Below, one piece after another: positions 1 through 64,000 of a DNA stretch of 64,000 nucleotides (the stretch's first letter is position 1; every line of letters starts with the position of its first letter). The stretch is from IMG/VR virus record IMGVR_UViG_3300042866_001263. The stretch is one strand, 5' to 3'. Source of the DNA: a virus (taxonomy: Duplodnaviria > Caudoviricetes). A program made the position numbers and the translations under genes. Below the pieces are notes generated by a model. That model was given only the letters and a program-made list of their open reading frames with translations, was not told the DNA's origin and made no database searches.

Positions 1-210
1 GTCAAATCGACACGAAAGACGAAGAATACGAAGTCACAGGAGCTCGTATATTCTTCTGATCTAGCACTCTTTCCATATGTCGATATGTTCCCATATCGTC
101 TAGAAGATACAAGCGAAAAGAAAACCTGCTATTTCCAATGTGAAGACCATGCCCGAAAATACATCACTCGATACAATCCAGAATACAGACTATACTGTTA
201 TACTCGATGA
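1..210 (+). CDS. hypothetical phage protein (5' partial)
   Basis: Open frame from base 1 to TGA 208-210 (...FPYRLEDTSEKKTCYFQCEDHARKYITRY...). Not in the ORF track. Confidence 0.6.
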   Translation, partial: VKSTRKTKNTKSQELVYSSDLALFPYVDMFPYRLEDTSEKKTCYFQCEDHARKYITRYNPEYRLYCYTR

Positions 211-355
211 GGATGACAATGGTGACTTGTTCATGCCTATTCCAGCAGACTTCCTCGATGAACTTGGTTGGCAAGAGGATGACTTGTTGGAATGGATTGT
301 CGAAGATGACCAAATTGTACTACGTAAGGTAGAAGACGATGAAAACTGTGTATGA
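149..355 (+). CDS. AbrB/MazE/SpoVT-like DNA-binding domain protein
   Basis: VILDEDDNGDLFMPIPADFLDELGWQEDDLLEW..IVLRK fits the swapped-hairpin pattern (iP..l...lg...gd.l). ATG at 149, alternative GTG at 140. Confidence 0.6.
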   Translation: MPENTSLDTIQNTDYTVILDEDDNGDLFMPIPADFLDELGWQEDDLLEWIVEDDQIVLRKVEDDENCV

Positions 356-611
356 GAGCCCCGACAGGGGACAGACCATCCGTGAGCGCCCCTTCCGTCA
401 ACCAATTGGGCAAGTGAAGTCGAATTGGTACTATGTGTTCTGGGGCATTATGGCAGCCGCTGTATGTGGTGGACAATTGTATGTTGGACTTGGGTATCGT
501 GAGATGGCAAAAGCATCTAAAGCGATGGAAATTTCTGTTGCTTGCGTCACGCCATATGACACGCCCCAGCAACAGGATATGCGTGTAAGTAGAACCAAAC
601 CATTTGAATAA
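339..611 (+). CDS. hypothetical membrane protein
   Basis: 90 aa ORF with one hydrophobic segment (WYYVFWGIMAAAVCGGQLYVGLG). Confidence 0.7.
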   Translation: MKTVYESPDRGQTIRERPFRQPIGQVKSNWYYVFWGIMAAAVCGGQLYVGLGYREMAKASKAMEISVACVTPYDTPQQQDMRVSRTKPFE

Positions 612-616
612 TTATC

Positions 617-1024
617 ATGGGCATGTTCGATTACTTTAGATCATCCTATGATCTAGGACCAGAACTCACAAATGTAGAGTGTCAAACCAAAGATATTGAG
701 GATGGTATTGGTGGCACCATGACAGCATATTGGTTAGATCCTGCTGGTCAATTGTGGTATCCAACTTACGTCGGTACTCATATATTTGAGACTATCAAAC
801 AGGATGATCCTAGGTATGATCCCGAACGTGGTTTCTTGAACTACGAATGGATACCAACTGGTGCTCATGGTAGATATCAACCATGCATGATCACCAAATA
901 TGTTGAAGTCTATACATCAACATGGGGTGGTGAGTGGGAAGACTGGCCCCGTGCTATAATACACTTCAAATATGGCAAAGTAATGGACTATGAACTATTC
1001 AAGCGCAAAACTAGATCTGTTTAG
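617..1024 (+). CDS. hypothetical phage protein
   Basis: 135 aa ORF in a co-directional array; MGMFDY start is typical of a phage hypothetical family. Confidence 0.75.
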   Translation: MGMFDYFRSSYDLGPELTNVECQTKDIEDGIGGTMTAYWLDPAGQLWYPTYVGTHIFETIKQDDPRYDPERGFLNYEWIPTGAHGRYQPCMITKYVEVYTSTWGGEWEDWPRAIIHFKYGKVMDYELFKRKTRSV

Positions 1025-1289
1025 ATACACATACTCAGAAGACTTTGGTGATACGTGGTATTTCCAACTATTGAATTTCAATAAGCACTTCCCTGTACCT
1101 ATCAAGAGACGATCATTCCTACAGTGGTCATTCTCCTGGTCTGATTATCCTAGTTGGCCATACATGCAGATCACATCTGGTAGTAGTGGTGTGCTGAGTT
1201 TCATGTTCTGGGTGTATAAATTTGGATTTGACATAGACCTTTTCTCTTATACATGGAAGATGAGTAGTCTACCTGGGACATCACGATAA
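990..1289 (+). CDS. hypothetical protein
   Basis: 99 aa aromatic-rich ORF whose stop overlaps the next start. Confidence 0.65.
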   Translation: MNYSSAKLDLFRYTYSEDFGDTWYFQLLNFNKHFPVPIKRRSFLQWSFSWSDYPSWPYMQITSGSSGVLSFMFWVYKFGFDIDLFSYTWKMSSLPGTSR

Positions 1290-1642
1290 TGGCGTACAGT
1301 ACAGCAAAAACAAAAACTACTCTGAACTGGTGGGAATATTGGATTGGTCATTGCTGGATGACAGGATGGCAGAGTATGCGAATGACATTTCGCATATGGG
1401 CTGACTTAATGACATTCAACTATGATCACTATGCTCTACCTAGAACAGTAGAAGATCCAGAAACAGAGTGTATAGAATGGTTCTGGGCATCACTCAACGA
1501 GGATGATGTTTACCCAAAAGAATTCCTAGAATATCTACTGCAGATGGTAGAAGATATTGAGCTAGGTAAAGTAGAAACTTATTCAATTGATGAACTAATG
1601 GAGGATTTGCGCCATGATGGAGAACCCGAAACCGATACCTGA
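1289..1642 (+). CDS. hypothetical protein
   Basis: 117 aa ORF with TAATG stop/start coupling. Confidence 0.75.
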   Translation: MAYSTAKTKTTLNWWEYWIGHCWMTGWQSMRMTFRIWADLMTFNYDHYALPRTVEDPETECIEWFWASLNEDDVYPKEFLEYLLQMVEDIELGKVETYSIDELMEDLRHDGEPETDT

Positions 1643-1808
1643 TAAGAATCACCTAGACATCATGTGGACGGTGGCAACGAGTGGCAGTTTAGAAACTGGC
1701 ATACGACCCCACTACGGGTTCGCTCAGTTGCTGTATGATTACCTCATAGACAAAAAGTTCCCTGATGACTACTATCCGAGAAAAACGAGCACTGCTGAAG
1801 AAACTTGA
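1614..1808 (+). CDS. hypothetical protein
   Basis: 64 aa ORF in the array. Confidence 0.6.
   Translation: MMENPKPIPDKNHLDIMWTVATSGSLETGIRPHYGFAQLLYDYLIDKKFPDDYYPRKTSTAEET
1681..1739 (+). promoter_or_regulatory. early promoter, palindrome copy 1 (embedded in CDS)
   Basis: GTGGCAGT-N6-ACTGGCAT at 1681-1702, 31 bp gap, -10 TATGAT at 1734-1739, upstream of ORF 1765. Confidence 0.6.
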
Positions 1809-2040
1809 GACAGCATACAATACATGCTTTGATTGTGGTCAGAAATATGGCGTGTATTCTGTAGGTTGTTCATCTGTGTATGAAGCAAAGTGTGATGTCT
1901 GTGGTGAAACTAAACGTATCACAGAGACACGAGACTTTGCTTACTTTATTACTGGTATCCGCAAACTCAAACTTGAGATCAAAAATGAGAAAGGTAACAG
2001 TCAAACCCAAAAGCAGCAAGGCGAAGAACCGTCTAGCTAA
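1765..2040 (+). CDS. small Cys4 zinc-binding protein
   Basis: CFDC...CDVC pairs. Confidence 0.7.
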   Translation: MTTIREKRALLKKLETAYNTCFDCGQKYGVYSVGCSSVYEAKCDVCGETKRITETRDFAYFITGIRKLKLEIKNEKGNSQTQKQQGEEPSS

Positions 2041-2200
2041 CATTATGGACAATAACCCCATCTGTATTGTAGAGCAAGATACTGGTGGTGAGTTGTTCTT
2101 AGCATCAGAAAATCGCAAATACTTTTTCTGGGTTAGTACTCGTAGTGGTACTAATCGTTTCGGTGACAAATCTGACGCACACTGGGAGGTGATTGAATGA
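1985..2200 (+). CDS. hypothetical protein
   Basis: ATG 1985 (MRKVTVKPKSSKAKNRLAN...) preferred over the track's 1880 start. Confidence 0.7.
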   Translation: MRKVTVKPKSSKAKNRLANIMDNNPICIVEQDTGGELFLASENRKYFFWVSTRSGTNRFGDKSDAHWEVIE

Positions 2201-2373
2201 AACCCAAATTCCGTCCAGTATTGGAGATGGCAATTGAAGAAGGCGTTAGATTTGGTTGGAACCGTGCTCATAAACACAATCCTGAACCAGATGTAGATGC
2301 TGCTGCTGATGCTATAGTAAATGAGATCATGAATTCACTTGATACTTGGTTCAACATGGAGGATTTTGAATGA
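2197..2373 (+). CDS. hypothetical protein
   Basis: 58 aa (MKPKFRPVLEMAIEEGVRFGWNRAHKH...) with ATGA overlaps at both ends; below the track cutoff. Confidence 0.7.
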   Translation: MKPKFRPVLEMAIEEGVRFGWNRAHKHNPEPDVDAAADAIVNEIMNSLDTWFNMEDFE

Positions 2374-2654
2374 GTTTTACTAAGACTGTTTCTGTGTTTG
2401 CTGCTCTCGCTAGTATCTTTGCTGCTGGTGCTGCTGGTTGGAAACTAGCAGACAGTCAAAACCAAGTTCCTTTGACGCCATTAGATCAAAAGGTGATGGA
2501 ACTGGAAAAGAAACTCGAAGAAGCACAAAAATCTCAAGTTGCTCCACAACCAGTTAGTCTCCCAGCAGCTCCAGCACCTGTAGTTCAAACAGCACCACAA
2601 CCTGCTACACTACCTCCAGTAGCACCACCTCCACCTGTTCCTCCACAACCATGA
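2370..2654 (+). CDS. membrane-anchored protein with coiled coil and Pro-rich tail
   Basis: N-terminal hydrophobic helix, then KVMELEKKLEEAQK, then a Pro-rich C-terminus. Confidence 0.75.
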   Translation: MSFTKTVSVFAALASIFAAGAAGWKLADSQNQVPLTPLDQKVMELEKKLEEAQKSQVAPQPVSLPAAPAPVVQTAPQPATLPPVAPPPPVPPQP

Positions 2655-2866
2655 CTTTGATTGATACTCTCGAATACTTCATCGATGATACCAGGGCACG
2701 TCTATCTGACATAGAATGGGAAATCCGTGAAGAGACAAACTATGATGATGAGGGGCATGATCTGCGTATGCTTGACTTCTGCGAACAGTATGATGAAATT
2801 GATGAGCGACTACAAGATCTAGAAAAGATCAAATCTATTATTGAAATTATGGAGATTGAAGAATGA
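2651..2866 (+). CDS. acidic hypothetical protein
   Basis: 71 aa, D/E-rich, ATGA coupling. Confidence 0.7.
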   Translation: MTLIDTLEYFIDDTRARLSDIEWEIREETNYDDEGHDLRMLDFCEQYDEIDERLQDLEKIKSIIEIMEIEE

Positions 2867-3270
2867 AACAACAAAATGGATTTATTGACCCCGTTATTGT
2901 TCTGATCGTTGGTGGGGTTGTTGGTATTGGTCTTCTGCTGTTTATTGGTGGTCCTCAATACAATGTTTGGCAACAATCGCTAGCTGGTAAAGCAGAACTA
3001 CAGAAAGCAGAATACACTCGTCAAGTAGCGGTGTTGGAAGCACAAGCAAAGAAAGATAGTGCTCAACAACTTGCTGATGCTGAAATCATCCGTGCTACTG
3101 GTGTTGCCAAAGCAAACCAGATCATCGGTGACAGTCTGAAAGACAACCGTGAGTATCTTCAATATCTGTATATCACTGGTCTGGAAGATGGTAGTAAGAA
3201 TGGTAACGTGACGATCTATGTGCCTACCGAGGGTGGGATGCCTGTTCCGACTTTACAAATGAACAAGTGA
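2863..3270 (+). CDS. SPFH/prohibitin (HflC-like) coiled-coil membrane protein
   Basis: Transmembrane helix followed by an AEA-type coiled coil (EAQAK...AEIIRATGVAKANQII..SL..EYLQY..I) and IYVPT. Confidence 0.55.
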   Translation: MKQQNGFIDPVIVLIVGGVVGIGLLLFIGGPQYNVWQQSLAGKAELQKAEYTRQVAVLEAQAKKDSAQQLADAEIIRATGVAKANQIIGDSLKDNREYLQYLYITGLEDGSKNGNVTIYVPTEGGMPVPTLQMNK

Positions 3271-3324
3271 CACTTTGATAACTGGCACAGGGTCCGTCAC
3301 GGGCTCTGTGCTTTGCCCTATAAT
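3267..3324 (+). promoter_or_regulatory. early promoter, palindrome copy 2
   Basis: GTGACACT-N6-ACTGGCAC at 3267-3288, stem-loop at 3285-3311, -10 TATAAT at 3319-3324 (30 bp gap). Confidence 0.8.
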
Positions 3325-3347
3325 AACTTCATAAGCAACCGAGGCAA

Positions 3348-3506
3348 ATGACCGTCATTTCTCGCCAACACTGGGACACACTCTATACGATGCTGTATGA
3401 TGCGTATGAAGAGTGTAGCAAAAACCAGAATGAAACTTACCGACATATGATCGGTCAAGTTCTCGATCACATGATTTACAACGAAAAGCACTTGGTTATC
3501 AAATGA
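3348..3506 (+). CDS. hypothetical protein
   Basis: 52 aa (MTVISRQHWDTLYTMLYDAY...) directly after the promoter, SD-like GAGG. Confidence 0.7.
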   Translation: MTVISRQHWDTLYTMLYDAYEECSKNQNETYRHMIGQVLDHMIYNEKHLVIK

Positions 3507-3706
3507 CTTCTAACAACACTTCTACTCGTTCTGGTATGGGTTTCACTAGTTGGCTCACCATTCTGTTTATTGCTCTCAAACTTACTGGTCAGATTACTTG
3601 GCCGTGGGTGTGGGTATTGTCTCCTATTTGGATCAGTGGTCTGATTGTTTTTGCTCTCTTTATTATTCTTCTTGCTATTGCTATCATCAACGAGGTGCGT
3701 AAATGA
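3503..3706 (+). CDS. small two-TM membrane protein (common phage family, LKLTG.I.W.W.WVL.P.W motif)
   Basis: GFTSWLTILFIALKLTGQITWPWVWVLSPIW. Confidence 0.75.
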   Translation: MTSNNTSTRSGMGFTSWLTILFIALKLTGQITWPWVWVLSPIWISGLIVFALFIILLAIAIINEVRK

Positions 3707-3915
3707 GCGGCGTTAATTATGTTTGTATCATCGATGGTCTGCTAGAGTTTGCTAGCACCACTGCCAGAGATTTCGCACATTATCTGATGATGTATGAGGA
3801 TGAGATCTTTGAGGCGGAACACACTGGAGCATTTGTTCAGATGCTGTCTCTAACTGATGCGGAGTTTGAAGCTATGTTCCCTGTAGAAGATGATGAACTG
3901 GAGGAAGAAGAATGA
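3703..3915 (+). CDS. acidic hypothetical protein
   Basis: 70 aa ending in EDDELEEEE. Confidence 0.7.
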   Translation: MSGVNYVCIIDGLLEFASTTARDFAHYLMMYEDEIFEAEHTGAFVQMLSLTDAEFEAMFPVEDDELEEEE

Positions 3916-4193
3916 GCGGCGGACACTTCAACGATTGCGGTTACGATTACTACAAGGTAGCACAGTTTGCTGATGAACTTGAAGCAGAAGTATGTAACAA
4001 CTTTGAGCAAGATGAGTATGGTTTTGCTCACGAATATTCACCAGAAGTTTGTGAGTATCTGTTAGAGCAGGTTACCAAGATGCGTAAGATGGCAGAGATT
4101 ATGAGGCATATTGATTATCTGTATAGTGGTGATCATGGTGAGGATAGTTTTATGGATCGTGTGAAAGAAGTGGAGGCTAAGTATGAAATTTGA
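3912..4193 (+). CDS. hypothetical protein
   Basis: 93 aa, MSGGHF...YLYSGDHGEDSF, ATGA coupling. Confidence 0.75.
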   Translation: MSGGHFNDCGYDYYKVAQFADELEAEVCNNFEQDEYGFAHEYSPEVCEYLLEQVTKMRKMAEIMRHIDYLYSGDHGEDSFMDRVKEVEAKYEI

Positions 4194-4401
4194 AGGAATT
4201 GATTGGGCAGTTTTGTCTGTATTTTTTATTGCAATCGTTGCTGGTGCTATCATCAGCTATGATGCCCAACAACAACGAGTATTATTCCAACAAACATACA
4301 ATAAGAACTTAGAGTGTCGTCAAGCACTCAAAGACCAAACAGTAGGACGAGTGAATGAGATTTGTGGCGATGTTCCTGCTATTGGAGCTTTTGTGAAATG
4401 A
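4183..4401 (+). CDS. hypothetical membrane protein
   Basis: N-terminal TM helix and two Cys. Confidence 0.7.
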   Translation: MKFEGIDWAVLSVFFIAIVAGAIISYDAQQQRVLFQQTYNKNLECRQALKDQTVGRVNEICGDVPAIGAFVK

Positions 4402-4574
4402 TTGAACTTCGTATCGTTGAGAACGAAATGGGAATGAGGCCAGACATTCAGTATCGTTATCATCAGTTTGGATTTAATGCGAGTGGAGCATTATGCCCAT
4501 TAGCACCCGAATTTATTTGGAGTGAATGGAAAACTGCCGAATGGGTAACAGCAGAGGATATTGAAAATGATTAA
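4398..4574 (+). CDS. hypothetical protein
   Basis: ATG 4398 overlapping the upstream TGA is preferred over GTG 4362. Confidence 0.6.
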   Translation: MIELRIVENEMGMRPDIQYRYHQFGFNASGALCPLAPEFIWSEWKTAEWVTAEDIEND

Positions 4575-4734
4575 AATTCAAAAAACTTACTATCTTGCAC
4601 TCACAGAGCAACAAGCAAAAGAACTCTACGAACTTCTAAGATTTGCGAATGAAGGTTCTTATTTAACTCACGATAAAGAACTGATGCTTGTTTATCACGA
4701 ACTCAAAAACCTCTTTGATATTGGAATCCGATGA
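4567..4734 (+). CDS. hypothetical protein
   Basis: 55 aa (MIKIQKTYYLALTEQQAKELYELL...) filling the gap; below the track cutoff. Confidence 0.65.
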   Translation: MIKIQKTYYLALTEQQAKELYELLRFANEGSYLTHDKELMLVYHELKNLFDIGIR

Positions 4735-4946
4735 AAAACTATCGTATTGTCAAAAAAACCAAAGGAGACCGCACAAGGTATTATCCACAGGTGAAGTTTC
4801 TGTTTTGGTGGTATAATCCATTCAAGAATGAATATTATGATGGGGGGTTATTATCTCTGGAAGAAGCACAAGTGGAACTTTGTGAGTATATACGGAAAAC
4901 TACGGTAGAATTTATTGACTTTGACCCAAAGAGGGATTGTAAATGA
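4731..4946 (+). CDS. hypothetical protein
   Basis: 71 aa, YRIVK...YYPQVKFLFWW. Confidence 0.7.
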   Translation: MKNYRIVKKTKGDRTRYYPQVKFLFWWYNPFKNEYYDGGLLSLEEAQVELCEYIRKTTVEFIDFDPKRDCK

Positions 4947-5506
4947 CTGAAAGGTTAAATCACAAACTTGATGTAAGCAAACTCAAAACCATCAAAGATA
5001 TAAAGAATGTCTTTGAGTGTATGAATTTGTATGCTTCTGCTGAAGAAGACAACGAACAGTATGAACTTCTCAAAGAATACTTTACGATCCCAAACGAGCC
5101 ACAAGAAATCAAATTTGAATTGCCACGTAAGTCATTAGAAGAAATCTCACAGGAATTTGATGAGAAGATTGATAAACAGATTGAAGATGTAGAGTATAAG
5201 TTCGCACAACTCAAATATTATCAAGAGTATCAGTTTAGTAAAAAGATTACCAGGATTATTGAGGATATTGAGTATGCGAAGGAACACGGACAATTCCCAG
5301 TCAGACTTACAGTAGGTAAGTTAGATTGTTCTACTCTTGGTGTGAGCAGTGCTGTAGATTGGACTACAGAGTTTAGAATTGGTAAAGATGAGGTAGGATA
5401 CTGGGATATCAAACCAAACATCAAAGTGTATCTGAAAAAGAAACCAAATCGTGTTGTGAGATATTTTACTAAATTACTTCTTGATTTTACTTGGAAAGAC
5501 AAATGA
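4943..5506 (+). CDS. hypothetical protein
   Basis: 187 aa ORF with ATGA coupling. Confidence 0.75.
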   Translation: MTERLNHKLDVSKLKTIKDIKNVFECMNLYASAEEDNEQYELLKEYFTIPNEPQEIKFELPRKSLEEISQEFDEKIDKQIEDVEYKFAQLKYYQEYQFSKKITRIIEDIEYAKEHGQFPVRLTVGKLDCSTLGVSSAVDWTTEFRIGKDEVGYWDIKPNIKVYLKKKPNRVVRYFTKLLLDFTWKDK

Positions 5507-5706
5507 CTAAACTATCAGCAGCAGACCTTATGGTAATTCATAACACTCTTTATAAAAGTTTGAGTGTCGTTGGAAATAGTATTTGGACACAAGAAACCAG
5601 AGAAAGAGTTATGGATAAGGTGTCTATTATTATGGAACAAATGAAAGCAGAAGTTGTCTGTGGTGATGTAGAACCTATTGTAGTGAGTGGAGATTTGGGA
5701 GGATGA
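5503..5706 (+). CDS. hypothetical protein
   Basis: ATG 5503 overlaps the upstream stop. Confidence 0.65.
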   Translation: MTKLSAADLMVIHNTLYKSLSVVGNSIWTQETRERVMDKVSIIMEQMKAEVVCGDVEPIVVSGDLGG

Positions 5707-5927
5707 CCGAAGAAAAACTCACACTTCTCCTCAAGGTTCTCAAAGAAGTAGCAGAGGTAAAACACTGCTATGAAGGTCTATTTGGAGATGATTATACTCC
5801 AAGTGCTGGTAATTATGATGATGCCTTTGAAGATGGTTGTGCTTATGGTGAGATTACCTTTGCCCGCACTATGTTAGAATGTATTGGTGAAAAGTTTGAA
5901 TACCCTTGTATGAAAGAAAATGACTGA
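5703..5927 (+). CDS. hypothetical protein
   Basis: 74 aa with GNYDDAFEDG..YG motif. Confidence 0.7.
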   Translation: MTEEKLTLLLKVLKEVAEVKHCYEGLFGDDYTPSAGNYDDAFEDGCAYGEITFARTMLECIGEKFEYPCMKEND

Positions 5928-6102
5928 ACGAGTAAAATTCAAAAGTATCACACGAGTGATTGGTCCCAGGAGTGGTATTCATTATTTGGATGCTATTGAT
6001 GAGAATGGAATGCACTGGGTTGCACAAATGGAAACTGGTGTAGAGCCATGGATTACATATAAGGAGACATGGAAGAAAGACCCCCAGCAACCGTATGACT
6101 AA
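5920..6102 (+). CDS. hypothetical protein
   Basis: 60 aa ORF in the array. Confidence 0.65.
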   Translation: MTERVKFKSITRVIGPRSGIHYLDAIDENGMHWVAQMETGVEPWITYKETWKKDPQQPYD

Positions 6103-6913
6103 CCAACAAATCGATTTCAACCAAATTAAAGATCTGTTCTCTGATCAAGAGTGGGATGCTGCTTATCTGTCTGCTGAACACTTGCAAAGGTCTTCTAGTG
6201 CTCCAATCAAGGTTAAAATGCATGTCTTTGGTCATGATATGACGAATGCCATTCATGCCAAAGCTTTGAATGGTATTATTCTGGCAAAGTATTCGACGGA
6301 ATCAAATGATTATTCTCTGTATCGAGAATCATATGAGAAGTTGTTAACTCTCTTTGATAAGGAAGATTTTGCACCAGTGTATGTGAACTTCAAAGAAGCT
6401 TCCATTCTGTCTGGTTTTGGTGTGAGAGCAAAGAACTCATTGGTTTACAATCGTAAGTTTGGTTTTCAATGTAAGTTTTGTGCCTATATCTTCAGGGATG
6501 AAATTGCCAATCATGATGATCTAAAACCACAAAAGGGAATGTTGGATCTATGTGATGGTTGTGAGGATTGTATTCGAAACTGCCCCGTGAATGCCATTCA
6601 TGAGGATTGGATTGATGGCGCAAAGTGTGACAATTTCATTGGATATGGTAATGATCCAAGTGTGTCATCCTTGAAGTGGTTTTGGTATGAAAAGATGAGA
6701 CCACGGAACATTTCTAAGGATGAAGTGTATGAATGGAATTCTCATGCAACTCATGGTAAAAACATCGTATGGGGTAAAGGTATTGATGGTTCCTATGAGC
6801 TAACCATGGAAGGATTGATGAGGGATGGAAATCCAGTTAAGATCCCACACTGTAGGAACTGTCAAGAACAACCAAAGTGTAGTAAGGCACCATTTATTGA
6901 TGACCAATCATGA
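6095..6913 (+). CDS. epoxyqueuosine reductase QueG / reductive dehalogenase-like double [4Fe-4S] protein
   Basis: FKEASILSGFGVRAKNSLVYNRKFG resembles the A..AGLG..GKN.L.I...G motif. CDGCEDCIRNCPVNAI, IDGAKC and CRNCQEQPKC give 8 Cys. Confidence 0.7.
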   Translation: MTNQQIDFNQIKDLFSDQEWDAAYLSAEHLQRSSSAPIKVKMHVFGHDMTNAIHAKALNGIILAKYSTESNDYSLYRESYEKLLTLFDKEDFAPVYVNFKEASILSGFGVRAKNSLVYNRKFGFQCKFCAYIFRDEIANHDDLKPQKGMLDLCDGCEDCIRNCPVNAIHEDWIDGAKCDNFIGYGNDPSVSSLKWFWYEKMRPRNISKDEVYEWNSHATHGKNIVWGKGIDGSYELTMEGLMRDGNPVKIPHCRNCQEQPKCSKAPFIDDQS

Positions 6914-7092
6914 CTGAACAACAAATTGATCTGTTACGCACTCTCATACAAGCGGAGATTGAATATGCTATCCAGAATGAAAACGACTATCGGTTTGCTT
7001 TTGAACAGGATAAAGCAAATGACCAGGCATGGGAAACATTCAAACGAACTTTCAGAGGAGGAAATCTGGAAGACTATGTGGGAGAATGCTGA
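6910..7092 (+). CDS. hypothetical protein
   Basis: 60 aa, ATGA coupling. Confidence 0.6.
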   Translation: MTEQQIDLLRTLIQAEIEYAIQNENDYRFAFEQDKANDQAWETFKRTFRGGNLEDYVGEC

Positions 7093-7213
7093 AAAGATCT
7101 ATCTCCCAAAGGAAGATTATGATAGACTGGTAGAACGAATTAACCAACCACCCACACCAGAACAAATCGAGAGTATCAGGAAACTTATGCAACGTAAAGC
7201 ACCATGGGACTGA
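7076..7213 (+). CDS. small protein resembling the C-terminus of DUF1778/TacA-type antitoxins
   Basis: IYLPKEDYDRLVERINQPPTPEQIESIRKLMQRKAPW; ATG 7076 preferred over 6926. Confidence 0.45.
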   Translation: MWENAEKIYLPKEDYDRLVERINQPPTPEQIESIRKLMQRKAPWD

Positions 7214-7623
7214 ATGATGATATGCCGTGGGTCAATCTCACTCAAGAAGAAGTTGATGAACTCCGCACAAAGAAGTATGAACTCACGGAATACGGTAAAC
7301 ACCGCATACAACAACTGATGAACAATCAAGAACCATACCCTGATGCCATGTTTGAAGAAGCTGAGCGTAGGGAAAAGAGCAATCGTGTTCTACAACGCTA
7401 CAATGATTACTACAATATGGAATGTGCCAGTTTGCCTCATGGCACACCCATTACACCAGAACATCAACAAATGATTACTCTACAGTGTATGATTGATGCC
7501 ATACGCTGTGAATATCTCAATCAAGAATATAATCATATCGCTATCACTGATATTGAAGATCTGATCGAACAATTAGATCATCAAGCAACTAAGTTTCTAG
7601 AACGAGTGAGACAAAATGACTGA
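7204..7623 (+). CDS. hypothetical protein
   Basis: 139 aa ORF. Confidence 0.7.
   Translation: MGLNDDMPWVNLTQEEVDELRTKKYELTEYGKHRIQQLMNNQEPYPDAMFEEAERREKSNRVLQRYNDYYNMECASLPHGTPITPEHQQMITLQCMIDAIRCEYLNQEYNHIAITDIEDLIEQLDHQATKFLERVRQND
7424..7481 (+). promoter_or_regulatory. possible internal early promoter, palindrome copy 3
   Basis: GTGCCAGT-N6-CATGGCAC at 7424-7445, 30 bp gap, -10-like TACTCT at 7476-7481. Confidence 0.45.
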
Positions 7624-7816
7624 TAAAGAACTGTACAATCCAGATGAATTCCTACTGGACAATATCAAGAGCTATCACTATGAGGTAATGGATGAAGGTG
7701 AACATGTATGGATGGCATTTTACTTTAATAACGGTAATACAGGACACTTGAATATTTTTCTCAATAATGGTAAAATCAATACACGTTATGAAGAATGGGA
7801 TGAAGAAACAACATGA
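7616..7816 (+). CDS. hypothetical protein
   Basis: 66 aa, NPDEFLLDNI..HYEVMDEG.HVWM. Confidence 0.7.
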   Translation: MTDKELYNPDEFLLDNIKSYHYEVMDEGEHVWMAFYFNNGNTGHLNIFLNNGKINTRYEEWDEETT

Positions 7817-7908
7817 TCTTAATTACGTATGCAATTGGTGTCATGGCAGGATCTGTTCTAATTAATTACTTACTCATGAAATATACGGATGATGATGATG
7901 ACACTTAG
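7813..7908 (+). CDS. small membrane peptide
   Basis: 31 aa MILITYAIGVMAGSVLINYLLMKYTDDDDDT with ATGA coupling. Confidence 0.45.
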   Translation: MILITYAIGVMAGSVLINYLLMKYTDDDDDT

Positions 7909-8104
7909 AGCACAAACATTAATGCAAGAAGTATGGAATGAACGTAACACATGGGCAGATACAGAAAATAAACTTGTTGCAGCAATCATTCGTAAGATGA
8001 TCTCTCATGCTAAAACATACACAGCATCAACAATGAATGATCTACAAGTGATTGATAAGAATGATCTTATCACACTGTCAAAAGAACTAGAACAACTCAA
8101 ATGA
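7889..8104 (+). CDS. hypothetical protein
   Basis: Run of four ATGs, so the true start may be 7898. Confidence 0.65.
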   Translation: MMMMTLRAQTLMQEVWNERNTWADTENKLVAAIIRKMISHAKTYTASTMNDLQVIDKNDLITLSKELEQLK

Positions 8105-8277
8105 CATTCACTCAAACATCTAATCAACCATACGATAGACACAAGTATAAACTCTATCTAACAAATGGTAAGGTAGAACAGTATGAATGGTATGATGAAC
8201 TAATAGCACGATGGATACAAACACCATCACAGTTCCTATCACATGTAGAAGTCATAGATAGAAAGAAAAAACGATAG
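8101..8277 (+). CDS. hypothetical protein
   Basis: 58 aa (MTFTQTSNQPYDRHKYKL...); below the track cutoff. Confidence 0.65.
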   Translation: MTFTQTSNQPYDRHKYKLYLTNGKVEQYEWYDELIARWIQTPSQFLSHVEVIDRKKKR

Positions 8278-8278
8278 G

Positions 8279-8452
8279 ATGATTGACGAGAATACACCCT
8301 ACAAACTAGCAGAAATCATACGAGATACATGGCCTCAATTATATCATCTGAAGAGAGATGATATTGATAATCAACAAGGTTTTCAAGGTGCTTCCGCTCC
8401 AGTCATAGCAAGGGTTCTCAATAAGAAAGGTCTTATTGATAATCAACAATAA
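8279..8452 (+). CDS. hypothetical protein
   Basis: 57 aa (MIDENTPYKLAEIIRDTWPQLY...). Confidence 0.55.
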   Translation: MIDENTPYKLAEIIRDTWPQLYHLKRDDIDNQQGFQGASAPVIARVLNKKGLIDNQQ

Positions 8453-8581
8453 GAAATGGTTAAAAAAATATAGTATATCCGAGTGATACAGAGGTATTGA
8501 TCTGTATCGTTCGGTAACGTTCGAGAAGGTGCGGAGTGGTTGTTGGCTTAGCGTGTAACCTATCGAAAGTCAAGTTCAGGT

Positions 8582-8639
8582 GTGCCAGTACTCAAAGTGT
8601 CACAAAACCCCTCTGAGGACCTCCCAGATGCCTTATACT
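8582..8639 (+). promoter_or_regulatory. early promoter, palindrome copy 4
   Basis: GTGCCAGT-N6-AGTGTCAC at 8582-8603, 30 bp gap, -10 TATACT at 8634-8639. Confidence 0.8.
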
Positions 8640-8665
8640 ACCTAGGTAATCGAGAGACATCCCAA

Positions 8666-8833
8666 ATGCTCACCACCACTGAGGTTATTGAGAAACCCCT
8701 GACCCCTCAGCAGAAGATTGCCCTGGACAATCAGCAAGTCTGTGAGGCATTCGTAGAAGCTCTTAAGGCAGGTGATAAGAAGACTGCTACCGAGTATGCT
8801 AAAGTGATCATGTTGAAGGCGATGTCCCTCTGA
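8666..8833 (+). CDS. hypothetical protein
   Basis: ATG 8666 lies downstream of promoter copy 4; 55 aa. Confidence 0.65.
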   Translation: MLTTTEVIEKPLTPQQKIALDNQQVCEAFVEALKAGDKKTATEYAKVIMLKAMSL

Positions 8834-8835
8834 AG

Positions 8836-8865
8836 TTTTCCACAACCTGTGGAAACTGTGGAAAA
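8836..8865. promoter_or_regulatory. cluster of DnaA-box-like 9-mers
   Basis: TTTTCCACA at 8836-8844 (+), TGTGGAAAA at 8857-8865 (- strand TTTTCCACA) and a one-mismatch TGTGGAAAC at 8848-8856. Confidence 0.55.
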
Positions 8866-8870
8866 CTCAT

Positions 8871-9016
8871 TTATTGAGATTCTCAATAATCTTAAAATAT
8901 TGAAAATCCTAATATTTGAGTTTTTTGAGTTTTTCGAAAATCTTAAAAACTTAACTTTTTAGTTTTTTAAGATTTCTTGTTTTTCTTACCATTTAAACTT
9001 TAATCACACACACAAA
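8871..9016. other. AT-rich non-coding tract with inverted repeats (origin/DUE-like)
   Basis: Perfect IR TTATTGAGA-T-TCTCAATAA at 8871-8889, repeated AGTTTTTT runs, and an imperfect IR AAATCTTAAAAACT / AGTTTTTTAAGATTT. Confidence 0.5.
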
Positions 9017-9265
9017 ATGAACAAATCCTTCAATAATCTTCAGAGTTCAGCTATTAACTCTATTGAAGTAGTTGATAGTACAGTTAAAGTAGTGTATAAT
9101 AGTAATGTAGACAAAGAATATACATTTAACTGTGAAAATGTAGAAGAATTTGTAGAAGAATTGTCTAAAGAATTGATCAGTATTGAATTAGAAGATAATA
9201 AAGGATCTGTTGGTCGTTTTATCAACAAACAGATCAAAGATCAAGTCCTAGTTCAATCTAAATAA
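9017..9265 (+). CDS. KTSC-like small protein
   Basis: SSAINSIEV..TVKVVYNS..KEYTF...GSVGRFINKQIK resembles the KTSC pattern. Confidence 0.5.
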   Translation: MNKSFNNLQSSAINSIEVVDSTVKVVYNSNVDKEYTFNCENVEEFVEELSKELISIELEDNKGSVGRFINKQIKDQVLVQSK

Positions 9266-9299
9266 TCACACACTGTTTGAGTAACTAAACCCCAAGACA

Positions 9300-9461
9300 A
9301 TGAGCAACAAGAATTACCGTTCGAATAGCAACGATAAGTTTAAACAATTCGACGATGAATTTGAAGACTACGGCTACGATGTAAAGAATGTACGTAGGCA
9401 GTCTAAAAAGAAAGTTACCAAATTTAAGACCAAAGATGATTGGTATGAGGACAGTTTCTGA
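9300..9461 (+). CDS. hypothetical protein
   Basis: 53 aa (MSNKNYRSNSNDKFKQFDDEFEDYGY...) after a CTAAATA at 9258-9264. Confidence 0.6.
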   Translation: MSNKNYRSNSNDKFKQFDDEFEDYGYDVKNVRRQSKKKVTKFKTKDDWYEDSF

Positions 9462-9505
9462 AGTGGCACACTAACACCCCCAGACCCTCCCTGATGATGT
9501 ATTGT
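9448..9505 (+). promoter_or_regulatory. early promoter, palindrome copy 5
   Basis: AGGACAGT-N6-AGTGGCAC at 9448-9469, 30 bp gap, TATTGT at 9500-9505. Confidence 0.7.
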
Positions 9506-9529
9506 TAACAAGTCGTCAGGGATTGCCCC

Positions 9530-9733
9530 ATGATTTTCTACACTTCCACGAACCACGGTTGTGTATATTCTCTGTCTCAGGAAGATGGTGAAGAACTGTT
9601 CTATGCTCCCATCTATGCTAACGGTAGTGTGAATTTGAATGAATTTGCCCCTGTAGATATGGATGATATTGATATGGATGACATGGAGTTGTTTGATATC
9701 ATGAACCGCCTGCGTCAGATGGCAGCAGTGTGA
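9530..9733 (+). CDS. acidic early protein
   Basis: 67 aa with DMDDIDMDDME. Confidence 0.75.
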   Translation: MIFYTSTNHGCVYSLSQEDGEELFYAPIYANGSVNLNEFAPVDMDDIDMDDMELFDIMNRLRQMAAV

Positions 9734-9787
9734 CAGTCTCTGAACTGTCTACTAATCACTCCAAACCCCATCTGGGGATGCCATACT
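9730..9787 (+). promoter_or_regulatory. early promoter, palindrome copy 6
   Basis: GTGACAGT-N6-ACTGTCTA at 9730-9751, 30 bp gap, CATACT at 9782-9787, then an AAGTCAAACAAA leader. Confidence 0.8.
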
Positions 9788-9811
9788 AACCAAGTCAAAC
9801 AAATTTCACGA

Positions 9812-10042
9812 ATGACTAACACTTTCATGAAGGCATTTGTTAACACTTTGATGATCAATCTTGCCACCATCGCTGCTGTTATCGTTGGTGTGGTGAGTTA
9901 TGCTTACCGTGCTGCTAAGGTTTGGTATGCTGAGAATGGCGAAGATCTTCGCTACGATGTTAGTTTCCAACTCGCAGAATTCTTTGGTTCACTTCACTTT
10001 AAGTTTGCTGATATGGCAGGAGAGTTTGATGATGATGTGTGA
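9812..10042 (+). CDS. early membrane protein
   Basis: 76 aa with a hydrophobic segment LATIAAVIVGVVSYAY. Confidence 0.75.
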   Translation: MTNTFMKAFVNTLMINLATIAAVIVGVVSYAYRAAKVWYAENGEDLRYDVSFQLAEFFGSLHFKFADMAGEFDDDV

Positions 10043-10097
10043 CAGTTAAGCAAGTGGCACAAGGGGGGTTGCAATTGCCCCCATCCTGACCCATACT
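10039..10097 (+). promoter_or_regulatory. early promoter, palindrome copy 7, with sigma70-like -35
   Basis: GTGACAGT-N6-AGTGGCAC at 10039-10060; TTGCAA at 10069-10074, 17 bp spacer, CATACT at 10092-10097. Confidence 0.85.
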
Positions 10098-10123
10098 AAG
10101 CAAGTCAACCAAACGACCCGACA

Positions 10124-10438
10124 ATGCGTAAGATCGAACGTCTGATGAATGCTGCTATCAAAGCAGGCAAAGATTGGAAGCTCGCTAACACTGAGGTGGT
10201 GGCATGTTCTAACGTTACTGATGTCTTCCTGCATGGCAATCTGATTGCTCGCATTGGTGAAACCTGGATTGAATTGTTCGATGGTGGTTGGCAAACTGTT
10301 ACCACGAAGTCTCGCTTGAATGCTATTCTTCGTGAGCATGGTTTGCCTCATGAGGGTATCTTCCAGCGCAAAGGTCAGTGGTTTGTTAACATGAATGACA
10401 TGACCATTCCTTTCTTCTCGGGTATGCGTCTTAACTGA
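10124..10438 (+). CDS. early hypothetical protein (MRKIE... family)
   Basis: 104 aa, LHGNLIA...DGGWQTVTTKSRLNAIL. Confidence 0.8.
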   Translation: MRKIERLMNAAIKAGKDWKLANTEVVACSNVTDVFLHGNLIARIGETWIELFDGGWQTVTTKSRLNAILREHGLPHEGIFQRKGQWFVNMNDMTIPFFSGMRLN

Positions 10439-10481
10439 CGATTGCCCTCATTAAATATAATCAACACTCACGAGGGTTAGC

Positions 10482-10613
10482 ATGACTATTCAAGAGATGT
10501 ACCAAGAGATGAAAGATCAACAAGTGGAAGATCAGAAGCAAGGATATAATGACCCTGATATGTACGATGATTGCTATACTTTCATAGAGATCGATTACAC
10601 TACCCAAGAATAG
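10482..10613 (+). CDS. small acidic protein
   Basis: 43 aa MTIQEMYQEMKDQQVEDQKQGY..., preceded by TATAAT at 10456-10461 and GAGGG. Confidence 0.55.
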   Translation: MTIQEMYQEMKDQQVEDQKQGYNDPDMYDDCYTFIEIDYTTQE

Positions 10614-10619
10614 AGAACT

Positions 10620-10682
10620 GGGCGGCCGCTTCGCTGCCCCTTCCCTCCCCTCCCGCCCTCTAGGTTAGTCGCCTGGAGGGCG
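10620..10682. other. GC-rich double hairpin around a C-tract (G-quadruplex motif on the - strand)
   Basis: GGGCGG..CTGCCC hairpin; CCCC-TT-CCC-T-CCCC-T-CCC-G-CCC at 10637-10658; CGCCCTCTAGG / CCTGGAGGGCG 11-bp stem at 10654-10682. Confidence 0.5.
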
Positions 10683-10698
10683 TCTGTCTAGGTGGGCT

Positions 10699-10756
10699 GG
10701 GACAGTTCGGCAACTGACCACCAAACCCACCAGACTGCCCCTAGGGGTGCCATACT
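10699..10756 (+). promoter_or_regulatory. early promoter, palindrome copy 8 (leaderless)
   Basis: GGGACAGT-N6-ACTGACCA at 10699-10720, 30 bp gap, CATACT at 10751-10756, ATG at 10763. Confidence 0.75.
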
Positions 10757-10762
10757 GATCTC

Positions 10763-10933
10763 ATGAAACAAACCGCTCACACCGCTTACGCTCAGCAGAT
10801 CCTGGCAAAGGGTCGGGATCTGCCTACTGCCCCTGCCCCTAAGGCGCAGTACCCCCGTACTATCCATGGTCGGGTCTTTCAGACTGAGGCAGAGTATAGG
10901 GAGGCACTGCATGACTTCCTGAACGGCATGTGA
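10763..10933 (+). CDS. early hypothetical protein
   Basis: 56 aa MKQTAHTAYAQQILAKGRDLP...; below the track cutoff, flanked by motif copies. Confidence 0.7.
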   Translation: MKQTAHTAYAQQILAKGRDLPTAPAPKAQYPRTIHGRVFQTEAEYREALHDFLNGM

Positions 10934-10987
10934 CAGTCGGGAGGGTGGCCACCACCCCTTGACTTTACCCCTGATCTGATCCATACT
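10930..10987 (+). promoter_or_regulatory. early promoter, palindrome copy 9, with sigma70-like -35
   Basis: GTGACAGT-N6-GGTGGCCA at 10930-10951; TTGACT at 10959-10964, 17 bp spacer, CATACT at 10982-10987. Confidence 0.85.
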
Positions 10988-11011
10988 AACAAAGTCAAAT
11001 CAAACGAGACT

Positions 11012-11200
11012 ATGACAAAGACCGAAGCAACTGCCCTTGCGATCGCCGTTGTTCACAGCAACTGCCCGAACGCTGCTAATGGTCACGTTCGGATGCTGCA
11101 TCAGTCTGCCGATGGTGCTGAGATGCTGCGCCTGATCGTTCGTGATAATCTGGCAGGTGCTGGTGACATCGTAGCAGATGCCCTGATGGACAATCTCTGA
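11012..11200 (+). CDS. early hypothetical protein
   Basis: 62 aa between two motif copies. Confidence 0.75.
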   Translation: MTKTEATALAIAVVHSNCPNAANGHVRMLHQSADGAEMLRLIVRDNLAGAGDIVADALMDNL

Positions 11201-11244
11201 ACTGTCCACCAAACCTCCCAAACCCCGTCAAGGGGTGCCATACT
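11187..11244 (+). promoter_or_regulatory. early promoter, palindrome copy 10
   Basis: TGGACAAT-N6-ACTGTCCA at 11187-11208, 30 bp gap, CATACT at 11239-11244. Confidence 0.8.
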
Positions 11245-11268
11245 AAACAAGTCAACCAAACAAAGCAA

Positions 11269-11697
11269 ATGAGCATCACTCTCACCGCTAACTACAAAGA
11301 AGTTCTGAACGCTCACACTGTTAACAAGATCGATGAATTGATCGATGAGAACTATGCTCTGGATGACATGCTGGAGTTCATTGACGCTCACAATGAGGAT
11401 GACTTCTGCAACTATTATGAAGAGTATGTGCGTTGTGGTGAAGCGATCGGATATGATGCCGTTGATGCCCTGATCGAAGAAATGGGCGACATGTCCTATA
11501 TTGACTGCTGTGATGAGCGGTTCCGTGGTTGGTATGAATCCGAGGCAGACTTCGCTGAAGAATTCTACAACGAGATCAGCGATGTTCCCTCTGCATTGGT
11601 GATCGATTGGCAGGCGACCTACGATTCCTCCCTACGTTATGATTACACCTGCTGTGAGGTGAAGTATCGTCAGGTTGCTGTGTTCAGCGACTATTGA
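11269..11697 (+). CDS. ArdA-like antirestriction (DNA-mimic) protein
   Basis: Very acidic; FRGWYESEADFAEEFY..ISDVPSALVIDWQATY matches the ArdA C-terminal Y.G.Y.S..DFAEE...P..l..IDw.a pattern. Confidence 0.65.
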   Translation: MSITLTANYKEVLNAHTVNKIDELIDENYALDDMLEFIDAHNEDDFCNYYEEYVRCGEAIGYDAVDALIEEMGDMSYIDCCDERFRGWYESEADFAEEFYNEISDVPSALVIDWQATYDSSLRYDYTCCEVKYRQVAVFSDY

Positions 11698-11749
11698 GCA
11701 ATGGGAATGGGTGCGCCCTAAAGACGCCCAGCAAACTAACAACAATTCA

Positions 11750-11860
11750 ATGTCACACTACAACATGCCTAGTCTGCCTGTGATTCGTTCTAACCAGCAA
11801 CCTAGTGTGACACTTGCAGATCTGGTCTATCGTTGGTTGATGCGTCGTCTGGGGCTGTAG
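11750..11860 (+). CDS. small early peptide
   Basis: 36 aa MSHYNMPSLPVIRSNQQPSVTLADLVYRWLMRRLGL; its TAG stop is part of the next -10 box. Confidence 0.45.
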   Translation: MSHYNMPSLPVIRSNQQPSVTLADLVYRWLMRRLGL

Positions 11861-11863
11861 ACT
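11807..11863 (+). promoter_or_regulatory. early promoter, palindrome copy 11 (degenerate)
   Basis: GTGACACT-N6-TCTGGTCT at 11807-11828, 29 bp gap, TAGACT at 11858-11863. Confidence 0.55.
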
Positions 11864-11885
11864 GACAGCATCGAAACGAACCATC

Positions 11886-12062
11886 ATGACGACCCTCGCC
11901 AAATCAATTCTCGTGATGCTGACCGCCAGCGTTACCATCGTTGCAGGATCCCACGTGCTAGACGCTGCTCTGAAGGTTCGTGATAAGATCGACCACCGCA
12001 ACGCCCTAACCTGCCAGCAGATCAACGAGGTGATGCCAGGCGGGTGCCAGATGCCCAAGTGA
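11886..12062 (+). CDS. early membrane or secreted peptide
   Basis: 58 aa with hydrophobic N-terminus and two C-terminal Cys; below the track cutoff. Confidence 0.65.
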   Translation: MTTLAKSILVMLTASVTIVAGSHVLDAALKVRDKIDHRNALTCQQINEVMPGGCQMPK

Positions 12063-12102
12063 CCACCAGCTGCCCCGATGGGCACCGCTGACCCTGTAGA
12101 CT
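12044..12102 (+). promoter_or_regulatory. early promoter, palindrome copy 12
   Basis: GTGCCAGA-N6-AGTGACCA at 12044-12065, 31 bp gap, TAGACT at 12097-12102. Confidence 0.75.
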
Positions 12103-12127
12103 AACCTCAGTTCAAACGAAACGACCC

Positions 12128-12406
12128 ATGACCAAAGCAACCGCCACCCTTCCTACCTACAACGGTTGGGCAACTTACGAAACCTGGAATGCTGCCCTGT
12201 GGATCGGCAATGATCAATTCCTCTACAATACCGCCAAGGCATGTGTAGAGTACTGTGGCGACAATGAGACCCCCTGGGATAAGTTCGTGCGTTGCATGAT
12301 GGATGGCATGATCGGTCGCCACCTCGGGCAGACTGGTGACGGCGTGGCATGGGATAGCGTCGCCATCGATGCCGATGAGATGAACGCCATGATGGCAGAT
12401 CTGTGA
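12128..12406 (+). CDS. early phage protein with YNGW.xYETW motif
   Basis: TYNGWATYETWNAALWIGND, a widespread phage early-gene motif. Confidence 0.8.
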   Translation: MTKATATLPTYNGWATYETWNAALWIGNDQFLYNTAKACVEYCGDNETPWDKFVRCMMDGMIGRHLGQTGDGVAWDSVAIDADEMNAMMADL

Positions 12407-12461
12407 CGGTCGGGAGACTGTCCCCCATCTGCCCCGATCCTGCCTCCTGACCCTGTAGACT
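12403..12461 (+). promoter_or_regulatory. early promoter, palindrome copy 13 (leaderless)
   Basis: GTGACGGT-N6-ACTGTCCC at 12403-12424, 31 bp gap, TAGACT at 12456-12461, ATG at 12468. Confidence 0.8.
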
Positions 12462-12467
12462 AACAGC

Positions 12468-12662
12468 ATGAAAGAAAACACCTTCACCCTCTCGCTCCGT
12501 GACCGCTGCCTCGCCCTCGCTGAGGCACAGGCATGGGAGATCAATGGCGACATCGACGCTGTGGATCCTGACGACCTCGAATCCTGCCTGGCAGGTCTGA
12601 CCGAGGACAACCTGGAGGAGACGGCTGGCAATCTGGCACACCTCGCCGCCTGGTGCGCCTGA
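12468..12662 (+). CDS. acidic early protein
   Basis: 64 aa, D/E-rich core. Confidence 0.7.
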   Translation: MKENTFTLSLRDRCLALAEAQAWEINGDIDAVDPDDLESCLAGLTEDNLEETAGNLAHLAAWCA

Positions 12663-12676
12663 GCGCCCTGTAGACT
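12618..12676 (+). promoter_or_regulatory. early promoter, palindrome copy 14 (inside the upstream CDS, leaderless)
   Basis: GAGACGGC-N6-TCTGGCAC at 12618-12639, 31 bp gap, TAGACT at 12671-12676, ATG at 12683. Confidence 0.65.
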
Positions 12677-12682
12677 AACAGC

Positions 12683-12859
12683 ATGAACAAAACCAAGATG
12701 ACCCACAACGAACTGATCGCCTCCGTGATGGCATCCTACACTGAGCGCCTCGCCCGTGAGGAGGCACACCGTCAAGCGATCCGTGATGCCGTCGCTAACG
12801 GGACCTACCAGGCACCCGAGGGACAGTGGGGCGAGTGGAACATCAGCGATCGGGACTGA
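12683..12859 (+). CDS. early hypothetical protein
   Basis: 58 aa MNKTKMTHNELIASVMASYTERLAREE...; below the track cutoff. Confidence 0.7.
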   Translation: MNKTKMTHNELIASVMASYTERLAREEAHRQAIRDAVANGTYQAPEGQWGEWNISDRD

Positions 12860-12878
12860 CCCCCAGACCGTCTAGACT
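12820..12878 (+). promoter_or_regulatory. early promoter, palindrome copy 15 (inside the upstream CDS)
   Basis: GGGACAGT-N6-AGTGGAAC at 12820-12841, 31 bp gap, TAGACT at 12873-12878. Confidence 0.7.
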
Positions 12879-12902
12879 AACCCCATACCAAACGAACCGA
12901 GC

Positions 12903-13100
12903 ATGGCACTCTACAGCATGGCAACCGACCTCCAGACCCGCCAGACCGTGTGGGTCAGCACCAACGTGGTGAAGGGTCGCCCCCAGCTGAACTCCCACCG
13001 TCAAGACCGCCTAGGCGCATCCCTGGCAGCAGGGGGCATCGATGGGTTCAGCGCAGCAGAGCTGGCAGGTCTCCACACAGACTACCAGGGCAAGGGGTGA
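12903..13100 (+). CDS. early hypothetical protein
   Basis: 65 aa ORF after the promoter. Confidence 0.7.
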   Translation: MALYSMATDLQTRQTVWVSTNVVKGRPQLNSHRQDRLGASLAAGGIDGFSAAELAGLHTDYQGKG

Positions 13101-13139
13101 CCCCCCATCCTACCACGTCCCCATTCTCTACACTAACTC

Positions 13140-13313
13140 ATGACCAGCAAACAATTGCACAAACTCGCAAAGGTGCATGGTTGGGTATTACAAAGGAACG
13201 GCAGCAAGCATTACATCTATCGCCACGAAGATGCAGGCAAGCAGATCACAATTCCCTATCAAGTGCGTGAGTTCGTAGGACGCAAGATCGCCAAGGATTT
13301 GGCAGCAGTTTGA
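13140..13313 (+). CDS. HicA-family mRNA interferase-like protein (no adjacent HicB)
   Basis: MTSKQLHKLAKVHGWVLQRNGSKHYIYRHEDAGKQITIPYQVREFVGRKIAKDLAAV matches the dsRBD-like HicA pattern (L...Gw...R..GS.H..y.h...K.itiP). Not in the ORF track. Confidence 0.65.
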   Translation: MTSKQLHKLAKVHGWVLQRNGSKHYIYRHEDAGKQITIPYQVREFVGRKIAKDLAAV

Positions 13314-13319
13314 GACACT

Positions 13320-13345
13320 GGGGGCAGTTAATATGCCCCCCCTTC
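13320..13345 (+). terminator. possible terminator closing the early island
   Basis: GGGGGCA-gttaata-TGCCCCC 7-bp stem with a weak U tail. Confidence 0.4.
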
Positions 13346-13415
13346 GTTATATCGGGGCGGCCGAGCGGGTCCCATATCGCACCTCCCCTAACCTACAAAA
13401 GTATCCAGACGAGCG

Positions 13416-13422
13416 ATAAATA
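13416..13422 (+). promoter_or_regulatory. T4-type late promoter
   Basis: ATAAATA upstream of the first AT-rich gene. Confidence 0.6.
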
Positions 13423-13481
13423 TTTTTGAAAATGGTTTTTTGAAAACCTCTGAAAGAAAAAAATTTCCCCCAGAAAAAATC

Positions 13482-13730
13482 ATGGAAAAACCCGATTTCG
13501 ATAGTTTCAATAATATACTAGATAACTTTGATGACTTCTGTGACGCCTTCGAAAGTCGTGCGGCGGAAGCATTCCTACGAGGAGATCAGAATGATGGAAG
13601 AGTTACAAGAGCAACAGCAGAAATTGGATCAAGTACTCCTAACGCTGTCAGAGAGATTGCAGAGCCTGGAGGAACGCCTATTGAGATTGGAGAGACCTTC
13701 GTTAATGTATCGTCGTCCGAATGCGAGTGA
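13482..13730 (+). CDS. hypothetical protein
   Basis: ATG 13482 (MEKPDFDSFNNILDNFDDFCDAFE...). Confidence 0.6.
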   Translation: MEKPDFDSFNNILDNFDDFCDAFESRAAEAFLRGDQNDGRVTRATAEIGSSTPNAVREIAEPGGTPIEIGETFVNVSSSECE

Positions 13731-13821
13731 TTACGAAACACTCTCAAACACTCTAGATTATCTACATAATAACGTGGAAGGAATTAAAAAAGATTTGTTG
13801 CAAGTCGCAAGATCGGTATAA
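13591..13821 (+). CDS. coiled-coil hypothetical protein
   Basis: GAGGAG SD before ATG 13591/13594; heptad LSERLQSLEERLLRLE. Confidence 0.7.
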   Translation: MMEELQEQQQKLDQVLLTLSERLQSLEERLLRLERPSLMYRRPNASDYETLSNTLDYLHNNVEGIKKDLLQVARSV

Positions 13822-14210
13822 TGCCAAACATCGTAGGACCAGAAACAATCGACACGCCCAGTACAGATGGAAATTGTCTGTATCCAGAAAAGAAGCTAGG
13901 AGGAACGCCATATGTTTCTCCCAACGTGAAGATGGAGGGAGAAGAGGTAAAACTATATAATTCATTAAATTTACCAGCATCTGTGGATGGCGTTAAGATT
14001 AATCCCGCCATTCCTCTGCCATGTCAACCAGGAATACGAAGAATTGAACCAGTGATTAACGATAGTGTGTTAATTAATGGTCAACTCTTCGCAGTAACTG
14101 GTGATGAGGCAGATTTACTGACTGGGGCAACAACACCAAGGCCCTTGACAGGACCGTACAGTTATCCTACAATACAGATTGGTACACAAAAAGCATTGGA
14201 GAATTCATAA
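13821..14210 (+). CDS. divergent PAAR-like baseplate spike tip protein
   Basis: SPNVKMEG and DSVLINGQLFAVTGDEA resemble PAAR repeats (S.tV.inG.p.a..GD); located just before gp25. Confidence 0.5.
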   Translation: MPNIVGPETIDTPSTDGNCLYPEKKLGGTPYVSPNVKMEGEEVKLYNSLNLPASVDGVKINPAIPLPCQPGIRRIEPVINDSVLINGQLFAVTGDEADLLTGATTPRPLTGPYSYPTIQIGTQKALENS

Positions 14211-14363
14211 ATGGCAGCAAAATCGAAAGTTGGTCTAGTAAAGACTGGTTACACCGAGGGATCACCGAAAAAGACCCGTCAAGGGCGTTCACAGAACACT
14301 CACCTAGGTGCAAGTTCACGTAATGGTCGTAAGAAGCGTTATCGTGGTCAGGGCAAGGGTTGA
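14211..14363 (+). CDS. small very basic protein
   Basis: 50 aa MAAKSKVGL...PKKTRQGRS...SSRNGRKKRYRGQGKG; below the track cutoff. Confidence 0.75.
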   Translation: MAAKSKVGLVKTGYTEGSPKKTRQGRSQNTHLGASSRNGRKKRYRGQGKG

Positions 14364-14454
14364 AGACATTAAATAGTTATGAGCGCCGACATCTCCGAAC
14401 GGGATAGCAACCCCGAAAAAAGTTCTAATATTAGATCTTTTAAGGAGCAAAACA

Positions 14455-14661
14455 ATGGGACTATATCCAGTCGATAAAAGTAAAGAATTTATTGATGAAG
14501 GTATGACTCTAATTACAGAGACAGATAGTGAAAAATATCTGAAGGCACATAAAAAAATGAAGAAGAAAGAAGAACTTTATTCAATTCCCGAGGATCGTTA
14601 TGAGCGTCCTTGTGGTGGTTCTGGCGGTTTCGATGATTTCGTAGAACGCTGGCACGAGTGA
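14455..14661 (+). CDS. hypothetical protein
   Basis: 68 aa with AAGGAG SD. Confidence 0.7.
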   Translation: MGLYPVDKSKEFIDEGMTLITETDSEKYLKAHKKMKKKEELYSIPEDRYERPCGGSGGFDDFVERWHE

Positions 14662-14668
14662 ATAAATA
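14662..14668 (+). promoter_or_regulatory. T4-type late promoter
   Basis: ATAAATA 22 nt before the gp25 start. Confidence 0.7.
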
Positions 14669-14690
14669 GTAACAGCCTTGCTGTGTCTAA

Positions 14691-15083
14691 ATGCCCGAAT
14701 TTCAGACGTTCAAAGATTTGAGCGTTACTTTTAAGAAGCATCCAGTCACTGATGATCTTGTCACAGTGAAGGATAAGGCTGCGATATCGCAGTCTATTGT
14801 TAATCTGCTTCTTACTAGTAAGGGTGAGAGATTATTTCAACCAAATTTGGGTTCTGGTATATACCGTAGTTTATTTGAACCTTTAGATTATGGTACTGCT
14901 GGTCTTATCCGAGCAGAGGTTGCTGACGTTCTAGAACGTTACGAACCAAGAATTGTTGTCAGAAAAATTATTTGTATGCCAGATTTTGACAATAATGGGT
15001 ATTCAATTGAGATTACCTATGAAATTCGTGGAAGAGAAGACACACCTGTAGCAGTCGAATTCTTTCTAGAGCGTACTCGATAA
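14691..15083 (+). CDS. gp25: baseplate wedge subunit gp25
   Basis: AISQSIVNLLLTSKGERLFQPNLGS...EPL...YEPRI. Confidence 0.92.
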   Translation: MPEFQTFKDLSVTFKKHPVTDDLVTVKDKAAISQSIVNLLLTSKGERLFQPNLGSGIYRSLFEPLDYGTAGLIRAEVADVLERYEPRIVVRKIICMPDFDNNGYSIEITYEIRGREDTPVAVEFFLERTR

Positions 15084-16879
15084 TGCCTTACACTCAACTT
15101 GCCAATTTAGACTTTAATGATATTAAAGTTGCTCTGAAAGAATATCTCAGAGCTCAATCTGAATTTACTGATTATGATTTTGAGGGTTCGGCATTATCGA
15201 ACCTAATTGACGTACTCGCCTATAACACCTACTACACGGCGTTTAACACCAATATGGTAGTCAATGAACTATTCATTGATTCTGCCACCTTGAGGGACAA
15301 CGTAGTGGCGATTGCGAAGCAATTAGGGTACAGACCAAAAAGTATAACGTCTCCAACGGCGTATATTTCTTTTTCTGTAAATTATACAAATACAACAACA
15401 GATACTCAGATCATTTTAAAGAAGGGCACAGGATTTGTTGCTTCTTACGATAATGTGTTATATCAGTATGTTGTTTTAGACGATGCGAAGGCACAAGTTG
15501 CAAATCAGACTGCAACATTTACTAATGTGCCAATTAGAGAAGGAAATCAACTTCTTAACACGTTTACAGTAAATAGTTCACAACAATCGCAGAGATTTAT
15601 TCTTGATAATGCGAATATTGACACAAATACAATTCAAGTAAAAGTATTCCCAACTGGTAGTGGATTTTCAGAGCAATACTTAGTTTCAGATAATATTCTT
15701 GGTGTAGATGGAACTTCCAAGGTATTTTTCTTAAATGAGATCGAAGATGAAAGATACGAACTCATCTTTGGTGATGGAGTACTAGGAAAGAAATTAGAAA
15801 ATGGAGCAGTGATTGAAGCTTCGTATATTGTAACATCAGGTCCAGCATCGAACGGTGTTAAGACATTTGTATTTTCTGGTGTTCTAGAAAATCAGGATGG
15901 ATCTACTGCTGGTCCTCTTTCAATTACAGTAAATTCGACTGTTCCTGCTTCTGGTGGAGAGGCAATCGAATCTACTAAGAAAATTAAGTTCAATGCACCA
16001 AAGTCATACGGGACACAAAATCGTGCTGTAACTGCCGATGACTATACTGCTATTGTTCGTAACATTTATCCAGCAACGAGTGATGTGATCATTTTTGGTG
16101 GAGAAGATCAAGTTCCACCACAATATGGAAAAGTCTTTATTGCTTTAAAACCAAATGATGCATCGTATATAACTTCATTCACAAAGAAAGAAATAATCAA
16201 GCAATTAAAGAATTTTATTGTTGCTTCAGTAGAACCAGTGATTGTAGATCCATCAATTCTATTTGTTGAATTGACAAGTAAGATTTACTACAATTCTTCA
16301 ATGACTTCCGATACTACTGCACAAATTAGAGATAAAGTTATAACTGCACTGCAAAATTATATCGATGTTTCCGATCTAGAAAAGTTTAATGGTAAGTTTA
16401 GATACAGTAAAGCAATTGGTGTTATTGATGAGGCAGATAAATCCATCAATTCCAACATTACTACTGTTACTATGAGGAAGGATTTTTATCCTCAACTAAA
16501 TTCCACCTTCTATTATGAGATATGTTTTCAGAATTCTTTTGACATAGATTGTGATGCTCCAGTCCTTTCTACGACTGGATTTAGAGTTACCGAGTATCCA
16601 AACTTTGATGTCTATCTTGAGGATAGGGGTGGCAAAATTGTCCTATATACACTAGATGCTATAACTGGTGAGAAAGTTGTCCTAGACAAGGAAGTTGGCG
16701 ATATTGATTATGCTAAAGGCGAATTAAAAATGTATGATTTAACGATCATAAAAGGAAGCTTCTTTGACAACAGAATATCAGTTAGAGTAAAACCATTATC
16801 TAATGATATCCAGGCATTCCGAGAGGTTTATCTTGATGTTGATATTGCTAATTCATCCTTTAGTGCATACAAAGAGTAA
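15083..16879 (+). CDS. gp6: baseplate wedge subunit gp6
   Basis: LDFNDIK..L..YL...EFTDYDFEGSALSNLIDVLAYNTYY...ELFIDSATLR; QNRAVTADDY. Confidence 0.93.
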   Translation: MPYTQLANLDFNDIKVALKEYLRAQSEFTDYDFEGSALSNLIDVLAYNTYYTAFNTNMVVNELFIDSATLRDNVVAIAKQLGYRPKSITSPTAYISFSVNYTNTTTDTQIILKKGTGFVASYDNVLYQYVVLDDAKAQVANQTATFTNVPIREGNQLLNTFTVNSSQQSQRFILDNANIDTNTIQVKVFPTGSGFSEQYLVSDNILGVDGTSKVFFLNEIEDERYELIFGDGVLGKKLENGAVIEASYIVTSGPASNGVKTFVFSGVLENQDGSTAGPLSITVNSTVPASGGEAIESTKKIKFNAPKSYGTQNRAVTADDYTAIVRNIYPATSDVIIFGGEDQVPPQYGKVFIALKPNDASYITSFTKKEIIKQLKNFIVASVEPVIVDPSILFVELTSKIYYNSSMTSDTTAQIRDKVITALQNYIDVSDLEKFNGKFRYSKAIGVIDEADKSINSNITTVTMRKDFYPQLNSTFYYEICFQNSFDIDCDAPVLSTTGFRVTEYPNFDVYLEDRGGKIVLYTLDAITGEKVVLDKEVGDIDYAKGELKMYDLTIIKGSFFDNRISVRVKPLSNDIQAFREVYLDVDIANSSFSAYKE

Positions 16880-16883
16880 GTAG

Positions 16884-19800
16884 ATGGCAGTCAAGACCAA
16901 AAGAATTTCTACTCTTATTGAGTCACAACTTCCAGAGTTCATTTCTTCGGAATATGAACTTTTTGGTAAGTTTGTAGAGAAATACTATGAATCTCAAGAG
17001 GTTCAAGGAGGGCCACTTGATATCATCAGTAATATACAGAAATATCTAGATATTGATTATTACGAGAAGTCACTACTTAAGCAGAATACAATTCTAGTAT
17101 CATCTATTAATAATTCGGCAACTTCTATAACATTAGAGGATGCTTCTGGATTTCCAGAAAAAAATGGTTATCTTAAAATTGGTAATGAGATTATTTTTTA
17201 TGCAGAAAGAACTGGTAATGTAATCTCAGAATGCTTCCGAGGAGTAAGTGGAAATATTTCACTTGGAGATCTATACGAAAAATCAGCATTTACTACTACT
17301 AGTGCTGAATCGCATTCTTCTGGAGATCTTGTTCTTAACGTTAGCAATTTATTTTTATATGCTATTGTTAAAAATTTCGAATCGCAATATCTAGCGTCAT
17401 TTCCCGAAAAATACTTAAGAGGGGAAGTAGACAAAAGAACTCTGATTAAAAATATTCAGAAATTTTATAAGGCAAAGGGAACAGATAGTTCAATCAAGTT
17501 TATCTTCAATACAATTGTTACTCAAGATATTGAAGATAAACCATCTGTTTATAAGCCAAGAGATTTTACATATAAGTCTTCTGAATCTGATTGGATCAAC
17601 ATTTATGCTCTAAAAGTTAAAGTTGTATCTGGAAATCCAAAGACTTTAATAGGAAAGACCATTGTACAGTCTCCAACAGACGAGTATGGATATGCTTCTG
17701 CTACAGTTGATAATGTATTTGCTGATGGCACAGTTGATAATGAGCAAATATGGAATATTGTTCTTGCTCCAGAGACAGTCAACGGTTTATTCTCTGTATC
17801 GACAAAGACTAGATTAGAAAAAGACCTATTAGCATCCAGTGGATCAACAAAAAGAGTTAGTGTTTTCTCAACTCTTGGTTGGGATCAATCTGGGGAAATT
17901 TTAATTGATGATGAGATCATTAAGTTCTCTGATAAAAATGCTACTCAATTTATAATTGAAAGCAGAGGATCAACACCAGTTTTACATAGTAAAGATGCTT
18001 TTGTCTATAAACCAGTAGTTCTCAGTGGATCTGGTGTAAAACTAATTAGTTTAGGTATTGTTTATAATTTAATTCCAACAGATACACAACCATACTCATC
18101 TGTTGGCGATGAAATACAAATTTCTACACCTGGATTTGAAACTGCAGATCCAAAGATTGTAGTAACTGGAACTAATCAACCAAGATGGATATTAGGTCAA
18201 GGTAATCCTGTTAATATACCAACCAATCCAGCACTTGCTAGTAGTCTAGATGATGTGCCAACTGATGTTTCTGCAATTTTTGAGGATGACCAATACTATT
18301 ATATTGCAAGCTCTAGTTATCCATCATACAAAATTCTTGATGGATCTACAGTAGATCAACAGTTGCTAGATCAAAAGCAATTAAGAATACTAAGAAAATT
18401 TCCAACTAGAACCACTGAAGTCTATAAAACGCCAAAAAGAGATGTTGGTGTTCTTGTAAATGGCACTCCAATATTTAGTTTTAGAGATGAAGAGAGCATC
18501 CGTTTTGGAATACTTGAGGAAATTAAAGTAGATACTCAAGGAACTGGATATGATAAACCACCATTTGTTCTTTTGGATGGAGTACCAAACCAAGCAAGAG
18601 CAGTTTTATCTGGTCAAGTCGTAGAAAAAATTATTGTTGATACAAATACAGTTTTCCCAAGAACTCCAGAGGTAACTGTTACTTCGGGAAGAGATGCTGT
18701 TGTGAGAGCGGTGGTTACCAAAGGAAAAGTCACTAGTCTTATAATTGATAATCCTGGTGAATACTATTCTTCTCCACCTATTATAAGAATTAGAGATAAT
18801 GCTGGAAGAGGAAGATTTGCTGATTATACAGCAGTTGTAAACACAGACGGAAAGATTACCGATTTTGTGCAAAATGCTGAGGGTAACTTCTATAATCAAT
18901 CAACAGTTATTGTTGATGTAATTCCTGTTGGTCGTGGTGCATCTGGAATTCCATATCTGAAAGAATGGAACAAAAATAGATTTGCAAAGTATTCAACCAG
19001 ATTGGATACCGAATATGGATATATTTTCGAAAATTACAATAGTGTTTTAAAATATGGATATGGTCATGTTGCAAACCCAAAGGCATTAAGAGTTGCATTA
19101 AATGACAATATTAATATTGCTGGAGCAGAACCATCTACTAAGACCCACTCTCCAATAATTGGATTTGCTTATGATGGCAATCCAATTTATGGTCCTTTTG
19201 GACACCAGGATGCATTAAATTCACAGTCTCCTATTGTTAGGATGACATCTAGTTACAGTTTAAATAACAACCGCTCTCAGGGTCCATCACTAACAATATA
19301 TCCTATAGGATCATTCGTTAATGACTACAGATACATTCACAAAAGTGGATCACTAGATCAAAATAACGGTAGATTTTGTGTTACTCCAGATTACCCACAA
19401 GGAACATATGCGTACTTCTTAACAATAGATAGTAATCAAGTTCCACAGTTTCCATATTTTGTTGGAGAGAATTTTTATTCTCTTCCAGTAGATAGTAACT
19501 ATAATTCAAATATAAATCAGGCAGATATTCCTAAAAAGTCTAAGAGACTGTTTATTCCTGGTATGCCAAGAAATGGTGATGGAGTAATTGCTCAAATTGC
19601 TGAGGTAAAATCTGGAACTGTAGATTCGATCTCCATACTAAATTCATCAGACAATTTTTCTGTAAATTCAAAGGTTTATTTCGATAATTCTGGCACAGAA
19701 GGAAAAGAAGCAGCTACGGTTGTTTCTTTTGTAAAGGGAAAACCAGTAAATTATTTGTACAGTAAAGAAAATAAAGTTGTACAATTAACTACTGTTCAAA

Positions 19801-22800
19801 CTGCCTACTTATTTGCAAATGACACCCTTAGTCAACCAGCTTCTGGTGCATATGGTGAAATAGTTGGTACTGTAGCAAATGATAATCTAATTGTACTTAA
19901 AAATGTCATCGGAACTTTCAATGGCACTGGTACATTCTCTGCTGCAATTAAAACTTTCTCTATCTTAATTGATCAAAACAGTTCATATACAGAAGGAGCT
20001 ATTCTAAGCTTAACAGATGGAATAAATCTTCCAGTAGCTACCGCACAAGTATTAGAGGGAACATCTAGTCAAAATATCGTTAAAATTAAGGTTTTAACTG
20101 GAACTTGGAGTGTAGATGATAATTATTTCATTCAATCTAGCGATCTTTTTAATACCTCTGGTTCTAGAATTGTAACTCTTACATCTCTAAGTGATGGTTT
20201 AGTTCCATTTGACGTTAACCAAAGTGTTGCATTAGTAGAAACTACGGTTGACCATGGATTGGGAATTGGGGATGAAGTCAAGGTTGATATTTTACCAAAT
20301 GATGTAACGAAGACAAAGACGTATTATCTAAGAAAAAGACTATATCAAACCGTAAAATTAAAGGCACCATCATATCAGTCATCAATTAATTATACTGGTG
20401 TCGGTAGATTTGAAATCTTAAATGGTGGGGCATTTTATACCCCAGGAACATACACAAACGTTTCACTAACAGGAGGTTCTGGCAGTGAAGCAAAAGCTAC
20501 TATTGTTGTGTCTTCTTCTGGTGTTGTATCTTCTGTCACCTTACAAGATGGTGGATCTGGATATAGAAAGGCAGATTACTTGAGTGTTTCTGATGAGGCA
20601 TTAAGTAGATCAAATACTGCTACATCTGGAAGCTCCAGATTGACTTTATATGTAGATCATGCTGGATTTGCAATAGGATCGACAAAGTTAATCGTTGATA
20701 GTACAATAGGAATTTCTGTTGGAGATTTATTGGGTGTTGGAAAAGAGGTAGTTCAAGTTTCATCAATACTAAACAACACCATTACCGTTCTTAGAGCAAA
20801 AGATGGTACAGTAGAAGGAGACCATTTTAATGGAGAAATAGTATATCTCTACAAACCAAAATATAATTTTACAAATAATTTTCAACTATCTCCATCTAGT
20901 TTATCTGGACGCATCAAAAATTATAATCCAGAAACTCAAGAAGTCATTATCACTTTTGATTATGCAACACAGAAAACGAATGCTGAAAAAGTAGAACTTA
21001 CTACCAGTTTCTTTGATTCGAGTGTTCCACAAAGATTAGTTGCAATTGATTCGATTGAAGATGTATCATACAAGTTCGAATTTTCTGCAGATAATGTAAA
21101 TTTTGTTTCAAATCCAAATATTGATTTACAAGAATATTACAATTATAAATTTGATACTTCACATTCATCATTAACTGGCACTTATTTTGATATAAGTCCC
21201 AGTAAGAATTTTAACATCATTACTGAAGAAAAAATTTCATCTGTAATTCTTCCAGGAAATCCTGGATCATTTACATATGTAAAATTTGGATTTGGATCCG
21301 CTTTATCTGAAAATAACTATTCAACTAAAAAGGGAACTCAGTTCTCCAATTTCTATTATTTTGATAAAAATTCAATAGTCGATTCCGAAGGAAAGTACTT
21401 TAAAATAATTACTGATCCATTACAGGGAACTAAAAAAGTAACATATGTTACTCCAAATAGATTTGTATACCAACTAAATTCAACTCCACTTTGGGATGGT
21501 TCTGGAGTAATTACATATACAACAAGTGGTGAATTTGCAATTGGTCAGATTGATCAGATTAAAATGATTAATTTGGGATTGAACTATAAAAAAGTACCAG
21601 TAATAATTGGTTGTGATCCAACAAGAAATTACAGAGCAAAAGCAACTGTTTTATACGATACATCAACTAATACCATAACCGATGTTAGAGTTGACGATAC
21701 TGGATCTAATTATATAAATCCAAGAATTATTATAACAAAGGGTGATGGTGTTGATGCAAGTTTCAATATAATTGTTAGAGATGGCAAAATATTTTCAATC
21801 GTTGTAGATAATCCTGGGAAGGGATATACTTTTGCTCCAGAAATCTCAATTATAGAAGGATCTGTTGTAGCATACGCAGAAAGTACAAGTATTGGTGTTC
21901 CTCAAAGTGTAAGAATACTACAAAATGGAGCATCTTTCCACCTTGATAAAACTATATCTTCATCGTTCACTTCGAAATATATTTTTGGATTATCTAGTAT
22001 TGTCGGAAATTATCAAAGAGGTGAAATTGTAGTACAAAAAATTAATAATGTTGAAGTAGCAAGAGCTGTAGTTTCTGAGTGGAGATCTGGATCCAACTTA
22101 TTAAAAGTAGAGAAAATAACAGGAATTTTCAGAAGAGGATATCCAGTTCAATCTATTTTAACAAATGCTTCTGGATTGATAAAATCTGTTTTTGTCTCAT
22201 CGTTCCAGGATGAGATTGCCAGTTTCTATGATAATCTTGGGTATTATTCTTCAGATAGAGGTAAAATCGGTGTATCCAACCAAAAGATTTTAGATAGTCA
22301 TTTCTATCAAGATTATTCCTATGTTATAGAATCAAAAACTCCAATTGAAAAATGGAGAGACTTAATCAAGTCAACAACACATCCAGCTGGATTTAAACTC
22401 TTTGGTCAGGTTGATGTTGAATCAACTGCTCAATCTGAGATGCCAGGGCAGTCACATAATACTAATTCTCACTTTAGTATAATTCAATTGTGGGATCCAA
22501 ATAAAAATAAAATTACAGTTGAAAACACAAAGAGGACAATTACTCAGATTGTTCAAAAAGTAGAAAATCAAAGAATACGTAGAGGTATTGGATCTGCTGC
22601 TCCATCAGAATTTAACTTTAGTGAATATAGAGCATTTGAAATTAAACTATCTGCTCCATTTGATGGATATTATGATACAGATGGCATATTACAAGGAACA
22701 ACAATTTTCCAATTAAGAAATTCAAATACCAACGCACCATTTACTCCATTAAGTGCTACCAATTTAATTATCACATTAGATGGAATACTGCAGGAACCAG

Positions 22801-25800
22801 GAGTAGCATATACAGTTCAAAATGATACAATTGTTTTCTCTAAACCCCCTCTTGGTGCTGGATTAGAAAGAACTGGAAATAATTTGACAGATCTTACTTC
22901 CTACAGAGGAGTAACATTCTATGGTAAGTATTTTGCGTTTAAGGATAATCAATATAATAATAGATACCTCAAAAAGATTAGGAATATTTTCCAGCGTAGT
23001 GGAAGATGGTTAGATGCTGCTAATCAAATTGATAGAAATAGAACTTTTATTATCGAAGAGGCAGTTGGATATGGAAAGAATAAGTATCCAACATTAGACT
23101 GGAGTACGAAGTTAGACGATTATCAAAGAGATATTGGTTATATTCTAGATGCATATCAGCATGATATTAGATTTGGTGGAAATATAAAAACAGTAGATTA
23201 TATTGGAATTTTTAGAAACAATAGTGACTATGATTACATAACCAAAAATAAAACAAAATCTTTAGATATATTTGAATATGCTACAAGACTAGCTTCTCTT
23301 GCAATTAGAAATTGGGACATTGTTGAAGAAAATGTATCTTATACACAAGGATCTACGACTGTAACTGTATCCAATACAGATAAATTGGTTGTAGGAATGT
23401 ACGTAAGTTCTGGAAATGCATTTTCACAGAACACAAGGATTACTTCAATTAATAATTCTACACAAATTACTGTTTCAAATGCTGCTTTAATAAATTCAGT
23501 TTCAATTTCTGGATCTCCATATAATGCAACATTCTATCTAAATGGAATTAATAATGGAACATACTATGATGCTTCAAATTTAATTCTTGCAAATAAACTC
23601 TATTTACAAGAAGAAGTTAGCGAATACATTTACGATAATTATAGTTTACCAACAACAGATAAACAAAAATGTAAGAGAGATTTGGGATATTTGATTGACG
23701 CTGTTGTTTATCACTTACGTTTTGGTGGAAATGAAAAAATTGTAGAATTTGCAAGATCTTACTACGAATTTTATGGTTATCCATATGGTGAAAAACTAAC
23801 ACGTATAAACAGATCTCAAGAAGAAACTAATGCTGCAATAGATGCTTGGGAAACTCTTGGTGATTTGATGATATTGGCAATGAAGAACCAGTTATCTTCT
23901 GGTGCCTATACACTAATTACTCCAGTTATTGACAATACAATTTTATCAGATCCAATTTTACCTCTATGCGAAGAAGTTACATCTAGTATCAATACGATGA
24001 TCGATATCGTAAAGGATATTATATCAGATGGTGCTGGAATTGTTCAGATAACTCCAATCAATTTAAATAAGTCTGGATATTGGACAAATACTTTAACTTA
24101 CTCAAATTATAATATTATCAACGATCCTCTCTTACTAGCACAAGAATGCGATAATGTGATTTCTTCAGTGGATTCGCTATATGCAAATGTGAAAGATATA
24201 CTTGATAAAAAAACGGTACAAAGAAGTTTACCAGATTATATTGATGGATCAAATAAAGTATTTGAGTTGTATTGGGAAGATGGAACAGAAGTTATTACGG
24301 ATGAAGATGAGGACTTATTCTTAACTATTAATGCTGTTCTACAGAGACCAAAATACAATCAAGAATATCCAAGATTTGATTCGTATTATATTGATAGAAC
24401 TGTAATTCCTAATCTACTTGTATTTGATGTAGCTCCTATATGGGATCAAGATTTTAGTGCGAAAAGTATAGGTGAAGCAACAGCAGTAGAAAAAGTTGTT
24501 GGTATTGGGGTAGGTAACTACAAGAGATTGACAATAGATTATAATTTGGTAAATGATGTTAAATCTGGTCCATTCTTAATTTTAGATGTAGAAGACTATA
24601 CAGTTCAGAATATCGAAGAACCAGATTTCATGTATGTCTTCCTAGATGGTGTACTTCAAAGACAAGGTTACTCGTATACAGTATCTGGTCCCAATATTAC
24701 TTTTAATGTTCCAATATTAAAAGAAATGAAAATTGATATTAGATATTTGTATGGTAGAGATATTGGACAAGTACTTAATATTTTTGATTTCAATCCAGAT
24801 ACTTTCTATGCCAGATCAAAGGTTAATCTAACTGTTACTTCTGGACTGGAAGATTTCATTAAGTATTACTGGATGGGAGATAAAATAGGAACACCAATTC
24901 ATGCCTACCAAGAAGGTACAAATGGAAGGTGTGAAGTTATAGGAGAAATTTCAAATATACTTTCTAATGGCAATTCACTATCATTTGATGTTTTTGGTAA
25001 TAATTATGCGATAGATGTATCTAAACCAGTTTTCTTTGCTGTAAGAGGATTTTATAATATTAACACTCAGTTAACTATTTCAAATGCAACAGTTGCAAAA
25101 GAAACAGATGAGTCTGGAAGATTGATCCTATCAGATCTCAATCAAATCTGGTCTGGAACAATTATCGGAAAGTCATACAGACTTCCATTTATCGGTCTTT
25201 CGAATAGTGATAAAATCCGTATTGATGGACAAGATTCTTTCAGAGAAATAAAGAAACTTCCAGGAACAACAACAAGTAAAGAACATAGAAATTATCAACA
25301 ACTTTCAAATTCTTTATTTGGTTCCGTTGATATTGAAACATATAATGGAATAACCAGAGGAGAAGGATTAAGTGTCGTATGTACAATTCAAAATGGAAAA
25401 GTCGTTGCACTTACTTGGAATCAAAGAAGTTATGATCCAATAACTCAACCAACTGCATATCAGTATTATAATCCACCAATTTTACAATTTATTCCTCAAG
25501 ATGGTAATGGTGGTGGTGCAAGAGCTAATGTACTTGTAAGTAAAGGACAAGTTATTAGCGTAGATTTAATTGATGGAGGATCTGGATATACTCAAGCGCC
25601 CAAAATTGTTGTAGCGAGAGGTTATGATGTTTTAAACACCAGGGATATTGGAGTATCTCTAATCAATATCAGCATGAGTCCATATGTGGAAAATGCTGGA
25701 TTGAATATTATATCAACTATAAATGTTCTTGGAAATCAAGTTGCCTCAGTTTTCTCAGTTACTTCTGTTGTATTAGAAAGTCCAATTAATACTGATAGAG

Positions 25801-27245
25801 TAATAACTGCACAAATACAGTTACTTGAAAATACTGGATCAAATCTATCAAGAAAGCATATAGAATTTTTTGGTAGAGTTTCTCCAAATAGAGATGAAAT
25901 AGAAGTAATTGATATTTTCTACAATAAAACTCAAGTAATTAATCAAATTTCTGGCAGAGTTGCTGACATTGTTTCTACATCAGTTCTTACAACTAACAGA
26001 CAAATTACCACATCTTTTGAAAATCTAATTCCAAATGATGCTTTAACTAATGTCAATTACTATGCTACTGGTGCTTATCTAGATGTAGATTTAGCAATTA
26101 CTGACAATATTGTTTATGTTTCTGATACATCTAAATTTAAATCCAATGGTTATTTACTAATAGGCGATGAAATTGTAAGATACTACAGAAAACTAAATGA
26201 TCGTTTCCTTAAAGTACAAAGGGGTCAATCAAACACAACTGCAAAGTTATGGCTAGCTGGAACATTCTTACGTCAAATACCAGATCCAATTTCTACTGTA
26301 TTTGGTGGCGTTTCTATTATCGAATCTCAGTCTCAGATTGTTAGCATTCAGGGTGGAATTGGAACTGTGAATCTGTCACAGAGAACTACTCAGACACAAA
26401 ATGTAATTCCATCTCCAACTATTATATCAACTTCAAACTTTATTGAAATTGGAATTCTTCCTGTAGTTTCATTAACTTCTACATCTAATCTTACTGCAAA
26501 TACATTTATTGTATTTGATATTAATATTATTTCATCCGTTCAATCCTCGTATTATGGATTACAACATTCTTCTATAGTTCAATCAATACAATCTGAATTA
26601 GATATCAGTAAAGGATCATTAGAATTTTTACTAATTCCACCACCTTCTGGAGTTGTAGATGGTTATGTGGAGAGTATTTTTATTTCTGATCCACTTCAAA
26701 CTAGATTAAATGGATTTATAGATCTTGTAAACACCAATGATCAATATTCAGTAACTTTGAGAAATGGAACTTCAGTAGTTATTAGAAACTCTGTATTTGG
26801 AGTTGATACTCAATATATCGGTGACTATACTCCCACAAACGCTGGACATAGAATATCTCACTTCTCTGGAATATTTGACGATGGATCTTCTGGTGTTTCT
26901 GGATTGACAATAAACGAGATTGATACATACTATCCTTCCCTAACATTACAAGATTTTACTGATAGGGCAAATTCTAGTTACACTATTTCTGGAGAATACT
27001 TCAATCTTCTTCCACCATCTATTCAAAATCCAGTAACATTATCACAATCATCTGGATCTATTGGATCTACAATATCAGTTCAAAAAACAACATATTTTAA
27101 ATCAAGCGGATACATTTTAACAGGTAATGGTGGAGTAATTCAGTATACTGGAAAAACTTCAACATCATTTACTGGATGTTCTGTGGTTAGGGGATCGAAT
27201 ACGTTAAGTGTTGGCACAGAAATCATTCCATTCCAATTGACATAA
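16884..27245 (+). CDS. gp7: giant baseplate wedge initiator (gp7-like), 3453 aa
   Basis: Position after gp6; LIKNIQKFYKAKGTDSSIKFIF; ILDSHFYQDYSYVI..HPAGFKLFG; repeated G.GY beta modules. Confidence 0.85.
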   Translation: MAVKTKRISTLIESQLPEFISSEYELFGKFVEKYYESQEVQGGPLDIISNIQKYLDIDYYEKSLLKQNTILVSSINNSATSITLEDASGFPEKNGYLKIGNEIIFYAERTGNVISECFRGVSGNISLGDLYEKSAFTTTSAESHSSGDLVLNVSNLFLYAIVKNFESQYLASFPEKYLRGEVDKRTLIKNIQKFYKAKGTDSSIKFIFNTIVTQDIEDKPSVYKPRDFTYKSSESDWINIYALKVKVVSGNPKTLIGKTIVQSPTDEYGYASATVDNVFADGTVDNEQIWNIVLAPETVNGLFSVSTKTRLEKDLLASSGSTKRVSVFSTLGWDQSGEILIDDEIIKFSDKNATQFIIESRGSTPVLHSKDAFVYKPVVLSGSGVKLISLGIVYNLIPTDTQPYSSVGDEIQISTPGFETADPKIVVTGTNQPRWILGQGNPVNIPTNPALASSLDDVPTDVSAIFEDDQYYYIASSSYPSYKILDGSTVDQQLLDQKQLRILRKFPTRTTEVYKTPKRDVGVLVNGTPIFSFRDEESIRFGILEEIKVDTQGTGYDKPPFVLLDGVPNQARAVLSGQVVEKIIVDTNTVFPRTPEVTVTSGRDAVVRAVVTKGKVTSLIIDNPGEYYSSPPIIRIRDNAGRGRFADYTAVVNTDGKITDFVQNAEGNFYNQSTVIVDVIPVGRGASGIPYLKEWNKNRFAKYSTRLDTEYGYIFENYNSVLKYGYGHVANPKALRVALNDNINIAGAEPSTKTHSPIIGFAYDGNPIYGPFGHQDALNSQSPIVRMTSSYSLNNNRSQGPSLTIYPIGSFVNDYRYIHKSGSLDQNNGRFCVTPDYPQGTYAYFLTIDSNQVPQFPYFVGENFYSLPVDSNYNSNINQADIPKKSKRLFIPGMPRNGDGVIAQIAEVKSGTVDSISILNSSDNFSVNSKVYFDNSGTEGKEAATVVSFVKGKPVNYLYSKENKVVQLTTVQTAYLFANDTLSQPASGAYGEIVGTVANDNLIVLKNVIGTFNGTGTFSAAIKTFSILIDQNSSYTEGAILSLTDGINLPVATAQVLEGTSSQNIVKIKVLTGTWSVDDNYFIQSSDLFNTSGSRIVTLTSLSDGLVPFDVNQSVALVETTVDHGLGIGDEVKVDILPNDVTKTKTYYLRKRLYQTVKLKAPSYQSSINYTGVGRFEILNGGAFYTPGTYTNVSLTGGSGSEAKATIVVSSSGVVSSVTLQDGGSGYRKADYLSVSDEALSRSNTATSGSSRLTLYVDHAGFAIGSTKLIVDSTIGISVGDLLGVGKEVVQVSSILNNTITVLRAKDGTVEGDHFNGEIVYLYKPKYNFTNNFQLSPSSLSGRIKNYNPETQEVIITFDYATQKTNAEKVELTTSFFDSSVPQRLVAIDSIEDVSYKFEFSADNVNFVSNPNIDLQEYYNYKFDTSHSSLTGTYFDISPSKNFNIITEEKISSVILPGNPGSFTYVKFGFGSALSENNYSTKKGTQFSNFYYFDKNSIVDSEGKYFKIITDPLQGTKKVTYVTPNRFVYQLNSTPLWDGSGVITYTTSGEFAIGQIDQIKMINLGLNYKKVPVIIGCDPTRNYRAKATVLYDTSTNTITDVRVDDTGSNYINPRIIITKGDGVDASFNIIVRDGKIFSIVVDNPGKGYTFAPEISIIEGSVVAYAESTSIGVPQSVRILQNGASFHLDKTISSSFTSKYIFGLSSIVGNYQRGEIVVQKINNVEVARAVVSEWRSGSNLLKVEKITGIFRRGYPVQSILTNASGLIKSVFVSSFQDEIASFYDNLGYYSSDRGKIGVSNQKILDSHFYQDYSYVIESKTPIEKWRDLIKSTTHPAGFKLFGQVDVESTAQSEMPGQSHNTNSHFSIIQLWDPNKNKITVENTKRTITQIVQKVENQRIRRGIGSAAPSEFNFSEYRAFEIKLSAPFDGYYDTDGILQGTTIFQLRNSNTNAPFTPLSATNLIITLDGILQEPGVAYTVQNDTIVFSKPPLGAGLERTGNNLTDLTSYRGVTFYGKYFAFKDNQYNNRYLKKIRNIFQRSGRWLDAANQIDRNRTFIIEEAVGYGKNKYPTLDWSTKLDDYQRDIGYILDAYQHDIRFGGNIKTVDYIGIFRNNSDYDYITKNKTKSLDIFEYATRLASLAIRNWDIVEENVSYTQGSTTVTVSNTDKLVVGMYVSSGNAFSQNTRITSINNSTQITVSNAALINSVSISGSPYNATFYLNGINNGTYYDASNLILANKLYLQEEVSEYIYDNYSLPTTDKQKCKRDLGYLIDAVVYHLRFGGNEKIVEFARSYYEFYGYPYGEKLTRINRSQEETNAAIDAWETLGDLMILAMKNQLSSGAYTLITPVIDNTILSDPILPLCEEVTSSINTMIDIVKDIISDGAGIVQITPINLNKSGYWTNTLTYSNYNIINDPLLLAQECDNVISSVDSLYANVKDILDKKTVQRSLPDYIDGSNKVFELYWEDGTEVITDEDEDLFLTINAVLQRPKYNQEYPRFDSYYIDRTVIPNLLVFDVAPIWDQDFSAKSIGEATAVEKVVGIGVGNYKRLTIDYNLVNDVKSGPFLILDVEDYTVQNIEEPDFMYVFLDGVLQRQGYSYTVSGPNITFNVPILKEMKIDIRYLYGRDIGQVLNIFDFNPDTFYARSKVNLTVTSGLEDFIKYYWMGDKIGTPIHAYQEGTNGRCEVIGEISNILSNGNSLSFDVFGNNYAIDVSKPVFFAVRGFYNINTQLTISNATVAKETDESGRLILSDLNQIWSGTIIGKSYRLPFIGLSNSDKIRIDGQDSFREIKKLPGTTTSKEHRNYQQLSNSLFGSVDIETYNGITRGEGLSVVCTIQNGKVVALTWNQRSYDPITQPTAYQYYNPPILQFIPQDGNGGGARANVLVSKGQVISVDLIDGGSGYTQAPKIVVARGYDVLNTRDIGVSLINISMSPYVENAGLNIISTINVLGNQVASVFSVTSVVLESPINTDRVITAQIQLLENTGSNLSRKHIEFFGRVSPNRDEIEVIDIFYNKTQVINQISGRVADIVSTSVLTTNRQITTSFENLIPNDALTNVNYYATGAYLDVDLAITDNIVYVSDTSKFKSNGYLLIGDEIVRYYRKLNDRFLKVQRGQSNTTAKLWLAGTFLRQIPDPISTVFGGVSIIESQSQIVSIQGGIGTVNLSQRTTQTQNVIPSPTIISTSNFIEIGILPVVSLTSTSNLTANTFIVFDINIISSVQSSYYGLQHSSIVQSIQSELDISKGSLEFLLIPPPSGVVDGYVESIFISDPLQTRLNGFIDLVNTNDQYSVTLRNGTSVVIRNSVFGVDTQYIGDYTPTNAGHRISHFSGIFDDGSSGVSGLTINEIDTYYPSLTLQDFTDRANSSYTISGEYFNLLPPSIQNPVTLSQSSGSIGSTISVQKTTYFKSSGYILTGNGGVIQYTGKTSTSFTGCSVVRGSNTLSVGTEIIPFQLT

Positions 27246-27266
27246 ATAACCCTATAAATATAAATA
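27242..27266 (+). promoter_or_regulatory. three stacked late promoters
   Basis: ATAAATA at 27242-27248, TATAAATA at 27253-27260 and TATAAATA at 27259-27266. Confidence 0.75.
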
Positions 27267-27300
27267 ACTTTGGCACAACTCACGTCGGAACGAAAAACCA

Positions 27301-29127
27301 ATGGCTGCTATTATCTCTGATAAATTTAGAATTTTTAATGCGAAGCAATTTCTAGAATCGCTAACTGAAGGTGCTACGGATACTGGTTCCGAGCGTAGTA
27401 GAATGTACTTCTTCGTGGGTCGCCCACAACCTTGGAGAGCATATTTAGAAATTTATTCCAAAGGATCTGTTGCTTTTACAGCAGGACACAAGATCTTTGT
27501 TGGAACAACTGCTGGTCAGTATGGTGCCTCTGCTTTTAAAGCAACTATCGCTGCAGTTTATGATACTGCCCTCCTTCTAACTGACGTTTTTGGAACTAGT
27601 GGTGTTAATTCCACTCCACCTGTAGGAAGCACAATTACTGCAACAGCAGATAATGGAGCAACTATTGTTACAAACGCAACCGCCGTTACAGGTATCTATC
27701 GTTATGCTACCGAGGATGTGCCACCTCTTCCTCTAGATAACCAAGCAGAAGTAATTTCCATCTACGACGAAATTATTGCTGCTAAGAGAATTACCGACAC
27801 TTTTGCTAGAGCAGTCATTAGACGTTATAATTGGGACTTAGTTGCTAACCCCAAGTTTGATATGTGGAAGCCAGACTACTCTGCTACTCCAGGTGGCGGT
27901 GGTCAAATCGGAAAAGCAGCAGCAACTGGTGCAACTTCAATTGCTGATGCTAAATTCTATGTAATGAACTCCGCATACGAAGTATTCAAGTGCCTCTATA
28001 ATGGTCAAAATCCTTCAAATGCTAGTGGTCAAAACGCAACCGAAGAGCCAATTACAACTGGTGCTAATTATGCATCAGGAACTGGTCTCTATACAGAAAC
28101 AACTGGTGCTGGATATATTTGGAAATATATGTACACCATCCCAACTGATGATGTACTAAGATTCCTATCATCAGACTTTAAGCCAATCGTTCTTCCATCA
28201 AACACTTCACGTAGTACTGTTACAGCATCTGCTGTTGCTGGAGCATGTGATGTTGTTCTGATTGAAGATGCTGGATCTGGTCTTCCTGCTTCACAAACTC
28301 TCTATACATCCATCAAGGGAGATGGAACAGGTGGTATTGTTAAATTCACTACAAATGGTGGTGGAAATATCACATCTGCTTCAATTCAAGCAAGAGGATC
28401 TGGTTATACATATGCAAACGTACTACTAGGAAATGGCAACCTATTCAGTAATGTAGGTCTTACAACTGCGGTTGCTACTACTGCAGGATGGAAAGGTGCT
28501 CTAGAAGTTATCCTTCCACCTCTTGGCGGTCATGGTAAAGATCATGAAGCAGAATTAAATGCTAAGAGAATTATGACGAATATTCGTCTAACATACTCAG
28601 AAGGTTCAGGAGACTTCCCAGTTGATAACGATTTCCGCAGAATTGGTATTCTCAAGGACCCATATAATTATGGCACAACAACTTTCTCAACTGCTGATAC
28701 ACTAACTGGTCTAAAAGCAATCAAGATTACTGGTGCAACTGCAGACTTCATCCCAGACGAAAGAATTCAACAAACAGTAAGTGGTGGAACTGCTTATGGT
28801 ACTGTTGTTTCTTGGACCCTCGATAGTGGTTCAACAACTGCTGGTGTTCTGAAGTATATCCAGACAAATGATGCTCATGCTGACAGCGGTGTTGTCAGAG
28901 CTTTTGCTAGCAACGGAGCAAACGCCGTTACTGGTGCTTTGTCAAGTAGTTCTGGCACTGTCAATACCGCATACGCTGGTTCACTTCTAGGTATGACTTT
29001 TGCTGCTGGTCTTGCAAATCCAGAGATCGAAAATAATTCTGGCGAGATTATCTACGTAGAAAATCGTCGTCTAATTACTCGTGCTCCAGACCAGATTGAA
29101 GATATCAAACTCGTAATCGAGTTCTGA
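27301..29127 (+). CDS. gp8: baseplate wedge subunit gp8
   Basis: MAAIISDKFRIFNA.QF; FYVMNS..VFKCLYN; GYIWKYMYTI; IIYVENR..ITRA.DQ.EDIKLVIEF. Confidence 0.9.
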   Translation: MAAIISDKFRIFNAKQFLESLTEGATDTGSERSRMYFFVGRPQPWRAYLEIYSKGSVAFTAGHKIFVGTTAGQYGASAFKATIAAVYDTALLLTDVFGTSGVNSTPPVGSTITATADNGATIVTNATAVTGIYRYATEDVPPLPLDNQAEVISIYDEIIAAKRITDTFARAVIRRYNWDLVANPKFDMWKPDYSATPGGGGQIGKAAATGATSIADAKFYVMNSAYEVFKCLYNGQNPSNASGQNATEEPITTGANYASGTGLYTETTGAGYIWKYMYTIPTDDVLRFLSSDFKPIVLPSNTSRSTVTASAVAGACDVVLIEDAGSGLPASQTLYTSIKGDGTGGIVKFTTNGGGNITSASIQARGSGYTYANVLLGNGNLFSNVGLTTAVATTAGWKGALEVILPPLGGHGKDHEAELNAKRIMTNIRLTYSEGSGDFPVDNDFRRIGILKDPYNYGTTTFSTADTLTGLKAIKITGATADFIPDERIQQTVSGGTAYGTVVSWTLDSGSTTAGVLKYIQTNDAHADSGVVRAFASNGANAVTGALSSSSGTVNTAYAGSLLGMTFAAGLANPEIENNSGEIIYVENRRLITRAPDQIEDIKLVIEF

Positions 29128-29136
29128 TTTATATTT

Positions 29137-29182
29137 TACTCCGCTAAATACTAACGATTAGATGTTTGTATTTGGCGGAGTA
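29137..29182 (+). promoter_or_regulatory. late promoter inside a hairpin that sequesters the RBS
   Basis: TACTCCGCTAAATAC / GTATTTGGCGGAGTA 15-bp stem; TAAATA is in the 5' arm and GGAG in the 3' arm; ATG at 29185. Confidence 0.7.
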
Positions 29183-29184
29183 CG

Positions 29185-32100
29185 ATGCCACAGAAGACCA
29201 ATCTCAACGTAAATCCTTATTACGAGGACTTTGATGCGAATAAGAATTTTTATAAGGTTCTTTTTCGCCCTGGTTACTCAATTCAAGGCAGAGAACTAAC
29301 ACAACTACAGTCTATTCTACAGAATCAGATTGAAAGTTTTGGTAAGTATGCCTTCAAACAGGGCGAAATGGTTATACCTGGAGAGGTTGGATTAAATACT
29401 AAATTAGATTATGTAAAGTTATCTTCCGTTTCTGAAGTAGCAATAAACGAAGGTAATGATATTGTTTATAAAAAGTACGACATCTCACAACTAGTTGGTC
29501 AACAAGTTGTTGGATTAACATCTGGTGTTGTAGCAACAATATTGACAACGAAAGAATCGACAGATACTTCTGTCGATACAATTTATGTAAATTATATCAC
29601 AAGTGGAAATTCAAATACTGAACCAACTTTTAGACAAGGAGAAACTCTAGAGGTAGTTGACGGTGTTAATACTCCACTTCTTGTTGTAGGTACAAATGGC
29701 AGTGTTCTTCCAACAAGTATTAGTGTAATAAATCCAGATACTGGAGACGTAGCATCAGTAGAAAGTCCTGCTATGGGATTTGCATCTGCTGTTAAAGTAG
29801 AAGAGGGAATTTATTTTATTAATGGATACTTTGTTCGCAACGATGCAGAACTTTTAGTAATTGATGAATATTATGACAAACCTTCTGCTAAAATTGGATT
29901 TACTATATCAGAGACAATTGTAACTCCTGAGCAAGATAGCTCACTGTATGATAATGCAATTGGATCTTCAAACTATACTGCTCCAGGAGCACATAGATTA
30001 AAAATTGGAGTAAAGTTAACCGAGTTTGATCTTGGAGCAATTACTGACAAGAATTTTATTCAACTTCTAACAGTTTCTAGAGGAGTTGTAAAATCAAAAG
30101 TAACTCAGACAGATTATAACTTACTAGAAGAAACACTTGCAAGAAGAACTTTCGATGAAAGTGGCGACTACGTTGTAGACAATTTTGCAGTTGATGTTAG
30201 AGAATACGCACAGAAAGATGGCAATAAAGGCATCTTTTCCGCAGATGAGTTTGGATTATATAATGGATTAACATCTGCAGAATCATCTAAAAAAATGATT
30301 GCCAGTGTTGGTTCTGGTAAAGCATATGTTAAGGGATATGAAATTGTCAACAAAGAAACAAAATATCTCCCGATCAACAAAGCAAGAGAAAGTCTCAGCA
30401 GTGATAATGTAACGCTAAAGACAAAAGGATTACCAACATTTAGTGTTACGAATGTATATGGCAGTGTTCCCCTAAACAAAGAGGGTTCTGATCTCACTGC
30501 ATATCCAGATGTATTTTTATATTCAACATTTAATGATGGATCTATTGGTCTTAATAATACAGAACTTCCAACCGATCACAGACAAACTTTAGATAGAAGA
30601 GGATTGATTTTTAATAGTAATGATGCTATTAAAACAATCACTATTCAAGTAACAAATACTGTTACTACGATTGCATCTATTACTGATGGAACGTTTGAAG
30701 ACAAGATTGGCACACTGTACTATGTAAAAACTAGAGGCAATACTAATGCTCCAACTGCCATCGGAAGCATTAAATCTTTGTCATATGCTGTAGTCAGTAA
30801 GCCACTTGTAAATCCAAATACAGCAGTTAAATTTATAGAACTAACTGTTTTAGGTCCAAAGGACGAGTTGGAGTTGCTATTACTTGAGTATGATAATGGA
30901 GACACTAGTTTTTTACGTAAATTATATCTAACTCAAGCATCAGCTCAACTTGGAGCAAATAATAGTGAATTTGGTTTCATCGTTGATTATAGACCAACTA
31001 TAACACCAGTAATTGGAAAAGTAAAGCCAAGCAATTTCTATCTCCAAAGCAGAGGATCTGGTTTCAACTCAGATTCCGATATTGTACTTTCTAGAGGTCG
31101 TTTATCTGGTGGATCATCAGCCTACAATGGCGTCTTTGGATTGTCGTATTTTGATCCATCTTTCTTCACCAAGATCACTCTAGAATCGGTGCCAACAGGT
31201 GTTGGTGCCTTTGATACTGGTAAGTATGTATTTGGTCTAGAAAGCGGCGCCTACGGCGTTGTAGAGGGGTCTCCATCAGGAGTATACACAACCAATAATC
31301 TATTGTTTGTTAAAACTCTTTCTGGAAGGTTTAAATCTGGAGAAACTATCAGAGATGAATCTGGAAGTACAGTAAAGATTGCAAAAGACAACACAATTTC
31401 ACATTTTGTTGTGCAAAATAGAGGTCTTGGTTATGCAGATGGAGTGAGTATTATAATTAATGGATTGGAATACGACTCATCAAAAGTAGAGTTATTCAAA
31501 ACAAATTCTGGATCGATTTATAAAGCACTCATTAACAATCGTCGTGCTGTCAATATAGAATTCTCACAACCTCCAGCAGTAAGTGTAAAGAATCCATCAG
31601 ACGCAACTCCACCAAGTTCTGGCGCAGTTGTTGTTCCTATTTTATTCAGAGATACTGTAGTTACATACTCTCCACAAAATGTTAAATCTATTGGTTGTAG
31701 ATATGGATCTGGAAATGCTAATGTGTTTAGTGCAGATGCTGTAGTAGATAGTAAAGTATATTCAGAGATAAAATCAGTAACAGACTTCACTTTCTTTGGC
31801 ACTGCTGGATATGATTTCATTGAATCAACTAGCTTTAGTGCTGATGCTAGCACTGCAGTTACACAAGGAGATGTTGTACAATTTTCTGATGTAAATAACA
31901 ATTTGGTTCGTGCAGTTGTTCAATCTGCTACTGAACCATCTGGATCTGCGAAGACGAGAATTTATTTGGATACTGTACTTCCTGGAAATGTAACAAATAC
32001 AAGCATTGTTCGTCTCAGACCAGTATTAAAAAATCCCAATTCTGGAACTCTCTTGTTCCCAACTGGAAGCAAGCAGGTTGGTAAAATATCTGCTGGTGGA

Positions 32101-35100
32101 GATGATACAAAAATCAAGTACTATTTCCGTAGAGATTTTGTTACTACTGCTTCTGCAAGTGGAGGAACAGTTACATTTGCTGCACAACTTCCATTTGGAA
32201 CACAAAGATTTGCAGCATTCACCGAAGAAAATTATGTAATTACTGTATTAGATAAGGGTGATGCTCCTGATATTGAAAATGGAGATATCATTTATATCAA
32301 TTCGGATGCTGTAGAAATTTCATCCGCAACTGATACAGCTAGCGGTTTAACATCTGGCAGTATTAGTTTACAGTTACCTTCAACTTATTTTGGCACAATT
32401 CCATCGAATGGAACATTTCCAAAGTTGAAACTAACAGCAACTCTAGAAGTTAGTAACGCAAAACCAAGATTAAAGACAGCAATAAAGAATAAGAGAATTA
32501 CTGTTAATTCATCTGGAGATAGAGTAGTTCCATTTAGAGGAAATGACTATGATGTAGAGACTGTTGAAATTCTTTCATATTCCGATGCATATAAGTTAAG
32601 ATATGTTTATGAAGGAACCAGCACAACACCTCCCGAAGTAGATACGGCTGGCAATCTAATCTCTGGAACTGATGTTACTTCAAGATTTACATTTGATAAT
32701 GGACAGAGAGATACAATCTATGATGTATCACGAATTGTTTTAAAACCAGGATTTGAACCAACAAGTGGTCAGTTATTGATTGCATTTGATTATTTCGAAC
32801 ATTCACAGGGAGATTTCTGCACAATTGATAGTTACTTACATGAAGCTGGTGTTGATGAATCTGAAATTCCCACATTCAATTCTTCGGTTCATGGCAATCT
32901 TGAACTCAAAAATGTTCTGGACTTTAGACCAAAGGTAGATAATCAAGCAATTATTCCTGGATTCCAAGATACATCTTCTCTTGAAGTTACTACTGGTCAG
33001 TTCTCTGGTTCTGGATCTGTAATTGCGGCAACTCCTGCTGCAGATCTTGGACTTGAGTACACATTCTCGTTCAGTCAAGTTCAGTATCTTGATAGGATTG
33101 ATGGTATTTTCCTAAACAAAAAAGGTGAATTCTTCATTAAAGAAGGCAATTCATCTCTAAATCCATCCAAACCAGATAGCGTTGATGATGCGATTGCTCT
33201 TTTCTATGTTTACATTCCAGCTTATACAAAGACCAGCAATGATGTACGTTTAACTCCAGTTGATAATCGTAGATATACGATGAGAGATATTGGAAAACTT
33301 GAGAAGCGTATTGAAAGACTTGAGTACTATACAACTCTAAGCATCTTAGAGCAACAGGCATTAAATATGCAGATCAAGGATGAAATTGGACTTGATAGAT
33401 TTAAGAGTGGATTTTTCGTAGATAACTTCGAATCACATAGAGTTGGCAATCTTTCATCTCTAGATTACAAGTGTGCTATTGATAGTCAACAGTCAGTATT
33501 GCGTCCACAATCAAAAGAAAACTCCGTATCCCTCAAAGAAGTCTACACAAGAGAAGATCAAAGAGCAGTTGCTGGTTATAAGAAGACTGGAAATATAATC
33601 ACTCTTCCATACACAAATCTAGAATTACTTGGTAATTCTTTTGCATCCAAGACCTTAAATCCAAATCCATTTGTTGTTATCCAATATGTTGGTGATGTTA
33701 ATGTTTCACCAAATATCGATCAGTGGTATGATCAGAATATTGATCCAGTTGTTGTAGATACTAATACATCTCTGTTTAACATCTTCTTAGCGAAGAGTGA
33801 TTCGAAAGAGAGTTTCTCAAGTCTCTATAATTCATTTGTTGTTAATTGGGTTGGTGCAGCAACAGCGTTTACAAGCATCAATTCACTTGGAGAAGTAAAT
33901 ACCCAGCAAGCAACATCAGCAGTGACATCTGCTTCTGTTTCTAGTTCTTCAAATATCAGTCCACAAAATAATGATATTGGTAAGGGAGTTCAAACAAAGT
34001 CTATCAACAATAAACTAGTATCAACTTCACTTTCATTCTTCACAAGAAGCATTCCAGTAAAGTATGTCATTAGAAGACTGAAGCCAAATACAATTGTCAA
34101 TGTTTTCCTTGAAGGAAGAAAGATTAATCGTTGGGTAAATCCAGATCTAAGATTTACTGGCATTGCTGGCAATTCACTGTCATCATTTAATGGAACAGTA
34201 ATCACCGATGAAAATGGAAATGCTAGTGGATTAATTCTAATTCCAGCAGGAGCTCCACCAAGGGAAAATGCTACTTGGTCTGGTGATGTCAATACTGTTG
34301 ATTATGATACAAGTGGAGAAGAGATCCGTTTAACGACTGGCAATCTGACATTTAGGTTTACATCTAGTGCTACAGATGCTCCAAAAGATACTGTTGATAC
34401 ATACGCAGAAGTTAAGTACTATGCTACTGGTATCTTACCAGAAAATCCAGTAAGTATCGTATCCACAAAACCAGCATACTTCAAGTCAAATGAAGGTGTG
34501 CAGATTATCAATAACAATACTGATAATCCACTCAGACCAAATCCACTCGCTCAAACATTCAAAGTTCAAAACTTTGATGGCGGACTATTTGTTACTGGAG
34601 TAGATCTATTCTTCTCAACTAAGAGTAATGATATTCCAGTAAAAGTCTATCTAACTGATGTTGTATCTGGAAAACCAGGAAAGAATGTAATTCCTGGAAC
34701 TGAAAAAGTTTTAAATCCAAATACATTCCTGAAGTGTTATGCTAGTGGCAATGTTATTGTTACAAAGGGAGAAAATGTAACTGGCACTAAGTCTGCTGCA
34801 AGTGGACCAATCTTGAAGATTATTGATAAGAATGGAGTAGAGGTTGTACCATCTGCTTCTGGTAAATTCTCTCTCACTAATGAGCAAGTCTATACATTAG
34901 TACTCAGTAATCACAACGGAAGATCATTTGCTCAAAATGAGGATCTATCAATTCCATCAGTAACTTTAGCAAATGCCAAGGATGGAACAGATTTGAAATT
35001 GACAATTGCAAAAGATAGTGGCAGATTATCAGATATTAGAATTAAGAATACTGGTGCAAATTATGATAGTGCAATCTTAACGATTGAAAGTCCACAACTT

Positions 35101-37317
35101 CCTGGAGGGTCAGTTGCTACTGCTCGTATTGAAGTCTCTGGTGGAAAAATCTATAATGCAGAAATTTCACTGAGCGGATTTGGATATACTGAACCACCAT
35201 CAGTTGTAGTTAAAGGAGTTGGAAATGGAGCTGGTGGTTGTGAAATTGAAACCTTCATTGAGATCGATACTCCTGCTGTTCAAATGGGTATTGCTACTGA
35301 TATAGTTGGAATAACAAATTCAACAATACCAACACATTTTGCTTTTGATTATCCAGTTTATCTACAAAATGACACTGAATATGCTATGGCAGTCGAGACA
35401 GATTCCATAGATTATAAGATCTGGGCTTCTAGACTTGGAGAAGTTGATATTGCTACAAGCACCGTTATCACAACTCAACCATCTCTAGGATCTGTTTATA
35501 GATCACAAAATGTTGATGATTGGACTGAAGATATTTTTGAAGATCTCAAGTTCAAACTTTATAGAGCAGAGTTTGCTATCACAAGACCAGCAGAATTATT
35601 ACTAACAAATGAAAATCTTGGTTATGAATTACTGAATGTAAATCCATTTGAAACAAATGCTGGATCTAGCACAAATGCAACCTCAAAGCTATTCAAGAAC
35701 AATAACAATATTGTTAAAGTTAACCATAGAGATAATGGATTTGAGGATTCAGGAAAATCATATGTATTTTTCAGAAGTGCCGAGGAAGTCGCTGGTGTTA
35801 CATCAAATATCTTGAACAATACGCTATTTAAGATCAGTAATTCTGGTATTGATACTTACAATATCACATCTTCGTCGAAGGCAACTGGAAACTCATTCGG
35901 TGGTGGAGAATCAGTTTATGCCAGCTTCAACAGAAAATTTGAGATCTTATACCCACAAATTCGCTATATCACCGTGACTGGAACAAAGATTGAATCTTCT
36001 GTTAAGACTACCAATATTATTCCAGTAGATTCCAAGACAACAAATTATGTTTCATATTCACAGACAGATGATTATGAAAAGACATTCTTGAATGAACCAC
36101 ATTATTTTGCTAATCAAAAAATGATGGCATCAAGGATTAATGAATCTCTCAATAATCTCACAAGATCATTAACTTATAAGATTGCTTTGACATCGGAAAA
36201 ATCTTATCTATCACCAGTCATAGATATTTCCACTGCCTCTATAAAGAGTAGCACAAATAGAATTGAAAATGCTAGTGGTCAAGAGGATAGATTTGGAAGA
36301 AGAGATCAACTAATTGAATTCTACCCAGTATATCAGTTCCAACTTGTTGATAATGGATCGACGCAAATTCAATCTAATCAAACGATCCAAGGATATAACA
36401 CCAAAGCTACTGGAACTATTGCTCGTGTCGTTGGAAATGTAGTTTATGTAAGAGTTAAAACAACTCAATTCTTTGAAAGAGGTGAAAGAGTTATTCTTGG
36501 AAATCAGCAAGGATTAACAGAAAATGTTGATGGAGTAATTCTACCAAAGGTCAAGATTAATAGCAACCCATCACAAGTATTTGTAAGTATAGCAGATGCT
36601 TCTACAATAGTTGCTCGCAATCCATCGTCTATCCTACAGACATATGATAATATCATTACTGGCAAGACTGTTATTTGGAATAATAAAACTCAGGAGTTAG
36701 TTGTCCGTACTGATATTCAACCAATTATTGATGATTTCAATTCCAGAATTATTGATAACGCTGTATTCAATAGAAATGCAGTAGTGATCGATCAAATTGC
36801 CGACATCTTTAGAATTGGTGATTTTATTAAGTATCCAAATCAACCAGATGCAGAAGCATCATATTGGGAGATTGGTAAGGTTTCTTATAGAAATGGTATT
36901 GATTTTGTTTCTGATGATACATCGAAGAATAGTTCTTCTGTTGCAAAATATGTAACAAAAGAGGTTTCTATCAATAGTCCAGCTACTTCAATTGATGTTC
37001 GCCTAACCGCAAATGTCAAGGATGTTCAAAGTGTTCAAGTTCTTTACCGTTACAAGAAAGCATCCAGTCAAGAAAACTTTGAAGATATTGATTGGATCTA
37101 CTTTAATCAGGATGGACAACCAGATACACTAGAGATTGCTACTAGCGAAAATACCATTTCTTCAACTACAGAGAAGCAATCTTCTTATCAGGAGTTTAAG
37201 TATAGTGTTTCCAATCTTCCAGAATTTTCGTCGTTTGCTGTAAAGATTGTCATGAAGTCAGTTGATCCAGCATACGTTCCCAAAATTCAAGATATTCGTG
37301 CAGTAGCATCCTTCTGA
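29185..37317 (+). CDS. VrlC-like / DUF4815 large virion structural protein, 2710 aa
   Basis: NLNVNPYYEDFDANKNFYKVLFRPG..QGRELTQLQSILQNQ; APGAHRLKI; ARRTFDESGDY; LAQTF.V. Confidence 0.88.
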   Translation: MPQKTNLNVNPYYEDFDANKNFYKVLFRPGYSIQGRELTQLQSILQNQIESFGKYAFKQGEMVIPGEVGLNTKLDYVKLSSVSEVAINEGNDIVYKKYDISQLVGQQVVGLTSGVVATILTTKESTDTSVDTIYVNYITSGNSNTEPTFRQGETLEVVDGVNTPLLVVGTNGSVLPTSISVINPDTGDVASVESPAMGFASAVKVEEGIYFINGYFVRNDAELLVIDEYYDKPSAKIGFTISETIVTPEQDSSLYDNAIGSSNYTAPGAHRLKIGVKLTEFDLGAITDKNFIQLLTVSRGVVKSKVTQTDYNLLEETLARRTFDESGDYVVDNFAVDVREYAQKDGNKGIFSADEFGLYNGLTSAESSKKMIASVGSGKAYVKGYEIVNKETKYLPINKARESLSSDNVTLKTKGLPTFSVTNVYGSVPLNKEGSDLTAYPDVFLYSTFNDGSIGLNNTELPTDHRQTLDRRGLIFNSNDAIKTITIQVTNTVTTIASITDGTFEDKIGTLYYVKTRGNTNAPTAIGSIKSLSYAVVSKPLVNPNTAVKFIELTVLGPKDELELLLLEYDNGDTSFLRKLYLTQASAQLGANNSEFGFIVDYRPTITPVIGKVKPSNFYLQSRGSGFNSDSDIVLSRGRLSGGSSAYNGVFGLSYFDPSFFTKITLESVPTGVGAFDTGKYVFGLESGAYGVVEGSPSGVYTTNNLLFVKTLSGRFKSGETIRDESGSTVKIAKDNTISHFVVQNRGLGYADGVSIIINGLEYDSSKVELFKTNSGSIYKALINNRRAVNIEFSQPPAVSVKNPSDATPPSSGAVVVPILFRDTVVTYSPQNVKSIGCRYGSGNANVFSADAVVDSKVYSEIKSVTDFTFFGTAGYDFIESTSFSADASTAVTQGDVVQFSDVNNNLVRAVVQSATEPSGSAKTRIYLDTVLPGNVTNTSIVRLRPVLKNPNSGTLLFPTGSKQVGKISAGGDDTKIKYYFRRDFVTTASASGGTVTFAAQLPFGTQRFAAFTEENYVITVLDKGDAPDIENGDIIYINSDAVEISSATDTASGLTSGSISLQLPSTYFGTIPSNGTFPKLKLTATLEVSNAKPRLKTAIKNKRITVNSSGDRVVPFRGNDYDVETVEILSYSDAYKLRYVYEGTSTTPPEVDTAGNLISGTDVTSRFTFDNGQRDTIYDVSRIVLKPGFEPTSGQLLIAFDYFEHSQGDFCTIDSYLHEAGVDESEIPTFNSSVHGNLELKNVLDFRPKVDNQAIIPGFQDTSSLEVTTGQFSGSGSVIAATPAADLGLEYTFSFSQVQYLDRIDGIFLNKKGEFFIKEGNSSLNPSKPDSVDDAIALFYVYIPAYTKTSNDVRLTPVDNRRYTMRDIGKLEKRIERLEYYTTLSILEQQALNMQIKDEIGLDRFKSGFFVDNFESHRVGNLSSLDYKCAIDSQQSVLRPQSKENSVSLKEVYTREDQRAVAGYKKTGNIITLPYTNLELLGNSFASKTLNPNPFVVIQYVGDVNVSPNIDQWYDQNIDPVVVDTNTSLFNIFLAKSDSKESFSSLYNSFVVNWVGAATAFTSINSLGEVNTQQATSAVTSASVSSSSNISPQNNDIGKGVQTKSINNKLVSTSLSFFTRSIPVKYVIRRLKPNTIVNVFLEGRKINRWVNPDLRFTGIAGNSLSSFNGTVITDENGNASGLILIPAGAPPRENATWSGDVNTVDYDTSGEEIRLTTGNLTFRFTSSATDAPKDTVDTYAEVKYYATGILPENPVSIVSTKPAYFKSNEGVQIINNNTDNPLRPNPLAQTFKVQNFDGGLFVTGVDLFFSTKSNDIPVKVYLTDVVSGKPGKNVIPGTEKVLNPNTFLKCYASGNVIVTKGENVTGTKSAASGPILKIIDKNGVEVVPSASGKFSLTNEQVYTLVLSNHNGRSFAQNEDLSIPSVTLANAKDGTDLKLTIAKDSGRLSDIRIKNTGANYDSAILTIESPQLPGGSVATARIEVSGGKIYNAEISLSGFGYTEPPSVVVKGVGNGAGGCEIETFIEIDTPAVQMGIATDIVGITNSTIPTHFAFDYPVYLQNDTEYAMAVETDSIDYKIWASRLGEVDIATSTVITTQPSLGSVYRSQNVDDWTEDIFEDLKFKLYRAEFAITRPAELLLTNENLGYELLNVNPFETNAGSSTNATSKLFKNNNNIVKVNHRDNGFEDSGKSYVFFRSAEEVAGVTSNILNNTLFKISNSGIDTYNITSSSKATGNSFGGGESVYASFNRKFEILYPQIRYITVTGTKIESSVKTTNIIPVDSKTTNYVSYSQTDDYEKTFLNEPHYFANQKMMASRINESLNNLTRSLTYKIALTSEKSYLSPVIDISTASIKSSTNRIENASGQEDRFGRRDQLIEFYPVYQFQLVDNGSTQIQSNQTIQGYNTKATGTIARVVGNVVYVRVKTTQFFERGERVILGNQQGLTENVDGVILPKVKINSNPSQVFVSIADASTIVARNPSSILQTYDNIITGKTVIWNNKTQELVVRTDIQPIIDDFNSRIIDNAVFNRNAVVIDQIADIFRIGDFIKYPNQPDAEASYWEIGKVSYRNGIDFVSDDTSKNSSSVAKYVTKEVSINSPATSIDVRLTANVKDVQSVQVLYRYKKASSQENFEDIDWIYFNQDGQPDTLEIATSENTISSTTEKQSSYQEFKYSVSNLPEFSSFAVKIVMKSVDPAYVPKIQDIRAVASF

Positions 37318-37326
37318 TTTCCGCAT

Positions 37327-37533
37327 ATGGATTATATCAAAGTTAGTGGGCATGATGGTCTCGTGAGGGATGAAAACACAGGCGCCATCTTGAATTTGGA
37401 CGATTCTGCGATAGAAGCAAGGCGCAAATCAAAACACCTTGGTTCCGCATTAGAAGACATAAATATGTTGAAGAATGAAATCTCTGAAATCAAGTCCCTA
37501 CTGCAAGAGTTAATAAAACATGGCAATACTTAG
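37327..37533 (+). CDS. small conserved virion-associated protein
   Basis: [19 protein letters not shown] followed by a C-terminal coiled coil. Confidence 0.8.
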
Positions 37534-40500
37534 AAACGTTGCTAGAACAGATACCTTTGAGCAACAAAGGGTAAAAATTAATGAAATTGCTTCTGACCTG
37601 TTTACGGTTCAGACAAGCGTTGGTGCTGGCGCATTTAGTATGAGTGATGGCACTGTTCAAGCGCCAGCGTTATTCTTTACCAATGCTAATGATGTAGGTA
37701 TTTTCAGAGGTGGTCCAAAATCATTATATATTGCTGCAGAAGGAAAATCTGTAGCTTCTTTTGATAAGTCATATCTCACATCTTTGCAGAATTTTAGAAC
37801 TTTGGTTTCTGCAATTCCAACTGGAGATGGTGGAATTACACTAAGTAACGGAGGTTCATTATATTACGGAGGAACTTTTTCCAGTGTTCCATTAACAGGT
37901 GGATCTGGAAATGGAGCAAAAGCTACCTTAACAGTAATTCCAATTGTAGGAACTATTACTAATGGTGGAACTGGGTATGTTGGTGGTAGTTATGTAGACG
38001 TTCCCCTCATCAATGGTTCTGGATCTGGAGCAAAAGCGATTATAACTGTTTCTCCATTTACAGGAAGTATTCAACGAGGTGGAGCTGGTGGAGATATTGG
38101 TCAAAATCAAACACAAATTTTCACTAATGTTTCACTAACTGGTGGTTTTGGAAATGGAATGAGAGCCGACATTACTGTTGGTGTTGCTGGTCCTGTTACT
38201 GCTGTTACTGGAGTTAGTATAATCAATCAGGGTTCTGGTTATCAAACTGGAGATGTTCTGAGTGCTGTACCAAACACAATTGGTGGTGTTACTGGATTTC
38301 AATATGTAATTAATGGTGTTGGTAACGTATCTGCTATTAGTGTTTTGAATGGTGGCAATAACTTATATACAGTAGGAAATACTCTATCCGTAAATAATTC
38401 TAGTTTAGGTGGTAGTGGTTCTGGATTTGTATTTACTATTACTGGCGTAGGTCAAGTAACAAATGCAGTAATTTCGGATGGTGGGGATGGTTACTTAACG
38501 AATGATGTTCTATCAGTAAATAATACCGAATTTGCGGCTACTGATACTTATTATGTTAAGATGTATCTAACTCAATTATTGACATTTAGTGGTACATTAC
38601 CAACAACAAATTTTGATGTTGGACAGACATTAACATACAACGGTTTATCAAAAACAATTGTAAAGAAATACACGTCTGGAAGTAATATAGAAGCAGTAAT
38701 TATTCAGGTAGATGCCAATAATTTAGATTATAGTCCAGGTCTTAGTGCAACATGTAATGGTTCAACTGCCGCTGTAGCTTCAATACAGACTGCTTTAAAT
38801 TATTATTTTACTGAGCCGAATGCATCTTCTACATCACCTTACACAAATCTTCCAAATTTCACCTTTAAGAAAAACAGAAGATATATTTTCAATCAACAAG
38901 ATTTTAGTAATAACACACACCCATTAAGGTTCAGTACGACTAGAGACGGATGGCATACTGTTATTAGCGGAGAAGGAGCACAACGAGTTTTTGGTGAAGA
39001 ATATAACGGTCCAGAAGTAAATTATGAGTATGGTGCAAATATTATTTCAATCGTTCCAAGTGATGACACCCCAACAACATTATATTATTATTGCGGAAAC
39101 GGTAATGATTTAGCACACCTAGATGAAGGTGGTTATAATAATAGAGAGGCAGTTATCACTATTAGTGGCAGTGATCCAGTAAGTGGTAGTGGTCTACAGA
39201 TTACTGTTGGAACAATCAATACTGCCAGTAATATTGTATTAAACAGAGATGGTTCTGCTACTTTAGGGAGTTTGACCTCAGGACCTGGAACTTTTACTGG
39301 TGCGGTGTCAGCAGCATCTCTATCTACAGCAGGTAATTTTTCAGTAAATAATACAAAATTTACTATTGCTTCATCAACTGGTGATACTTATATTGATGGT
39401 GGATTGACAGTAAATGGAGAATTGGCATTCCTTGGTGATGCTTCTTTAGGATCTACTCTATATGTTGATTCTGTAAATAATAAAGTATCCATCAATAGAG
39501 ATCCAGCAGTAACTGCTTTAACATATGATTTGGAGATTGTTGGTAGTTTATATAATGATGGCGACGTTGTTTTAGCAGAGACTGCACTATCGTCAGCAAT
39601 TATTGGAGATGTCGCAAATATTTCTGGTACTCCAAAACTTGGAGTTGATGGAAGCATTTATTCCGATGGTTCTTTCCTAGGAAATCCAACAGGAAACATT
39701 AAAATTCCTGCATATAGTTTTGATTCAAATACCAGATATGGATTATCATTCAATCCAACAAATTCCACATTATCCATCGCCACTGGTAGCGGAGAAACGG
39801 TAAGATATGGAGACTTATTAACATCTTTCTATAGAAATATTGATTTTGTAAATACAACTATTACCTCAACAACTCTTGTTAATGGTGCTGGATACACAAA
39901 TGGTTCTTATTCTGGATTGCAACCAACTGGTGGAACAGGTACTGGATTAACTGTAAATGCTATTGTTGCTTTTAGAGTTAATATACCAACTGCTGGTGCT
40001 GGTTATACACCTGGAACATATGATAATGTGCCACTAACTGGTGGTGATGGAACTGGAGCACAAGCTACTATTGTGATTGGACCTTCTGGTGGAGTAACCG
40101 AAGTTATTGTCACAAATGCTGGTAATGGATTATATGCTGTAGGTAACTCATTAGCGTTTGCATATACTTCTCTCACTACAATTGTTGGTGGATCACCTGT
40201 AACATCAACTGTTCCAACAACCGTTGCTTCTCTATCGGTTTCTGTTTTGGGAGCAGTAACTAAGGTAACAATCACTGACAGTGGTGATGGATATGTTACT
40301 GGAGATGAATTGACTGTTACTCCACCAGGAACACCAACAATAGTATCAAAAATAACTATTGGAACTACAACTAATTCTATAACTGCTGGTGTTAATAAAT
40401 CTACTGGAACAATTACAGCTCAATCTATCAATACTCTAGGTTCTGGTATTCTCGTAGATAACAACCTATCTATCGATGGCGTTACAATATCTTCTACACA

Positions 40501-41650
40501 GAATGAAGATATTGTCATTGCTCCTGGTGCTTCATCTAAGATCCTTTCCGTTTCTGGAACTGGTGGTGTAAAACTCCCAGTTGGAAACTCTACTAATAGA
40601 CCTTCTGCTTCTACTGCTGGTATTGTTAGATATAACAATCAAACATCACAGTACGAGGGTTCGAATGGTGTAAACTTCATCTCTCTAGGTGGAGTAAGAG
40701 ACGTTGATGGAAATACGTATATTATCGCTGAAGAGACTGTAGGTGCTAATGACAATATCTTATACTTCTTCAACGATAATTATAACTCAGCAAGATTAAA
40801 CAGAACAGAGTTAGAACTAACAACTGCCAACAAAATTTCTTCTAAAGATACGGATGGCAAGTTTGTATGGAAGGCAAATACAGCATATCTTCTAAATGCA
40901 TATGTTTATTATGGCGATAACATTTATAAGGTAACCACTGCTGGCATAACTTCAACACAAGCACCAACACACACATCTGGATCAGTTACCGATGGAACTG
41001 CAGTTCTTGAATATTACAGCGATGCATATGCAAATCTTGAGATAAGAGCAGATGAAGTAAAGATTGGAATTAGATTAAACGTAAATGACAAACTTGCTTT
41101 ATATTCATATAACACAAGTAATCTAATTTTTGAAAATCAAGTTGATAATTTCCAGTTTGCGTTTGGAAATATTATTGGAGTACCAGATACTTTCCTAACA
41201 TTAGATACTGCTGGCACTCTAAAGATCAACAGAAATTATGATACATCTGGTCCAACAGATAATCAAATTATTTTAGACAAAACACTCAAGTATATTGAAT
41301 TGGATGATGTTATTTTATCAACTGCAGATTCAACTTTAGTAAAAGGAATTACTAACACAGGTGCTGCAATTGTTTATAACTCAACCACGCATAAAGGAGC
41401 TAAAGTTGTTGCAGTTGCTGATAATATCACAACTGGTGATAGACATATTGTTGAATACAATGTCATTCACAAAAACTCAAATATATATGTTAATGAATAT
41501 GGCAATTTAGATACTGGAACAGAGCAGTTCTCAGCAGCATTTGATTTTGATGGATCTGGTAATGTTAGAGTAACTTATACAGTATCTGACGCCGTTGCCT
41601 CTGGTAACAATATTGTGATCACTACTACCAAAACTCAAATCAAGAAGTAA
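37520..41650 (+). CDS. tail fibre / baseplate-associated structural protein, 1376 aa
   Basis: N-terminal [15 protein letters not shown], Gly-rich G.GY repeats, [14 protein letters not shown], cupredoxin-like and CBM-like inserts. Confidence 0.8.
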
Positions 41651-41656
41651 TAAAAG

Positions 41657-42163
41657 ATGGCAACTACTATCAAGACTTTTAACTCAGAAGGTGGGTTTGG
41701 TGTAAATCAAGTCACACTTGTTACCAATAAATTAGATCTCCAAAATGTCAACACTTTCAGTTTAAAAAATTCAAACTATGCAGATGCTACTAGAACTGAT
41801 TACATCCTTCGTGGATTGAATACAGCAGTTCTAACTTTAGATGGGACTTTTCCTATCATATTAGGATCAAATACTATCAATTTTATTACTGGATATATTG
41901 TTGCTGTAAATCCCACTGGATCAGGGCACTATTCTGTAAAGTTAGAATCGGCAGTAACTTGTGATACAAATGGTGACGTTCAAGTTCTATCAGAACTATT
42001 CACTACTATTAAAGACAGTATCCCTAGTTTGGAAACATGGACTGTTTCCAGTTACGATGCTGGATCACCAAATCAATTTAGTTATACCACATCAAGAGGT
42101 GGTACAACTGACACTATTAAATGGATTGCTAATACTCAAGTTGTGTCAGTTTCCTGGTCCTGA
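41657..42163 (+). CDS. virion structural protein
   Basis: 168 aa beta-rich ORF within the tail cluster (FNSEGGFGV). Confidence 0.7.
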   Translation: MATTIKTFNSEGGFGVNQVTLVTNKLDLQNVNTFSLKNSNYADATRTDYILRGLNTAVLTLDGTFPIILGSNTINFITGYIVAVNPTGSGHYSVKLESAVTCDTNGDVQVLSELFTTIKDSIPSLETWTVSSYDAGSPNQFSYTTSRGGTTDTIKWIANTQVVSVSWS

Positions 42164-42165
42164 TA

Positions 42166-42172
42166 CTAAATA
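42166..42172 (+). promoter_or_regulatory. late promoter
   Basis: CTAAATA before the long tail fibre gene. Confidence 0.6.
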
Positions 42173-42211
42173 AAATAGAAGAAAAAGAACTCCTAGAGGC
42201 ACTGCGATAAA

Positions 42212-45200
42212 ATGAGTTTAGAATTTAATGCTGATAAGCAGATAATCAAATCAACAAATCCTCGTATTATTGGTAGTGGAGACTTTACTATTAGATCAGG
42301 CAGTGGTTCTGATGAAAAGGAAGTCTTTAGGGTTCAACTAGATAATACCACAAAACTTCCCCGTATTGGTGTCAATAGAACTGGGGAAAAAATTGAGAAA
42401 ATTTTAATCAATCAGGGTTTTAATGGAAGTGGATATACCACACAACCATCTGTATTAATTGATCCACCAAGTCTTCCTGGTGGTATTCAGGCACAAGCTT
42501 CTGCTATTATTTCAGCTGGATCGGTAGTTGCTATTATTGTTGATAACGTTGGTTCTGGTTATACTTCTGCTCCTTCCGTAACTATTACTGGAGGTAATGG
42601 TAATGGAGCAGCTGCTACAGCGTATCTTGATACTGTAGATTATGAACTAGATGTTAATGGTGCTATTCGTACATCTACTTCTATTATTTCTGATACTGCA
42701 AGAATTTTAAACCTTGATATCGATAACTTTGTAACCGCTGATGCTAAGTTTCGTGCTCCTTCATTAAAGACTTACGCAAATAATACTGGCACTTTATGGG
42801 CCTCATCAACATCCGTAAGTATCAATTCAACTTTATATTTTGGTAATAACATTTACCAAGCATTAAATACTGGTCTGAGTGGAAGTGTGCCACCAACTCA
42901 TTCAGATGGCATAGTTTCAAATGGTACAGTAAGTCTCAAGCATATTGGTTATAGAGTATCAAGTCCTCTACTTAAAGGATATAATGAGGATATGAGTTAT
43001 CCTCGTTCAATTACTCCACCTTTTGGAGATGATTCCGATAAAATCGCTACCACAGAATACGTTTTAAACCTTGCTACAAATGACGTTGGTGGTCGTGTTT
43101 ATGTTTCTGCTGAGATTGGTAACGATTCAAATAATGGCAGATCTGCTGCTGCTCCTGTAAGAACAATCAAGAGAGCATGTCAGATTGCTTCCCAGACAAA
43201 AGGAATTAAAGAAACGGTTGTTGTTTCTGGTGGTGAATATGTAGAAGATAACCCAATTTCCATTCCAGCAGATTGTTCAGTTGTTGGTGACTCACTTCGT
43301 ATTGTTATTGTTCGTCCGAACAATCCGAACAAACACATGTTCAAGTTTGCGGACAAGAACTATATTTCTGGTTTGACATTTAGAGATAAGATTGATAGTA
43401 ATGGAGATCCTATTGCTACTTGGAAATATGCTTGTGTATTTGACGACAAGCAAAGAATTTATTATGATCCAGCGTCTGGTGGAGATTTCAAGAGAAGTTT
43501 TCCAATCGGACATCAGATTTTTGGACCAGCAAAAATTAGAGTTACTTTCCAAACAAACACAGGTGGTACAGCAATTGCTGAAAACGAATATGTAACTGGT
43601 GTTAACACTGGAGCAGTTGGTTTAGTTACGGCAAGAACATTTACATCTGGAACTGTAAGTGGAACTGTTGATGTTAGAGTTCTAAGTGGTTCTTTCCAAA
43701 CTGGTGAAACATTTACATATCCTGGTGATGGTGCAAGATCTTGGCAAGCAAATACTGTTTATACTTTAAACACTATTATCTACAATGCCAATAATGTTTA
43801 TTCAGTAACTACTGCAGGTACTTCTGGTTCAACTTCACCAACTCATACAACTGGAGCAGAGGCTAACGGAACTGCTACTTTAACTTGGATCCGCAACGTA
43901 TATAACTTAATTGCTGTTCAAGTTGAATCAATTAGAGCGGAAGGTGAAGTTGTAGATCATATTACAGATTTAACTACCACACTACCAATTACAAGAGTAG
44001 ATGGATCACTACAAGCAGATCCAGCAACTGGTGGTATTGTTTTATATACCAATCCATTAGTTGGAAGAAACAATTTTCATAACTTTAAAGAAAATCAAGA
44101 AATTGAAATTTCTGGGTTACCAACATCTACCCCAGATCTTTCATCTCTAAATGGTAAGCAAAGAGTTTTCAAAATTATTCGTGATGCGGATGGAAGATCC
44201 AGACGTATTGTTCTATACAAACAACTAGCAGCATTTACAGATGTCAACTATATTCCAGTAAATGCCAGTGTAAAATCAGCAAATAATTATATTACACTAT
44301 CGCTACTAAACTCTCCAAACAAGTTTCCACTGCCAAACTTTGTTTTAAGACGTTATCAGGATGCTTGTAATCTAATCAGAAATAATATTGACTTCATTAA
44401 AGATGAAGCATATTTACAAATACAAGATGAGTTTAGCCCCAACTTCTCAATCACTTCAATTCAAACAACATCTGGTACTGGTGGTGATGCTGGATATGTA
44501 ATTTTTAGAGTTACAACAACTGGCAATCATGGTTTCTATCTTAATGATACGGTTTCCATTTTCAAAAATGGTTTAACCAATAATATTAACGGAACATTTA
44601 CTGTAACTAATAGAGTAAGTGCAACAGCATTTGAAGTAAAATGGTTGGGTGTTATTGGAACACTTGGTTTAACTTCAGGAACAATTTACACCACATCATC
44701 AACTCCAGCTCTATCTGCGAGTGCTTACGTTCAAAGATCATTTAGTGTACCAAACGAAGCAAAGTGTCGTAGAGATATTGGACACGTGGTAAATGCCATC
44801 ATCATGGATCTTGAGTATGGTGGAAACTATAATGTTATTGAAGCTGCTAAAACTTATGTAACTGGTACTCAGATTGGATACGTTAGCAACGAAATTGCCG
44901 AAACAGTTAGATCAGTTGAGATTGTACGCCAACTTTGTATTCTTGCGATGCGTCGTTGGAGAACTGGAAATGGACAAATAGCAGATCCTCTGTACACTCC
45001 AGTTTACTCTAATGTAGCACGTTATTTTGATACATCAGTAGTACAGGATACATCAAGTCCAGCATGTAATGATGTTGCTTCTGCAATCACAACGCTTGCT
45101 TACGTTTATACAGATACATTATCAAATAACGCAACTGGAACTCAATTAGATGCAGGATATTTAATTTCCAGAAACGCAGACTTTATTGCTTCAGAAGCAC

Positions 45201-48200
45201 TTGGATATGCCAAGGCACTTTATCCTGCGCTTGGATTAACTACAGATCAAGAAAGAAAGTGCAAGAGAGATATTAGATATGTTCTTGCTGGATTAAGAAG
45301 AGACCTTATCTTAGGTGGCAATGCTGGTATTGTAACCGCTGCAGAATCATATTTTACTGGAACAGAACTTACTGGCATTCCTTCTGCTGAGTTAACAGCA
45401 ACTCGTTACGCATTCACTAAAGTCAAAGAGCTAGCACAACTAGCGATGCGTAATTGGAAAACGGGTGCTAATGGAACAGGAGCAACATATACTCCAACTT
45501 ACGAAACATCAATTTCATTATTTACAGATGCAACAATTCTGGTAGATCCAGCAACTTCAAAGTGTGCTGGTATTCTCAGCGCAATTGATACTGAGATGAC
45601 ACTATTGGATGGTATCCTTGCTGGAACTACAGTTGCAGGAACTACCACAAAAACATATGGCACCCTATATTCCCCAACGATTACATATCCAGATGGTGCT
45701 TTATATGATGCTGACAATAAGTATATTACTCCACGAGGAGTATGGGATGATCTGCCAGCAATTGAAGCATCGCCATATATTCAAAACGCTTCAGTTATCT
45801 CATTCTTAGGTGGTGGTGGTTGTGAAATTGATGGAGATAAGGTAACTCAACCAAACTCACCATTTGCAGGATTAGAACTTAATGGTGCAGCATCTTATCC
45901 AAACCAGGGCAAATCCATGGTTGCTGCTCAGTTCACCATTGTTTCGTTTGGTGGAACAGGATACAGAGTAGTCAACGATGGTTACTGCCAGTTGGTTTCC
46001 GTATTCGTTCTATTCTGTGCTGATGGTGTTTATGCTGATAGTGGTGGTTATGCTTCTGTTACCAACGCTGCTACCAACTTTGGTATCTATGCTCTAAGAG
46101 CTCGTGGATATAGAAAAGATCCATACACATTTGATATTGGAACCATTACTAATATCACCACATCTGTTACAGGAAAAACAGAAATTACTGTTAGTGGATT
46201 AGGTAGAAGACCATTTGAACATTACGTTGTTAAGGTTGATGGTTATACTAACACAAACACTAACATTGAATACTTTGTCGAATCTGTAAGAAACGTAACT
46301 GTTGGTCCTCCTTTCACAGCAACAATTGTTCTAAATGAAGGAACAGATTTCACGAAGATATCTACAGGAACTCCAGTAGGCAATTCGAATGGAGAGTTTG
46401 TTGGTAAGACAATTAAACTACACAGACCTTCGATTGTTAACTCATCTGGTCACACTTGGGAATTTGCTGGATCTGGCACAAACTACAATGCTCTACCAGA
46501 AAACGGTGGTATTAAGATTGAAGCATACGAACAGGTTTCGGAAAACTATGGTCGTGTTTATACCTCTGGTACTGATGAACTTGGAGACTTCAAAGTAGGT
46601 TACTTTGCTCGTATTGAAAACAGAACTGGTGCTATTACCTTCACAGGTACTGTTACCATCTCGGAAGTTGAATTCCTAAAACTAAAAGGTGGTGACGTTG
46701 TTGTTACTGGTTTCGATGCTTCTAATACTCTTGGTGGTGCTTTTGCTACTGACTCCAAACTACCCACGCAGAAGGCAGTTAAGGATTATATCTCGAATAA
46801 CCTTGGACCATACATCAACAAGCCATATTCCACTAATGCCGTCCCTAGGGCGCTTGTAGAACTCACAGACAGCGGTAAGATCTCTATTGACCAGATCCCT
46901 GCACTAAGACCTTTCAACGTCTTCACAGTGGCAAATCAGGCGGCTCGTCTTGCGTTAGAGGGAGCACTTGCTGGTGACATTGCTATTCAATCCGATACAA
47001 CTACATCATATATTCTCAATAATGACCTAACCAGTTTGTATCTTGGTTTCCCAGTAGATACTGCTTTAGTATTCAATACTGGAAATATCTTTACTGGTTC
47101 TGGATCAGGTGGTCAAATTCAAGCAACAGAATACAGACAAGGTGTTGTCTGGAAGATTAACATTACCAATCCTGGTTCTGGTTATACTGTTGCACCAAAT
47201 ATTGTTATCTCTGGTGGCAATCCTCAAGGTGGTGCAGTATCAGCAACTGCTACTTGTACGATTGCTAACGGTCAAGTTGTTTCTGTAACAATCACGGAAA
47301 ACAATGGTTATATTGGTGGTACAGGATACACAACACAACCATCAGTTATCTTCACTGGTCCTGGTGGTGCTGGTATTACTGCTACTGCTTCTGCTCTGAT
47401 TGAAAATAGATTGTATGGTGATATCGTCAACAACATCAAGATTGTTGACACAGATACAGTTACTTCAAATAATACTCCAACTGGAACTGTTGTTGATATC
47501 TCAAGAGTTGTCAATACTTCATCGAAGATAAATGGCAACTGGGTATCTCTATCATCCAACCAAATCTCAGCCGATGCGATTACTTCTGGTGTTATTGCTA
47601 CGACCCGTCTGGCACAAAACTCATCAGAAGCAAACTCATTTACTTTCCTTAGAGGCGACCAAGCTTATGCACCAGTCCTCCAATCACTAAAAGGAACTGA
47701 AACAAGATACTTTGCCAAGTTGAATAATGCTGTTTCCTCTGGATCAAGCACATTCGTATTCACAACAAACGCAAATGTTCTCAAGGGTCATGGAATTGTC
47801 AGTGACGTTACTGGCATCCCATCAGGAACATTAGTTAATTCTGTTGTAACTGCTGCTGGATTTACCACGGTTCAATTGAATAACCCAGTAACAGCAAACA
47901 TTTCTGCTGCTACAATTATCCAGTTTACACGTCCAGCATCACCACTAATTATCGATGCTGCTTATACAGTAGGAAACTTTGTTGATAGTGTTGTTATTGC
48001 TAATGGTGGCAGTGGATTTACAAATGGTTCTTACTTCGACGTTTCATTGTCGGGCGGAACTGGAACTGGTCTGAAAGCTAACATCATTGTTTCTGGTAAT
48101 GCAGTAACTACAATTACCGTAACGAATGGTGGTGTCAATTACAATGCTGACTTTAGTGTTACTTCAGCACCATCTATTATTGGTTCTGGATCTGGTCTAG

Positions 48201-50476
48201 TTCTTCTAGCAAAAACAGCTACGACTAATAAGAACTATGCTAATGCTGCAGTTGATATCAGGAGAGTTGATGATCTAACTATATCTGCTGACCCATATGG
48301 AACAGCAGGTATTTGCCGTTTCCAAAAGTCACAGTTTACTCTAGGTGCTGCTGGCAACGGATCAGTAACACTCAAGACTGGTGCTGATAGTGGATTGGAT
48401 GCTGACTTGCTTGATGGCGCACAAGGCGCTTATTACTTGAATGCTAGCAATCTAAATGCTGGTACTCTGTCAGTTGATCGTCTTGCTGGAACATACAACA
48501 TCTCCATCTCAGGTCAGTCTGGTAACACATTACGTCTGATTACCTCTACAAATAACCCAACATCTTCACCTTCCCCAAGCGCATTTGCTGAAGGTATTAT
48601 TGCTGACACTAGAAACAATACTTCAGATAGTTTGGAAGATGGTGGAACCAGACACCTCGTTCTCACACTAAGGAATGGATCGTCTGGTTTCGATGCTACT
48701 TTTGGTGGCGTAAGGCAACTTGCCTTCACTGACAACAACAATATGTGGCTTCGTGGTTCTGGAACTGGAGTTACCACATTTGGTTCCTGGGCTAAAGTCT
48801 GGACCGATCTAAATGATGGTTCTGGAACTGGTTTGGACGCTGACAAACTTGATGGTCGCCAAGGAGCATTCTACCAAAATGCTTATAATATAAACGCTGG
48901 CACTATTAGTGATAATCGCTTACCATCATACGCTACTCAAAAGAGTTTCAATAATAGCGTAAAAGTTCTAACAACGACCAATAATCCTTATTATGACATT
49001 TACGTTACTGGTTTTGTATTGACAGCATCTCCATTCCTTGCTGGTCAAAACGTAAACCTATATGATGTCAACTCACAAGGAACTGGAACCATCCTCATCA
49101 CCAATGTAATTACATATAATGATGCTGATGATATGATGGATTATAGCATCATTACTGGTGTTCTAACTACTGGTACATTTAATGGTGCTCAGACAATTGG
49201 TACTGCATCAAACAGAGTTGCTTTCCAAGACTATAGCCTAAACTCAAGTGGAACCTTTGAAACGGCATCACTTGTCAGCAGTACTGGAACTGCTCTACTA
49301 AAACTTGGTAGGAAGGATGGCACTGCATCATCCCCTGCTATCTACTTCAGCAGCAGCTCTTCAGCAGCATCCAACTATAACGTTGCTCTTGTTGCTTCTG
49401 GTGGTAGCAATACTGATGGAAGTGGTAACCTCAACATTGTTGCTGGTAATGCAAGTGCAGTAACGATCAACAACAACGCTATCTGGAACGCTGGTAACCT
49501 AACTCCAGCAACCAACAACGTTGCGAATACCGTTGTTCTCCGTGATGCTTCTGGTAACTTCGCTGCTGGCACAATCACCGCTAGCGTTACTGGTGCTGCT
49601 TCTCTCAACGTATTGAAAGCAGGCGATACGATGACAGGTCAGTTGAAGATTGCCTTTAACAGTGGTCTAGGCATTAGCGAGACTGGCGGAAATGGAGCAA
49701 GATTAACAATTACTTCATCTTCTGCTGGATCTATTCTAAATGTTGTTGATAACTCAGCACTTATTTTCCAAACAGATAGTGGTGTAGAGCAAGGTAGATT
49801 TAGAAATAATGCTGCTGGAGGCGGATTATTAGTCAATACTGCTCTTCGTTTGGTAAATGGTAATATTACACAGGCACAAACTGGAACAACTGCTATTGAT
49901 AATAGCTTTACTTCAGGTAGTAATCCACAAGCATGGAGAATGATTATTCCAGATAATGCCAATACTTCTGGTTTTGGAGTTGGAGCAAATAATCTTGGAA
50001 TTTATTATAATGGATTATCGGATTACCACGCTAAGTTTGTAACTGGAGCAAATAATGTATTTTTCCCTGGAAGAGTTTGGGTTGGTAATAGCAATCAAGC
50101 AGCTACAACCAGTTATCAACTTCAAGTAACTGGTTCTTTTGCCGCTACATCTAAGTCATTCCGTATTCCTCACCCAACCAAAGAGAACCATGACCTCGTT
50201 TATGGTTCGTTGGAAGGACCAGAGCACGGCGTATATGTTCGTGGTAAGTCATCTGGTGTCGTTGAGTTACCTGATTACTGGGGTGCTCTTGTTGATGAAA
50301 ACACCATCACCGTTCAACTCACCCCAATCGGCAATCATATGTCATGGGTTGAGAAGATTGAAGATAACAAGATCCTTATTGGTGGAGGTGAAGCATTCTA
50401 CTTCGTTCAGGCGATGCGTAAGGATATTGAGAAGTTAGAGGTTGAAGTTGAGTTACCTGTCGAGGAGGAAGAGTGA
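42212..50476 (+). CDS. long tail fibre protein, 2754 aa (beta-helix region, LDADxLDG repeats, C-terminal chaperone-like domain)
   Basis: YVSAEIGNDSNNG...TIKRA beta-helix start; GLDADLLDG and GLDADKLDG repeats; C-terminal KSFRIPHP...GSLEGPEHGVYVRG. Confidence 0.85.
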   Translation: MSLEFNADKQIIKSTNPRIIGSGDFTIRSGSGSDEKEVFRVQLDNTTKLPRIGVNRTGEKIEKILINQGFNGSGYTTQPSVLIDPPSLPGGIQAQASAIISAGSVVAIIVDNVGSGYTSAPSVTITGGNGNGAAATAYLDTVDYELDVNGAIRTSTSIISDTARILNLDIDNFVTADAKFRAPSLKTYANNTGTLWASSTSVSINSTLYFGNNIYQALNTGLSGSVPPTHSDGIVSNGTVSLKHIGYRVSSPLLKGYNEDMSYPRSITPPFGDDSDKIATTEYVLNLATNDVGGRVYVSAEIGNDSNNGRSAAAPVRTIKRACQIASQTKGIKETVVVSGGEYVEDNPISIPADCSVVGDSLRIVIVRPNNPNKHMFKFADKNYISGLTFRDKIDSNGDPIATWKYACVFDDKQRIYYDPASGGDFKRSFPIGHQIFGPAKIRVTFQTNTGGTAIAENEYVTGVNTGAVGLVTARTFTSGTVSGTVDVRVLSGSFQTGETFTYPGDGARSWQANTVYTLNTIIYNANNVYSVTTAGTSGSTSPTHTTGAEANGTATLTWIRNVYNLIAVQVESIRAEGEVVDHITDLTTTLPITRVDGSLQADPATGGIVLYTNPLVGRNNFHNFKENQEIEISGLPTSTPDLSSLNGKQRVFKIIRDADGRSRRIVLYKQLAAFTDVNYIPVNASVKSANNYITLSLLNSPNKFPLPNFVLRRYQDACNLIRNNIDFIKDEAYLQIQDEFSPNFSITSIQTTSGTGGDAGYVIFRVTTTGNHGFYLNDTVSIFKNGLTNNINGTFTVTNRVSATAFEVKWLGVIGTLGLTSGTIYTTSSTPALSASAYVQRSFSVPNEAKCRRDIGHVVNAIIMDLEYGGNYNVIEAAKTYVTGTQIGYVSNEIAETVRSVEIVRQLCILAMRRWRTGNGQIADPLYTPVYSNVARYFDTSVVQDTSSPACNDVASAITTLAYVYTDTLSNNATGTQLDAGYLISRNADFIASEALGYAKALYPALGLTTDQERKCKRDIRYVLAGLRRDLILGGNAGIVTAAESYFTGTELTGIPSAELTATRYAFTKVKELAQLAMRNWKTGANGTGATYTPTYETSISLFTDATILVDPATSKCAGILSAIDTEMTLLDGILAGTTVAGTTTKTYGTLYSPTITYPDGALYDADNKYITPRGVWDDLPAIEASPYIQNASVISFLGGGGCEIDGDKVTQPNSPFAGLELNGAASYPNQGKSMVAAQFTIVSFGGTGYRVVNDGYCQLVSVFVLFCADGVYADSGGYASVTNAATNFGIYALRARGYRKDPYTFDIGTITNITTSVTGKTEITVSGLGRRPFEHYVVKVDGYTNTNTNIEYFVESVRNVTVGPPFTATIVLNEGTDFTKISTGTPVGNSNGEFVGKTIKLHRPSIVNSSGHTWEFAGSGTNYNALPENGGIKIEAYEQVSENYGRVYTSGTDELGDFKVGYFARIENRTGAITFTGTVTISEVEFLKLKGGDVVVTGFDASNTLGGAFATDSKLPTQKAVKDYISNNLGPYINKPYSTNAVPRALVELTDSGKISIDQIPALRPFNVFTVANQAARLALEGALAGDIAIQSDTTTSYILNNDLTSLYLGFPVDTALVFNTGNIFTGSGSGGQIQATEYRQGVVWKINITNPGSGYTVAPNIVISGGNPQGGAVSATATCTIANGQVVSVTITENNGYIGGTGYTTQPSVIFTGPGGAGITATASALIENRLYGDIVNNIKIVDTDTVTSNNTPTGTVVDISRVVNTSSKINGNWVSLSSNQISADAITSGVIATTRLAQNSSEANSFTFLRGDQAYAPVLQSLKGTETRYFAKLNNAVSSGSSTFVFTTNANVLKGHGIVSDVTGIPSGTLVNSVVTAAGFTTVQLNNPVTANISAATIIQFTRPASPLIIDAAYTVGNFVDSVVIANGGSGFTNGSYFDVSLSGGTGTGLKANIIVSGNAVTTITVTNGGVNYNADFSVTSAPSIIGSGSGLVLLAKTATTNKNYANAAVDIRRVDDLTISADPYGTAGICRFQKSQFTLGAAGNGSVTLKTGADSGLDADLLDGAQGAYYLNASNLNAGTLSVDRLAGTYNISISGQSGNTLRLITSTNNPTSSPSPSAFAEGIIADTRNNTSDSLEDGGTRHLVLTLRNGSSGFDATFGGVRQLAFTDNNNMWLRGSGTGVTTFGSWAKVWTDLNDGSGTGLDADKLDGRQGAFYQNAYNINAGTISDNRLPSYATQKSFNNSVKVLTTTNNPYYDIYVTGFVLTASPFLAGQNVNLYDVNSQGTGTILITNVITYNDADDMMDYSIITGVLTTGTFNGAQTIGTASNRVAFQDYSLNSSGTFETASLVSSTGTALLKLGRKDGTASSPAIYFSSSSSAASNYNVALVASGGSNTDGSGNLNIVAGNASAVTINNNAIWNAGNLTPATNNVANTVVLRDASGNFAAGTITASVTGAASLNVLKAGDTMTGQLKIAFNSGLGISETGGNGARLTITSSSAGSILNVVDNSALIFQTDSGVEQGRFRNNAAGGGLLVNTALRLVNGNITQAQTGTTAIDNSFTSGSNPQAWRMIIPDNANTSGFGVGANNLGIYYNGLSDYHAKFVTGANNVFFPGRVWVGNSNQAATTSYQLQVTGSFAATSKSFRIPHPTKENHDLVYGSLEGPEHGVYVRGKSSGVVELPDYWGALVDENTITVQLTPIGNHMSWVEKIEDNKILIGGGEAFYFVQAMRKDIEKLEVEVELPVEEEE

Positions 50477-51159
50477 TGGGTATTGGATATAACACTTTCT
50501 CTTTTTCTAATGGATTAATATTTTGTTATGATGCCAGAAATACTAAATCGTATTCTGGTTCTGGAACTACTTTTAATGATATTGGTGGTGGATTGACAAG
50601 TAGTTCTGGAAGCTTTGCTTCATATAATTTAAATCCTGGTCATATTTCCTTTAATGGATCTAATGGTTCTGGCATTCAGTTTCCATCTAGTTCCATACAT
50701 GATACCCAAACACCATCGGTTGAAGTTTGGGTGAGAACAAATGCACTTTCTCAAAATGGTTTTTGGTTTGAAAAAGGAACTGTAAATACACAGTATTCTT
50801 TGTTTCAGGAAGGTGGAGTAATTCAGTGGAGACAGTATTTTACTAGTGGACAGGGATTGACTAACTTATCAACAACAACATCTTCTTATATAACAACAGG
50901 TGTTTGGTATCAAGTGGTTGGAACTTTTACTGCTGGCAGTAGAAAATTATATATTAATGGTTCTCTAGTTAATTCGGATACTCAAAGCGGAACAATAAAT
51001 ACAGGCCAAGCTGGTATTGGGTTGGGTTCCTTTGGAGGTGGAAATACTGGATATCAATTTAATGGTGATCTGGCAATAGTCAAGGCATACAACGTGGAAC
51101 TTTCTGCATCTCAGGTCTTACAAAATTTTAACGCACTCAGAGGGAGGTTTGGAATATAA
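50476..51159 (+). CDS. LamG/concanavalin A-like lectin domain protein 1
   Basis: GLIFCYDARNTKSYSGSGT...WYQVVGT..KLYING...FNGDLAIVKAYNVELS. Confidence 0.8.
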   Translation: MGIGYNTFSFSNGLIFCYDARNTKSYSGSGTTFNDIGGGLTSSSGSFASYNLNPGHISFNGSNGSGIQFPSSSIHDTQTPSVEVWVRTNALSQNGFWFEKGTVNTQYSLFQEGGVIQWRQYFTSGQGLTNLSTTTSSYITTGVWYQVVGTFTAGSRKLYINGSLVNSDTQSGTINTGQAGIGLGSFGGGNTGYQFNGDLAIVKAYNVELSASQVLQNFNALRGRFGI

Positions 51160-51824
51160 TGGCACTAGGTCACTCTCCATTTATAACGTCAAACGGATTA
51201 GTATTTTGTGTTGATGCTGGTAACGCCAAAAGTTATCCTGGTTCAGGAACTACTTGGTTTGATATTGGTGGTGGGGGTAGTGGTAATGCTACTTTGGGAT
51301 CTGGAGTTACTTATAGTTCTTCCAATGGTGGTATCTTGGCATTTAATGGAACATTTCCAAATGGTCAAGCAACTGTTCCACTTTCTTCATTTGATTTTCG
51401 TTCAACTAATCACACTATAATAGCAGCAACTAGATATACTGGCGTAGGACCAAATGGCAGAATTGTCACTTCTTCCATTAGCACTGGCGGCAATAACTGG
51501 TTGATGGGAAATTGGGGTGGTCAAGTAAATAAGTATTATGCTGAAGGTTGGGTGTCATCTTCTGGTGGAGACACCGCAGATACTTCTTGGTTTATTTGGG
51601 CAGCAACTGGAAACATTGGAACAGATACTTGGGAACTTTATAGGAATGGATCTATAATCTATTCAAATAATGGTGGGTCTGCTGGACCATATGGATTGAC
51701 TGTTGGTGGAAGTGGTGAAGCTTCAAATGCTCAAGTTGGATTTGTTTTTGCTTATAACAGAGTTTTAACATCAGCAGAAATTTTACAACATTATAACGTA
51801 CATAGAGGAAGGTTTGGTATCTAA
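51159..51824 (+). CDS. LamG/concanavalin A-like lectin domain protein 2
   Basis: GLVFCVDAGNAKSYPGSGTTWFD...YNRVLTSAEILQHYN. Confidence 0.8.
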   Translation: MALGHSPFITSNGLVFCVDAGNAKSYPGSGTTWFDIGGGGSGNATLGSGVTYSSSNGGILAFNGTFPNGQATVPLSSFDFRSTNHTIIAATRYTGVGPNGRIVTSSISTGGNNWLMGNWGGQVNKYYAEGWVSSSGGDTADTSWFIWAATGNIGTDTWELYRNGSIIYSNNGGSAGPYGLTVGGSGEASNAQVGFVFAYNRVLTSAEILQHYNVHRGRFGI

Positions 51825-52459
51825 TGGCATGTTTTTCAGGAGCTTACATACCAGATAGTGGATTGGTATTTGCTTTAGACGCTTCAAATCAAAAGTATCT
51901 AAGTAATGCTGGTATCATATCAACATCAAATATTACTTATAGTAGTTCATTTGGTGGAGGAAGTATTATTTTCAATGGATCTTCTAGTAGCATATCTATT
52001 CCAAATCCACTAAATCAAGCAAATCTTTCGCAGGTTTGGACGGTATCTGCTTGGATTAATGTTTCTTCTGCTCAACAAACCCAAACTTTATTGGGTGGAT
52101 TGAATAATGGGATCCACGTTGATTGGTTTAATGGTGGGTCCTTATTATATTTAAATGGTGGCGCTAATGATTATTATACATATGGCGGAAATATTAGAAC
52201 ATCTACATGGAAGTTAGTTACATATAGATTTAATAATGTTAATGGAAATAGAACAATATATGATGGTATTACAAATATTAGTACAAGTGGTCCAAATTTT
52301 ACCAGCACTCCATCTGGTCAATCATCATCATTTACAATAGGATCTGGCAGTGGATATATGTTAGGTAATTTAGCACAAATGTTGATTTATAACCGATACA
52401 TTACCGATACTGAATTGACAACCATATACAATAATACCAGGGCACGTTATGGTATATAA
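51824..52459 (+). CDS. LamG/concanavalin A-like lectin domain protein 3
   Basis: GLVFALDASN...WTVSAWIN...IYNRYITDTE. Confidence 0.8.
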   Translation: MACFSGAYIPDSGLVFALDASNQKYLSNAGIISTSNITYSSSFGGGSIIFNGSSSSISIPNPLNQANLSQVWTVSAWINVSSAQQTQTLLGGLNNGIHVDWFNGGSLLYLNGGANDYYTYGGNIRTSTWKLVTYRFNNVNGNRTIYDGITNISTSGPNFTSTPSGQSSSFTIGSGSGYMLGNLAQMLIYNRYITDTELTTIYNNTRARYGI

Positions 52460-52462
52460 ATA
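52455..52462 (+). promoter_or_regulatory. late promoter
   Basis: TATAAATA, the canonical T4 late consensus. Confidence 0.75.
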
Positions 52463-52484
52463 CTCAATAAAAGGCTTATAGGAA

Positions 52485-54572
52485 ATGGCAAATTCTGATA
52501 AGGATATCCTTATAACGCCGAATAAAGGCACAACATCATTACCAGAACTTAGTTTTGTCGGTCAAGTCAATTCACCGATCAAGCTTCGTGTGCTTGATGA
52601 TAACACACTATCCTTTGAGGGTTCTGCTGGTCAGTTATTTTCAATCAACAACAACCTAACCGCTGGAACAATCTTTGCAGTTTCTGATGTTTCTGGTGTT
52701 CCTGGATTATCTTATGATGCTAATGGAGCATTAAAATTAACTCCGTTTAATGGAGTTACGATGGTTGGTGGCACAACCACCACATCGTCAAACAAACTAG
52801 TAGTTGTAAAACCCAACGCAGGAACAAGTTACTCTTTAGCAATTCAAGTTAATAGTGGTATTGTTGACGGTCAATATGATGGTATTGCCTTCACTCAAGG
52901 TGCTGATGGATCTGCTCCATTAGGTGGTATTCGTGTAGAATATAAATCTAATGGGTCACCTGATTTAGGTTTTTATACAAGAAGTGGTGCTTCAACAGAG
53001 AGTAGAAAACTTTTAATTTATAATGGTGGTAACGTTTCAGTTGGTGGAGATTTTGCTAACTATTCTCGTCTTAATGTTATTGGTGGTTCTGGTATTACCA
53101 TTAGAGCTGATAGTTCATCAACTAGCAATAGATACATTTATTTTAGACAAGCACCAAATGATTACGGTTTCCGTATTACACAAGATGATGCTTCCGTTGG
53201 TATGCTTTTCTTCCGAGCAGTTGATGCTGGAAATGATACTAACCCATTAATTACTTTAGATAGACCAAACTTAAGAGTTGGTATTGGTCAATCCTGGAGC
53301 ACAACAACAAGACCTGGATATACCCTTGATGTTAATGGAGACATCAACTTCTCTGGTAACCTTTATCAGGGTGGTTCTATCTTCAAAACTCTACCAACTC
53401 AAACTGCCACAACTGATGGTTCGGTCCTCAGAACACGCTGGAACTCAGCAACATCAGCATATGAAGCATACTGGACACACGATCTAGATGCTAACTATCG
53501 TCTAGAGAACCCAGATCAGTGGTCATTCCGTTATATCATCAACAGAGGTTATACAGTTGCTGGTTATCAAAATGCTAATCCATGGAGAAATGGCAATAGA
53601 ACTTCACACCCATCAGACGTAACAATTTCTATTGGAGACGTTATTGACTACTCTGCTGCTTATATTGGCGGTTCACATAACGGCGTAAATCTATTTGTAT
53701 ATAATTGCGCCAACTCTTGGTTGCCAGCTTCTGCTGCAACTTGTTCCATGAGCATGATTACTGAGACGAACAGAGGTCTAAACTCATCATGGAATGATAC
53801 AAGGGCACGTTCGTATTCTGGAGCATGGATTGACTTTATGGGTAACCAGTGGAGAACAAATGCTGGCAGAAATAGAGCATATATTAGTTCTGGTAATGGC
53901 AATACATCACGTCATGATCTGAATACAGAGGCGATGATTGCTGAAATTGGTGGCACTATTTCTTATGTTTCTCACGCAGAAGGAGAATATTTTGCTTGGG
54001 TTTCTCAAGGTCAAAATAGATTTGAGTTCTCGACAGAAACGTTTACAGCATGGTCAAGTTACTCCCCAGCTCCTGGATGTGATGGAATTAACAAGCACCA
54101 AGCAACACGTATTGGTTTCTTCTATTGTTCAGAAGGTGGCAACACAGATAGAAACGTAACGAAGAGAAGAGATAGTGATGCTGTTATTCTAAGATCTGGC
54201 ATTATTAAACCAGAAACTGGAGGAGAAGAAAACCTACATACTGGTATGAATAAAGGATATTGTATTTCAAACTACAATTATGCTCAGAATAACAACGCTT
54301 GGATTTACCAATATTATAATGATGTTATCCGTTTTGCTGATGGAACACTCACATACCGCAAAGGAATTCCTGGTGCTTCTTCTGGAACTGGTCAAGAAGG
54401 TGGAGATATGATGGGCGCTGGCGTACCACCAAGAACTTACATGACTTATGCTGGTGGTCAACAAGCTGCTCCTGGCACAGTTGTGTATGGTGGATCTACT
54501 GGTGCCACTCAACTTGGTGGTGCGGCAGTTACTGATGGTGCTGGTGCTACTGGTGGAATTGGAACTTACTAA
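52485..54572 (+). CDS. tail-fibre-related structural protein, 695 aa
   Basis: MANSDKDILITPN N-terminus; LSFEGSAGQLFSI; PGYTLDVNGDINF; beta-rich C-terminal domain. Confidence 0.75.
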   Translation: MANSDKDILITPNKGTTSLPELSFVGQVNSPIKLRVLDDNTLSFEGSAGQLFSINNNLTAGTIFAVSDVSGVPGLSYDANGALKLTPFNGVTMVGGTTTTSSNKLVVVKPNAGTSYSLAIQVNSGIVDGQYDGIAFTQGADGSAPLGGIRVEYKSNGSPDLGFYTRSGASTESRKLLIYNGGNVSVGGDFANYSRLNVIGGSGITIRADSSSTSNRYIYFRQAPNDYGFRITQDDASVGMLFFRAVDAGNDTNPLITLDRPNLRVGIGQSWSTTTRPGYTLDVNGDINFSGNLYQGGSIFKTLPTQTATTDGSVLRTRWNSATSAYEAYWTHDLDANYRLENPDQWSFRYIINRGYTVAGYQNANPWRNGNRTSHPSDVTISIGDVIDYSAAYIGGSHNGVNLFVYNCANSWLPASAATCSMSMITETNRGLNSSWNDTRARSYSGAWIDFMGNQWRTNAGRNRAYISSGNGNTSRHDLNTEAMIAEIGGTISYVSHAEGEYFAWVSQGQNRFEFSTETFTAWSSYSPAPGCDGINKHQATRIGFFYCSEGGNTDRNVTKRRDSDAVILRSGIIKPETGGEENLHTGMNKGYCISNYNYAQNNNAWIYQYYNDVIRFADGTLTYRKGIPGASSGTGQEGGDMMGAGVPPRTYMTYAGGQQAAPGTVVYGGSTGATQLGGAAVTDGAGATGGIGTY

Positions 54573-54583
54573 TAGGAACTAAA

Positions 54584-55375
54584 ATGGAAAGAGTTTATTA
54601 CTTAACAAAAGACACTTCAACTTTTACTATCATTTACGATTTACGAGTTCTCCGTTCTTTATTGAATTGGTATGCGGTTTCTATGCCAATTACTGAAGAA
54701 GGAATGTTTAAGGAGATAGTAAAGGGTAAGTATTACCCAATGGATCCAATTACTGGTTTCAAAGGATTTAAAACATTTGCTGATATTAGAGATAAGATTA
54801 AAATTGTAGAACAAGAAGCAAATGGTGAAGTAGTAGCGTTCCAATCAGAAGGTGTTTATAATTCTATAGGAGACGAACCAATACCAGGAGTTAAAAAAAT
54901 TGTATTGGAAATGGATGCTGAGCGAACAAATGCTGTTATTAATGCTATGAGAATTGTAGCGAAAGCAGTAATAGAAGAAGAGTTTGATAAAAGATTTATG
55001 GAACTCGATACATCATCTCAGATGGAAAGTATGTCATTTGAATTACAATATGAAGAGGCACTACTATACATTAACGACAATGATGCCGATGTTCCATTAT
55101 TGAAAGCTCTAGCAGAGACAAGGGAAATAACCGTAGAAGAAATGGCAAATAAAGTAGTTTCTGCTAGAAGTTCATACAAACAAAAAATTACTACATTATT
55201 GAAGCGAATGACTGAGGTTAAAGGTAAATTCAAAAATGCCAATACCATCAGAGATCTAAATAGATTATATGAGGATTGTTTTAATATTGCCATGCCCGAA
55301 AGTCAAGCAATTGAAGAGGGAAGAGTGGTAGATTTTAAAAGAGTAGTTCCCGTAGGTATTGGTCTGAGATTTTAA
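54584..55375 (+). CDS. putative tail-fibre assembly / DUF4376-like protein
   Basis: E..SF..QY.EA.......VPLL.ALAE.R.IT.EEMA.KV pattern. Confidence 0.5.
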   Translation: MERVYYLTKDTSTFTIIYDLRVLRSLLNWYAVSMPITEEGMFKEIVKGKYYPMDPITGFKGFKTFADIRDKIKIVEQEANGEVVAFQSEGVYNSIGDEPIPGVKKIVLEMDAERTNAVINAMRIVAKAVIEEEFDKRFMELDTSSQMESMSFELQYEEALLYINDNDADVPLLKALAETREITVEEMANKVVSARSSYKQKITTLLKRMTEVKGKFKNANTIRDLNRLYEDCFNIAMPESQAIEEGRVVDFKRVVPVGIGLRF

Positions 55376-55390
55376 TTTTTGGAGATTGTT

Positions 55391-56134
55391 ATGTTAAGTA
55401 AAGAAACCATTTTAGCAAATGCTACGCAGTTTGCTACTGGACAAACTGATTATCAAAATGATAACTTTGTAATGAATTCCCATGTTACAAAGTATCGCCA
55501 AGTTCGTCAAGCTCTCTTAGAAATTGAAAACAGATATCATGGTATCAAAAAAATTAAACTTGATGTTCGCAGGGACGAGATAAAAATAAAGGCACTTGAA
55601 AGAGATTTAGAAAAGTGTGAGGACGAATTAGAAATAGAACTAATCAGATTGGATATAGAAGAACTACAATCTGATAATGATATTCGTAAAAGGAAACTAC
55701 ATAGACAAGAACAAGAAATAGATGTTTTTGTCAAAAGAGTTCAAGAAGAAGTAGAAAGCGAAGAAGATATCCAAAGATATTTTGATCAAGACCCAGAGGA
55801 AGAAAGAAAGTATTGGATTGCTCGAATGGGCAAACAGGCTGCTATGGATATTCTTTCGTTTGGAAGAATTAGTACAGGAAATTTGGATTCGATTGCTATG
55901 CTTCCAGAAGAAGAGCAATTACAAATTCTTTCCATTGGTTTCCAATATTCAAATCTTCTTGGCGGTCAGTTAGCAAAAATCGAAGGTAAGACAAGAGAAT
56001 ATACACAACAACTTTTATCTGATGCCAACAATCTTCATCTACCAACGTTTGAAGGTATTGAGGATAACATGGAATTGAAGATGATTAATTCACTCAAGGA
56101 AATTGTGGAGCAAAAGAAACTGAACGGAAATTGA
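55391..56134 (+). CDS. coiled-coil hypothetical protein
   Basis: GGAG SD before ATG 55391; long heptad region. Confidence 0.75.
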   Translation: MLSKETILANATQFATGQTDYQNDNFVMNSHVTKYRQVRQALLEIENRYHGIKKIKLDVRRDEIKIKALERDLEKCEDELEIELIRLDIEELQSDNDIRKRKLHRQEQEIDVFVKRVQEEVESEEDIQRYFDQDPEEERKYWIARMGKQAAMDILSFGRISTGNLDSIAMLPEEEQLQILSIGFQYSNLLGGQLAKIEGKTREYTQQLLSDANNLHLPTFEGIEDNMELKMINSLKEIVEQKKLNGN

Positions 56135-56136
56135 AA

Positions 56137-56889
56137 ATGAATGAGAATTTTTGGGATTATAGTGCGATTGAAAAGAAGATTGAATTAAATAACGTCCATA
56201 GTATTTTTTCAATACCATTATTTGAAGGCACTATCATGGTTTCAAATCAAGATGAAATCATGAGCGATTTGAAAACAAAATACAATTCTTTAGGTGAAGG
56301 AGACGAACTGCTATCATCAACTGGTTCTACACTCACTCCACTAAAGGCAGAGGAACAAAAAAATGTTTCAGTAAGAAATAGAATTTCCTACTATAGTGAA
56401 GACACTTTACACGAACAAGAACTTTACAAAGAGCTGACTGTTGCTGTTGAAAAAGTAGCGCAGGATATGTTTGATCTTTATGAATACGATTGTATTACAC
56501 CACACGTAGTTACGATGTGGGGAAATGTGTTGGGTCAGCAGGGATACATCCATGCTCATTCCCATAGCAATTCTATGTTCTCTGGTGTTTGGTATCCAGA
56601 AGATCCCCCAGAAACTGAAGAGGGTTCTTTATCAAATTATATAAAATTTATTGATCCGACTAGAATTAAATTTTTCTACATGCCACAGATTAAGAAGAAA
56701 AATTCTCTTAACTCTGGTGAGATATTCATTAAACCAAGGAAAGGAATGTGTTTAATATTTCCATCGTGGTTAGAGCATGATACTATTGCAAATGAAAATC
56801 CTTTCGTTCAACGTTATAGTATTTCATTCAATATTTTTCCCAAAGGAATTTTGGGATATCCAAATTCACTAAATCGCCTTACGTTATGA
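56137..56889 (+). CDS. 2OG-Fe(II) oxygenase (TIGR02466-like)
   Basis: HAHSHSNSMFSGVWY; PRKGMCLIFPSWLEHDT; RYSISFNI. Confidence 0.85.
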   Translation: MNENFWDYSAIEKKIELNNVHSIFSIPLFEGTIMVSNQDEIMSDLKTKYNSLGEGDELLSSTGSTLTPLKAEEQKNVSVRNRISYYSEDTLHEQELYKELTVAVEKVAQDMFDLYEYDCITPHVVTMWGNVLGQQGYIHAHSHSNSMFSGVWYPEDPPETEEGSLSNYIKFIDPTRIKFFYMPQIKKKNSLNSGEIFIKPRKGMCLIFPSWLEHDTIANENPFVQRYSISFNIFPKGILGYPNSLNRLTL

Positions 56890-57536
56890 GCACTCTTGAA
56901 ATATTCCCAGAAGCTATTGGGAAGTATTCTTTTGATTATGAAAGTAGAATTAAAATTAAAGATCTTTGTTTTGATATAATCAAAAGAAATTCTTTTTCTA
57001 AGAATAAAGATAGTAATAATTTATACCACTATTGTAATACCAACAAAGAAAATTTATTAAATCTGGAGCAGTTTAAATGGTTTGAAGAAAAGATCTCAAC
57101 ATTTGCTGCCGACTATATCGAAAATATTTTAGGATATGAGTTAAAAGATGGTGTTGTAATTACAGACTGCTGGATGAATTTATGCCAAAATAATGGTGAT
57201 CAGTTTTTACACAATCATGGCAACTCATTTATTTCTGGAACATACTATGTCAATTTTAATCCAGATGTTCATGGCAAATTAAAATTTCAGAATAAAAATA
57301 TGATGTCTGGAATGAACTCTGCTCCTTATCTAGAATTAACAATTAAAAAGAATACAAAATACAACTCTGGAGGAGCAATAATGAATTATAATGAAGGCGA
57401 TGTATTGCTATGGCAATCACATTTAATTCATGGATATAGTGGTAATAATTCAGACAATCGCATTAGCATCTCATTTAATATTATGCCCAAACATTTTTAT
57501 AATAATTCATATTCATTTAAGGTGGTGAGAGAATGA
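56886..57536 (+). CDS. 2OG-Fe(II) oxygenase (TIGR02466-like)
   Basis: HNHGNSFISGTYY; EGDVLLWQSHLIHG; RISISFNI. Confidence 0.85.
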   Translation: MSTLEIFPEAIGKYSFDYESRIKIKDLCFDIIKRNSFSKNKDSNNLYHYCNTNKENLLNLEQFKWFEEKISTFAADYIENILGYELKDGVVITDCWMNLCQNNGDQFLHNHGNSFISGTYYVNFNPDVHGKLKFQNKNMMSGMNSAPYLELTIKKNTKYNSGGAIMNYNEGDVLLWQSHLIHGYSGNNSDNRISISFNIMPKHFYNNSYSFKVVRE

Positions 57537-58201
57537 TATTAATAGAAAGTGATTATCTCGAAAGAGTTTGTCAAATTAATCCAGAGGCAAAGATCGAAGA
57601 CGTTGTATACGATGGGGTTAAGTTTAAGTGTATCAGAAACTTTCTTAAAAATCCAGAAGAGTACATCGAGTTAATACAACAATTTCCAGCAACTAGAGAT
57701 CACACATATTCTCCTGGTTTCAGACAAGACATCCCACCATGGGTAGCTAAATTTATTACCCTGTATATTCAAGAACATGTGGGTCAATGGAAACCTGCTA
57801 GGGTTTCTTGTAACATTTACAGTGGTAATATGCTAATGAAAGAGCATTCTAATTTACCACATTCAGATCCATTCTATGGTATTTGGAATTTATGGTTAAA
57901 CAAAAAATGTTTAGGTGGAACTGCTTTTTGGGCACATAAAAATAAGTTGCATGTTAGTGAGTTGTCAGAAGAAGAATATAATTACTTATTTGATAAACCA
58001 TTAAATGGTTCTGGTTACGAAACTTGGAAAAACTTTAAAGGAGATGAGGACTGGAAGATGACATGTATTGCTCCCATGGAGTATAACACACTTCTCTTCT
58101 ATAATGGTGGATTTTTTCATTCTCCATGGATCCAAGAAAGCTGGTATTTAGATGAGTATAGATACAGTATGGTTGGCATGGGAGATTTTGAAAATGTTTA
58201 G
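57533..58201 (+). CDS. 2OG-Fe(II) oxygenase (DUF6445-like)
   Basis: PHSDP; GGTAFW; YNTLLFYNGGFFHSP. Confidence 0.75.
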   Translation: MILIESDYLERVCQINPEAKIEDVVYDGVKFKCIRNFLKNPEEYIELIQQFPATRDHTYSPGFRQDIPPWVAKFITLYIQEHVGQWKPARVSCNIYSGNMLMKEHSNLPHSDPFYGIWNLWLNKKCLGGTAFWAHKNKLHVSELSEEEYNYLFDKPLNGSGYETWKNFKGDEDWKMTCIAPMEYNTLLFYNGGFFHSPWIQESWYLDEYRYSMVGMGDFENV

Positions 58202-59885
58202 TTTACCAATTAATCCAAAGATCGATGAGAACTTCGCTAATAATATTCTCATTCCTTTTCTAAAAAAATACAAGCAATACATCTTTGACTTATATTTCAC
58301 TTGTCGTATGCCTCCCTTTATGCAGGATGCCATGGGTGATGTGTTCGAAGATGACTTGAGACAGACAACCTTTAATGCATTATACATTCAAAAGCAAACT
58401 GGTATTCCTCTGTCTGCTACGTTCAACAATCCTTATGTAAGACCAACCCAAGAAAATTTGGATTTGTTTATCAATAACTTCAAATACATCTATGAAGCTG
58501 GTGTTAGAACAGTAACTCTTCCACACACTTCATGGATGCTTACTGGGCAAATTCAAAAGGAGATGCCAGAACTTTATATCAAGAATACTATTCTACATGA
58601 AGTCACAAAGGCAAATGATATTGTCTCGCTTGCTAAAGCAGGTTTTAATTACATCAACCTCGATAGAGATTTGATGAGAGATCAAGACCAACTCAGGCGT
58701 CTCAAGGAAGCAAAAGAGTATTGTGCTTCTATCGGAAAACCAGTTAAGTTCTCTATGCTTGCTAATGAAGGATGCTGGGGTGGATGCCCTATCATGCCAG
58801 AGCATTACCACTATAATAACACAAGAGAGAACCACGAACCACCATACTTTGGTAACATCATCAGTCGTGTATCTTGTGCTAAGTGGGAACAGCAAGATAG
58901 TTCTGCTGTCCTGAAATCATCTAATCTACCACCCTGGAAAAAAGATTGGGAAGAGATGTTTGATCTAGGCATCGATGTTTTCAAACTACATGGCAGAGAA
59001 AGTGTCATGCGTCTTAGGGAAAGTATGGATATCATTGAACGTTGGGCGAAAGATGAAGAACTGCTGTTCCCAGAACTCAATACCTATATCCAAGATAAGA
59101 GTTTGAATGAAAGACCTATTGATATCTGGCGTGAGAAGATCAAAACTTGTAAGTTTGATTGCTGGGACTGTAACTACTGCGAGGCAGTAATTGACGCTCA
59201 CCACAAGAAGCAAGATAGAGTAGTTCATCCATTAGTTACTCTAACACTTGACGCTATTGATAAATCTGCTACTGGAGACACTAAGTTCGATCCACAAGGA
59301 TTTAATATCGAAGGTTTATCTTCTGATAGAGTAAGACATTTTCTCAATCACCTATGTTCTGATCCAAAGAATACTTATTTGGAAATTGGATGTTATACGG
59401 GCAGCACATACTTTGCTGCTATTATGGGAAACAATATTGTTTCATATGCTGTCGATAACTTTGCAGCACCCATATCACCAGCTAGAGATGACATCGAATG
59501 GAAAGGATCTAAGGATCCCAAGGCAGAACTTGCAAGAAATAATGTCTTGTTCGGCAGTTTAAAATCTGCTATAATTGATGTGGATGCGAGACAATTAACT
59601 CAGTCTCACTTCTCAAAAAAACCCAACATCATATTCTATGATGGAGAGCACGATGAACAGCAAATAGATTGTCTGAATAATCTATTACCCAATCTACCAG
59701 ATACATTTATTTTGGTTTTGGATGATGCTAATTTTGATGGAGTTATCCGTAATGGGGAAAAATTTATAGGTATAAATAACCTACAGGTTCTATTTGAAAG
59801 GCAAATCATAACGCCTCAGATAGAAGATGCCGCCAGTTGGTGGAATGGATTAGCAGTTTATGTTTTAACTAAAAAGGAGATTTGA
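58194..59885 (+). CDS. U32-family Fe-S TIM-barrel protein fused to a class I SAM methyltransferase
   Basis: N-terminal half: LANEGCWGGCP, RVSC, GIDVFKLHGRE (cf. U32 KIEGR), CKFDCWDCNYC. C-terminal half: YLEIGCYTGST, AVDNF, IFYDGEH, LVLDDANF. ATG 58194 follows GGAGA. Confidence 0.75.
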   Translation: MFSLPINPKIDENFANNILIPFLKKYKQYIFDLYFTCRMPPFMQDAMGDVFEDDLRQTTFNALYIQKQTGIPLSATFNNPYVRPTQENLDLFINNFKYIYEAGVRTVTLPHTSWMLTGQIQKEMPELYIKNTILHEVTKANDIVSLAKAGFNYINLDRDLMRDQDQLRRLKEAKEYCASIGKPVKFSMLANEGCWGGCPIMPEHYHYNNTRENHEPPYFGNIISRVSCAKWEQQDSSAVLKSSNLPPWKKDWEEMFDLGIDVFKLHGRESVMRLRESMDIIERWAKDEELLFPELNTYIQDKSLNERPIDIWREKIKTCKFDCWDCNYCEAVIDAHHKKQDRVVHPLVTLTLDAIDKSATGDTKFDPQGFNIEGLSSDRVRHFLNHLCSDPKNTYLEIGCYTGSTYFAAIMGNNIVSYAVDNFAAPISPARDDIEWKGSKDPKAELARNNVLFGSLKSAIIDVDARQLTQSHFSKKPNIIFYDGEHDEQQIDCLNNLLPNLPDTFILVLDDANFDGVIRNGEKFIGINNLQVLFERQIITPQIEDAASWWNGLAVYVLTKKEI

Positions 59886-59890
59886 TTACT

Positions 59891-60082
59891 ATGGCAACCG
59901 ATACCGCAACACTGAAAGAAAATTTCACTACTCAACTTACTAACGTTGACGCTCAGATTGTCAAACTAGAAGAAGAACTAGCAAAAGCAAAGGAATACAA
60001 ACTCAAGCTTCAAGGTGGTCTAGAAACTCTAGAACTTCTCACTCCAACTGAAGAAGCACCTGCCGAAGCAGCAGCAGAATAA
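59891..60082 (+). CDS. small coiled-coil protein
   Basis: AGGAG SD before ATG 59891. Confidence 0.7.
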   Translation: MATDTATLKENFTTQLTNVDAQIVKLEEELAKAKEYKLKLQGGLETLELLTPTEEAPAEAAAE

Positions 60083-60088
60083 TCCCAG

Positions 60089-60125
60089 ATCCCTTCTTAC
60101 TAAATATGTAAGAAGGGATTTTTTG
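60089..60125 (+). terminator. intrinsic terminator with a late promoter in its loop
   Basis: ATCCCTTCTTAC-taaatat-GTAAGAAGGGAT perfect 12-bp stem followed by a T run. Confidence 0.8.
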
Positions 60126-60131
60126 TGTCTA

Positions 60132-60932
60132 ATGGCATCTCCAAACAGCAGGGCTTCTCTCATCACATATTGTAAGAGACAACTGGGAGAGCCAGTCCTC
60201 CAAATCAATATTGATGACGAGCAAGTAAGTAACGTTATTGACGACACCATACAGTTTTTCCAAGAGAACTGCTACAACGGTATGGAGCGTTGCTACCTAC
60301 GCCACGAGATGAATGCTGCAGATAAAGCAAGATTATCCGATAAGATCACAACTTTAAATGGGACCACTAGCTGGGAAGAAGCAACAAATTATATCCCAAT
60401 CCCAGATCATATTGTGGGTGTTAGTAAAGTATTTGGAATGGTTGGAAATAGCATTCGCAGCAATCTATTTGGTATCGAATATCAGATCTTCCTTAATGAC
60501 CTCTACGCTTTTGGATCTCTCGATATTCTAAACTACTTCATGACAAAGCAGTATCTAGAAACTCTAGATATGATCCTAAACAACGGATCATTCCAGCAGT
60601 TCAGATATACGATGCGTCGTGATCGTCTGTATCTAGATATTGACAAAGACTTCTTACAAGAGGGCCAGTGGTTATTGATTGAGGCACACCGCCTTGTCAA
60701 TCCAAATGATGCAACAGAAATGTATAACGATATGTTCGTGAAGCGTTATGCTACTGCTCTTATGAAAAAGCAGTGGGGACAAAATCTCATCAAATACAAT
60801 AACGTTCAACTGCCTGGTGGTATTACACTGAATGGCAGACAGTTGTATGAAGATGCTATCGCTGAGATTGAAAAGATCGAAAGCGAAGTGCTAAGTAAGT
60901 ATGCAGAACCACCTATGGATATGATCGGATAA
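60132..60932 (+). CDS. gp13: neck protein gp13
   Basis: LITYCKRQLGEPVLQINIDDEQ; KKQWGQNLIKY..VQLPGGITLNG..LYEDA. Confidence 0.93.
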   Translation: MASPNSRASLITYCKRQLGEPVLQINIDDEQVSNVIDDTIQFFQENCYNGMERCYLRHEMNAADKARLSDKITTLNGTTSWEEATNYIPIPDHIVGVSKVFGMVGNSIRSNLFGIEYQIFLNDLYAFGSLDILNYFMTKQYLETLDMILNNGSFQQFRYTMRRDRLYLDIDKDFLQEGQWLLIEAHRLVNPNDATEMYNDMFVKRYATALMKKQWGQNLIKYNNVQLPGGITLNGRQLYEDAIAEIEKIESEVLSKYAEPPMDMIG

Positions 60933-60933
60933 G

Positions 60934-61818
60934 ATGCCTACCAGTCCTTATTTTCCCACCTACTACCAAGGTCATCCTGGCGAACAAAACCTAGCCCAGG
61001 ATCTAGCAGACGAACAGATCAAACTGTTTGGAACAGATATCTATTATCTTCCCAGAACCATGCTGAAAGATAATACGTTAGATGACATCATCTATTCCAA
61101 ATATCAAGATCAATTCCAGATTGAAATGCTACTACAGAATGTGGAAGGTTTTGGTGAGCAGTCAGAATTCATCAGTAAGTTTGGTGTTCAGATTACGGAT
61201 GAGGTAAAGTTTATTGTCTCATCTAGAAGATGGGATCAGGCAGAGGCGCAGTACAATCCAACGCTTACTGTTCCTGGAAGACCTAATGATGGTGATTTAT
61301 TATTCTTCCCACTCACTACAGATATTTACGAAATCAAATTTGTAGAAAGAGAAACTCCATTCTACCAGTTTGGTAAAATCCAATTCTTTATTCTTACTGC
61401 TGAAATCTATAACGTCGGTAATGACTTTATCGATACTGGAGTTCCAGCAATTGACGAGATCGAAAATCTATTCAGTTCTGCAATTGCGATTACATTTGGT
61501 CCTGGTGGAACTGATACTTTTGAACCAGGAGAATTGGTAACTGGAGGAACAACTGGCACAGAAGCAGTTGTCAAGTCTTGGAACCCAACAACAAGAGTGC
61601 TTCAGGTCATTCATAGAACTGGCACTTTTGCTACTGGCGAAACCGTAACTGGAGATGATAGTGGAGCTGTGTGGGTAGTTGGTACATTTGATACTCTAAA
61701 TAATACCAACAGTCCATACGATCAGAACAGAGAGATCGAAGATACCGCTGACGAAATCGTTGATTGGACTGAAAGAAACCCATTTGGTGAATTTGGAAAT
61801 TATACAGGTAGCGTCTGA
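60934..61818 (+). CDS. gp14: neck protein gp14
   Basis: EQIKLFG.DIYYLPR; FISKFG.Q..DE; RPNDGDLLFFPL..IYEIKFVE.E.PFYQ.G; NPFGE. Confidence 0.93.
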   Translation: MPTSPYFPTYYQGHPGEQNLAQDLADEQIKLFGTDIYYLPRTMLKDNTLDDIIYSKYQDQFQIEMLLQNVEGFGEQSEFISKFGVQITDEVKFIVSSRRWDQAEAQYNPTLTVPGRPNDGDLLFFPLTTDIYEIKFVERETPFYQFGKIQFFILTAEIYNVGNDFIDTGVPAIDEIENLFSSAIAITFGPGGTDTFEPGELVTGGTTGTEAVVKSWNPTTRVLQVIHRTGTFATGETVTGDDSGAVWVVGTFDTLNNTNSPYDQNREIEDTADEIVDWTERNPFGEFGNYTGSV

Positions 61819-62621
61819 TGTTAGGATCACATTTTTATAACGAGATTACCCGCAAGAATATTATTGCTTTTGGTACTCTCTTCAACAATATTACGTTGAG
61901 AAAGGTAGATCCAAATAATGGAGATATTCTTGAGGAAGAAAAAGTACCTCTAGCATATGGTCCAAAACAAAAATTCCTTGCTCGCCTAGAACAGAACCCA
62001 GATGTAGGCAGAAAGGTAGGTATTACTTTGCCACGTCTCTATTTCGAGATGACAGGAATTGACTACGATGCTGCCCGTAAAACGTCTCCAATTCAAAAAT
62101 ACAAAACAATCATTGCTGATAATGGTAGTGAGGTCAGAGTTCAGTATGTTCCTGTTCCTTATAATATGAGTTTTGAATTGGGTATCATATCCAAATCACA
62201 GGATGATGCCCTACAAATTATTGAACAGATCCTACCATACTTCCAACCATCTTTCTCATTGACGCTCAACATGATCCCAGAGATGGATGAGAAGAAAGAT
62301 GTTGCTATCGTTCTCAACGATATCAGTTATGAAGATGAGTGGGAAGATGACTACATGCAACGTAGATACATTACTTACACACTAAGATTTACTGCCAAAA
62401 CATACTTCTACGGTCCATACAGTCAGTCCGATATTATCAAGAAAGCAATTGTTTACGAAACTCTTGGTGATGCTGCTGTTAGCAGAAGAACCATCAAGAG
62501 AACATATACTCCTGTTGCGATCGAAGATGAGGATGGAGATAATGATGTAGATGCTCAGGATACAGCAATCCTAACTGCTGACGATAATTTTGGTTTCAAC
62601 GAAGGTATAGAATTCTATTGA
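61818..62621 (+). CDS. gp15: tail sheath stabiliser / tail terminator gp15
   Basis: IIAFGTLFNNI; KVPLAYGPKQKFLARL; LPRL.FEMTG; PVPYN..FEL; QIIEQILPYFQP. Confidence 0.93.
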   Translation: MLGSHFYNEITRKNIIAFGTLFNNITLRKVDPNNGDILEEEKVPLAYGPKQKFLARLEQNPDVGRKVGITLPRLYFEMTGIDYDAARKTSPIQKYKTIIADNGSEVRVQYVPVPYNMSFELGIISKSQDDALQIIEQILPYFQPSFSLTLNMIPEMDEKKDVAIVLNDISYEDEWEDDYMQRRYITYTLRFTAKTYFYGPYSQSDIIKKAIVYETLGDAAVSRRTIKRTYTPVAIEDEDGDNDVDAQDTAILTADDNFGFNEGIEFY

Positions 62622-62622
62622 T

Positions 62623-63030
62623 ATGAGCTTAGAGGAAAACATGGAAGAACTATTGAATATCGAGGCGGAGGTTATCGAAGAACCAAAACCTGTGAGGGTT
62701 GAGCGTGAAGGTGACAAGGAAGACAAGATCAAAGACTACGAATATACACGAGGAGAATTATACAACCTCATCAGCAAGGGTCAGGAGGCGGTACAAGGCG
62801 CCTTAGAGGTCGCACAGGAGAGCGGACACCCTAGAGCATATGAAGTCGCTGTGAACGCCATGAAGCAGGTAGCAGACATGACTGACAAGCTTGTAGATCT
62901 TCAGAAGAAGATGAAGGATCTAGATGCAGAGAATAAAAAAGTTACAAATGTTACAAACAATGCCATGTTTGTAGGCAGCACAACTGAGCTTCAGAAGATG
63001 CTGAAGCAGATGGGAGGAGGCAAACGATAA
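62623..63030 (+). CDS. gp16: terminase small subunit gp16
   Basis: DYEYTRGELYNLISKG..A...ALEVA.ES.HPRAYEV; NNAMFVGST.ELQKML. Confidence 0.92.
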   Translation: MSLEENMEELLNIEAEVIEEPKPVRVEREGDKEDKIKDYEYTRGELYNLISKGQEAVQGALEVAQESGHPRAYEVAVNAMKQVADMTDKLVDLQKKMKDLDAENKKVTNVTNNAMFVGSTTELQKMLKQMGGGKR

Positions 63031-63033
63031 ATA
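63027..63033 (+). promoter_or_regulatory. late promoter
   Basis: ATAAATA overlapping the gp16 stop. Confidence 0.6.
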
Positions 63034-63057
63034 TTTTGTTGTCTCCATATTCAAGCG

Positions 63058-63159
63058 ATGGCAAAGTCTGCTAACAAGAAGGGAAAGAAAGCACCTTCAA
63101 AACAAAACCAAGGTAATGCAACTGCGAAGAAAGCAAAGAATGGAGGCAAGAAAAAATGA
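63058..63159 (+). CDS. Lys-rich basic peptide
   Basis: 33 aa MAKSANKKGKKAPSKQNQGNATAKKAKNGGKKK, ATGA-coupled to the next ORF. Confidence 0.6.
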   Translation: MAKSANKKGKKAPSKQNQGNATAKKAKNGGKKK

Positions 63160-63347
63160 TGTCTGCTATAGCTTTTGTAATTATCGGCATGTCAGAGGTC
63201 TCGCCAAATATTTGCCAGATTGATTACATGAGATATGTAGATATTCAATCTGTAAAGGTTCCATGTGATCTCATAAAACTAAATACTATTGATACGAAGT
63301 CGGAAGATGCCAGTTCCAGCAACCAACCTAAACTACATCAGAAATGA
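63156..63347 (+). CDS. hypothetical protein
   Basis: 63 aa with hydrophobic N-terminus and two Cys. Confidence 0.55.
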   Translation: MMSAIAFVIIGMSEVSPNICQIDYMRYVDIQSVKVPCDLIKLNTIDTKSEDASSSNQPKLHQK

Positions 63348-63585
63348 TGCGAACTGTGATCCACTAGCGATACAACCTGCTTCTACTACCGTTGATGTAT
63401 TCGACGGAACAGAAGGTTGGACGGCATTTCAGTATAAAGACTTCAATGGTGATTATGTAGCTAGGAATATAGATAATACATCAAGAACTCCTGGAACATT
63501 TCAAGCAAGGAACTACGATAATACTACTAGAACTCCTGCTGATTATCAACGTTATGACACAACAAATAATCCAGTATTAGCATAA
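63307..63585 (+). CDS. hypothetical protein with short internal repeat
   Basis: ARNIDNTSRTP / ARNYDNTTRTP; ATG 63307 follows a CTAAATA at 63279-63285. Confidence 0.7.
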   Translation: MPVPATNLNYIRNDANCDPLAIQPASTTVDVFDGTEGWTAFQYKDFNGDYVARNIDNTSRTPGTFQARNYDNTTRTPADYQRYDTTNNPVLA

Positions 63586-64000
63586 TGGCACAGTATAGCA
63601 AACACTACGAGGATCTCCTACCACAGGAGAAAACAAACTTTGAGGTAGTCATGATTGCCGATAACTTCGGTAATCTTACTGCTGGAACTGGTGCGACTGC
63701 TGTTGATGCCTTTGGTCGTTTGAGAGTTGCCGAGACATTTACTCTAGGTGATTACAAGCATCTCTATGCTATTGACCCTAACTTCAACAATAGAACATTG
63801 AATGGTGCTACTATTCAATATGACGTGAATAAAGCATGTGCTAGGATGACAACAACATCTAATGTTGCTTCGAGTGCTGCTCACCAAACAAAGTTTTATC
63901 ATCATTACCAGCCAGGTAAATCACAAGTTATCTTTAGTTCGGTATGCTTTGGTTACGCCCAACAGAATGTAACCAAGAGAACTGGATATTTTGATGACAG
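63585..64000 (+). CDS. conserved virion-associated protein (3' partial)
   Basis: MAQYSKHY...AVDAFGRLRVAETFTLGDYKH..., open to the end of the window. Confidence 0.75.
   Translation, partial: MAQYSKHYEDLLPQEKTNFEVVMIADNFGNLTAGTGATAVDAFGRLRVAETFTLGDYKHLYAIDPNFNNRTLNGATIQYDVNKACARMTTTSNVASSAAHQTKFYHHYQPGKSQVIFSSVCFGYAQQNVTKRTGYFDD

What the first reader, a model, noticed from the sequence alone, without database searches (positions are those of the whole stretch)
1681..12878. 15-copy palindromic operator at a fixed distance from the -10 box: an early regulon
Seen: a 22-bp imperfect palindrome GTG[A/C]CAGT-N6-A[C/G]TG[G/T]CAC at 1681, 3267, 7424, 8582, 9448, 9730, 10039, 10699, 10930, 11187, 11807, 12044, 12403, 12618 and 12820. 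In each case 29-31 bp separate it from a -10 hexamer (TATAAT, TATACT, CATACT, TAGACT and variants), putting its centre near -54. Only two copies have a clear -35 (TTGCAA, TTGACT). Known: a distinct early-gene regulatory element was reported for cyanophage Syn9, and promoter-early stem-loop cassettes for T4-type phages; I cannot confirm identity with either. Inference: a dimeric activator must act immediately on infection, so it is either a host factor or an injected virion protein. To my knowledge its identity is unknown. The site does not match CRP (TGTGA-N6-TCACA) or NtcA (GTA-N8-TAC).
Basis: partly seen in the sequence, partly recalled or inferred. Interest (0 to 1): 0.75.

Follow-up and report, generated by a model that had tools for sequence, protein, structure and literature searches.

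The report
Cyanophage early promoters copying host yfr2 promoter
Fifteen small genes of an uncultured lake cyanophage each carry the same promoter unit, a 22-bp symmetric site placed 29-31 bp before a -10 box. The unit is shared by T4-like cyanophages and matches the promoter of the host's Yfr2 small-RNA genes, which makes the host regulator PlmA a testable candidate for switching on early phage genes.

Summary
All 15 palindromes are real. With a matrix built from other viral contigs they score 12.9-29.1 bits. Palindrome-plus-(-10) units number 16 in the window against 0.03-0.57 in shuffles, and none lies outside 1681-12841. Each sits 29-31 nt upstream of a -10 hexamer, and 13 of 15 lack a -35.

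It is a protein site, not a hairpin. The variable positions pair no more often than chance, and 9 of 15 sites fold no better than shuffles.

The same unit occurs about 8 times in phage Syn9 and 319 times in 80 IMG/VR loci. It is therefore the general early-type promoter of T4-like cyanophages, very probably the element reported by Doron et al. 2016. I could not read that paper.

Its half-site (GTG[A/C]CAGTT) equals the half-site of CGRE1, the PlmA (GntR) site of picocyanobacterial yfr2 promoters, and lies at the same distance from the -10. In larger cyanobacteria, yfr2 promoters carry the full phage-type 22-mer 31-32 nt (one at 39) before the -10.

Best reading (0.55): host PlmA activates these promoters. 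PlmA binding, transcription starts and timing are all untested.

Earlier agents of this scan reached the same reading on other phage genomes. I re-tested it here.

The parts
1681..1739 (+). Cassette 1: palindrome 1681-1702, 31-nt spacer, -10 TATGAT 1734-1739. ATG of the 91-aa ORF is at 1765.
   Evidence: (21.9 bits)
3267..3324 (+). Cassette 2: palindrome 3267-3288, -10 TATAAT 3319-3324, ATG at 3348. The upstream gene's TGA stop lies inside the palindrome. It probably heads a run of about 20 overlapping small ORFs (3348-8452).
   Evidence: (27.7 bits)
7424..7481 (+). Cassette 3, the weakest: palindrome 7424-7445, -10-like TACTCT 7476-7481. It lies inside ORF 7204-7623 and has no start codon at the usual distance. 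It may be an internal or decayed promoter.
   Evidence: (12.9 bits)
8582..8639 (+). Cassette 4: palindrome 8582-8603, -10 TATACT 8634-8639, ATG at 8666.
   Evidence: (25.8 bits)
9448..9505 (+). Cassette 5: palindrome 9448-9469, -10 TATTGT 9500-9505, ATG at 9530.
   Evidence: (25.2 bits)
9730..9787 (+). Cassette 6: palindrome 9730-9751, a small CCCC/GGGG hairpin in the spacer, -10 CATACT 9782-9787, ATG at 9812. The upstream TGA stop lies inside the palindrome.
   Evidence: (19.7 bits)
10039..10097 (+). Cassette 7: palindrome 10039-10060, -35 TTGCAA, -10 CATACT 10092-10097, ATG at 10124 (Kyanoviridae Gp96-family gene). The palindrome start is a homology boundary with other viral contigs.
   Evidence: (29.1 bits)
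10699..10756 (+). Cassette 8: palindrome 10699-10720, -10 CATACT 10751-10756. The ATG at 10763 is only 6 nt after the -10, so the mRNA is probably leaderless.
   Evidence: (18.9 bits)
10930..10987 (+). Cassette 9: palindrome 10930-10951, -35 TTGACT, -10 CATACT 10982-10987, ATG at 11012.
   Evidence: (18.7 bits)
11187..11244 (+). Cassette 10: palindrome 11187-11208, spacer hairpin, -10 CATACT 11239-11244, ATG at 11269 (142-aa anti-restriction-like protein, phrog_36653).
   Evidence: (13.7 bits)
11807..11863 (+). Cassette 11: palindrome 11807-11828, 29-nt spacer, -10 TAGACT 11858-11863, ATG at 11886.
   Evidence: (13.4 bits)
12044..12102 (+). Cassette 12: palindrome 12044-12065, spacer hairpin, -10 TAGACT 12097-12102, ATG at 12128 (DUF7249).
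   Evidence: (16.5 bits)
12403..12461 (+). Cassette 13: palindrome 12403-12424, -10 TAGACT 12456-12461. The ATG at 12468 is 6 nt after the -10 (leaderless type). The upstream TGA stop lies inside the palindrome.
   Evidence: (20.6 bits)
12618..12676 (+). Cassette 14: palindrome 12618-12639, which lies inside the 3' end of the upstream ORF, -10 TAGACT 12671-12676. The ATG at 12683 is of the leaderless type.
   Evidence: (16.7 bits)
12820..12878 (+). Cassette 15: palindrome 12820-12841, which lies inside the 3' end of the upstream ORF, -10 TAGACT 12873-12878, ATG at 12903.
   Evidence: (17.0 bits)

Best explanation
**Model.** The 15 units are promoters of the early-type class that T4-like cyanophages (Kyanoviridae) share. 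Each has a 22-bp two-fold symmetric protein-binding site centred about -54, a spacer that often holds a small G+C hairpin where a -35 would sit, a -10 box, and a short A/C-rich leader or none. The class copies the promoter of the host's own yfr2 small-RNA genes. I propose that the host GntR-family regulator PlmA binds the palindrome as a dimer. PlmA is the homologue of Prochlorococcus PMM1637, which binds and activates yfr2 promoters. Like a class I activator, it would recruit host RNA polymerase to promoters that have little or no -35. Transcription could then start the moment the DNA enters, without any phage protein. The unit (palindrome to stop codon) also behaves as a movable single-gene module.

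**Shown here:** the motif, its geometry, its lack of hairpin conservation, its spread among cyanophages, and its identity in half-site and register with host yfr2 promoters.

**Inferred:** that PlmA is the protein, that it activates, and that the genes are early.
For: **1. A real, fixed-geometry promoter unit.** Thirteen of 15 lack a -35.

**2. A protein site, not a hairpin.** Across 319 IMG/VR cassettes, the variable position pair 4-19 pairs in 0.53 of sites against 0.47 expected. Pair 7-16 pairs in 0.35 against 0.48 expected. Nine of the 15 window sites fold no better than shuffles.

**3. Shared by T4-like cyanophages.**
- Syn9 gives 10 hits against 0.5 in shuffles, of which about 8 are clear + strand cassettes.
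- The gap to the -10 peaks sharply at 30-31 nt in IMG/VR loci.

**4. Same half-site as host yfr2 promoters.** A half-site matrix built from phage cassettes was scanned over 39 picocyanobacterial yfr2 promoters. Its best forward hit (at least 8 bits, often the perfect 9-mer) fell at a fixed register in 25 of them. Column-shuffled matrices gave a mean of 0.18 and a maximum of 4.

**5. Same distance to the -10.** The half-site centre lies 48-50 nt from the -10 in 19 of 28 host promoters and in all 15 window sites.

**6. The full phage-type site exists in hosts.**
- In cyanobacteria with 3.7-7.8 Mb genomes, 9 of 16 yfr2 promoters carry the full phage-type 22-mer (one a 23-nt variant), scoring 13.9-25.2 bits. 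It lies 31-32 nt before the -10 in eight of them and 39 nt in one.
- No other hit of 13.5 bits or more occurs in 154,194 scanned positions (both strands) of those loci.
- One picocyanobacterial promoter (L140) has the full site at the same register.

**7. PlmA is the known yfr2 regulator.** PMM1637 was pulled down with, shifts and activates yfr2 promoters through CGRE1, and CGRE1 occurs nowhere else in the MED4 genome (PMC6191309, PMC6778093).

**8. The PlmA DNA-binding domain is conserved.** The helix-turn-helix stretch is invariant between Synechococcus WH7803 and five distant cyanobacteria. Identity is 69-80% in the N-terminal domain against 39-44% in the rest of the protein.

**9. No phage-encoded GntR protein.** None was found in Syn9 or in this window.

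**10. An early-type gene is among those driven.** One of the genes is anti-restriction-like.
Against: - **CGRE1 has a different arrangement.** In picocyanobacteria, the natural hosts, the only experimentally proven PlmA site (CGRE1) has the two half-sites in the opposite order and closer together. The TGNCA centres are 8-9 bp apart, against 15 bp in the phage site. A rigid dimer could not bind both arrangements in the same way.
- **One half-site is not enough in vitro.** A yfr2-family promoter with only one half-site was not shifted by PMM1637 (PMC6191309).
- **No enrichment in host genomes.** The phage-type 22-mer is not enriched in four marine Synechococcus genomes: 5-11 matches against 15-26 for the reversed control. 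None of the best host matches has a -10 at the right distance.
- **Degenerate host sites.** At picocyanobacterial and freshwater Cyanobium-type yfr2 promoters, the half-site nearer the promoter is degenerate.
- **No direct binding evidence.** Nobody has shown which protein binds the 22-mer in any cyanobacterium.
- **No expression data.** There are no transcription-start or time-course data for this phage. The one RNA run held only contigs of relatives.
Confidence: 0.55

Rival explanations
1. A host protein other than PlmA binds the 22-bp palindrome at both yfr2 and phage promoters. PlmA would then act only at the picocyanobacterial CGRE1 arrangement.
For: The proven PlmA site differs from the phage site in the order and spacing of its half-sites. 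No experiment links PlmA to the 22-mer. Several marine Synechococcus yfr2 promoters carry a CGRE1 next to the -10 as well as a degenerate 22-mer at the -54 register. That could mean two separate factors.
Against: The 9-bp half-site is identical in CGRE1 and in the phage site. Prochlorococcus MED4 has a very small set of regulators, and PMM1637 is its only GntR-type protein (PMC6778093). The PlmA recognition helix is invariant across the phylum, as is the half-site.
Confidence: 0.2
2. A phage protein binds the palindrome. It would be either a virion-delivered activator or an early or middle repressor that shuts the early promoters off (a true operator).
For: T4-like cyanophages lack MotA and AsiA (PMC5780444), so how early transcription is switched off is unknown. 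Many small genes here have no known function. The window covers only 64 kb of the phage.
Against: The same site, at nearly the same distance from the -10, stands at host yfr2 genes, including in cyanobacteria far from the hosts of these phages. Promoters without a -35 need help before any phage protein is made. A site centred at -54 is poorly placed for repression. No GntR-like gene was found in Syn9 or in the window.
Confidence: 0.12
3. The palindrome is a PeSL-type stem-loop. It would act as a terminator, an RNA-processing signal or a cruciform, and serve mainly as a recombination point for shuffling gene modules, with no sequence-specific regulator.
For: It sits just upstream of a promoter in a region of many small genes, as PeSL stem-loops do (PMC4122927). 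Homology with other viral contigs starts exactly at the palindrome or at the ATG. The upstream gene's stop codon is often inside it.
Against: There is no covariation, and pairing at variable positions is at or below chance. Nine of 15 sites fold no better than shuffles. The conservation is of sequence (TGNCA cores), not of structure. No T-run follows, and terminator-like sites are not enriched: 8 against 9.3 in shuffles. A separate hairpin, where present, lies in the spacer.
Confidence: 0.05

Closest known systems
Early-gene regulatory element of T4-like cyanophages (Doron et al. 2016, ISME J 10:1437; Syn9 and P-TIM40)
   Same: Syn9 itself carries the same unit, with palindrome, a 29-30 nt gap, a -10 and a similar leader. 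It occurs at 44775, 47205, 48559, 49079, 51001, 52997, 127493 and 148743. The unit is abundant in uncultured cyanophage contigs, matching that paper's reported 'abundant and conserved' element.
   Different: I could not read the paper. That its published motif is this palindrome is therefore my inference, not a check. What I state about that paper rests on my memory of its abstract. No paper I could search links the element to yfr2 promoters or to PlmA.
yfr2 sRNA promoters with CGRE1, bound by the GntR regulator PMM1637/PlmA (Lambrecht et al. 2018, PMC6191309)
   Same: The 9-bp half-site is identical, with the same orientation and the same 48-50 nt distance to the -10. Outside the picocyanobacteria, yfr2 promoters carry the same 22-mer 31-32 nt before the -10. 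Both sites act upstream of the core promoter, and PMM1637 activates.
   Different: CGRE1 of the picocyanobacteria is 21-22 bp long and has the half-sites in the reverse order, abutting each other. No PlmA binding to the phage-type arrangement has been shown. The phage units drive protein genes, not an sRNA: no Rfam family matched anywhere in the window.
PeSL cassettes (promoter-early stem-loop) of T4-like phages (Arbiol 2010; Comeau 2014, PMC4122927)
   Same: Both are compact composite units at the boundaries of small non-essential genes in hyperplastic regions. Both have a symmetric element just upstream of an early promoter. Both mark the edges of exchanged modules.
   Different: PeSLs have near-consensus -35 and -10 boxes and a structure-conserved G/C stem-loop that terminates transcription. 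Here the -35 is mostly missing. The palindrome is conserved in sequence and not in structure.
T4 middle promoters (MotA box replacing the -35, with AsiA)
   Same: In both, a -10 box is combined with an upstream activator box in place of a -35. The logic is activator-dependent phage promoters read by host polymerase (established T4 knowledge).
   Different: The MotA box is a single asymmetric site at -30, bound by a phage protein. T4-like cyanophages lack motA and asiA (PMC5780444). Here the site is symmetric, lies at -54, and is shared with host genes.

Membership tests
Cyanophage early-gene regulatory element (Doron 2016) | Present in Syn9 in front of small genes of the early-type clusters | tested here: met
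   About 8 clear + strand cassettes in Syn9; 10 hits against 0.5 in shuffles.
Cyanophage early-gene regulatory element (Doron 2016) | Abundant and conserved among T4-like cyanophages and in metagenomes | tested here: met
319 distinct cassettes in 80 loci, with the gap peaking at 30-31 nt.
Cyanophage early-gene regulatory element (Doron 2016) | The published motif is this palindrome; it lies upstream of mapped early transcription starts | not testable with these tools
   The paper is not held. No raw RNA reads are available for this phage.
yfr2-type (PlmA/CGRE1) promoter | Half-site sequence GTG[A/C]CAGTT | tested here: met
   25 of 39 host promoters are hit at a fixed register by the phage-derived matrix, against a mean of 0.18 for shuffled matrices.
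yfr2-type (PlmA/CGRE1) promoter | Fixed position of the half-site relative to the -10 | tested here: met
   48-50 nt in 19 of 28 host promoters and in 15 of 15 window sites.
yfr2-type (PlmA/CGRE1) promoter | CGRE1 arrangement of picocyanobacteria (21-22 bp, half-sites abutting as AACTGKCAC-N-GTGMCAGTT) | tested here: not met
   The phage sites have the reverse order, with 4 bp between the 9-mers.
yfr2-type (PlmA/CGRE1) promoter | 22-bp arrangement found at yfr2 promoters of other cyanobacteria, about 31 nt before the -10 | tested here: met
   9 of 16 promoters, 13.9-25.2 bits; gap 31-32 nt in eight and 39 nt in one. No other hit in 154,194 scanned positions of those loci.
yfr2-type (PlmA/CGRE1) promoter | Bound and activated by PlmA | not testable with these tools
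   Needs a gel shift, pull-down or reporter assay. The only indirect support is the invariant recognition helix of PlmA across the phylum.
PeSL (promoter-early stem-loop) | Sigma-70 promoter with both -35 and -10 | tested here: not met
   A -35 is present in 2 of 15. The two-hexamer scan is not enriched.
PeSL (promoter-early stem-loop) | Structure-conserved stem-loop or terminator upstream of the promoter | tested here: not met
   No covariation, weak folding and no T-run.
PeSL (promoter-early stem-loop) | Lies at module boundaries in a hyperplastic region | tested here: met
   Homology blocks begin at 10037-10039 or 10121-10124 and end at 10438. Contig loose ends lie at the same places.
CRP / NtcA sites | TGTGA-N6-TCACA or GTA-N8-TAC | tested here: not met
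   In the consensus, GTGA and TCAC are 14 bp apart, and there is no GTA-N8-TAC core.

The most novel reading that the evidence does not exclude
T4-like cyanophages wire their whole early programme to the host's PlmA pathway by copying the promoter of the Yfr2 small-RNA genes. PlmA is the GntR regulator that partners with PipX and PII, the sensors of nitrogen, carbon and energy status. Early phage transcription would then be gated by the host's physiological state. The many phage copies of the site could also titrate PlmA away from yfr2.
Probability: 0.4. Interest if true: 0.8.

Novelty: new member of a known kind. Interest (0 to 1): 0.6.

Why it matters
T4-like cyanophages kill a large share of the ocean's and lakes' picocyanobacteria. 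They lack the T4 proteins MotA and AsiA that reprogramme transcription. An early-gene element was reported in 2016, but I found no paper that names its factor.

This analysis shows that the element has the same half-site and register as the host's yfr2 promoters, whose regulator PlmA is known. That turns the open question into a bench test: gel shift, pull-down or reporter assay. It also suggests that early phage expression may follow host nitrogen and light status.

The fixed module structure explains how single genes are swapped among these phages.

Tried and rejected
- **Reading Doron et al. 2016.** The paper is not held by DOI, PMC id or PubMed id. Ten full-text searches and several citing papers gave no description of its motif.
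- **Whole genome of the window.** None is held.
- **Close relatives among cultured phages.** Only short matches were found.
- **tRNA and Rfam scans of the window.** Nothing was found.
- **Degenerate pattern in IMG/VR.** It was rerun with a fixed A.
- **Expression evidence.** The runs that hold this DNA are lake-water metagenomes. The one RNA run holds only contigs of diverged relatives, with no starts or ends. This gives no verdict on transcription. The 'joints' in that run (for example 10082 to 11236) come from short flanks at 85% likeness, so they are only a weak hint of recombination between cassettes.
- **Hairpin or terminator reading of the palindrome.** Rejected.
- **Extra half-sites flanking the phage palindrome.** I looked for them as if it were the junction of two CGRE1 sites. 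There is no conservation outside a T before and an A after the 22-mer.
- **Phage-encoded GntR protein.** None was found in Syn9 or the window. My first extraction of the WH7803 PlmA frame was wrong and was corrected.

Full report
**What the window is**

The window belongs to an uncultured T4-like cyanophage (Kyanoviridae).
- It encodes baseplate wedge proteins gp25 and gp6 and a Kyanoviridae Gp96-family protein.
- It has only short nucleotide matches to cultured Synechococcus phages.
- Its DNA is held by lake-water metagenomes.
- No whole genome is held for it.
- The first 14 kb are packed with small + strand ORFs.

**The observation**

All 15 sites are there.
- The other six are more degenerate. 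A matrix built only from IMG/VR contigs still scores all 15 at 12.9-29.1 bits.
- Requiring a -10-like hexamer 29-31 nt downstream gives 16 hits in the 64 kb, against 0.03-0.57 in shuffles. None lies outside 1681-12841.
- The gap to the -10 is 29 nt (1 site), 30 nt (8 sites) or 31 nt (6 sites).
- The start codon follows 22-26 nt after the -10 in eleven units. In three it follows after only 6 nt (10699, 12403, 12618), which would give leaderless mRNAs.
- The stop codon of the upstream gene lies inside the palindrome (GTGA) in five units. Two further palindromes lie within the 3' end of the upstream ORF.
- Only 10039 and 10930 have a -35.
- Site 7424 is the weakest and lies inside an ORF.
- Site 3267 appears to head a run of about 20 overlapping small ORFs (3348-8452). 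From 9448 to 12903 nearly every gene has its own unit.

**Protein site or hairpin**

The invariant bases are the two TGNCA cores: G3, C5, A6 and T17, G18, C20. The variable positions do not covary.
- In 319 distinct IMG/VR cassettes, positions 4-19 pair in 0.53 of sites against 0.47 expected from the column contents.
- Positions 7-16 pair in 0.35 of sites against 0.48 expected.
- Nine of the 15 window sites fold no better than shuffles.
- No T-run follows the palindrome, and terminator-like sites are not enriched.

Where a real hairpin exists, it lies in the spacer, at the place of the missing -35. In some AT-rich contigs it carries a T-run. The palindrome is therefore a sequence-specific, two-fold symmetric protein site and not a PeSL-type stem-loop (PMC4122927).

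**Spread among phages**

- Syn9 has the same unit, including a similar leader, at 44775, 47205, 48559, 49079, 51001, 52997, 127493 and 148743. That is 10 hits against 0.5 in shuffles.
- In 80 of these loci, 319 distinct cassettes were found. The gap to a TATAAT-like box peaks at 30 nt (164), 31 nt (116) and 29 nt (39).
- The consensus is T-GTGaCAGTT-N4-AAcTGgCAC-A.

This is the general early-type promoter of T4-like cyanophages. It is very probably the 'novel regulatory element' of Doron et al. 2016, which I could not read.

**Link to the host**

Notes from earlier agents of this scan named the host regulator PlmA and the yfr2 promoters as a lead. I tested this myself.
- Lambrecht et al. (PMC6191309) showed that PMM1637, the PlmA homologue, binds and activates Prochlorococcus yfr2 promoters through a palindrome they called CGRE1.
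- I collected yfr2 genes (Rfam RF01701) from 64 genomes of the WH7803 family.
- Their upstream regions show CGRE1 as CAACTG[G/T]CAC-N-GTG[A/C]CAGTTG.
- The phage-derived half-site matrix finds its best forward hit, often the perfect 9-mer, at a fixed register in 25 of 39 promoters. Column-shuffled matrices give a mean of 0.18.
- That half-site lies 48-50 nt from the -10 in 19 of 28 host promoters. The distal half-site of all 15 phage units lies at exactly the same distance.

The arrangement differs, however. In CGRE1 the partner half-site lies upstream and abuts. In the phage it lies downstream, 4 bp away.

The phage arrangement is not enriched in four marine Synechococcus genomes: 5-11 matches against 15-26 for the control. 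None of the best host matches has a -10 at the right distance.

**Cyanobacteria outside the picocyanobacteria**

These genomes show that the phage-type arrangement is itself used at host yfr2 promoters, though not in the picocyanobacterial hosts.
- In genomes of 3.7-7.8 Mb, 9 of 16 yfr2 promoters carry the full phage-type 22-mer (one a 23-nt variant), at 13.9-25.2 bits with the phage matrix.
- It lies 31-32 nt before the -10 in eight of them and 39 nt in one.
- No other hit of 13.5 bits or more occurs in 154,194 scanned positions (both strands) of those loci.
- One picocyanobacterial promoter (L140) has a full phage-type site at the same register.
- Many others, including freshwater Cyanobium-type genomes, keep a degenerate version there.

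The PlmA helix-turn-helix stretch is invariant between WH7803 and five of these distant genomes. Identity is 69-80% in the N-terminal domain against 39-44% elsewhere. This fits one half-site specificity across the phylum. Neither Syn9 nor the window encodes a GntR protein.

**Mechanism proposed**

Host PlmA, already present at infection, binds the palindrome centred near -54. It recruits host RNA polymerase to promoters with a -10 but little or no -35.

The main weakness is the different half-site arrangement in the only proven PlmA site. In addition, no binding, start-site or timing data exist for this phage. I put this reading at 0.55. The rivals are:
- another host factor serving both promoter sets (0.2);
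- a phage-made or injected regulator (0.12);
- a purely structural or recombinational element (0.05).

**Modules**

Homology with other viral contigs begins at 10037-10039 (the palindrome start) or at 10121-10124 (the ATG), and ends at 10438 (the stop). Contigs of relatives break at the same points. The unit from palindrome to stop codon thus moves as a single-gene module, like PeSL cassettes in function though not in structure. The zone of single-gene units (10-14 kb) has 50-53% G+C, against 31-43% in the rest of the window.

**Literature**

I found no paper in the searchable library that links PlmA, GntR or CGRE1 with T4-like cyanophage promoters.

**Verdict**

This is a new member of a known promoter class, with a concrete and testable host factor.

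Noticed in passing
window 10751-10765, 12456-12470, 12671-12685: In three cassettes the ATG follows the -10 hexamer after only 6 nt. A start about 7 nt downstream would give leaderless mRNAs.
   Followed up: partly
window 10001-14000: A G+C island of 50-53%, against 31-43% in the rest of the window. It coincides with the zone where nearly every small gene has its own cassette, and it looks like a set of imported single-gene modules.
   Followed up: partly
window 9788-9811, 10098-10123, 10988-11011, 11245-11268, 12103-12127, 12879-12902: The leaders share A/C-rich motifs (AAGTCAA, CAAACGA) and lack a Shine-Dalgarno sequence. Syn9 leaders have a related AGAGTCAAAG motif. These may be a translation signal.
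   Followed up: no
window 9072-9100 and 14145-14173: Two near-consensus sigma-70 promoters (11 of 12 positions) without a palindrome. The second lies just before the gp25/gp6 baseplate genes. They are candidates for host-like, middle-type promoters.
   Followed up: no
window 11269-11697: A 142-aa protein matching PHROG 36653 (anti-restriction protein, E 1.9e-36), driven by cassette 10.
   Followed up: partly
window 16884-27245, 29185-37317, 42212-50476: Three giant ORFs (3453, 2710 and 2754 aa) downstream of the baseplate genes. They were not analysed.
   Followed up: no
window 6095-6913: A 272-aa ORF with a weak 4Fe-4S cluster motif (Fer4, 21.7 bits against a cut-off of 21.1), inside the long small-gene run.
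   Followed up: no
L140 (G036:C1:102069-105133) and L128, L129, L159, L316: Some picocyanobacterial yfr2 promoters carry two sites: a CGRE1 6-7 nt from the -10, and a full or degenerate phage-type 22-mer at the -54 register.
   Followed up: partly
L287/L297/L305 (G099:C49) and L290/L298 (G096:C109): Tandem arrays of yfr2 genes in large cyanobacterial genomes, most copies preceded by a phage-type palindrome (in G096 one of the two scored copies lacks it).
   Followed up: partly
window 10082 to 11236 (RNA-library contig, run X20): A contig of a relative joins the spacer of cassette 7 to the spacer of cassette 10, skipping 1153 nt. This hints at a deletion by recombination between cassettes. The flanks are short, so the evidence is weak.
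   Followed up: no

Follow-up and report, generated by a model that had tools for sequence, protein, structure and literature searches.

Residues 2040-2440 of a giant virion protein of a marine virus form two homologous helical domains. The question raised by this locus is whether the domains descend from phycobiliproteins, how they are arranged with respect to each other, and whether either of them could still attach a bilin. The window is the whole stretch of viral DNA that was analyzed, 64,000 nucleotides from IMG/VR record IMGVR_UViG_3300042866_001263, and its source is a T4-like cyanomyovirus. The ORFs that carry the domain, with all their parts, are on the plus strand. Both domains are encoded by a single ORF of 3453 amino acids (16884-27245), and all of the peptides quoted by the initial annotation are found in frame +1 of positions 23013-24212, within this one uninterrupted ORF. 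A gp6-like ORF (15083-16879, PF21379) is found upstream and a gp8-like ORF (27301-29127, PF09215) downstream. The ORF between them matches baseplate wedge and virion structural families in PHROG with E values from 0 to 1e-211 (baseplate wedge subunit to 1e-211), and its homologue in P-HM1 carries a gp7 annotation. Since the match to Pfam family PF23786 is only 16.6 bits, below the cutoff of 27, it is synteny and PHROGs that justify the designation gp7-like. The criterion for a counterpart of T4 gp7, a place between gp6 and gp8 homologues together with likeness to baseplate wedge families, is satisfied.

The two domains, called copy A and copy B, are 32% identical over 111 residues (BLASTP E 1e-10). 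The N-terminal part of copy A (aa 2040-2141, 23001-23306) has helices that correspond to A/B, E, F', F, and G of a phycobiliprotein (helices within residues 21-122 of a 441-residue model, pLDDT 78-95). In this part Tyr2080 (23121-23123) occupies the position equivalent to the bilin-binding Cys84. A small beta-strand domain follows (aa 2146-2218, 23319-23537; six strands, model residues 127-199), which has no match to the profile of the helical domain. Copy B (aa 2223-2382, 23550-24029) is a complete phycobiliprotein-like domain according to its structural model and structure searches. Its K-C-x-R-D site is intact (Cys2263, 23670-23672), and helix H begins with a further invariant Cys, Cys2362 (23967-23969). 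A linker without regular secondary structure (aa 2383-2418, 24030-24137; pLDDT 44-71) leads from copy B back to copy A. The terminal helix (aa 2419-2440, 24138-24203; model helix 400-421, pLDDT 78-93) is read as helix H of copy A, and it bears the invariant Cys2422 (24147-24149). The Cys codons that the initial annotation had placed at 23670, 23967, and 24147 are thus all confirmed.

Copy A may have one more helix at its N-terminus. This helix (aa 2022-2037, 22947-22994) would be the equivalent of helix Y, and confidence in it is low. It corresponds to residues 3-18 of the 441-residue model, where the pLDDT is below 50. A sub-threshold PF00502 match begins at aa 2026 (profile position 15), residues 20-65 of PC-alpha align in the region of the helix, and phycobiliprotein chains align to copy A from about model residue 5. 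The alignments of copy B begin at about phycobiliprotein residue 25-33. Copy A therefore appears to have one further upstream helix compared to copy B, but the low pLDDT leaves it uncertain.

Two further copies are found in a tail-fiber-like ORF of 2754 amino acids (42212-50476), bringing the total in the window to four. This ORF matches phrog_5342 (tail fiber protein, E 0), and no Pfam family was found in it. Its copies were detected by phmmer (domain E 2e-13 and 4e-11), and HMM matches are located at aa 833-977 and 971-1148. Copy C (aa 711-977, 44342-45142) matches profile positions 27-169 with residues 833-977 (89.6 bits), and residues 711-755 have a weak match to positions 8-28 (5.2 bits). 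It retains K-C-R-R-D, with Cys852 at 44765. Based on the sequence alone, its first helices (711-755) appear to be split from the remainder (833-977) by a beta-rich insert (44477-44707). Copy D (aa 971-1148, 45122-45655) is complete and uninterrupted, matching profile positions 5-176 with 136.5 bits, and it has K-C-K-R-D with Cys1017 at 45260.

Structure predictions indicate that the domain has the phycobiliprotein fold. The AF2 (AlphaFold2) model of copy B has a pLDDT of 87.8 and a pTM of 0.86, and about 46 of its top 50 PDB matches in Foldseek are phycobiliproteins, with TM values up to 0.64. When copy B was compared with 48,161 chains by VIA-align, phycoerythrin beta ranked first (Z 15.5, 148 residues, 2.4 A), followed by allophycocyanin (13.3), the bilin domain of ApcE (12.8), and globin-coupled sensors (about 12). 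With the larger model containing both copies, phycobiliproteins have VIA-align Z-scores of about 15-17. Globin-like helices in the phycobiliprotein order were the criterion for the fold, and the predicted models satisfy it. Globin-coupled sensor domains and RsbR-type non-heme globin domains share the globin-like fold (Z 9-12), but they lack C-x-R-D, have no sequence or profile match to the phage domain, and function in cytoplasmic signaling.

Sequence comparisons lead to the same family. Searches of PDB sequences with phmmer and profiles returned almost only phycocyanin alpha, with a marginal E value of about 0.004. An alignment of 58 copies was compared by hhalign with 85 cyanobacterial phycobiliproteins, giving a probability of 93.7% and a P value of 1.8e-7 over 93 columns, and the phage K-C-x-R-D is superposed on the Cys84-x-Arg-Asp bilin site. 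The reversed control had a P value of 0.53, and block-shuffled controls scored 33 or less versus 49 for the real alignment. The N-terminal part of copy A by itself matches phycobiliproteins with a P value of 2.3e-4. Among the 58 family copies, seven match PF00502 (best E 0.0022), and every other Pfam family is matched by only one. None of the copies in the window reaches the PF00502 gathering threshold of 22.2 bits; the highest values, 17.0-20.0 bits, are from the copy A region, and a Pfam search of copy B alone and of the fiber copies gave no match.

These weak scores allow the objection that there is no true homology, and that a generic helical bundle has come to resemble phycobiliproteins by chance or convergence, with a coincidental C-x-R-D. 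In support of this, helical folds often yield middling Z-scores in VIA-align, the PF00502 matches in the window are below threshold, and the short C-x-R-D-x-G-Y block by itself contributes about half of the hhalign score. Against it, the hhalign match is collinear over its 93 columns and is lost on reversal, two independent structure searches both place phycobiliproteins ahead of every other fold, and independent proteins match PF00502 repeatedly. The objection can be all but dismissed. The domain is almost certainly a true though distant relative of phycobiliproteins, with a homologous fold, and belongs to the bilin-binding globin superfamily.

The phage domain and the phycobiliproteins (PF00502: CpcA/B, CpeA/B, ApcA/B) share the globin-like fold (Z 15-17 over about 150 residues) and Lys-Cys-x-Arg-Asp-x-Gly-Tyr on helix E at the Cys84 attachment position. 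However, phycobiliproteins are free subunits of 160-170 amino acids, while the phage domain forms part of giant virion proteins, in which it is found embedded, as repeats, or nested. The X-Y hairpin that phycobiliproteins use for alpha-beta pairing appears to be missing from copy B, and the phage domain has an additional invariant motif of its own, D-A-x-x-x-D-L-x-Y-G-G-N.

The predicted structure also suggests that copy B is inserted into copy A. Phycobiliprotein chains align to the 441-residue model in two ways, either to residues 204-362, which are copy B, or to residues 5-422 with about 147-160 residues aligned. Since the longer span contains only about 150 aligned residues, the N-terminal part of copy A and the last helix together match one phycobiliprotein. 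The alignments that start in copy A finish at model residue 421 or 422. The terminal helix matches positions 120-173 of the family profile with 37 bits and the H-helix columns 124-149 with a P value of 3e-4, and the hhalign score of the N-terminal part of copy A goes from 145 to 162 when this helix is spliced onto it. Copy A is therefore likely to be the outer frame, consisting of the first five helices and the last helix, with the beta domain and all of copy B within its predicted G-H loop. This conclusion is based on a predicted model and on the first and last aligned residues, without inspection of coordinates or a PAE map.

Insertion into a domain of this type has a precedent in ApcE, the core-membrane linker. 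ApcE is a large multidomain protein with a phycobiliprotein-type domain that is split by an inserted segment, and it is among the structural matches (4xxi, 7eyd, 7sc7, and 9wg7; Z 12-12.8). The insertion in ApcE is a loop that separates helices B and E, and the Cys that binds its bilin is at a position other than 84. In contrast, the G-H loop of copy A would take in a whole second domain as well as the beta domain, and the insert of copy C comes after the first helices. The nested pair suggests that the fold accommodates the insertion of whole domains.

The initial annotation had proposed a phycobiliprotein-like fold, with copy B inside copy A before its last helix, in a module common to two otherwise different virion proteins and present in four copies in the window. 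The fold held (Foldseek, VIA-align Z 15.5-16.9, hhalign), the nesting is supported by the predicted 441-residue model and the H-helix columns, and the sharing held and can be extended, as the domain is common to many tail, fiber, and baseplate proteins.

The bilin site is highly conserved across the family, but not in copy A. An HMM built from the copies gave 911 domain matches in 121 related proteins. In the first collected set the Cys is present in 722 of 815 copies, and the remaining 93 have Tyr and are all copy A of gp7; the Arg is present in 761 copies and the Asp in 810. A profile search of a library of 1.8 billion sequences found 1613 protein clusters, and with matches on this scale the resemblance among the copies is not accidental. 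The top 150 cluster representatives contain 1645 repeats and 1480 C-x-R-D motifs (about 90%), with clusters that are less than 50% identical. The domain is always part of a giant structural protein, with up to 37 repeats, and in the giant relatives the Cys residues number approximately one per repeat, with hardly any outside the repeats. Some of the giants have runs of short repeats that lack helix H. Nesting was considered as the cause of these runs and rejected, as the gap that follows a run (45-203 aa) does not lengthen in step with its count of short copies. As a point against bilin attachment, a conserved Cys of a virion protein exposed to oxidizing seawater could serve other chemistry.

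Within gp7 the two copies have diverged. In 36 orthologues, the K, C, R, D, and G of K-C-x-R-D-x-G in copy B are each present in 36 of 36. In copy A, Tyr replaces the Cys in all 36, the Arg is found in 20, and the Asp in 32. Cys-x-Arg-Asp, the criterion for a bilin site, is satisfied in copies B, C, and D and not in copy A. The site of copy A has probably decayed, with the Cys replaced by an invariant Tyr and the Arg drifting. The Arg is relaxed where the Cys has been lost, while copy B is invariant, suggesting that the triad acts as one unit. Functional divergence of the copy without Cys, which had been suspected initially, is thus supported by the invariant Tyr, the variable Arg, and the constancy of copy B.

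Conservation of the site might also be explained without a chromophore. The domain could be a purely structural module, descended from a bilin-binding globin and serving as a rigid helical spacer, with Cys-x-Arg-Asp retained for folding or assembly, for example in inter-subunit disulfides formed after lysis or in a buried salt bridge. This remains a possibility. The confinement of the domain to giant structural proteins, with as many as 37 repeats, is consistent with it, and copy A is fully conserved in the 36 orthologues without its Cys, showing that the fold is useful without the site. Other points in its favor are that helix H begins with a second invariant Cys in gp7 and the fiber protein, and that S-B43, the closest cultured relative, is without any phage bilin genes. 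On the other hand, the residues retained in about 90% of the 1645 repeats are exactly the bilin-contacting triad, loss of the Cys is accompanied by relaxation of the Arg, and phages that lack psbA can carry the domain together with genes for heme oxygenase and bilin reductase. An intradomain disulfide between the E-helix and H-helix Cys residues was considered and rejected. Copy A lacks the first and keeps the second in 36 of 36 orthologues, so that the two are not an obligatory pair, and a lone Cys per repeat in the giants is hard to reconcile with such a bond. In addition, most full-length copies outside gp7 and the fiber protein have no H-helix Cys; this second Cys is a trait of the gp7/fiber lineage and not of the family.

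Another alternative is that Cys-x-Arg-Asp has been re-used in a module that binds a different ligand or receptor, such as another tetrapyrrole, heme, or a host surface component. The next-best structures are globin-coupled sensors and non-heme globins (RsbR), with Z-scores of 9-12, and carrier proteins are annotated as tail fibers and short tail fibers, which are points in its favor. However, the sequence and profile matches are to phycobiliproteins rather than heme globins, and no His is conserved family-wide at the heme-ligand position. Of 817 copies, 724 have Asp in the column following the site, and only gp7 copies have His there. Heme binding was rejected on this basis, and the alternative as a whole is unlikely.

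The distribution of the domain gives partial support to a link with bilins. Three divergent queries against 50,697 cultured-phage genomes found the domain only in cyanophages (146, 120, and 217 records). Restriction to cyanophages, a check proposed by the initial annotation, therefore holds among cultured phages, but uncultured jumbo phages that lack psbA also carry the domain. Equal prevalence in phages of hosts without phycobilins, with no conservation of the Cys, had been named as a refutation of the reading, and it is not met because Cys conservation is very high. Four of 13 large domain-bearing IMG/VR records without psbA have adjacent genes for heme oxygenase and ferredoxin-dependent bilin reductase, and these four include three of the four records that are at least 96% complete. 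No base rate from phages without the domain is available for comparison. The two genes never adjoin the domain gene.

Bilin genes are not found in every phage with the domain. Heme oxygenase and bilin reductase are both present in P-HM1, and S-B43 lacks both as well as CpeT. Likewise, none of the three was found in the window when the phage proteins were used as tblastn queries (all E > 0.9), but the window represents only about 30% of a genome of approximately 212 kb, so that this absence carries little weight. As neither S-B43 nor the window has bilin genes, any bilin and lyase would be supplied by the host. Obligatory coupling of the domain to a phage CpeT lyase gene was considered and rejected, since S-B43 has the domain without CpeT.

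Relatives of phycobiliproteins outside the antenna show how attachment might occur. Among the bilin biosynthesis-associated globins (BBAGs), BBAG-1 and BBAG-3 have a CXRD motif, need no lyase for bilin attachment, and show genomic linkage to genes for heme oxygenase and bilin reductase (Rockwell, Martin, Lagarias 2023, PMC10151467). The phage domains resemble them in being non-antenna relatives of phycobiliproteins, and the same gene pair is present in some domain-bearing phage records without psbA. BBAGs, however, are small stand-alone bacterial proteins encoded beside bilin genes, while the phage domains are virion modules that are not adjacent to such genes. By analogy, the Lys-Cys-x-Arg-Asp kept in copies B, C, and D may hold a bilin as it does in phycobiliproteins and BBAG-1/3, by a thioether to the Cys.

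In the mechanism proposed as the most likely, copy B would acquire a host bilin, bound covalently to Cys2263, while the particle is assembled in the cytoplasm of the cyanobacterium. Attachment could be autocatalytic, as in BBAGs, or could depend on a lyase from the host or the phage. Copy A would be a chromophore-less scaffold that places copy B on the baseplate, and a pigmented baseplate or fiber would lend the particle a light-responsive element. No chromophore has been demonstrated, and attachment of a bilin to the domain is an inference for which the balance falls slightly on the negative side. The complete chain of homology, nesting, decay of the site in copy A, and bilin attachment could as easily hold as fail.

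A bolder reading is that cyanomyovirus particles are pigmented, with bilins covalently bound to the baseplate and fiber domains, which would serve as a virion-borne photoreceptor that gates adsorption or triggering of the baseplate. This is improbable at present. If it were true, a pigmented particle would account for the unexplained light-dependent adsorption of S-PM2, P-HM1, and P-HM2, and the phage genes for heme oxygenase, bilin reductase, and CpeT would have the acceptor that they now lack. Copy A would then be a dark scaffold through which a change that light induces in copy B is transmitted to the wedge.

Virion domains with a nearly invariant bilin-attachment triad bear on two existing questions. 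Some cyanomyoviruses adsorb only in light. It is also a puzzle what purpose is served by the bilins that phage cassettes of heme oxygenase and bilin reductase produce, especially in phages thought to infect hosts other than cyanobacteria, and a bilin-binding globin has been mentioned as only one speculative possibility for phage-made bilins (PMC11480375). A search of the literature found no paper describing a phycobiliprotein-like domain in phage virion proteins. These domains are a concrete and testable candidate for both questions, and they raise the possibility that the virus particle itself may carry pigment. The nested pair provides a natural internal control, with a copy that has lost the site beside a copy in which it is intact, in one protein and one set of orthologues.

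The window is a block of structural genes from a T4-like cyanomyovirus. A megablast search of 50,697 phage records returned one relative, Synechococcus phage S-B43, which matches part of the window at 74.5% identity. The two domains of interest, copies A and B, lie at aa 2040-2440 of a single, uninterrupted ORF of 3453 aa (16884-27245). It is flanked by a gp6-like ORF (PF21379) on one side and a gp8-like ORF (PF09215) on the other. The ORF is called gp7-like because of this synteny, its matches to PHROG families of virion structural and baseplate wedge proteins, and the gp7 annotation of its homologue in cyanophage P-HM1; the Pfam baseplate-wedge model is sub-threshold on it. BLASTP shows copies A and B to be homologous, at 32% identity and E 1e-10. 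The initial annotation was correct in its peptides, which are all in frame, in its Cys positions, and in counting four copies in the window. Copy A has Tyr2080 where the other copies have Cys, and phmmer with copy A or B finds two more copies, C and D, in a 2754-aa ORF (42212-50476) that is a tail fibre protein by PHROGs. Overall the observation was confirmed and its interpretation supported.

Four independent lines (sequence searches, Pfam, profile-profile comparison, and structure) agree that the domain is phycobiliprotein-like in homology and fold. When all PDB sequences were searched with the region by phmmer, 26 of 27 matches were phycobiliprotein alpha chains, mostly phycocyanin alpha (best E 0.004), and K-C-K-R-D-L-G-Y of copy B aligned to K-C-A-R-D-I-G-Y around Cys84. 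A profile of 58 diverse phage copies gave the same outcome (28 of 31 matches), with profile positions 5-64 on phycocyanin alpha 34-104. These E-values alone are marginal. The Pfam phycobiliprotein family, PF00502, scores 17-20 bits on the copy A region, below its 22.2-bit cutoff. It is the only family with more than one match among the 58 copies scanned singly (seven copies, versus one for each other family), and it is also seen in unrelated giant relatives. For profile-profile comparison, a back-translated motif pattern served to retrieve cpcA loci from genomes of cyanobacteria, and the 221 phycobiliprotein ORFs in them were reduced to 85 and aligned. hhalign of these phycobiliproteins against the 58-copy alignment gave a probability of 93.7% (P 1.8e-7); the match is collinear across 93 columns and superimposes the two C-x-R-D motifs. 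The reversed phycobiliprotein alignment gave P 0.53. Shuffling in 10-column blocks gave scores of 23-33 versus 49 for the real alignment, and therefore about half of the signal comes from the motif block and the remainder from the helices on either side. Phycobiliproteins make up about 46 of the top 50 Foldseek matches in PDB to an AlphaFold2 model of copy B made without templates (pLDDT 87.8, pTM 0.86). An exhaustive VIA-align search of 48,161 chains ranked phycoerythrin beta first (Z 15.5, 148 aa, 2.4 A), followed by allophycocyanin (13.3), the ApcE bilin domain (12.8), and globin-coupled sensors (about 12). No solved phage protein was found among the structure-search matches to this model.

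Copy B is likely to be inserted within copy A before its last helix, as had been proposed from sequence alone, and this claim held at the level of a predicted model. The model, of aa 2020-2460 with 36 orthologues (pLDDT 80.2), has helices at 21-122, six strands at 127-199, helices at 206-363, a disordered stretch, and a confident last helix at 400-421. In VIA alignments, one set of phycobiliprotein chains spans the model from 1/5 to 421/422 (140-161 residues, Z about 15-17); for example, residues 17-177 of 4lm6_B align over 150 residues at 2.9 A. Other chains align to about 120-204 through 362, which is copy B. That the model treats the last helix as copy A's helix H follows from two observations: the alignments of about 150 residues end exactly where this helix ends, and the N-part of copy A has only about 118 residues. 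The family HMM places aa 2386-2451 on its positions 120-173 (37 bits), and hhalign places the last helix on the family H-helix columns (P 3e-4). With this helix spliced onto the N-part of copy A, the alignment grows from 105 to 135 columns and the hhalign score from 145 to 162. The model alignments and the sequence thus give the layout A (N-part), beta domain, complete B, linker, A (helix H). The nesting is well supported but model-based, resting on alignment ranges without coordinates or a PAE map. Only the gp7 clade of the window has this arrangement: P-HM1 gp7 has two separate complete copies and S-PM2 p088 has five or six, all with C-x-R-D. In the fibre protein, a beta-rich insert may likewise separate the first helices of copy C from the remainder, an inference from the sequence with a weak HMM match.

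The site at the Cys84 position, Lys-Cys-x-Arg-Asp, has decayed in copy A. Among 1.8 billion cluster representatives, a profile search found 1613 proteins with the domain, and the top 150 contain 1645 repeats and 1480 C-x-R-D motifs. Over 815 aligned copies in the first protein set, the site has Cys in 722 and Tyr in 93, with Arg in 761 and Asp in 810; every Tyr belongs to copy A of a gp7 orthologue. In giant relatives with 22-37 repeats, Cys occurs about once per repeat and hardly anywhere else. Among 36 gp7 orthologues, K, C, R, D, and G of copy B are each invariant, whereas copy A has Tyr in 36, Arg in 20, Asp in 32, and Gly in 28. The downstream structural motif of copy A, Y-x-H-D-x-R-F-G-G-N, is invariant across the same orthologues. 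Loss of the Cys was therefore accompanied by relaxed selection on its partners, which supports the suggestion that the Cys-less copy is functionally diverged.

Bilin binding by the copies with an intact site is an inference without chromophore data, and we regard it as a tentative reading that may well prove wrong. In these copies, covalent attachment of a bilin would take place in the cytoplasm of the host during assembly, and copy A would be a chromophore-less frame holding copy B on the wedge. Bilin biosynthesis-associated globins BBAG-1/3, which have the described CXRD motif, bind bilins covalently without lyases (PMC10151467). The main rival, which is possible and ranks below bilin binding, is that the module is purely structural and its Cys does something else. 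Joint decay of Cys and its partners is what a single ligand site formed by Cys, Arg, and Asp, like that of phycobiliproteins, would predict; this too is inferred, with no binding data. Both H helices have an invariant Cys (Cys2362 and Cys2422), and the E-helix and H-helix Cys are not an obligatory disulfide pair because copy A keeps the latter without the former.

The H-helix Cys (23967-23969 and 24147-24149) opens a shared motif, C-x-E/D-V-x-S-S-I/V, just after the G-H loop. In beta-phycobiliproteins the region after this loop carries the second bilin Cys (beta-155), on which T-type lyases such as CpeT act. From its position alone, the H-helix Cys might conceivably be a second attachment site.

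The domain is shared by different virion proteins, as the initial annotation had inferred, and among cultured phages it is confined to cyanophages. Three divergent tblastn queries, namely copy B and one repeat each of two giant relatives, matched 146, 120, and 217 records in 50,697 phage genomes. Every match was a Synechococcus or Prochlorococcus phage, except one unannotated marine single-cell record, and the genes matched are those for gp7, tail fibres, short tail fibres, or virion structural proteins. BFVD showed the same distribution plus some uncultured Caudovirales, and IMG/VR also adds uncultured carriers. S-PM2, P-HM1, and P-HM2, cultured cyanophages with light-dependent adsorption, have the domain in their gp7 or in fibre proteins. 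No description of a phycobiliprotein-like domain in a virion protein turned up in the full texts searched, and many subscription papers are outside that coverage. The window itself contributes the nesting of one domain in another and a naturally occurring case of a decayed site.

The domain possibly tracks settings in which bilins come from host or phage, which is suggestive only, as there is no base rate from domain-free phages. IMG/VR has 564 relatives carrying the repeat, and 13 of the largest records were searched for psbA and bilin genes. No psbA was found in these 13, including the four with completeness of 96% or more. In four of the 13, a heme oxygenase gene is next to one for a ferredoxin-dependent bilin reductase, and three of the four complete records are among them. 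On these psbA-less contigs (L131, L149, L168, and L194, or G001, G002, G003, and G006; 134-274 kb, three rated complete) the pair is far from the repeat gene, for example at 95819-96926 in G001. CpeT is found in one of the 13 records and in four of five cultured domain-bearing cyanophages (it is absent from S-B43, so the domain is not invariably accompanied by a lyase gene), and among these five only P-HM1 has heme oxygenase and bilin reductase. None of the three genes is within the window. The purpose of phage heme oxygenase/bilin reductase cassettes has been left open, with a bilin-binding globin named as a mere possibility (PMC11480375).

Metagenome proteins of 4000-6400 aa (P0030, P0079, P0103, and P0123-P0127) have 22-37 tandem copies, in which each run of short copies (about 117 aa, without helix H) ends in one full copy with helix H and is followed by a gap of 45-200 aa. 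A copy without helix H may perhaps be completed by the first helix of the next copy.

Other features of the window include a YHYH domain in the gp7-like protein (PF14240, E 4.5e-30, aa 749-854, 19128-19445), common to nearly all orthologues. A giant 2710-aa ORF after gp8 (29185-37317) matches DUF4815 (E 3.7e-48) and has no copy of the phycobiliprotein-like domain. A 4Fe-4S ferredoxin-type motif is weakly matched in a 272-aa ORF at 6095-6913 (PF00037, 21.7 bits, barely above cutoff). Directly after the fibre-like ORF, a 228-aa ORF (50473-51159) has a Laminin_G_3/concanavalin-like lectin domain (E 3e-19), and a similar gene is found near the repeat giant on contig L003.

What the first reader, a model, noticed from the sequence alone, without database searches (positions are those of the whole stretch)
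44360..45625. Two phycobiliprotein-like (globin-fold) domains with chromophore-type cysteines inside the long tail fibre
Seen: DAGYLISRNADFIASEALGYAKALYP...RKCKRDIRYVLAGLRRDLILGGN...GIPSAELTATRYAFTKVKE...SKCAGILSAIDT, and a second copy DACNLIRNNIDFIKDEA...[insert]...AKCRRDIGHVVNAIIMDLEYGGN...PACNDVASAITT. Known: phycocyanin alpha reads [26 protein letters not shown]...KAKCARDIGYYLRM.TYCLVAGG. There the Cys of C.RD (Cys84) carries the bilin, Arg86/Asp87 contact it, and beta chains have a second bilin Cys (about 155) starting the last helix. Both phage copies match these segments in the same order (Cys codons 44765 and 45260; late Cys 45065 and 45563). Inference: the virion may display bilin-binding or phycobilisome-mimicking domains. 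This would offer a phage-encoded substrate for the bilin synthases and lyases (ho1, pcyA/pebS, cpeT) that many cyanophages carry, and could link adsorption to light.
Basis: partly seen in the sequence, partly recalled or inferred. Interest (0 to 1): 0.88.

Follow-up and report, generated by a model that had tools for sequence, protein, structure and literature searches.

The report
Phycobiliprotein-like domains in cyanophage tail fibre
A tail-fibre protein of a marine cyanobacterial virus contains two domains that are true relatives of the host's light-harvesting pigment proteins and keep their pigment-attachment residues, so the virus particle may carry pigment, which could explain why some of these viruses attach to cells only in light.

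Summary
Residues 714-1142 of the 2,754-aa fibre ORF (42212..50476, +) hold two paralogous domains (E 6e-23). Copy A is split by a ~100-aa beta insert. A profile of 114 copies finds almost only phycobiliproteins in the PDB (best E 3.9e-7), with the Cys on Cys84. The AlphaFold model (pLDDT 94) superposes on phycoerythrin/phycocyanin beta at Z 17 and 2.0 Å over 136 residues. It covers helices A-H and lacks the X-Y hairpin.

Across 1,519 copies, up to 35 per giant phage protein, Cys, Arg and Asp are kept in 98, 95 and 99%. In 45 orthologous fibres all four cysteines are invariant. By offset, the late Cys falls on the beta-153/158 site served by T-type lyases.

Circumstantial links:
- The domain and the phage lyase gene cpeT co-occur in 11 of 13 domain-bearing cyanophages, and cpeT is in none of 4 without the domain.
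- cpeT lies directly upstream of a giant domain-bearing fibre gene in six lineages.
- The three phages with light-dependent adsorption have the domain. The two that adsorb in darkness lack it.

Bilin binding is untested, and degenerate Cys-less copies exist. I found no publication. This scan noted the same domain earlier on other DNA and elsewhere in this genome.

The parts
42212..50476 (+). Tail-fibre ORF, 2,754 aa (P0001). It is the orthologue of S-PM2p091 'tail fiber protein' (T4-like GC 830).
   Evidence: ORF list; phrog_5342 tail fiber E=0; orthologues and the S-PM2 annotation with the same upstream 1376-aa and 168-aa genes.
44351..44434 (+). Copy A, helices A/B (aa 714-741), with Cys719.
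   Evidence: HMM match aa 714-749, i-E 1.8e-4; helices at 713-741 in the AF2 model; Cys719 kept in 44 of 46 orthologues.
44441..44737 (+). Beta-rich insert (aa 744-842) in the B-E loop of copy A. Its fold was not identified.
   Evidence: AF2 model of aa 700-1160 shows seven strands between the B and E helices, pLDDT about 70-89. No Pfam hit.
44756..45136 (+). Copy A, helices E-H (aa 849-975). Holds K-C852-R-R854-D855 and the late Cys952 at the N-cap of the last helix.
   Evidence: HMM aa 837-975, i-E 3e-32; model helices; Cys852 and Cys952 kept in 46 of 46, Arg854 in 38 of 46.
45137..45637 (+). Copy B, a complete phycobiliprotein-like core (aa 976-1142). Holds K-C1017-K-R1019-D1020 and the late Cys1118.
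   Evidence: HMM i-E 6e-48; AF2 pLDDT 93.9, pTM 0.90; Z 17.0 to phycoerythrin beta; Cys1017, Arg1019, Asp1020 and Cys1118 kept in 46 of 46.
23001..23474 (+). Degenerate third copy in the 3,453-aa gp7-position baseplate ORF 16884..27245 (aa 2040-2197). It reads Tyr-x-Arg-Asp and has no Cys.
   Evidence: HMM i-E 1.5e-24; column read-out.
23556..24035 (+). Fourth copy in the same ORF (aa 2225-2384), with KCKRDLGY and a late Cys.
   Evidence: Motif scan; HMM i-E 2.2e-35; column read-out.
37520..42163 (+). Two upstream genes (1,376 aa and 168 aa), in the same order as S-PM2p089 and p090, which are annotated 'virion structural protein'.
   Evidence: ORF list; S-PM2 annotation; same gene order on three metagenome contigs.
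14691..15083 (+). Baseplate wedge gp25 homologue. It marks the start of the T4-like baseplate/fibre module.
   Evidence: Pfam PF04965, E 1.6e-17.

Best explanation
Shown: nt 44351-45637 encode two tandem domains that descend from the phycobiliprotein (PBP) globin core. They have helices A, B, E, F, G and H and lack the X-Y hairpin. They sit in the shaft of a baseplate-attached fibre of a T4-like cyanomyovirus. Copy A carries a ~100-aa beta domain in its B-E loop. The domain is a widespread module of cyanomyovirus fibre and baseplate proteins, with 2 to 35 tandem copies per protein. Inferred mechanism: the fibre is made in a bilin-rich cyanobacterial cytoplasm. There the domains become covalently chromophorylated at the Cys84-type site (Cys852, Cys1017), with Arg and Asp holding the pigment. 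In this fibre lineage a second site, the beta-153/158-type late Cys (Cys952, Cys1118), would also be modified. That is the position served by T-type lyases, and the phage's own CpeT is the candidate enzyme. The virion would then display bilins on its fibres, and light absorption could change fibre conformation and so gate adsorption. My odds: homology at least 0.95; covalent bilin on at least some copies about 0.45; a causal role in light-dependent adsorption about 0.25.
For: Homology:
- Profile of 114 copies against the PDB: E 3.9e-7, hits almost all PBPs, Cys on Cys84.
- PF00502 matches 34 of 114 copies. Some orthologues already carry precomputed PF00502.
- AF2 pLDDT 93.9. The Foldseek top 50 are all PBPs. 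VIA-align Z 17.0, rmsd 2.0-2.3 Å over 136-145 residues, model 1-163 on beta 34-177.

Site conservation:
- Cys 98%, Arg 95%, Asp 99% over 1,519 copies.
- All four Cys invariant in 46 of 46 fibres.
- Model residue 144 (the late Cys) lies 19 residues before aligned end 163. That end pairs with 172, 177 or 184 in beta chains of those lengths, so the late Cys falls on Cys153, 158 or 165 (ungapped-helix inference). T-type lyases serve Cys153 (PMC10452541).

Host restriction: all 303 phage records with the domain are Synechococcus or Prochlorococcus phages.

Lyase link:
- Domain and PF06206 (CpeT) in 17 records: 11 both, 2 domain only, 0 lyase only, 4 neither; one-sided Fisher p 0.006.
- cpeT lies 0.07-1.5 kb upstream of, and co-oriented with, a giant domain-bearing fibre gene in S-PM2, Syn1, S-RSM4, S-CAM3, ACG-2014e and a complete IMG/VR relative whose copy-B region is 87% identical.

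Light: S-PM2, P-HM1 and P-HM2 need light to adsorb and have the domain. P-SSM2 and P-SSP7 adsorb in the dark and lack it. The cause is unexplained and does not depend on photosynthesis (PMC6628666).
Against: - No bilin has been shown on any copy, and I know of no report of coloured virions (own knowledge).
- The profile-to-PBP alignment places about 11 extra PBP residues in the B-E loop. In PBPs this loop helps cover the pigment (own knowledge). The X-Y hairpin is absent.
- The C-terminal half shows no sequence likeness to PBPs, so pocket residues there are unverified.
- In cultured phages 7 of 49 copies lack the Cys, including all three copies in P-SSM4, which still has a cpeT-like ORF. Arg is replaced by Asp or Thr in 22 of the 42 copies that keep Cys84, and by Leu in one more. 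The fold therefore works without the site.
- S-ShM2 keeps both Cys but has no PF06206 hit.
- The three domain-less myoviruses may be one clade, and gene order in T4-like cyanophages is conserved in general. So the co-occurrence and the synteny are not independent events.
- Asp+14 (98%) and Tyr+30 (99%) are near-invariant in the phage family. As far as I recall they are not conserved in PBPs, which hints at a structural network specific to this family.
Confidence: 0.45

Rival explanations
1. Apo structural module. A PBP gene was captured long ago and its compact helical core was reused as a stackable spacer for fibre shafts and baseplate arms. The Cys-Arg-Asp helix survives for folding or packing reasons, for example an Arg-Asp salt bridge and a small buried Cys. 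No pigment is bound.
For: Up to 35 tandem copies per protein look like a rod-building unit. Cys-less copies persist: the window's gp7-like copy 1 and all P-SSM4 copies. Arg is often Asp or Thr. Asp+14 and Tyr+30 are near-invariant in the family and, as far as I recall, not conserved in PBPs. The B-E loop is shorter than in PBPs, the X-Y hairpin is lost, and the C-terminal half has diverged beyond recognition.
Against: In PBPs, Cys84, Arg86 and Asp87 serve the chromophore rather than the fold (established knowledge). Retention at 98, 95 and 99% over 1,519 diverged copies, with mean column identity 18%, is hard to explain without a ligand. The late Cys sits on a second known bilin site and occurs only in copies that keep Cys84: 29 of 29. 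The domain is confined to phages of bilin-making hosts. There is linkage with cpeT.
Confidence: 0.38
2. The conserved cleft binds something other than a bilin, or the Cys forms a covalent cross-link or disulfide. Possibilities are a host surface ligand in a receptor-binding role, another tetrapyrrole or a metal, or a bond that stiffens the fibre outside the cell.
For: The fibre acts in oxidising sea water. Cys84 and the late Cys are lost together in degenerate copies. Copy A has a third conserved Cys, Cys719. Globin-like folds bind varied ligands, and AFDB neighbours include sensor-type globin domains.
Against: Family-wide the late Cys is present in only 32% of copies while Cys84 is present in 98%, so there is no obligate disulfide partner. 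If the late Cys matches beta-153/158, the two sites carry separate, well-separated chromophores in PBPs (established knowledge). No receptor-binding fold or metal motif was found. This rival gives no reason for Arg/Asp conservation or the cpeT linkage.
Confidence: 0.12
3. Chance or convergent likeness: an unrelated helical bundle that happens to carry K-C-x-R-D...G-G.
For: The window's own copies are not significant by themselves. The sequence signal is limited to helices A/B and E. Helical folds often give middling structural scores (note).
Against: Profile E 3.9e-7 with essentially only PBPs among the hits. The reciprocal PF00502 search hits 34 of 114 copies. Z 17 at 2.0 Å rmsd over the whole core, with the helix order kept, stands above the level of about 13-14 the tool gives for unrelated helical matches. 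The Cys-to-Gly-Gly spacing is 18 in both: Cys1017 to Gly1035, and Cys84 to Gly102 by counting in the chain printed.
Confidence: 0.03

Closest known systems
Phycobiliprotein alpha/beta subunits (Pfam PF00502: phycocyanin, phycoerythrin, allophycocyanin). C-phycocyanin alpha is the best sequence match; phycoerythrin and phycocyanin beta are the best structural matches.
   Same: Globin-like core with helices A, B, E, F, G and H in the same order. K-C-x-R-D-[IV]-G-[YL] on helix E, with the Cys aligned on Cys84. The same 18-residue spacing to the Gly-Gly turn. A second Cys at the position of beta-153/158. Made in the same bilin-containing cytoplasm.
   Different: No X-Y hairpin, so no canonical alpha-beta monomer or (alpha-beta)3 disc. 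A shorter B-E loop, or a ~100-aa beta domain inserted there. A long G-H loop. Covalently chained, 2-35 copies inside giant virion proteins. Extra near-invariant Asp+14, Asn+20 and Tyr+30. Not part of a phycobilisome. Chromophore not shown.
PBP-like domain of the core-membrane linker ApcE, and engineered smURFP (from allophycocyanin alpha)
   Same: A PBP fold embedded in a larger multidomain protein (ApcE). Bilin attachment without a separate lyase is possible in this fold (own knowledge). smURFP appears among the profile hits at E 0.005-0.015.
   Different: ApcE uses a different Cys position and sits in the phycobilisome core. smURFP is a laboratory product. Neither is a virion protein or a tandem array.
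Cyanophage bilin auxiliary genes (cpeT, ho1, pebS, pcyA)
   Same: Found only in cyanomyoviruses (PMC10452541). cpeT co-occurs with the domain and lies next to domain-bearing fibre genes.
   Different: They have been read as boosting host light harvesting. Here a phage-encoded substrate is proposed for cpeT. The synthases do not track the domain: P-SSM2 has no domain.
T4-like cyanophage tail-fibre and baseplate giants (phrog_5342, phrog_701, phrog_4527; T4-like gene clusters 830 and 734)
   Same: P0001 is a full-length member (phrog_5342 E=0) with conserved synteny.
   Different: These families are annotated only as tail fiber or virion structural protein. The PBP nature of their internal repeats is not in any paper I could find.

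Membership tests
Phycobiliprotein (PF00502) | Globin-like helical core (helices A, B, E, F, G, H) superposable on solved PBPs | tested here: met
   AF2 pLDDT 93.9. The Foldseek top 50 are all PBPs, TM 0.53-0.69. VIA-align Z 15-17, rmsd 1.9-2.3 Å, 130-145 residues, model 1-163 on chain 34-177.
Phycobiliprotein (PF00502) | Significant sequence match to the family model | tested here: inconclusive
   The window's copies give no PF00502 hit at E<=1. At family level the profile reaches E 3.9e-7 against PDB PBPs, PF00502 hits 34 of 114 copies with best E 8e-5, S-PM2's giant ORF reaches 30.3 bits summed against a 22.2 cut-off, and some orthologues carry precomputed PF00502. The C-terminal half alone finds no PBP.
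Phycobiliprotein (PF00502) | Cys84 thioether site with Arg86 and Asp87 on helix E | tested here: met
   Cys852/Arg854/Asp855 and Cys1017/Arg1019/Asp1020 align on Cys84/Arg86/Asp87. They are kept in 98, 95 and 99% of 1,519 copies.
Phycobiliprotein (PF00502) | N-terminal X-Y helical hairpin that forms the alpha-beta monomer | tested here: not met
   The domain starts at the helix that aligns with PBP residue 32-34. Successive copies abut with no room for a hairpin.
Phycobiliprotein (PF00502) | Covalently bound bilin chromophore | not testable with these tools
   Needs spectroscopy or mass spectrometry of virions or recombinant protein.
Phycobiliprotein (PF00502) | Assembly into (alpha-beta)3 discs, rods and the phycobilisome | not testable with these tools
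Loss of the X-Y hairpin argues against canonical assembly (inference).
T4-like cyanophage tail fibre (phrog_5342 / T4-like GC 830) | Full-length match to the family profile and conserved position after the baseplate genes | tested here: met
   phrog_5342 E=0, 3,672 bits. The S-PM2p091 orthologue has the same two upstream genes. gp25 lies upstream and gp13 downstream.

The most novel reading that the evidence does not exclude
Cyanomyovirus fibres are biliproteins. Phage CpeT attaches a bilin to the beta-153/158-type Cys of the virion's PBP-like domains, the Cys84-type site is filled by host lyases or autocatalytically, and the pigmented fibres act as a virion-borne photoreceptor that permits adsorption only in light. 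This would be the first light sensor built into a virus particle. It would also give the phage lyase cpeT a phage-encoded substrate.
Probability: 0.22. Interest if true: 0.95.

Novelty: new variant of a known kind. Interest (0 to 1): 0.8.

Why it matters
Phycobiliproteins are known only as light-harvesting antenna proteins and their engineered derivatives. Here the same fold, with its pigment site intact, is a mass-produced building block of virus fibres and baseplates in one of the most abundant virus groups in the ocean.

Two open questions become directly testable. The first is why several cyanomyoviruses adsorb only in light, independently of host photosynthesis (PMC6628666). The second is what the phage-encoded T-type lyase CpeT is for. 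If bilins are present, virions would be intrinsically fluorescent, which is useful for tracking. The domains would also be a new source of small, single-chain bilin-binding tags. If no bilin is bound, this is still a clear case of a host photosynthetic protein being turned into a structural module.

Tried and rejected
- Trimer test: complex prediction with three copies of aa 975-1145 returned 'no answer' (score 0.00). This is neither for nor against oligomerisation.
- Profile of the C-terminal half (A2) against the PDB: no PBP hit. The best hit was a pilin at E 0.014.
- Single-sequence Pfam scans of the window's copies found nothing.
So I did not test whether cellular genomes hold the phage-type domain, and I built no PBP phylogeny or hhalign comparison.
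- AFDB clusters gave only weak rows (E >= 0.14): phycocyanin alpha, a 'Phycobilisome protein' and sensor-type globin domains.
- No whole genome is held for the window, and its 177.6-kb source contig could not be searched. Bilin genes of this very genome are therefore unchecked. No bilin enzyme was found among ten ORFs from the first 15 kb of the window.
- Gasper et al. 2017 on phage CpeT is not held.
- tblastn with S-PM2 CpeT finds only 66 records against 303 with the domain, but it misses the short divergent CpeT that the HMM detects. I did not use this ratio.
- A strict 'late Cys requires phage cpeT' rule was rejected. S-ShM2 has the Cys without cpeT, and P-SSM4 has a cpeT-like ORF without any Cys.
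- Megablast of nt 44000-46000 against the phage collection found no near-identical record.


Full report
**Anatomy**

The finding lies in a 2,754-aa ORF, 42212..50476 on the + strand. This ORF is a full-length member of the cyanophage tail-fibre family phrog_5342 (E=0). It is the orthologue of S-PM2p091, and the same 1,376-aa and 168-aa genes sit upstream. gp25 lies at 14691..15083 and gp13 lies downstream. The window is therefore the baseplate/fibre module of an uncultured T4-like cyanomyovirus. The protein is encoded on a 177.6-kb metagenome contig.

**The repeat**

Residues 714-975 (copy A) and 976-1142 (copy B) are paralogues, 37% identical with E 6e-23. An AlphaFold model of aa 700-1160, built on 45 orthologues, has pLDDT 84.7 and pTM 0.77. 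It shows the parts of copy A in this order:
- helices at aa 713-741;
- a seven-strand beta insert at aa 744-842;
- helices E to H at aa 849-970.

Copy B is uninterrupted. Two more copies lie in the 3,453-aa ORF at the gp7 position, 16884..27245. One has KCKRD. The other is degenerate and has Tyr in place of Cys.

**Is it a phycobiliprotein relative?**

On their own, the window's copies are not significant. Pfam finds nothing. phmmer against the PDB puts phycoerythrin alpha first, but only at E 0.41.

The family gives a much stronger signal. A search of 1.84 billion representative proteins found 630 relatives, 133 of them at E<=1e-30. In the best 150 of these, a local HMM counted 1,519 domain copies, with up to 35 in tandem in proteins of 4,000-6,400 aa. 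One such giant sits beside T4 gp13 and gp15 genes.

- A profile of 114 diverse copies (A1) hit 100 PDB sequences, nearly all phycobiliproteins. The best was C-phycocyanin alpha at E 3.9e-7. Profile positions 6-61 aligned to residues 38-104, with the Cys on Cys84.
- In the reverse direction, Pfam PF00502 matched 34 of the 114 copies (best E 8e-5), while no other family matched more than 2.
- The model of copy B has pLDDT 93.9 and pTM 0.90. Its Foldseek top 50 are all phycobiliproteins. VIA-align gives Z 17.0 with rmsd 2.0-2.3 Å over 136-145 residues, model 1-163 on beta-chain residues 34-177.

The domain is therefore the whole globin core, helices A to H, without the X-Y hairpin. The C-terminal half alone finds no phycobiliprotein by sequence. 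Homology of that half rests on the fold.

**The site**

Conservation over the 1,519 copies:

| Position | Residue kept |
|---|---|
| Cys (Cys84 equivalent) | 98% |
| Arg, +2 | 95% |
| Asp, +3 | 99% |
| Asp, +14 | 98% |
| Asn, +20 | 81% |
| Tyr, +30 | 99% |
| Late Cys | 32% |

In 45 orthologues of this fibre (47-97% identical), Cys852, Cys952, Cys1017 and Cys1118 are invariant and Cys719 is nearly so.

The late Cys is model residue 144, which is 19 residues before the last aligned residue, 163. That residue pairs with 172, 177 or 184 in beta chains of those lengths. If the last helix is ungapped, the late Cys falls on Cys153, 158 or 165. This is the beta-155-type bilin site, which T-type lyases serve (PMC10452541). 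The step is an inference from alignment ranges, not a residue-level superposition.

**Counter-signals**

In 12 cultured phages, 42 of 49 copies keep Cys84. Among those 42, the Arg position is Arg in 19, Asp in 14, Thr in 8 and Leu in 1. All three P-SSM4 copies lack the Cys. The late Cys occurs only together with Cys84, in 29 of 29 cases. The fold can therefore work without the site.

**Distribution and context**

By tblastn, all 303 phage records with the domain are Synechococcus or Prochlorococcus phages. The named BFVD structural neighbours are Synechococcus phages or uncultured Caudovirales.

I searched 17 phage records with the A1 model and with PF06206 (CpeT):

| Domain | CpeT | Records | Phages |
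|---|---|---|---|
| yes | yes | 11 | S-PM2, P-HM1, P-HM2, P-SSM4, Syn9, S-SM1, P-RSM4, Syn33, Syn19, Syn1, S-SSM5 |
| yes | no | 2 | S-ShM2, P-SSM7 |
| no | yes | 0 | none |
| no | no | 4 | P-SSM2, S-SM2, S-SSM7, P-SSP7 |

One-sided Fisher p is 0.006, or 0.02 for myoviruses only. Neither figure is corrected for phylogeny.

In six lineages cpeT lies 0.07-1.5 kb upstream of a giant fibre gene (3.7-4.5 thousand aa) that carries these domains. The two genes are co-oriented and sit between gp5 and gp12. The lineages are S-PM2, Syn1, S-RSM4, S-CAM3, ACG-2014e and a complete 192.7-kb IMG/VR relative whose copy-B region is 87% identical. The intervening DNA varies: tRNAs, an HNH endonuclease, denV or a 2OG oxygenase. 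I could not check that.

**Light**

Published work shows that S-PM2, P-HM1 and P-HM2 do not adsorb in the dark, while P-SSM2 and the podovirus P-SSP7 do. [quoted passage not shown] The three light-dependent phages carry the domain and cpeT, and the two dark-adsorbing phages carry neither. This amounts to roughly two independent positives and two negatives, so it is a lead and not a test.

**Interpretation**

Homology to phycobiliproteins is secure. The most likely working model (about 0.45) is that the domains are chromophorylated in the infected cell and the fibre carries bilins. The main rival (about 0.38) is a pigment-free structural module. Phycobilisome mimicry is unlikely, because the X-Y hairpin is missing and fibres act outside the cell.

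**Novelty**

Six full-text searches aimed at a prior report found no paper describing phycobiliprotein-like domains in phage virions. Automated Pfam tables do flag PF00502 on some orthologues. This scan has recorded the same domain at least eight times on other DNA and elsewhere in this genome. Those notes agree with what I found independently.

What this report adds:
- the split architecture of copy A;
- invariance of all four cysteines in this fibre lineage;
- mapping of the late Cys onto the T-type lyase site;
- the cpeT-giant-fibre synteny in six lineages;
- the domain/cpeT/adsorption concordance, with its exceptions.

Noticed in passing
window 10000-14000: A GC-rich island (0.50-0.53, against 0.32-0.42 elsewhere) with only short ORFs on both strands and no Pfam or Rfam hit. 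It matches clusters of small hypothetical genes in S-WAM2, S-CAM4 and ACG-2014j at 70-75% identity.
   Followed up: partly
window 23001-23474 (ORF 16884..27245, aa 2040-2197): A degenerate phycobiliprotein-like copy with Tyr in place of the Cys (Y-x-R-D) sits next to an intact copy. It is a natural Cys-less control inside the same virion protein.
   Followed up: partly
window 56131-58201; also L009 4808-5389 (S-PM2) and L059 2073-2645 (Syn1): Two 2OG-Fe(II) oxygenase genes and a DUF6445 gene are chained after the fibre genes in the window. A 2OG-Fe(II) oxygenase also sits directly upstream of the giant domain-bearing fibre gene in S-PM2 and Syn1. This may be a fibre-tailoring enzyme.
   Followed up: no
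W06 (P-SSM4, NC_006884) 16642-17064: A 148-aa ORF matches Pfam CpeT above the cut-off (E 2.4e-10), although the 2010 review (PMC2984593) states that cpeT is absent from P-SSM4. A class of short, divergent CpeT-like ORFs (148-160 aa; 224 aa in Syn9) is also present in Syn9, Syn19, Syn33, S-SM1, S-SSM5 and P-RSM4.
   Followed up: partly
L009 (S-PM2 NC_006820) 8057-12884: The RefSeq record places 16 tRNA features inside the coordinates of the 3,779-aa fibre CDS, which reads as an open frame without stops in six-frame search. This is probably a coordinate error in the annotation.
   Followed up: no
window 50473-52459 and 29185-37317: Two small Laminin_G_3 (PF13385) proteins follow the fibre gene, and the 2,710-aa ORF upstream carries DUF4815 (precomputed Pfam on the source contig). 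These are likely distal fibre or receptor-binding parts.
   Followed up: no
window 6095-6913: A 272-aa ORF with a weak 4Fe-4S ferredoxin-type motif (Fer4, E 1.8e-4) lies upstream of the baseplate module.
   Followed up: no
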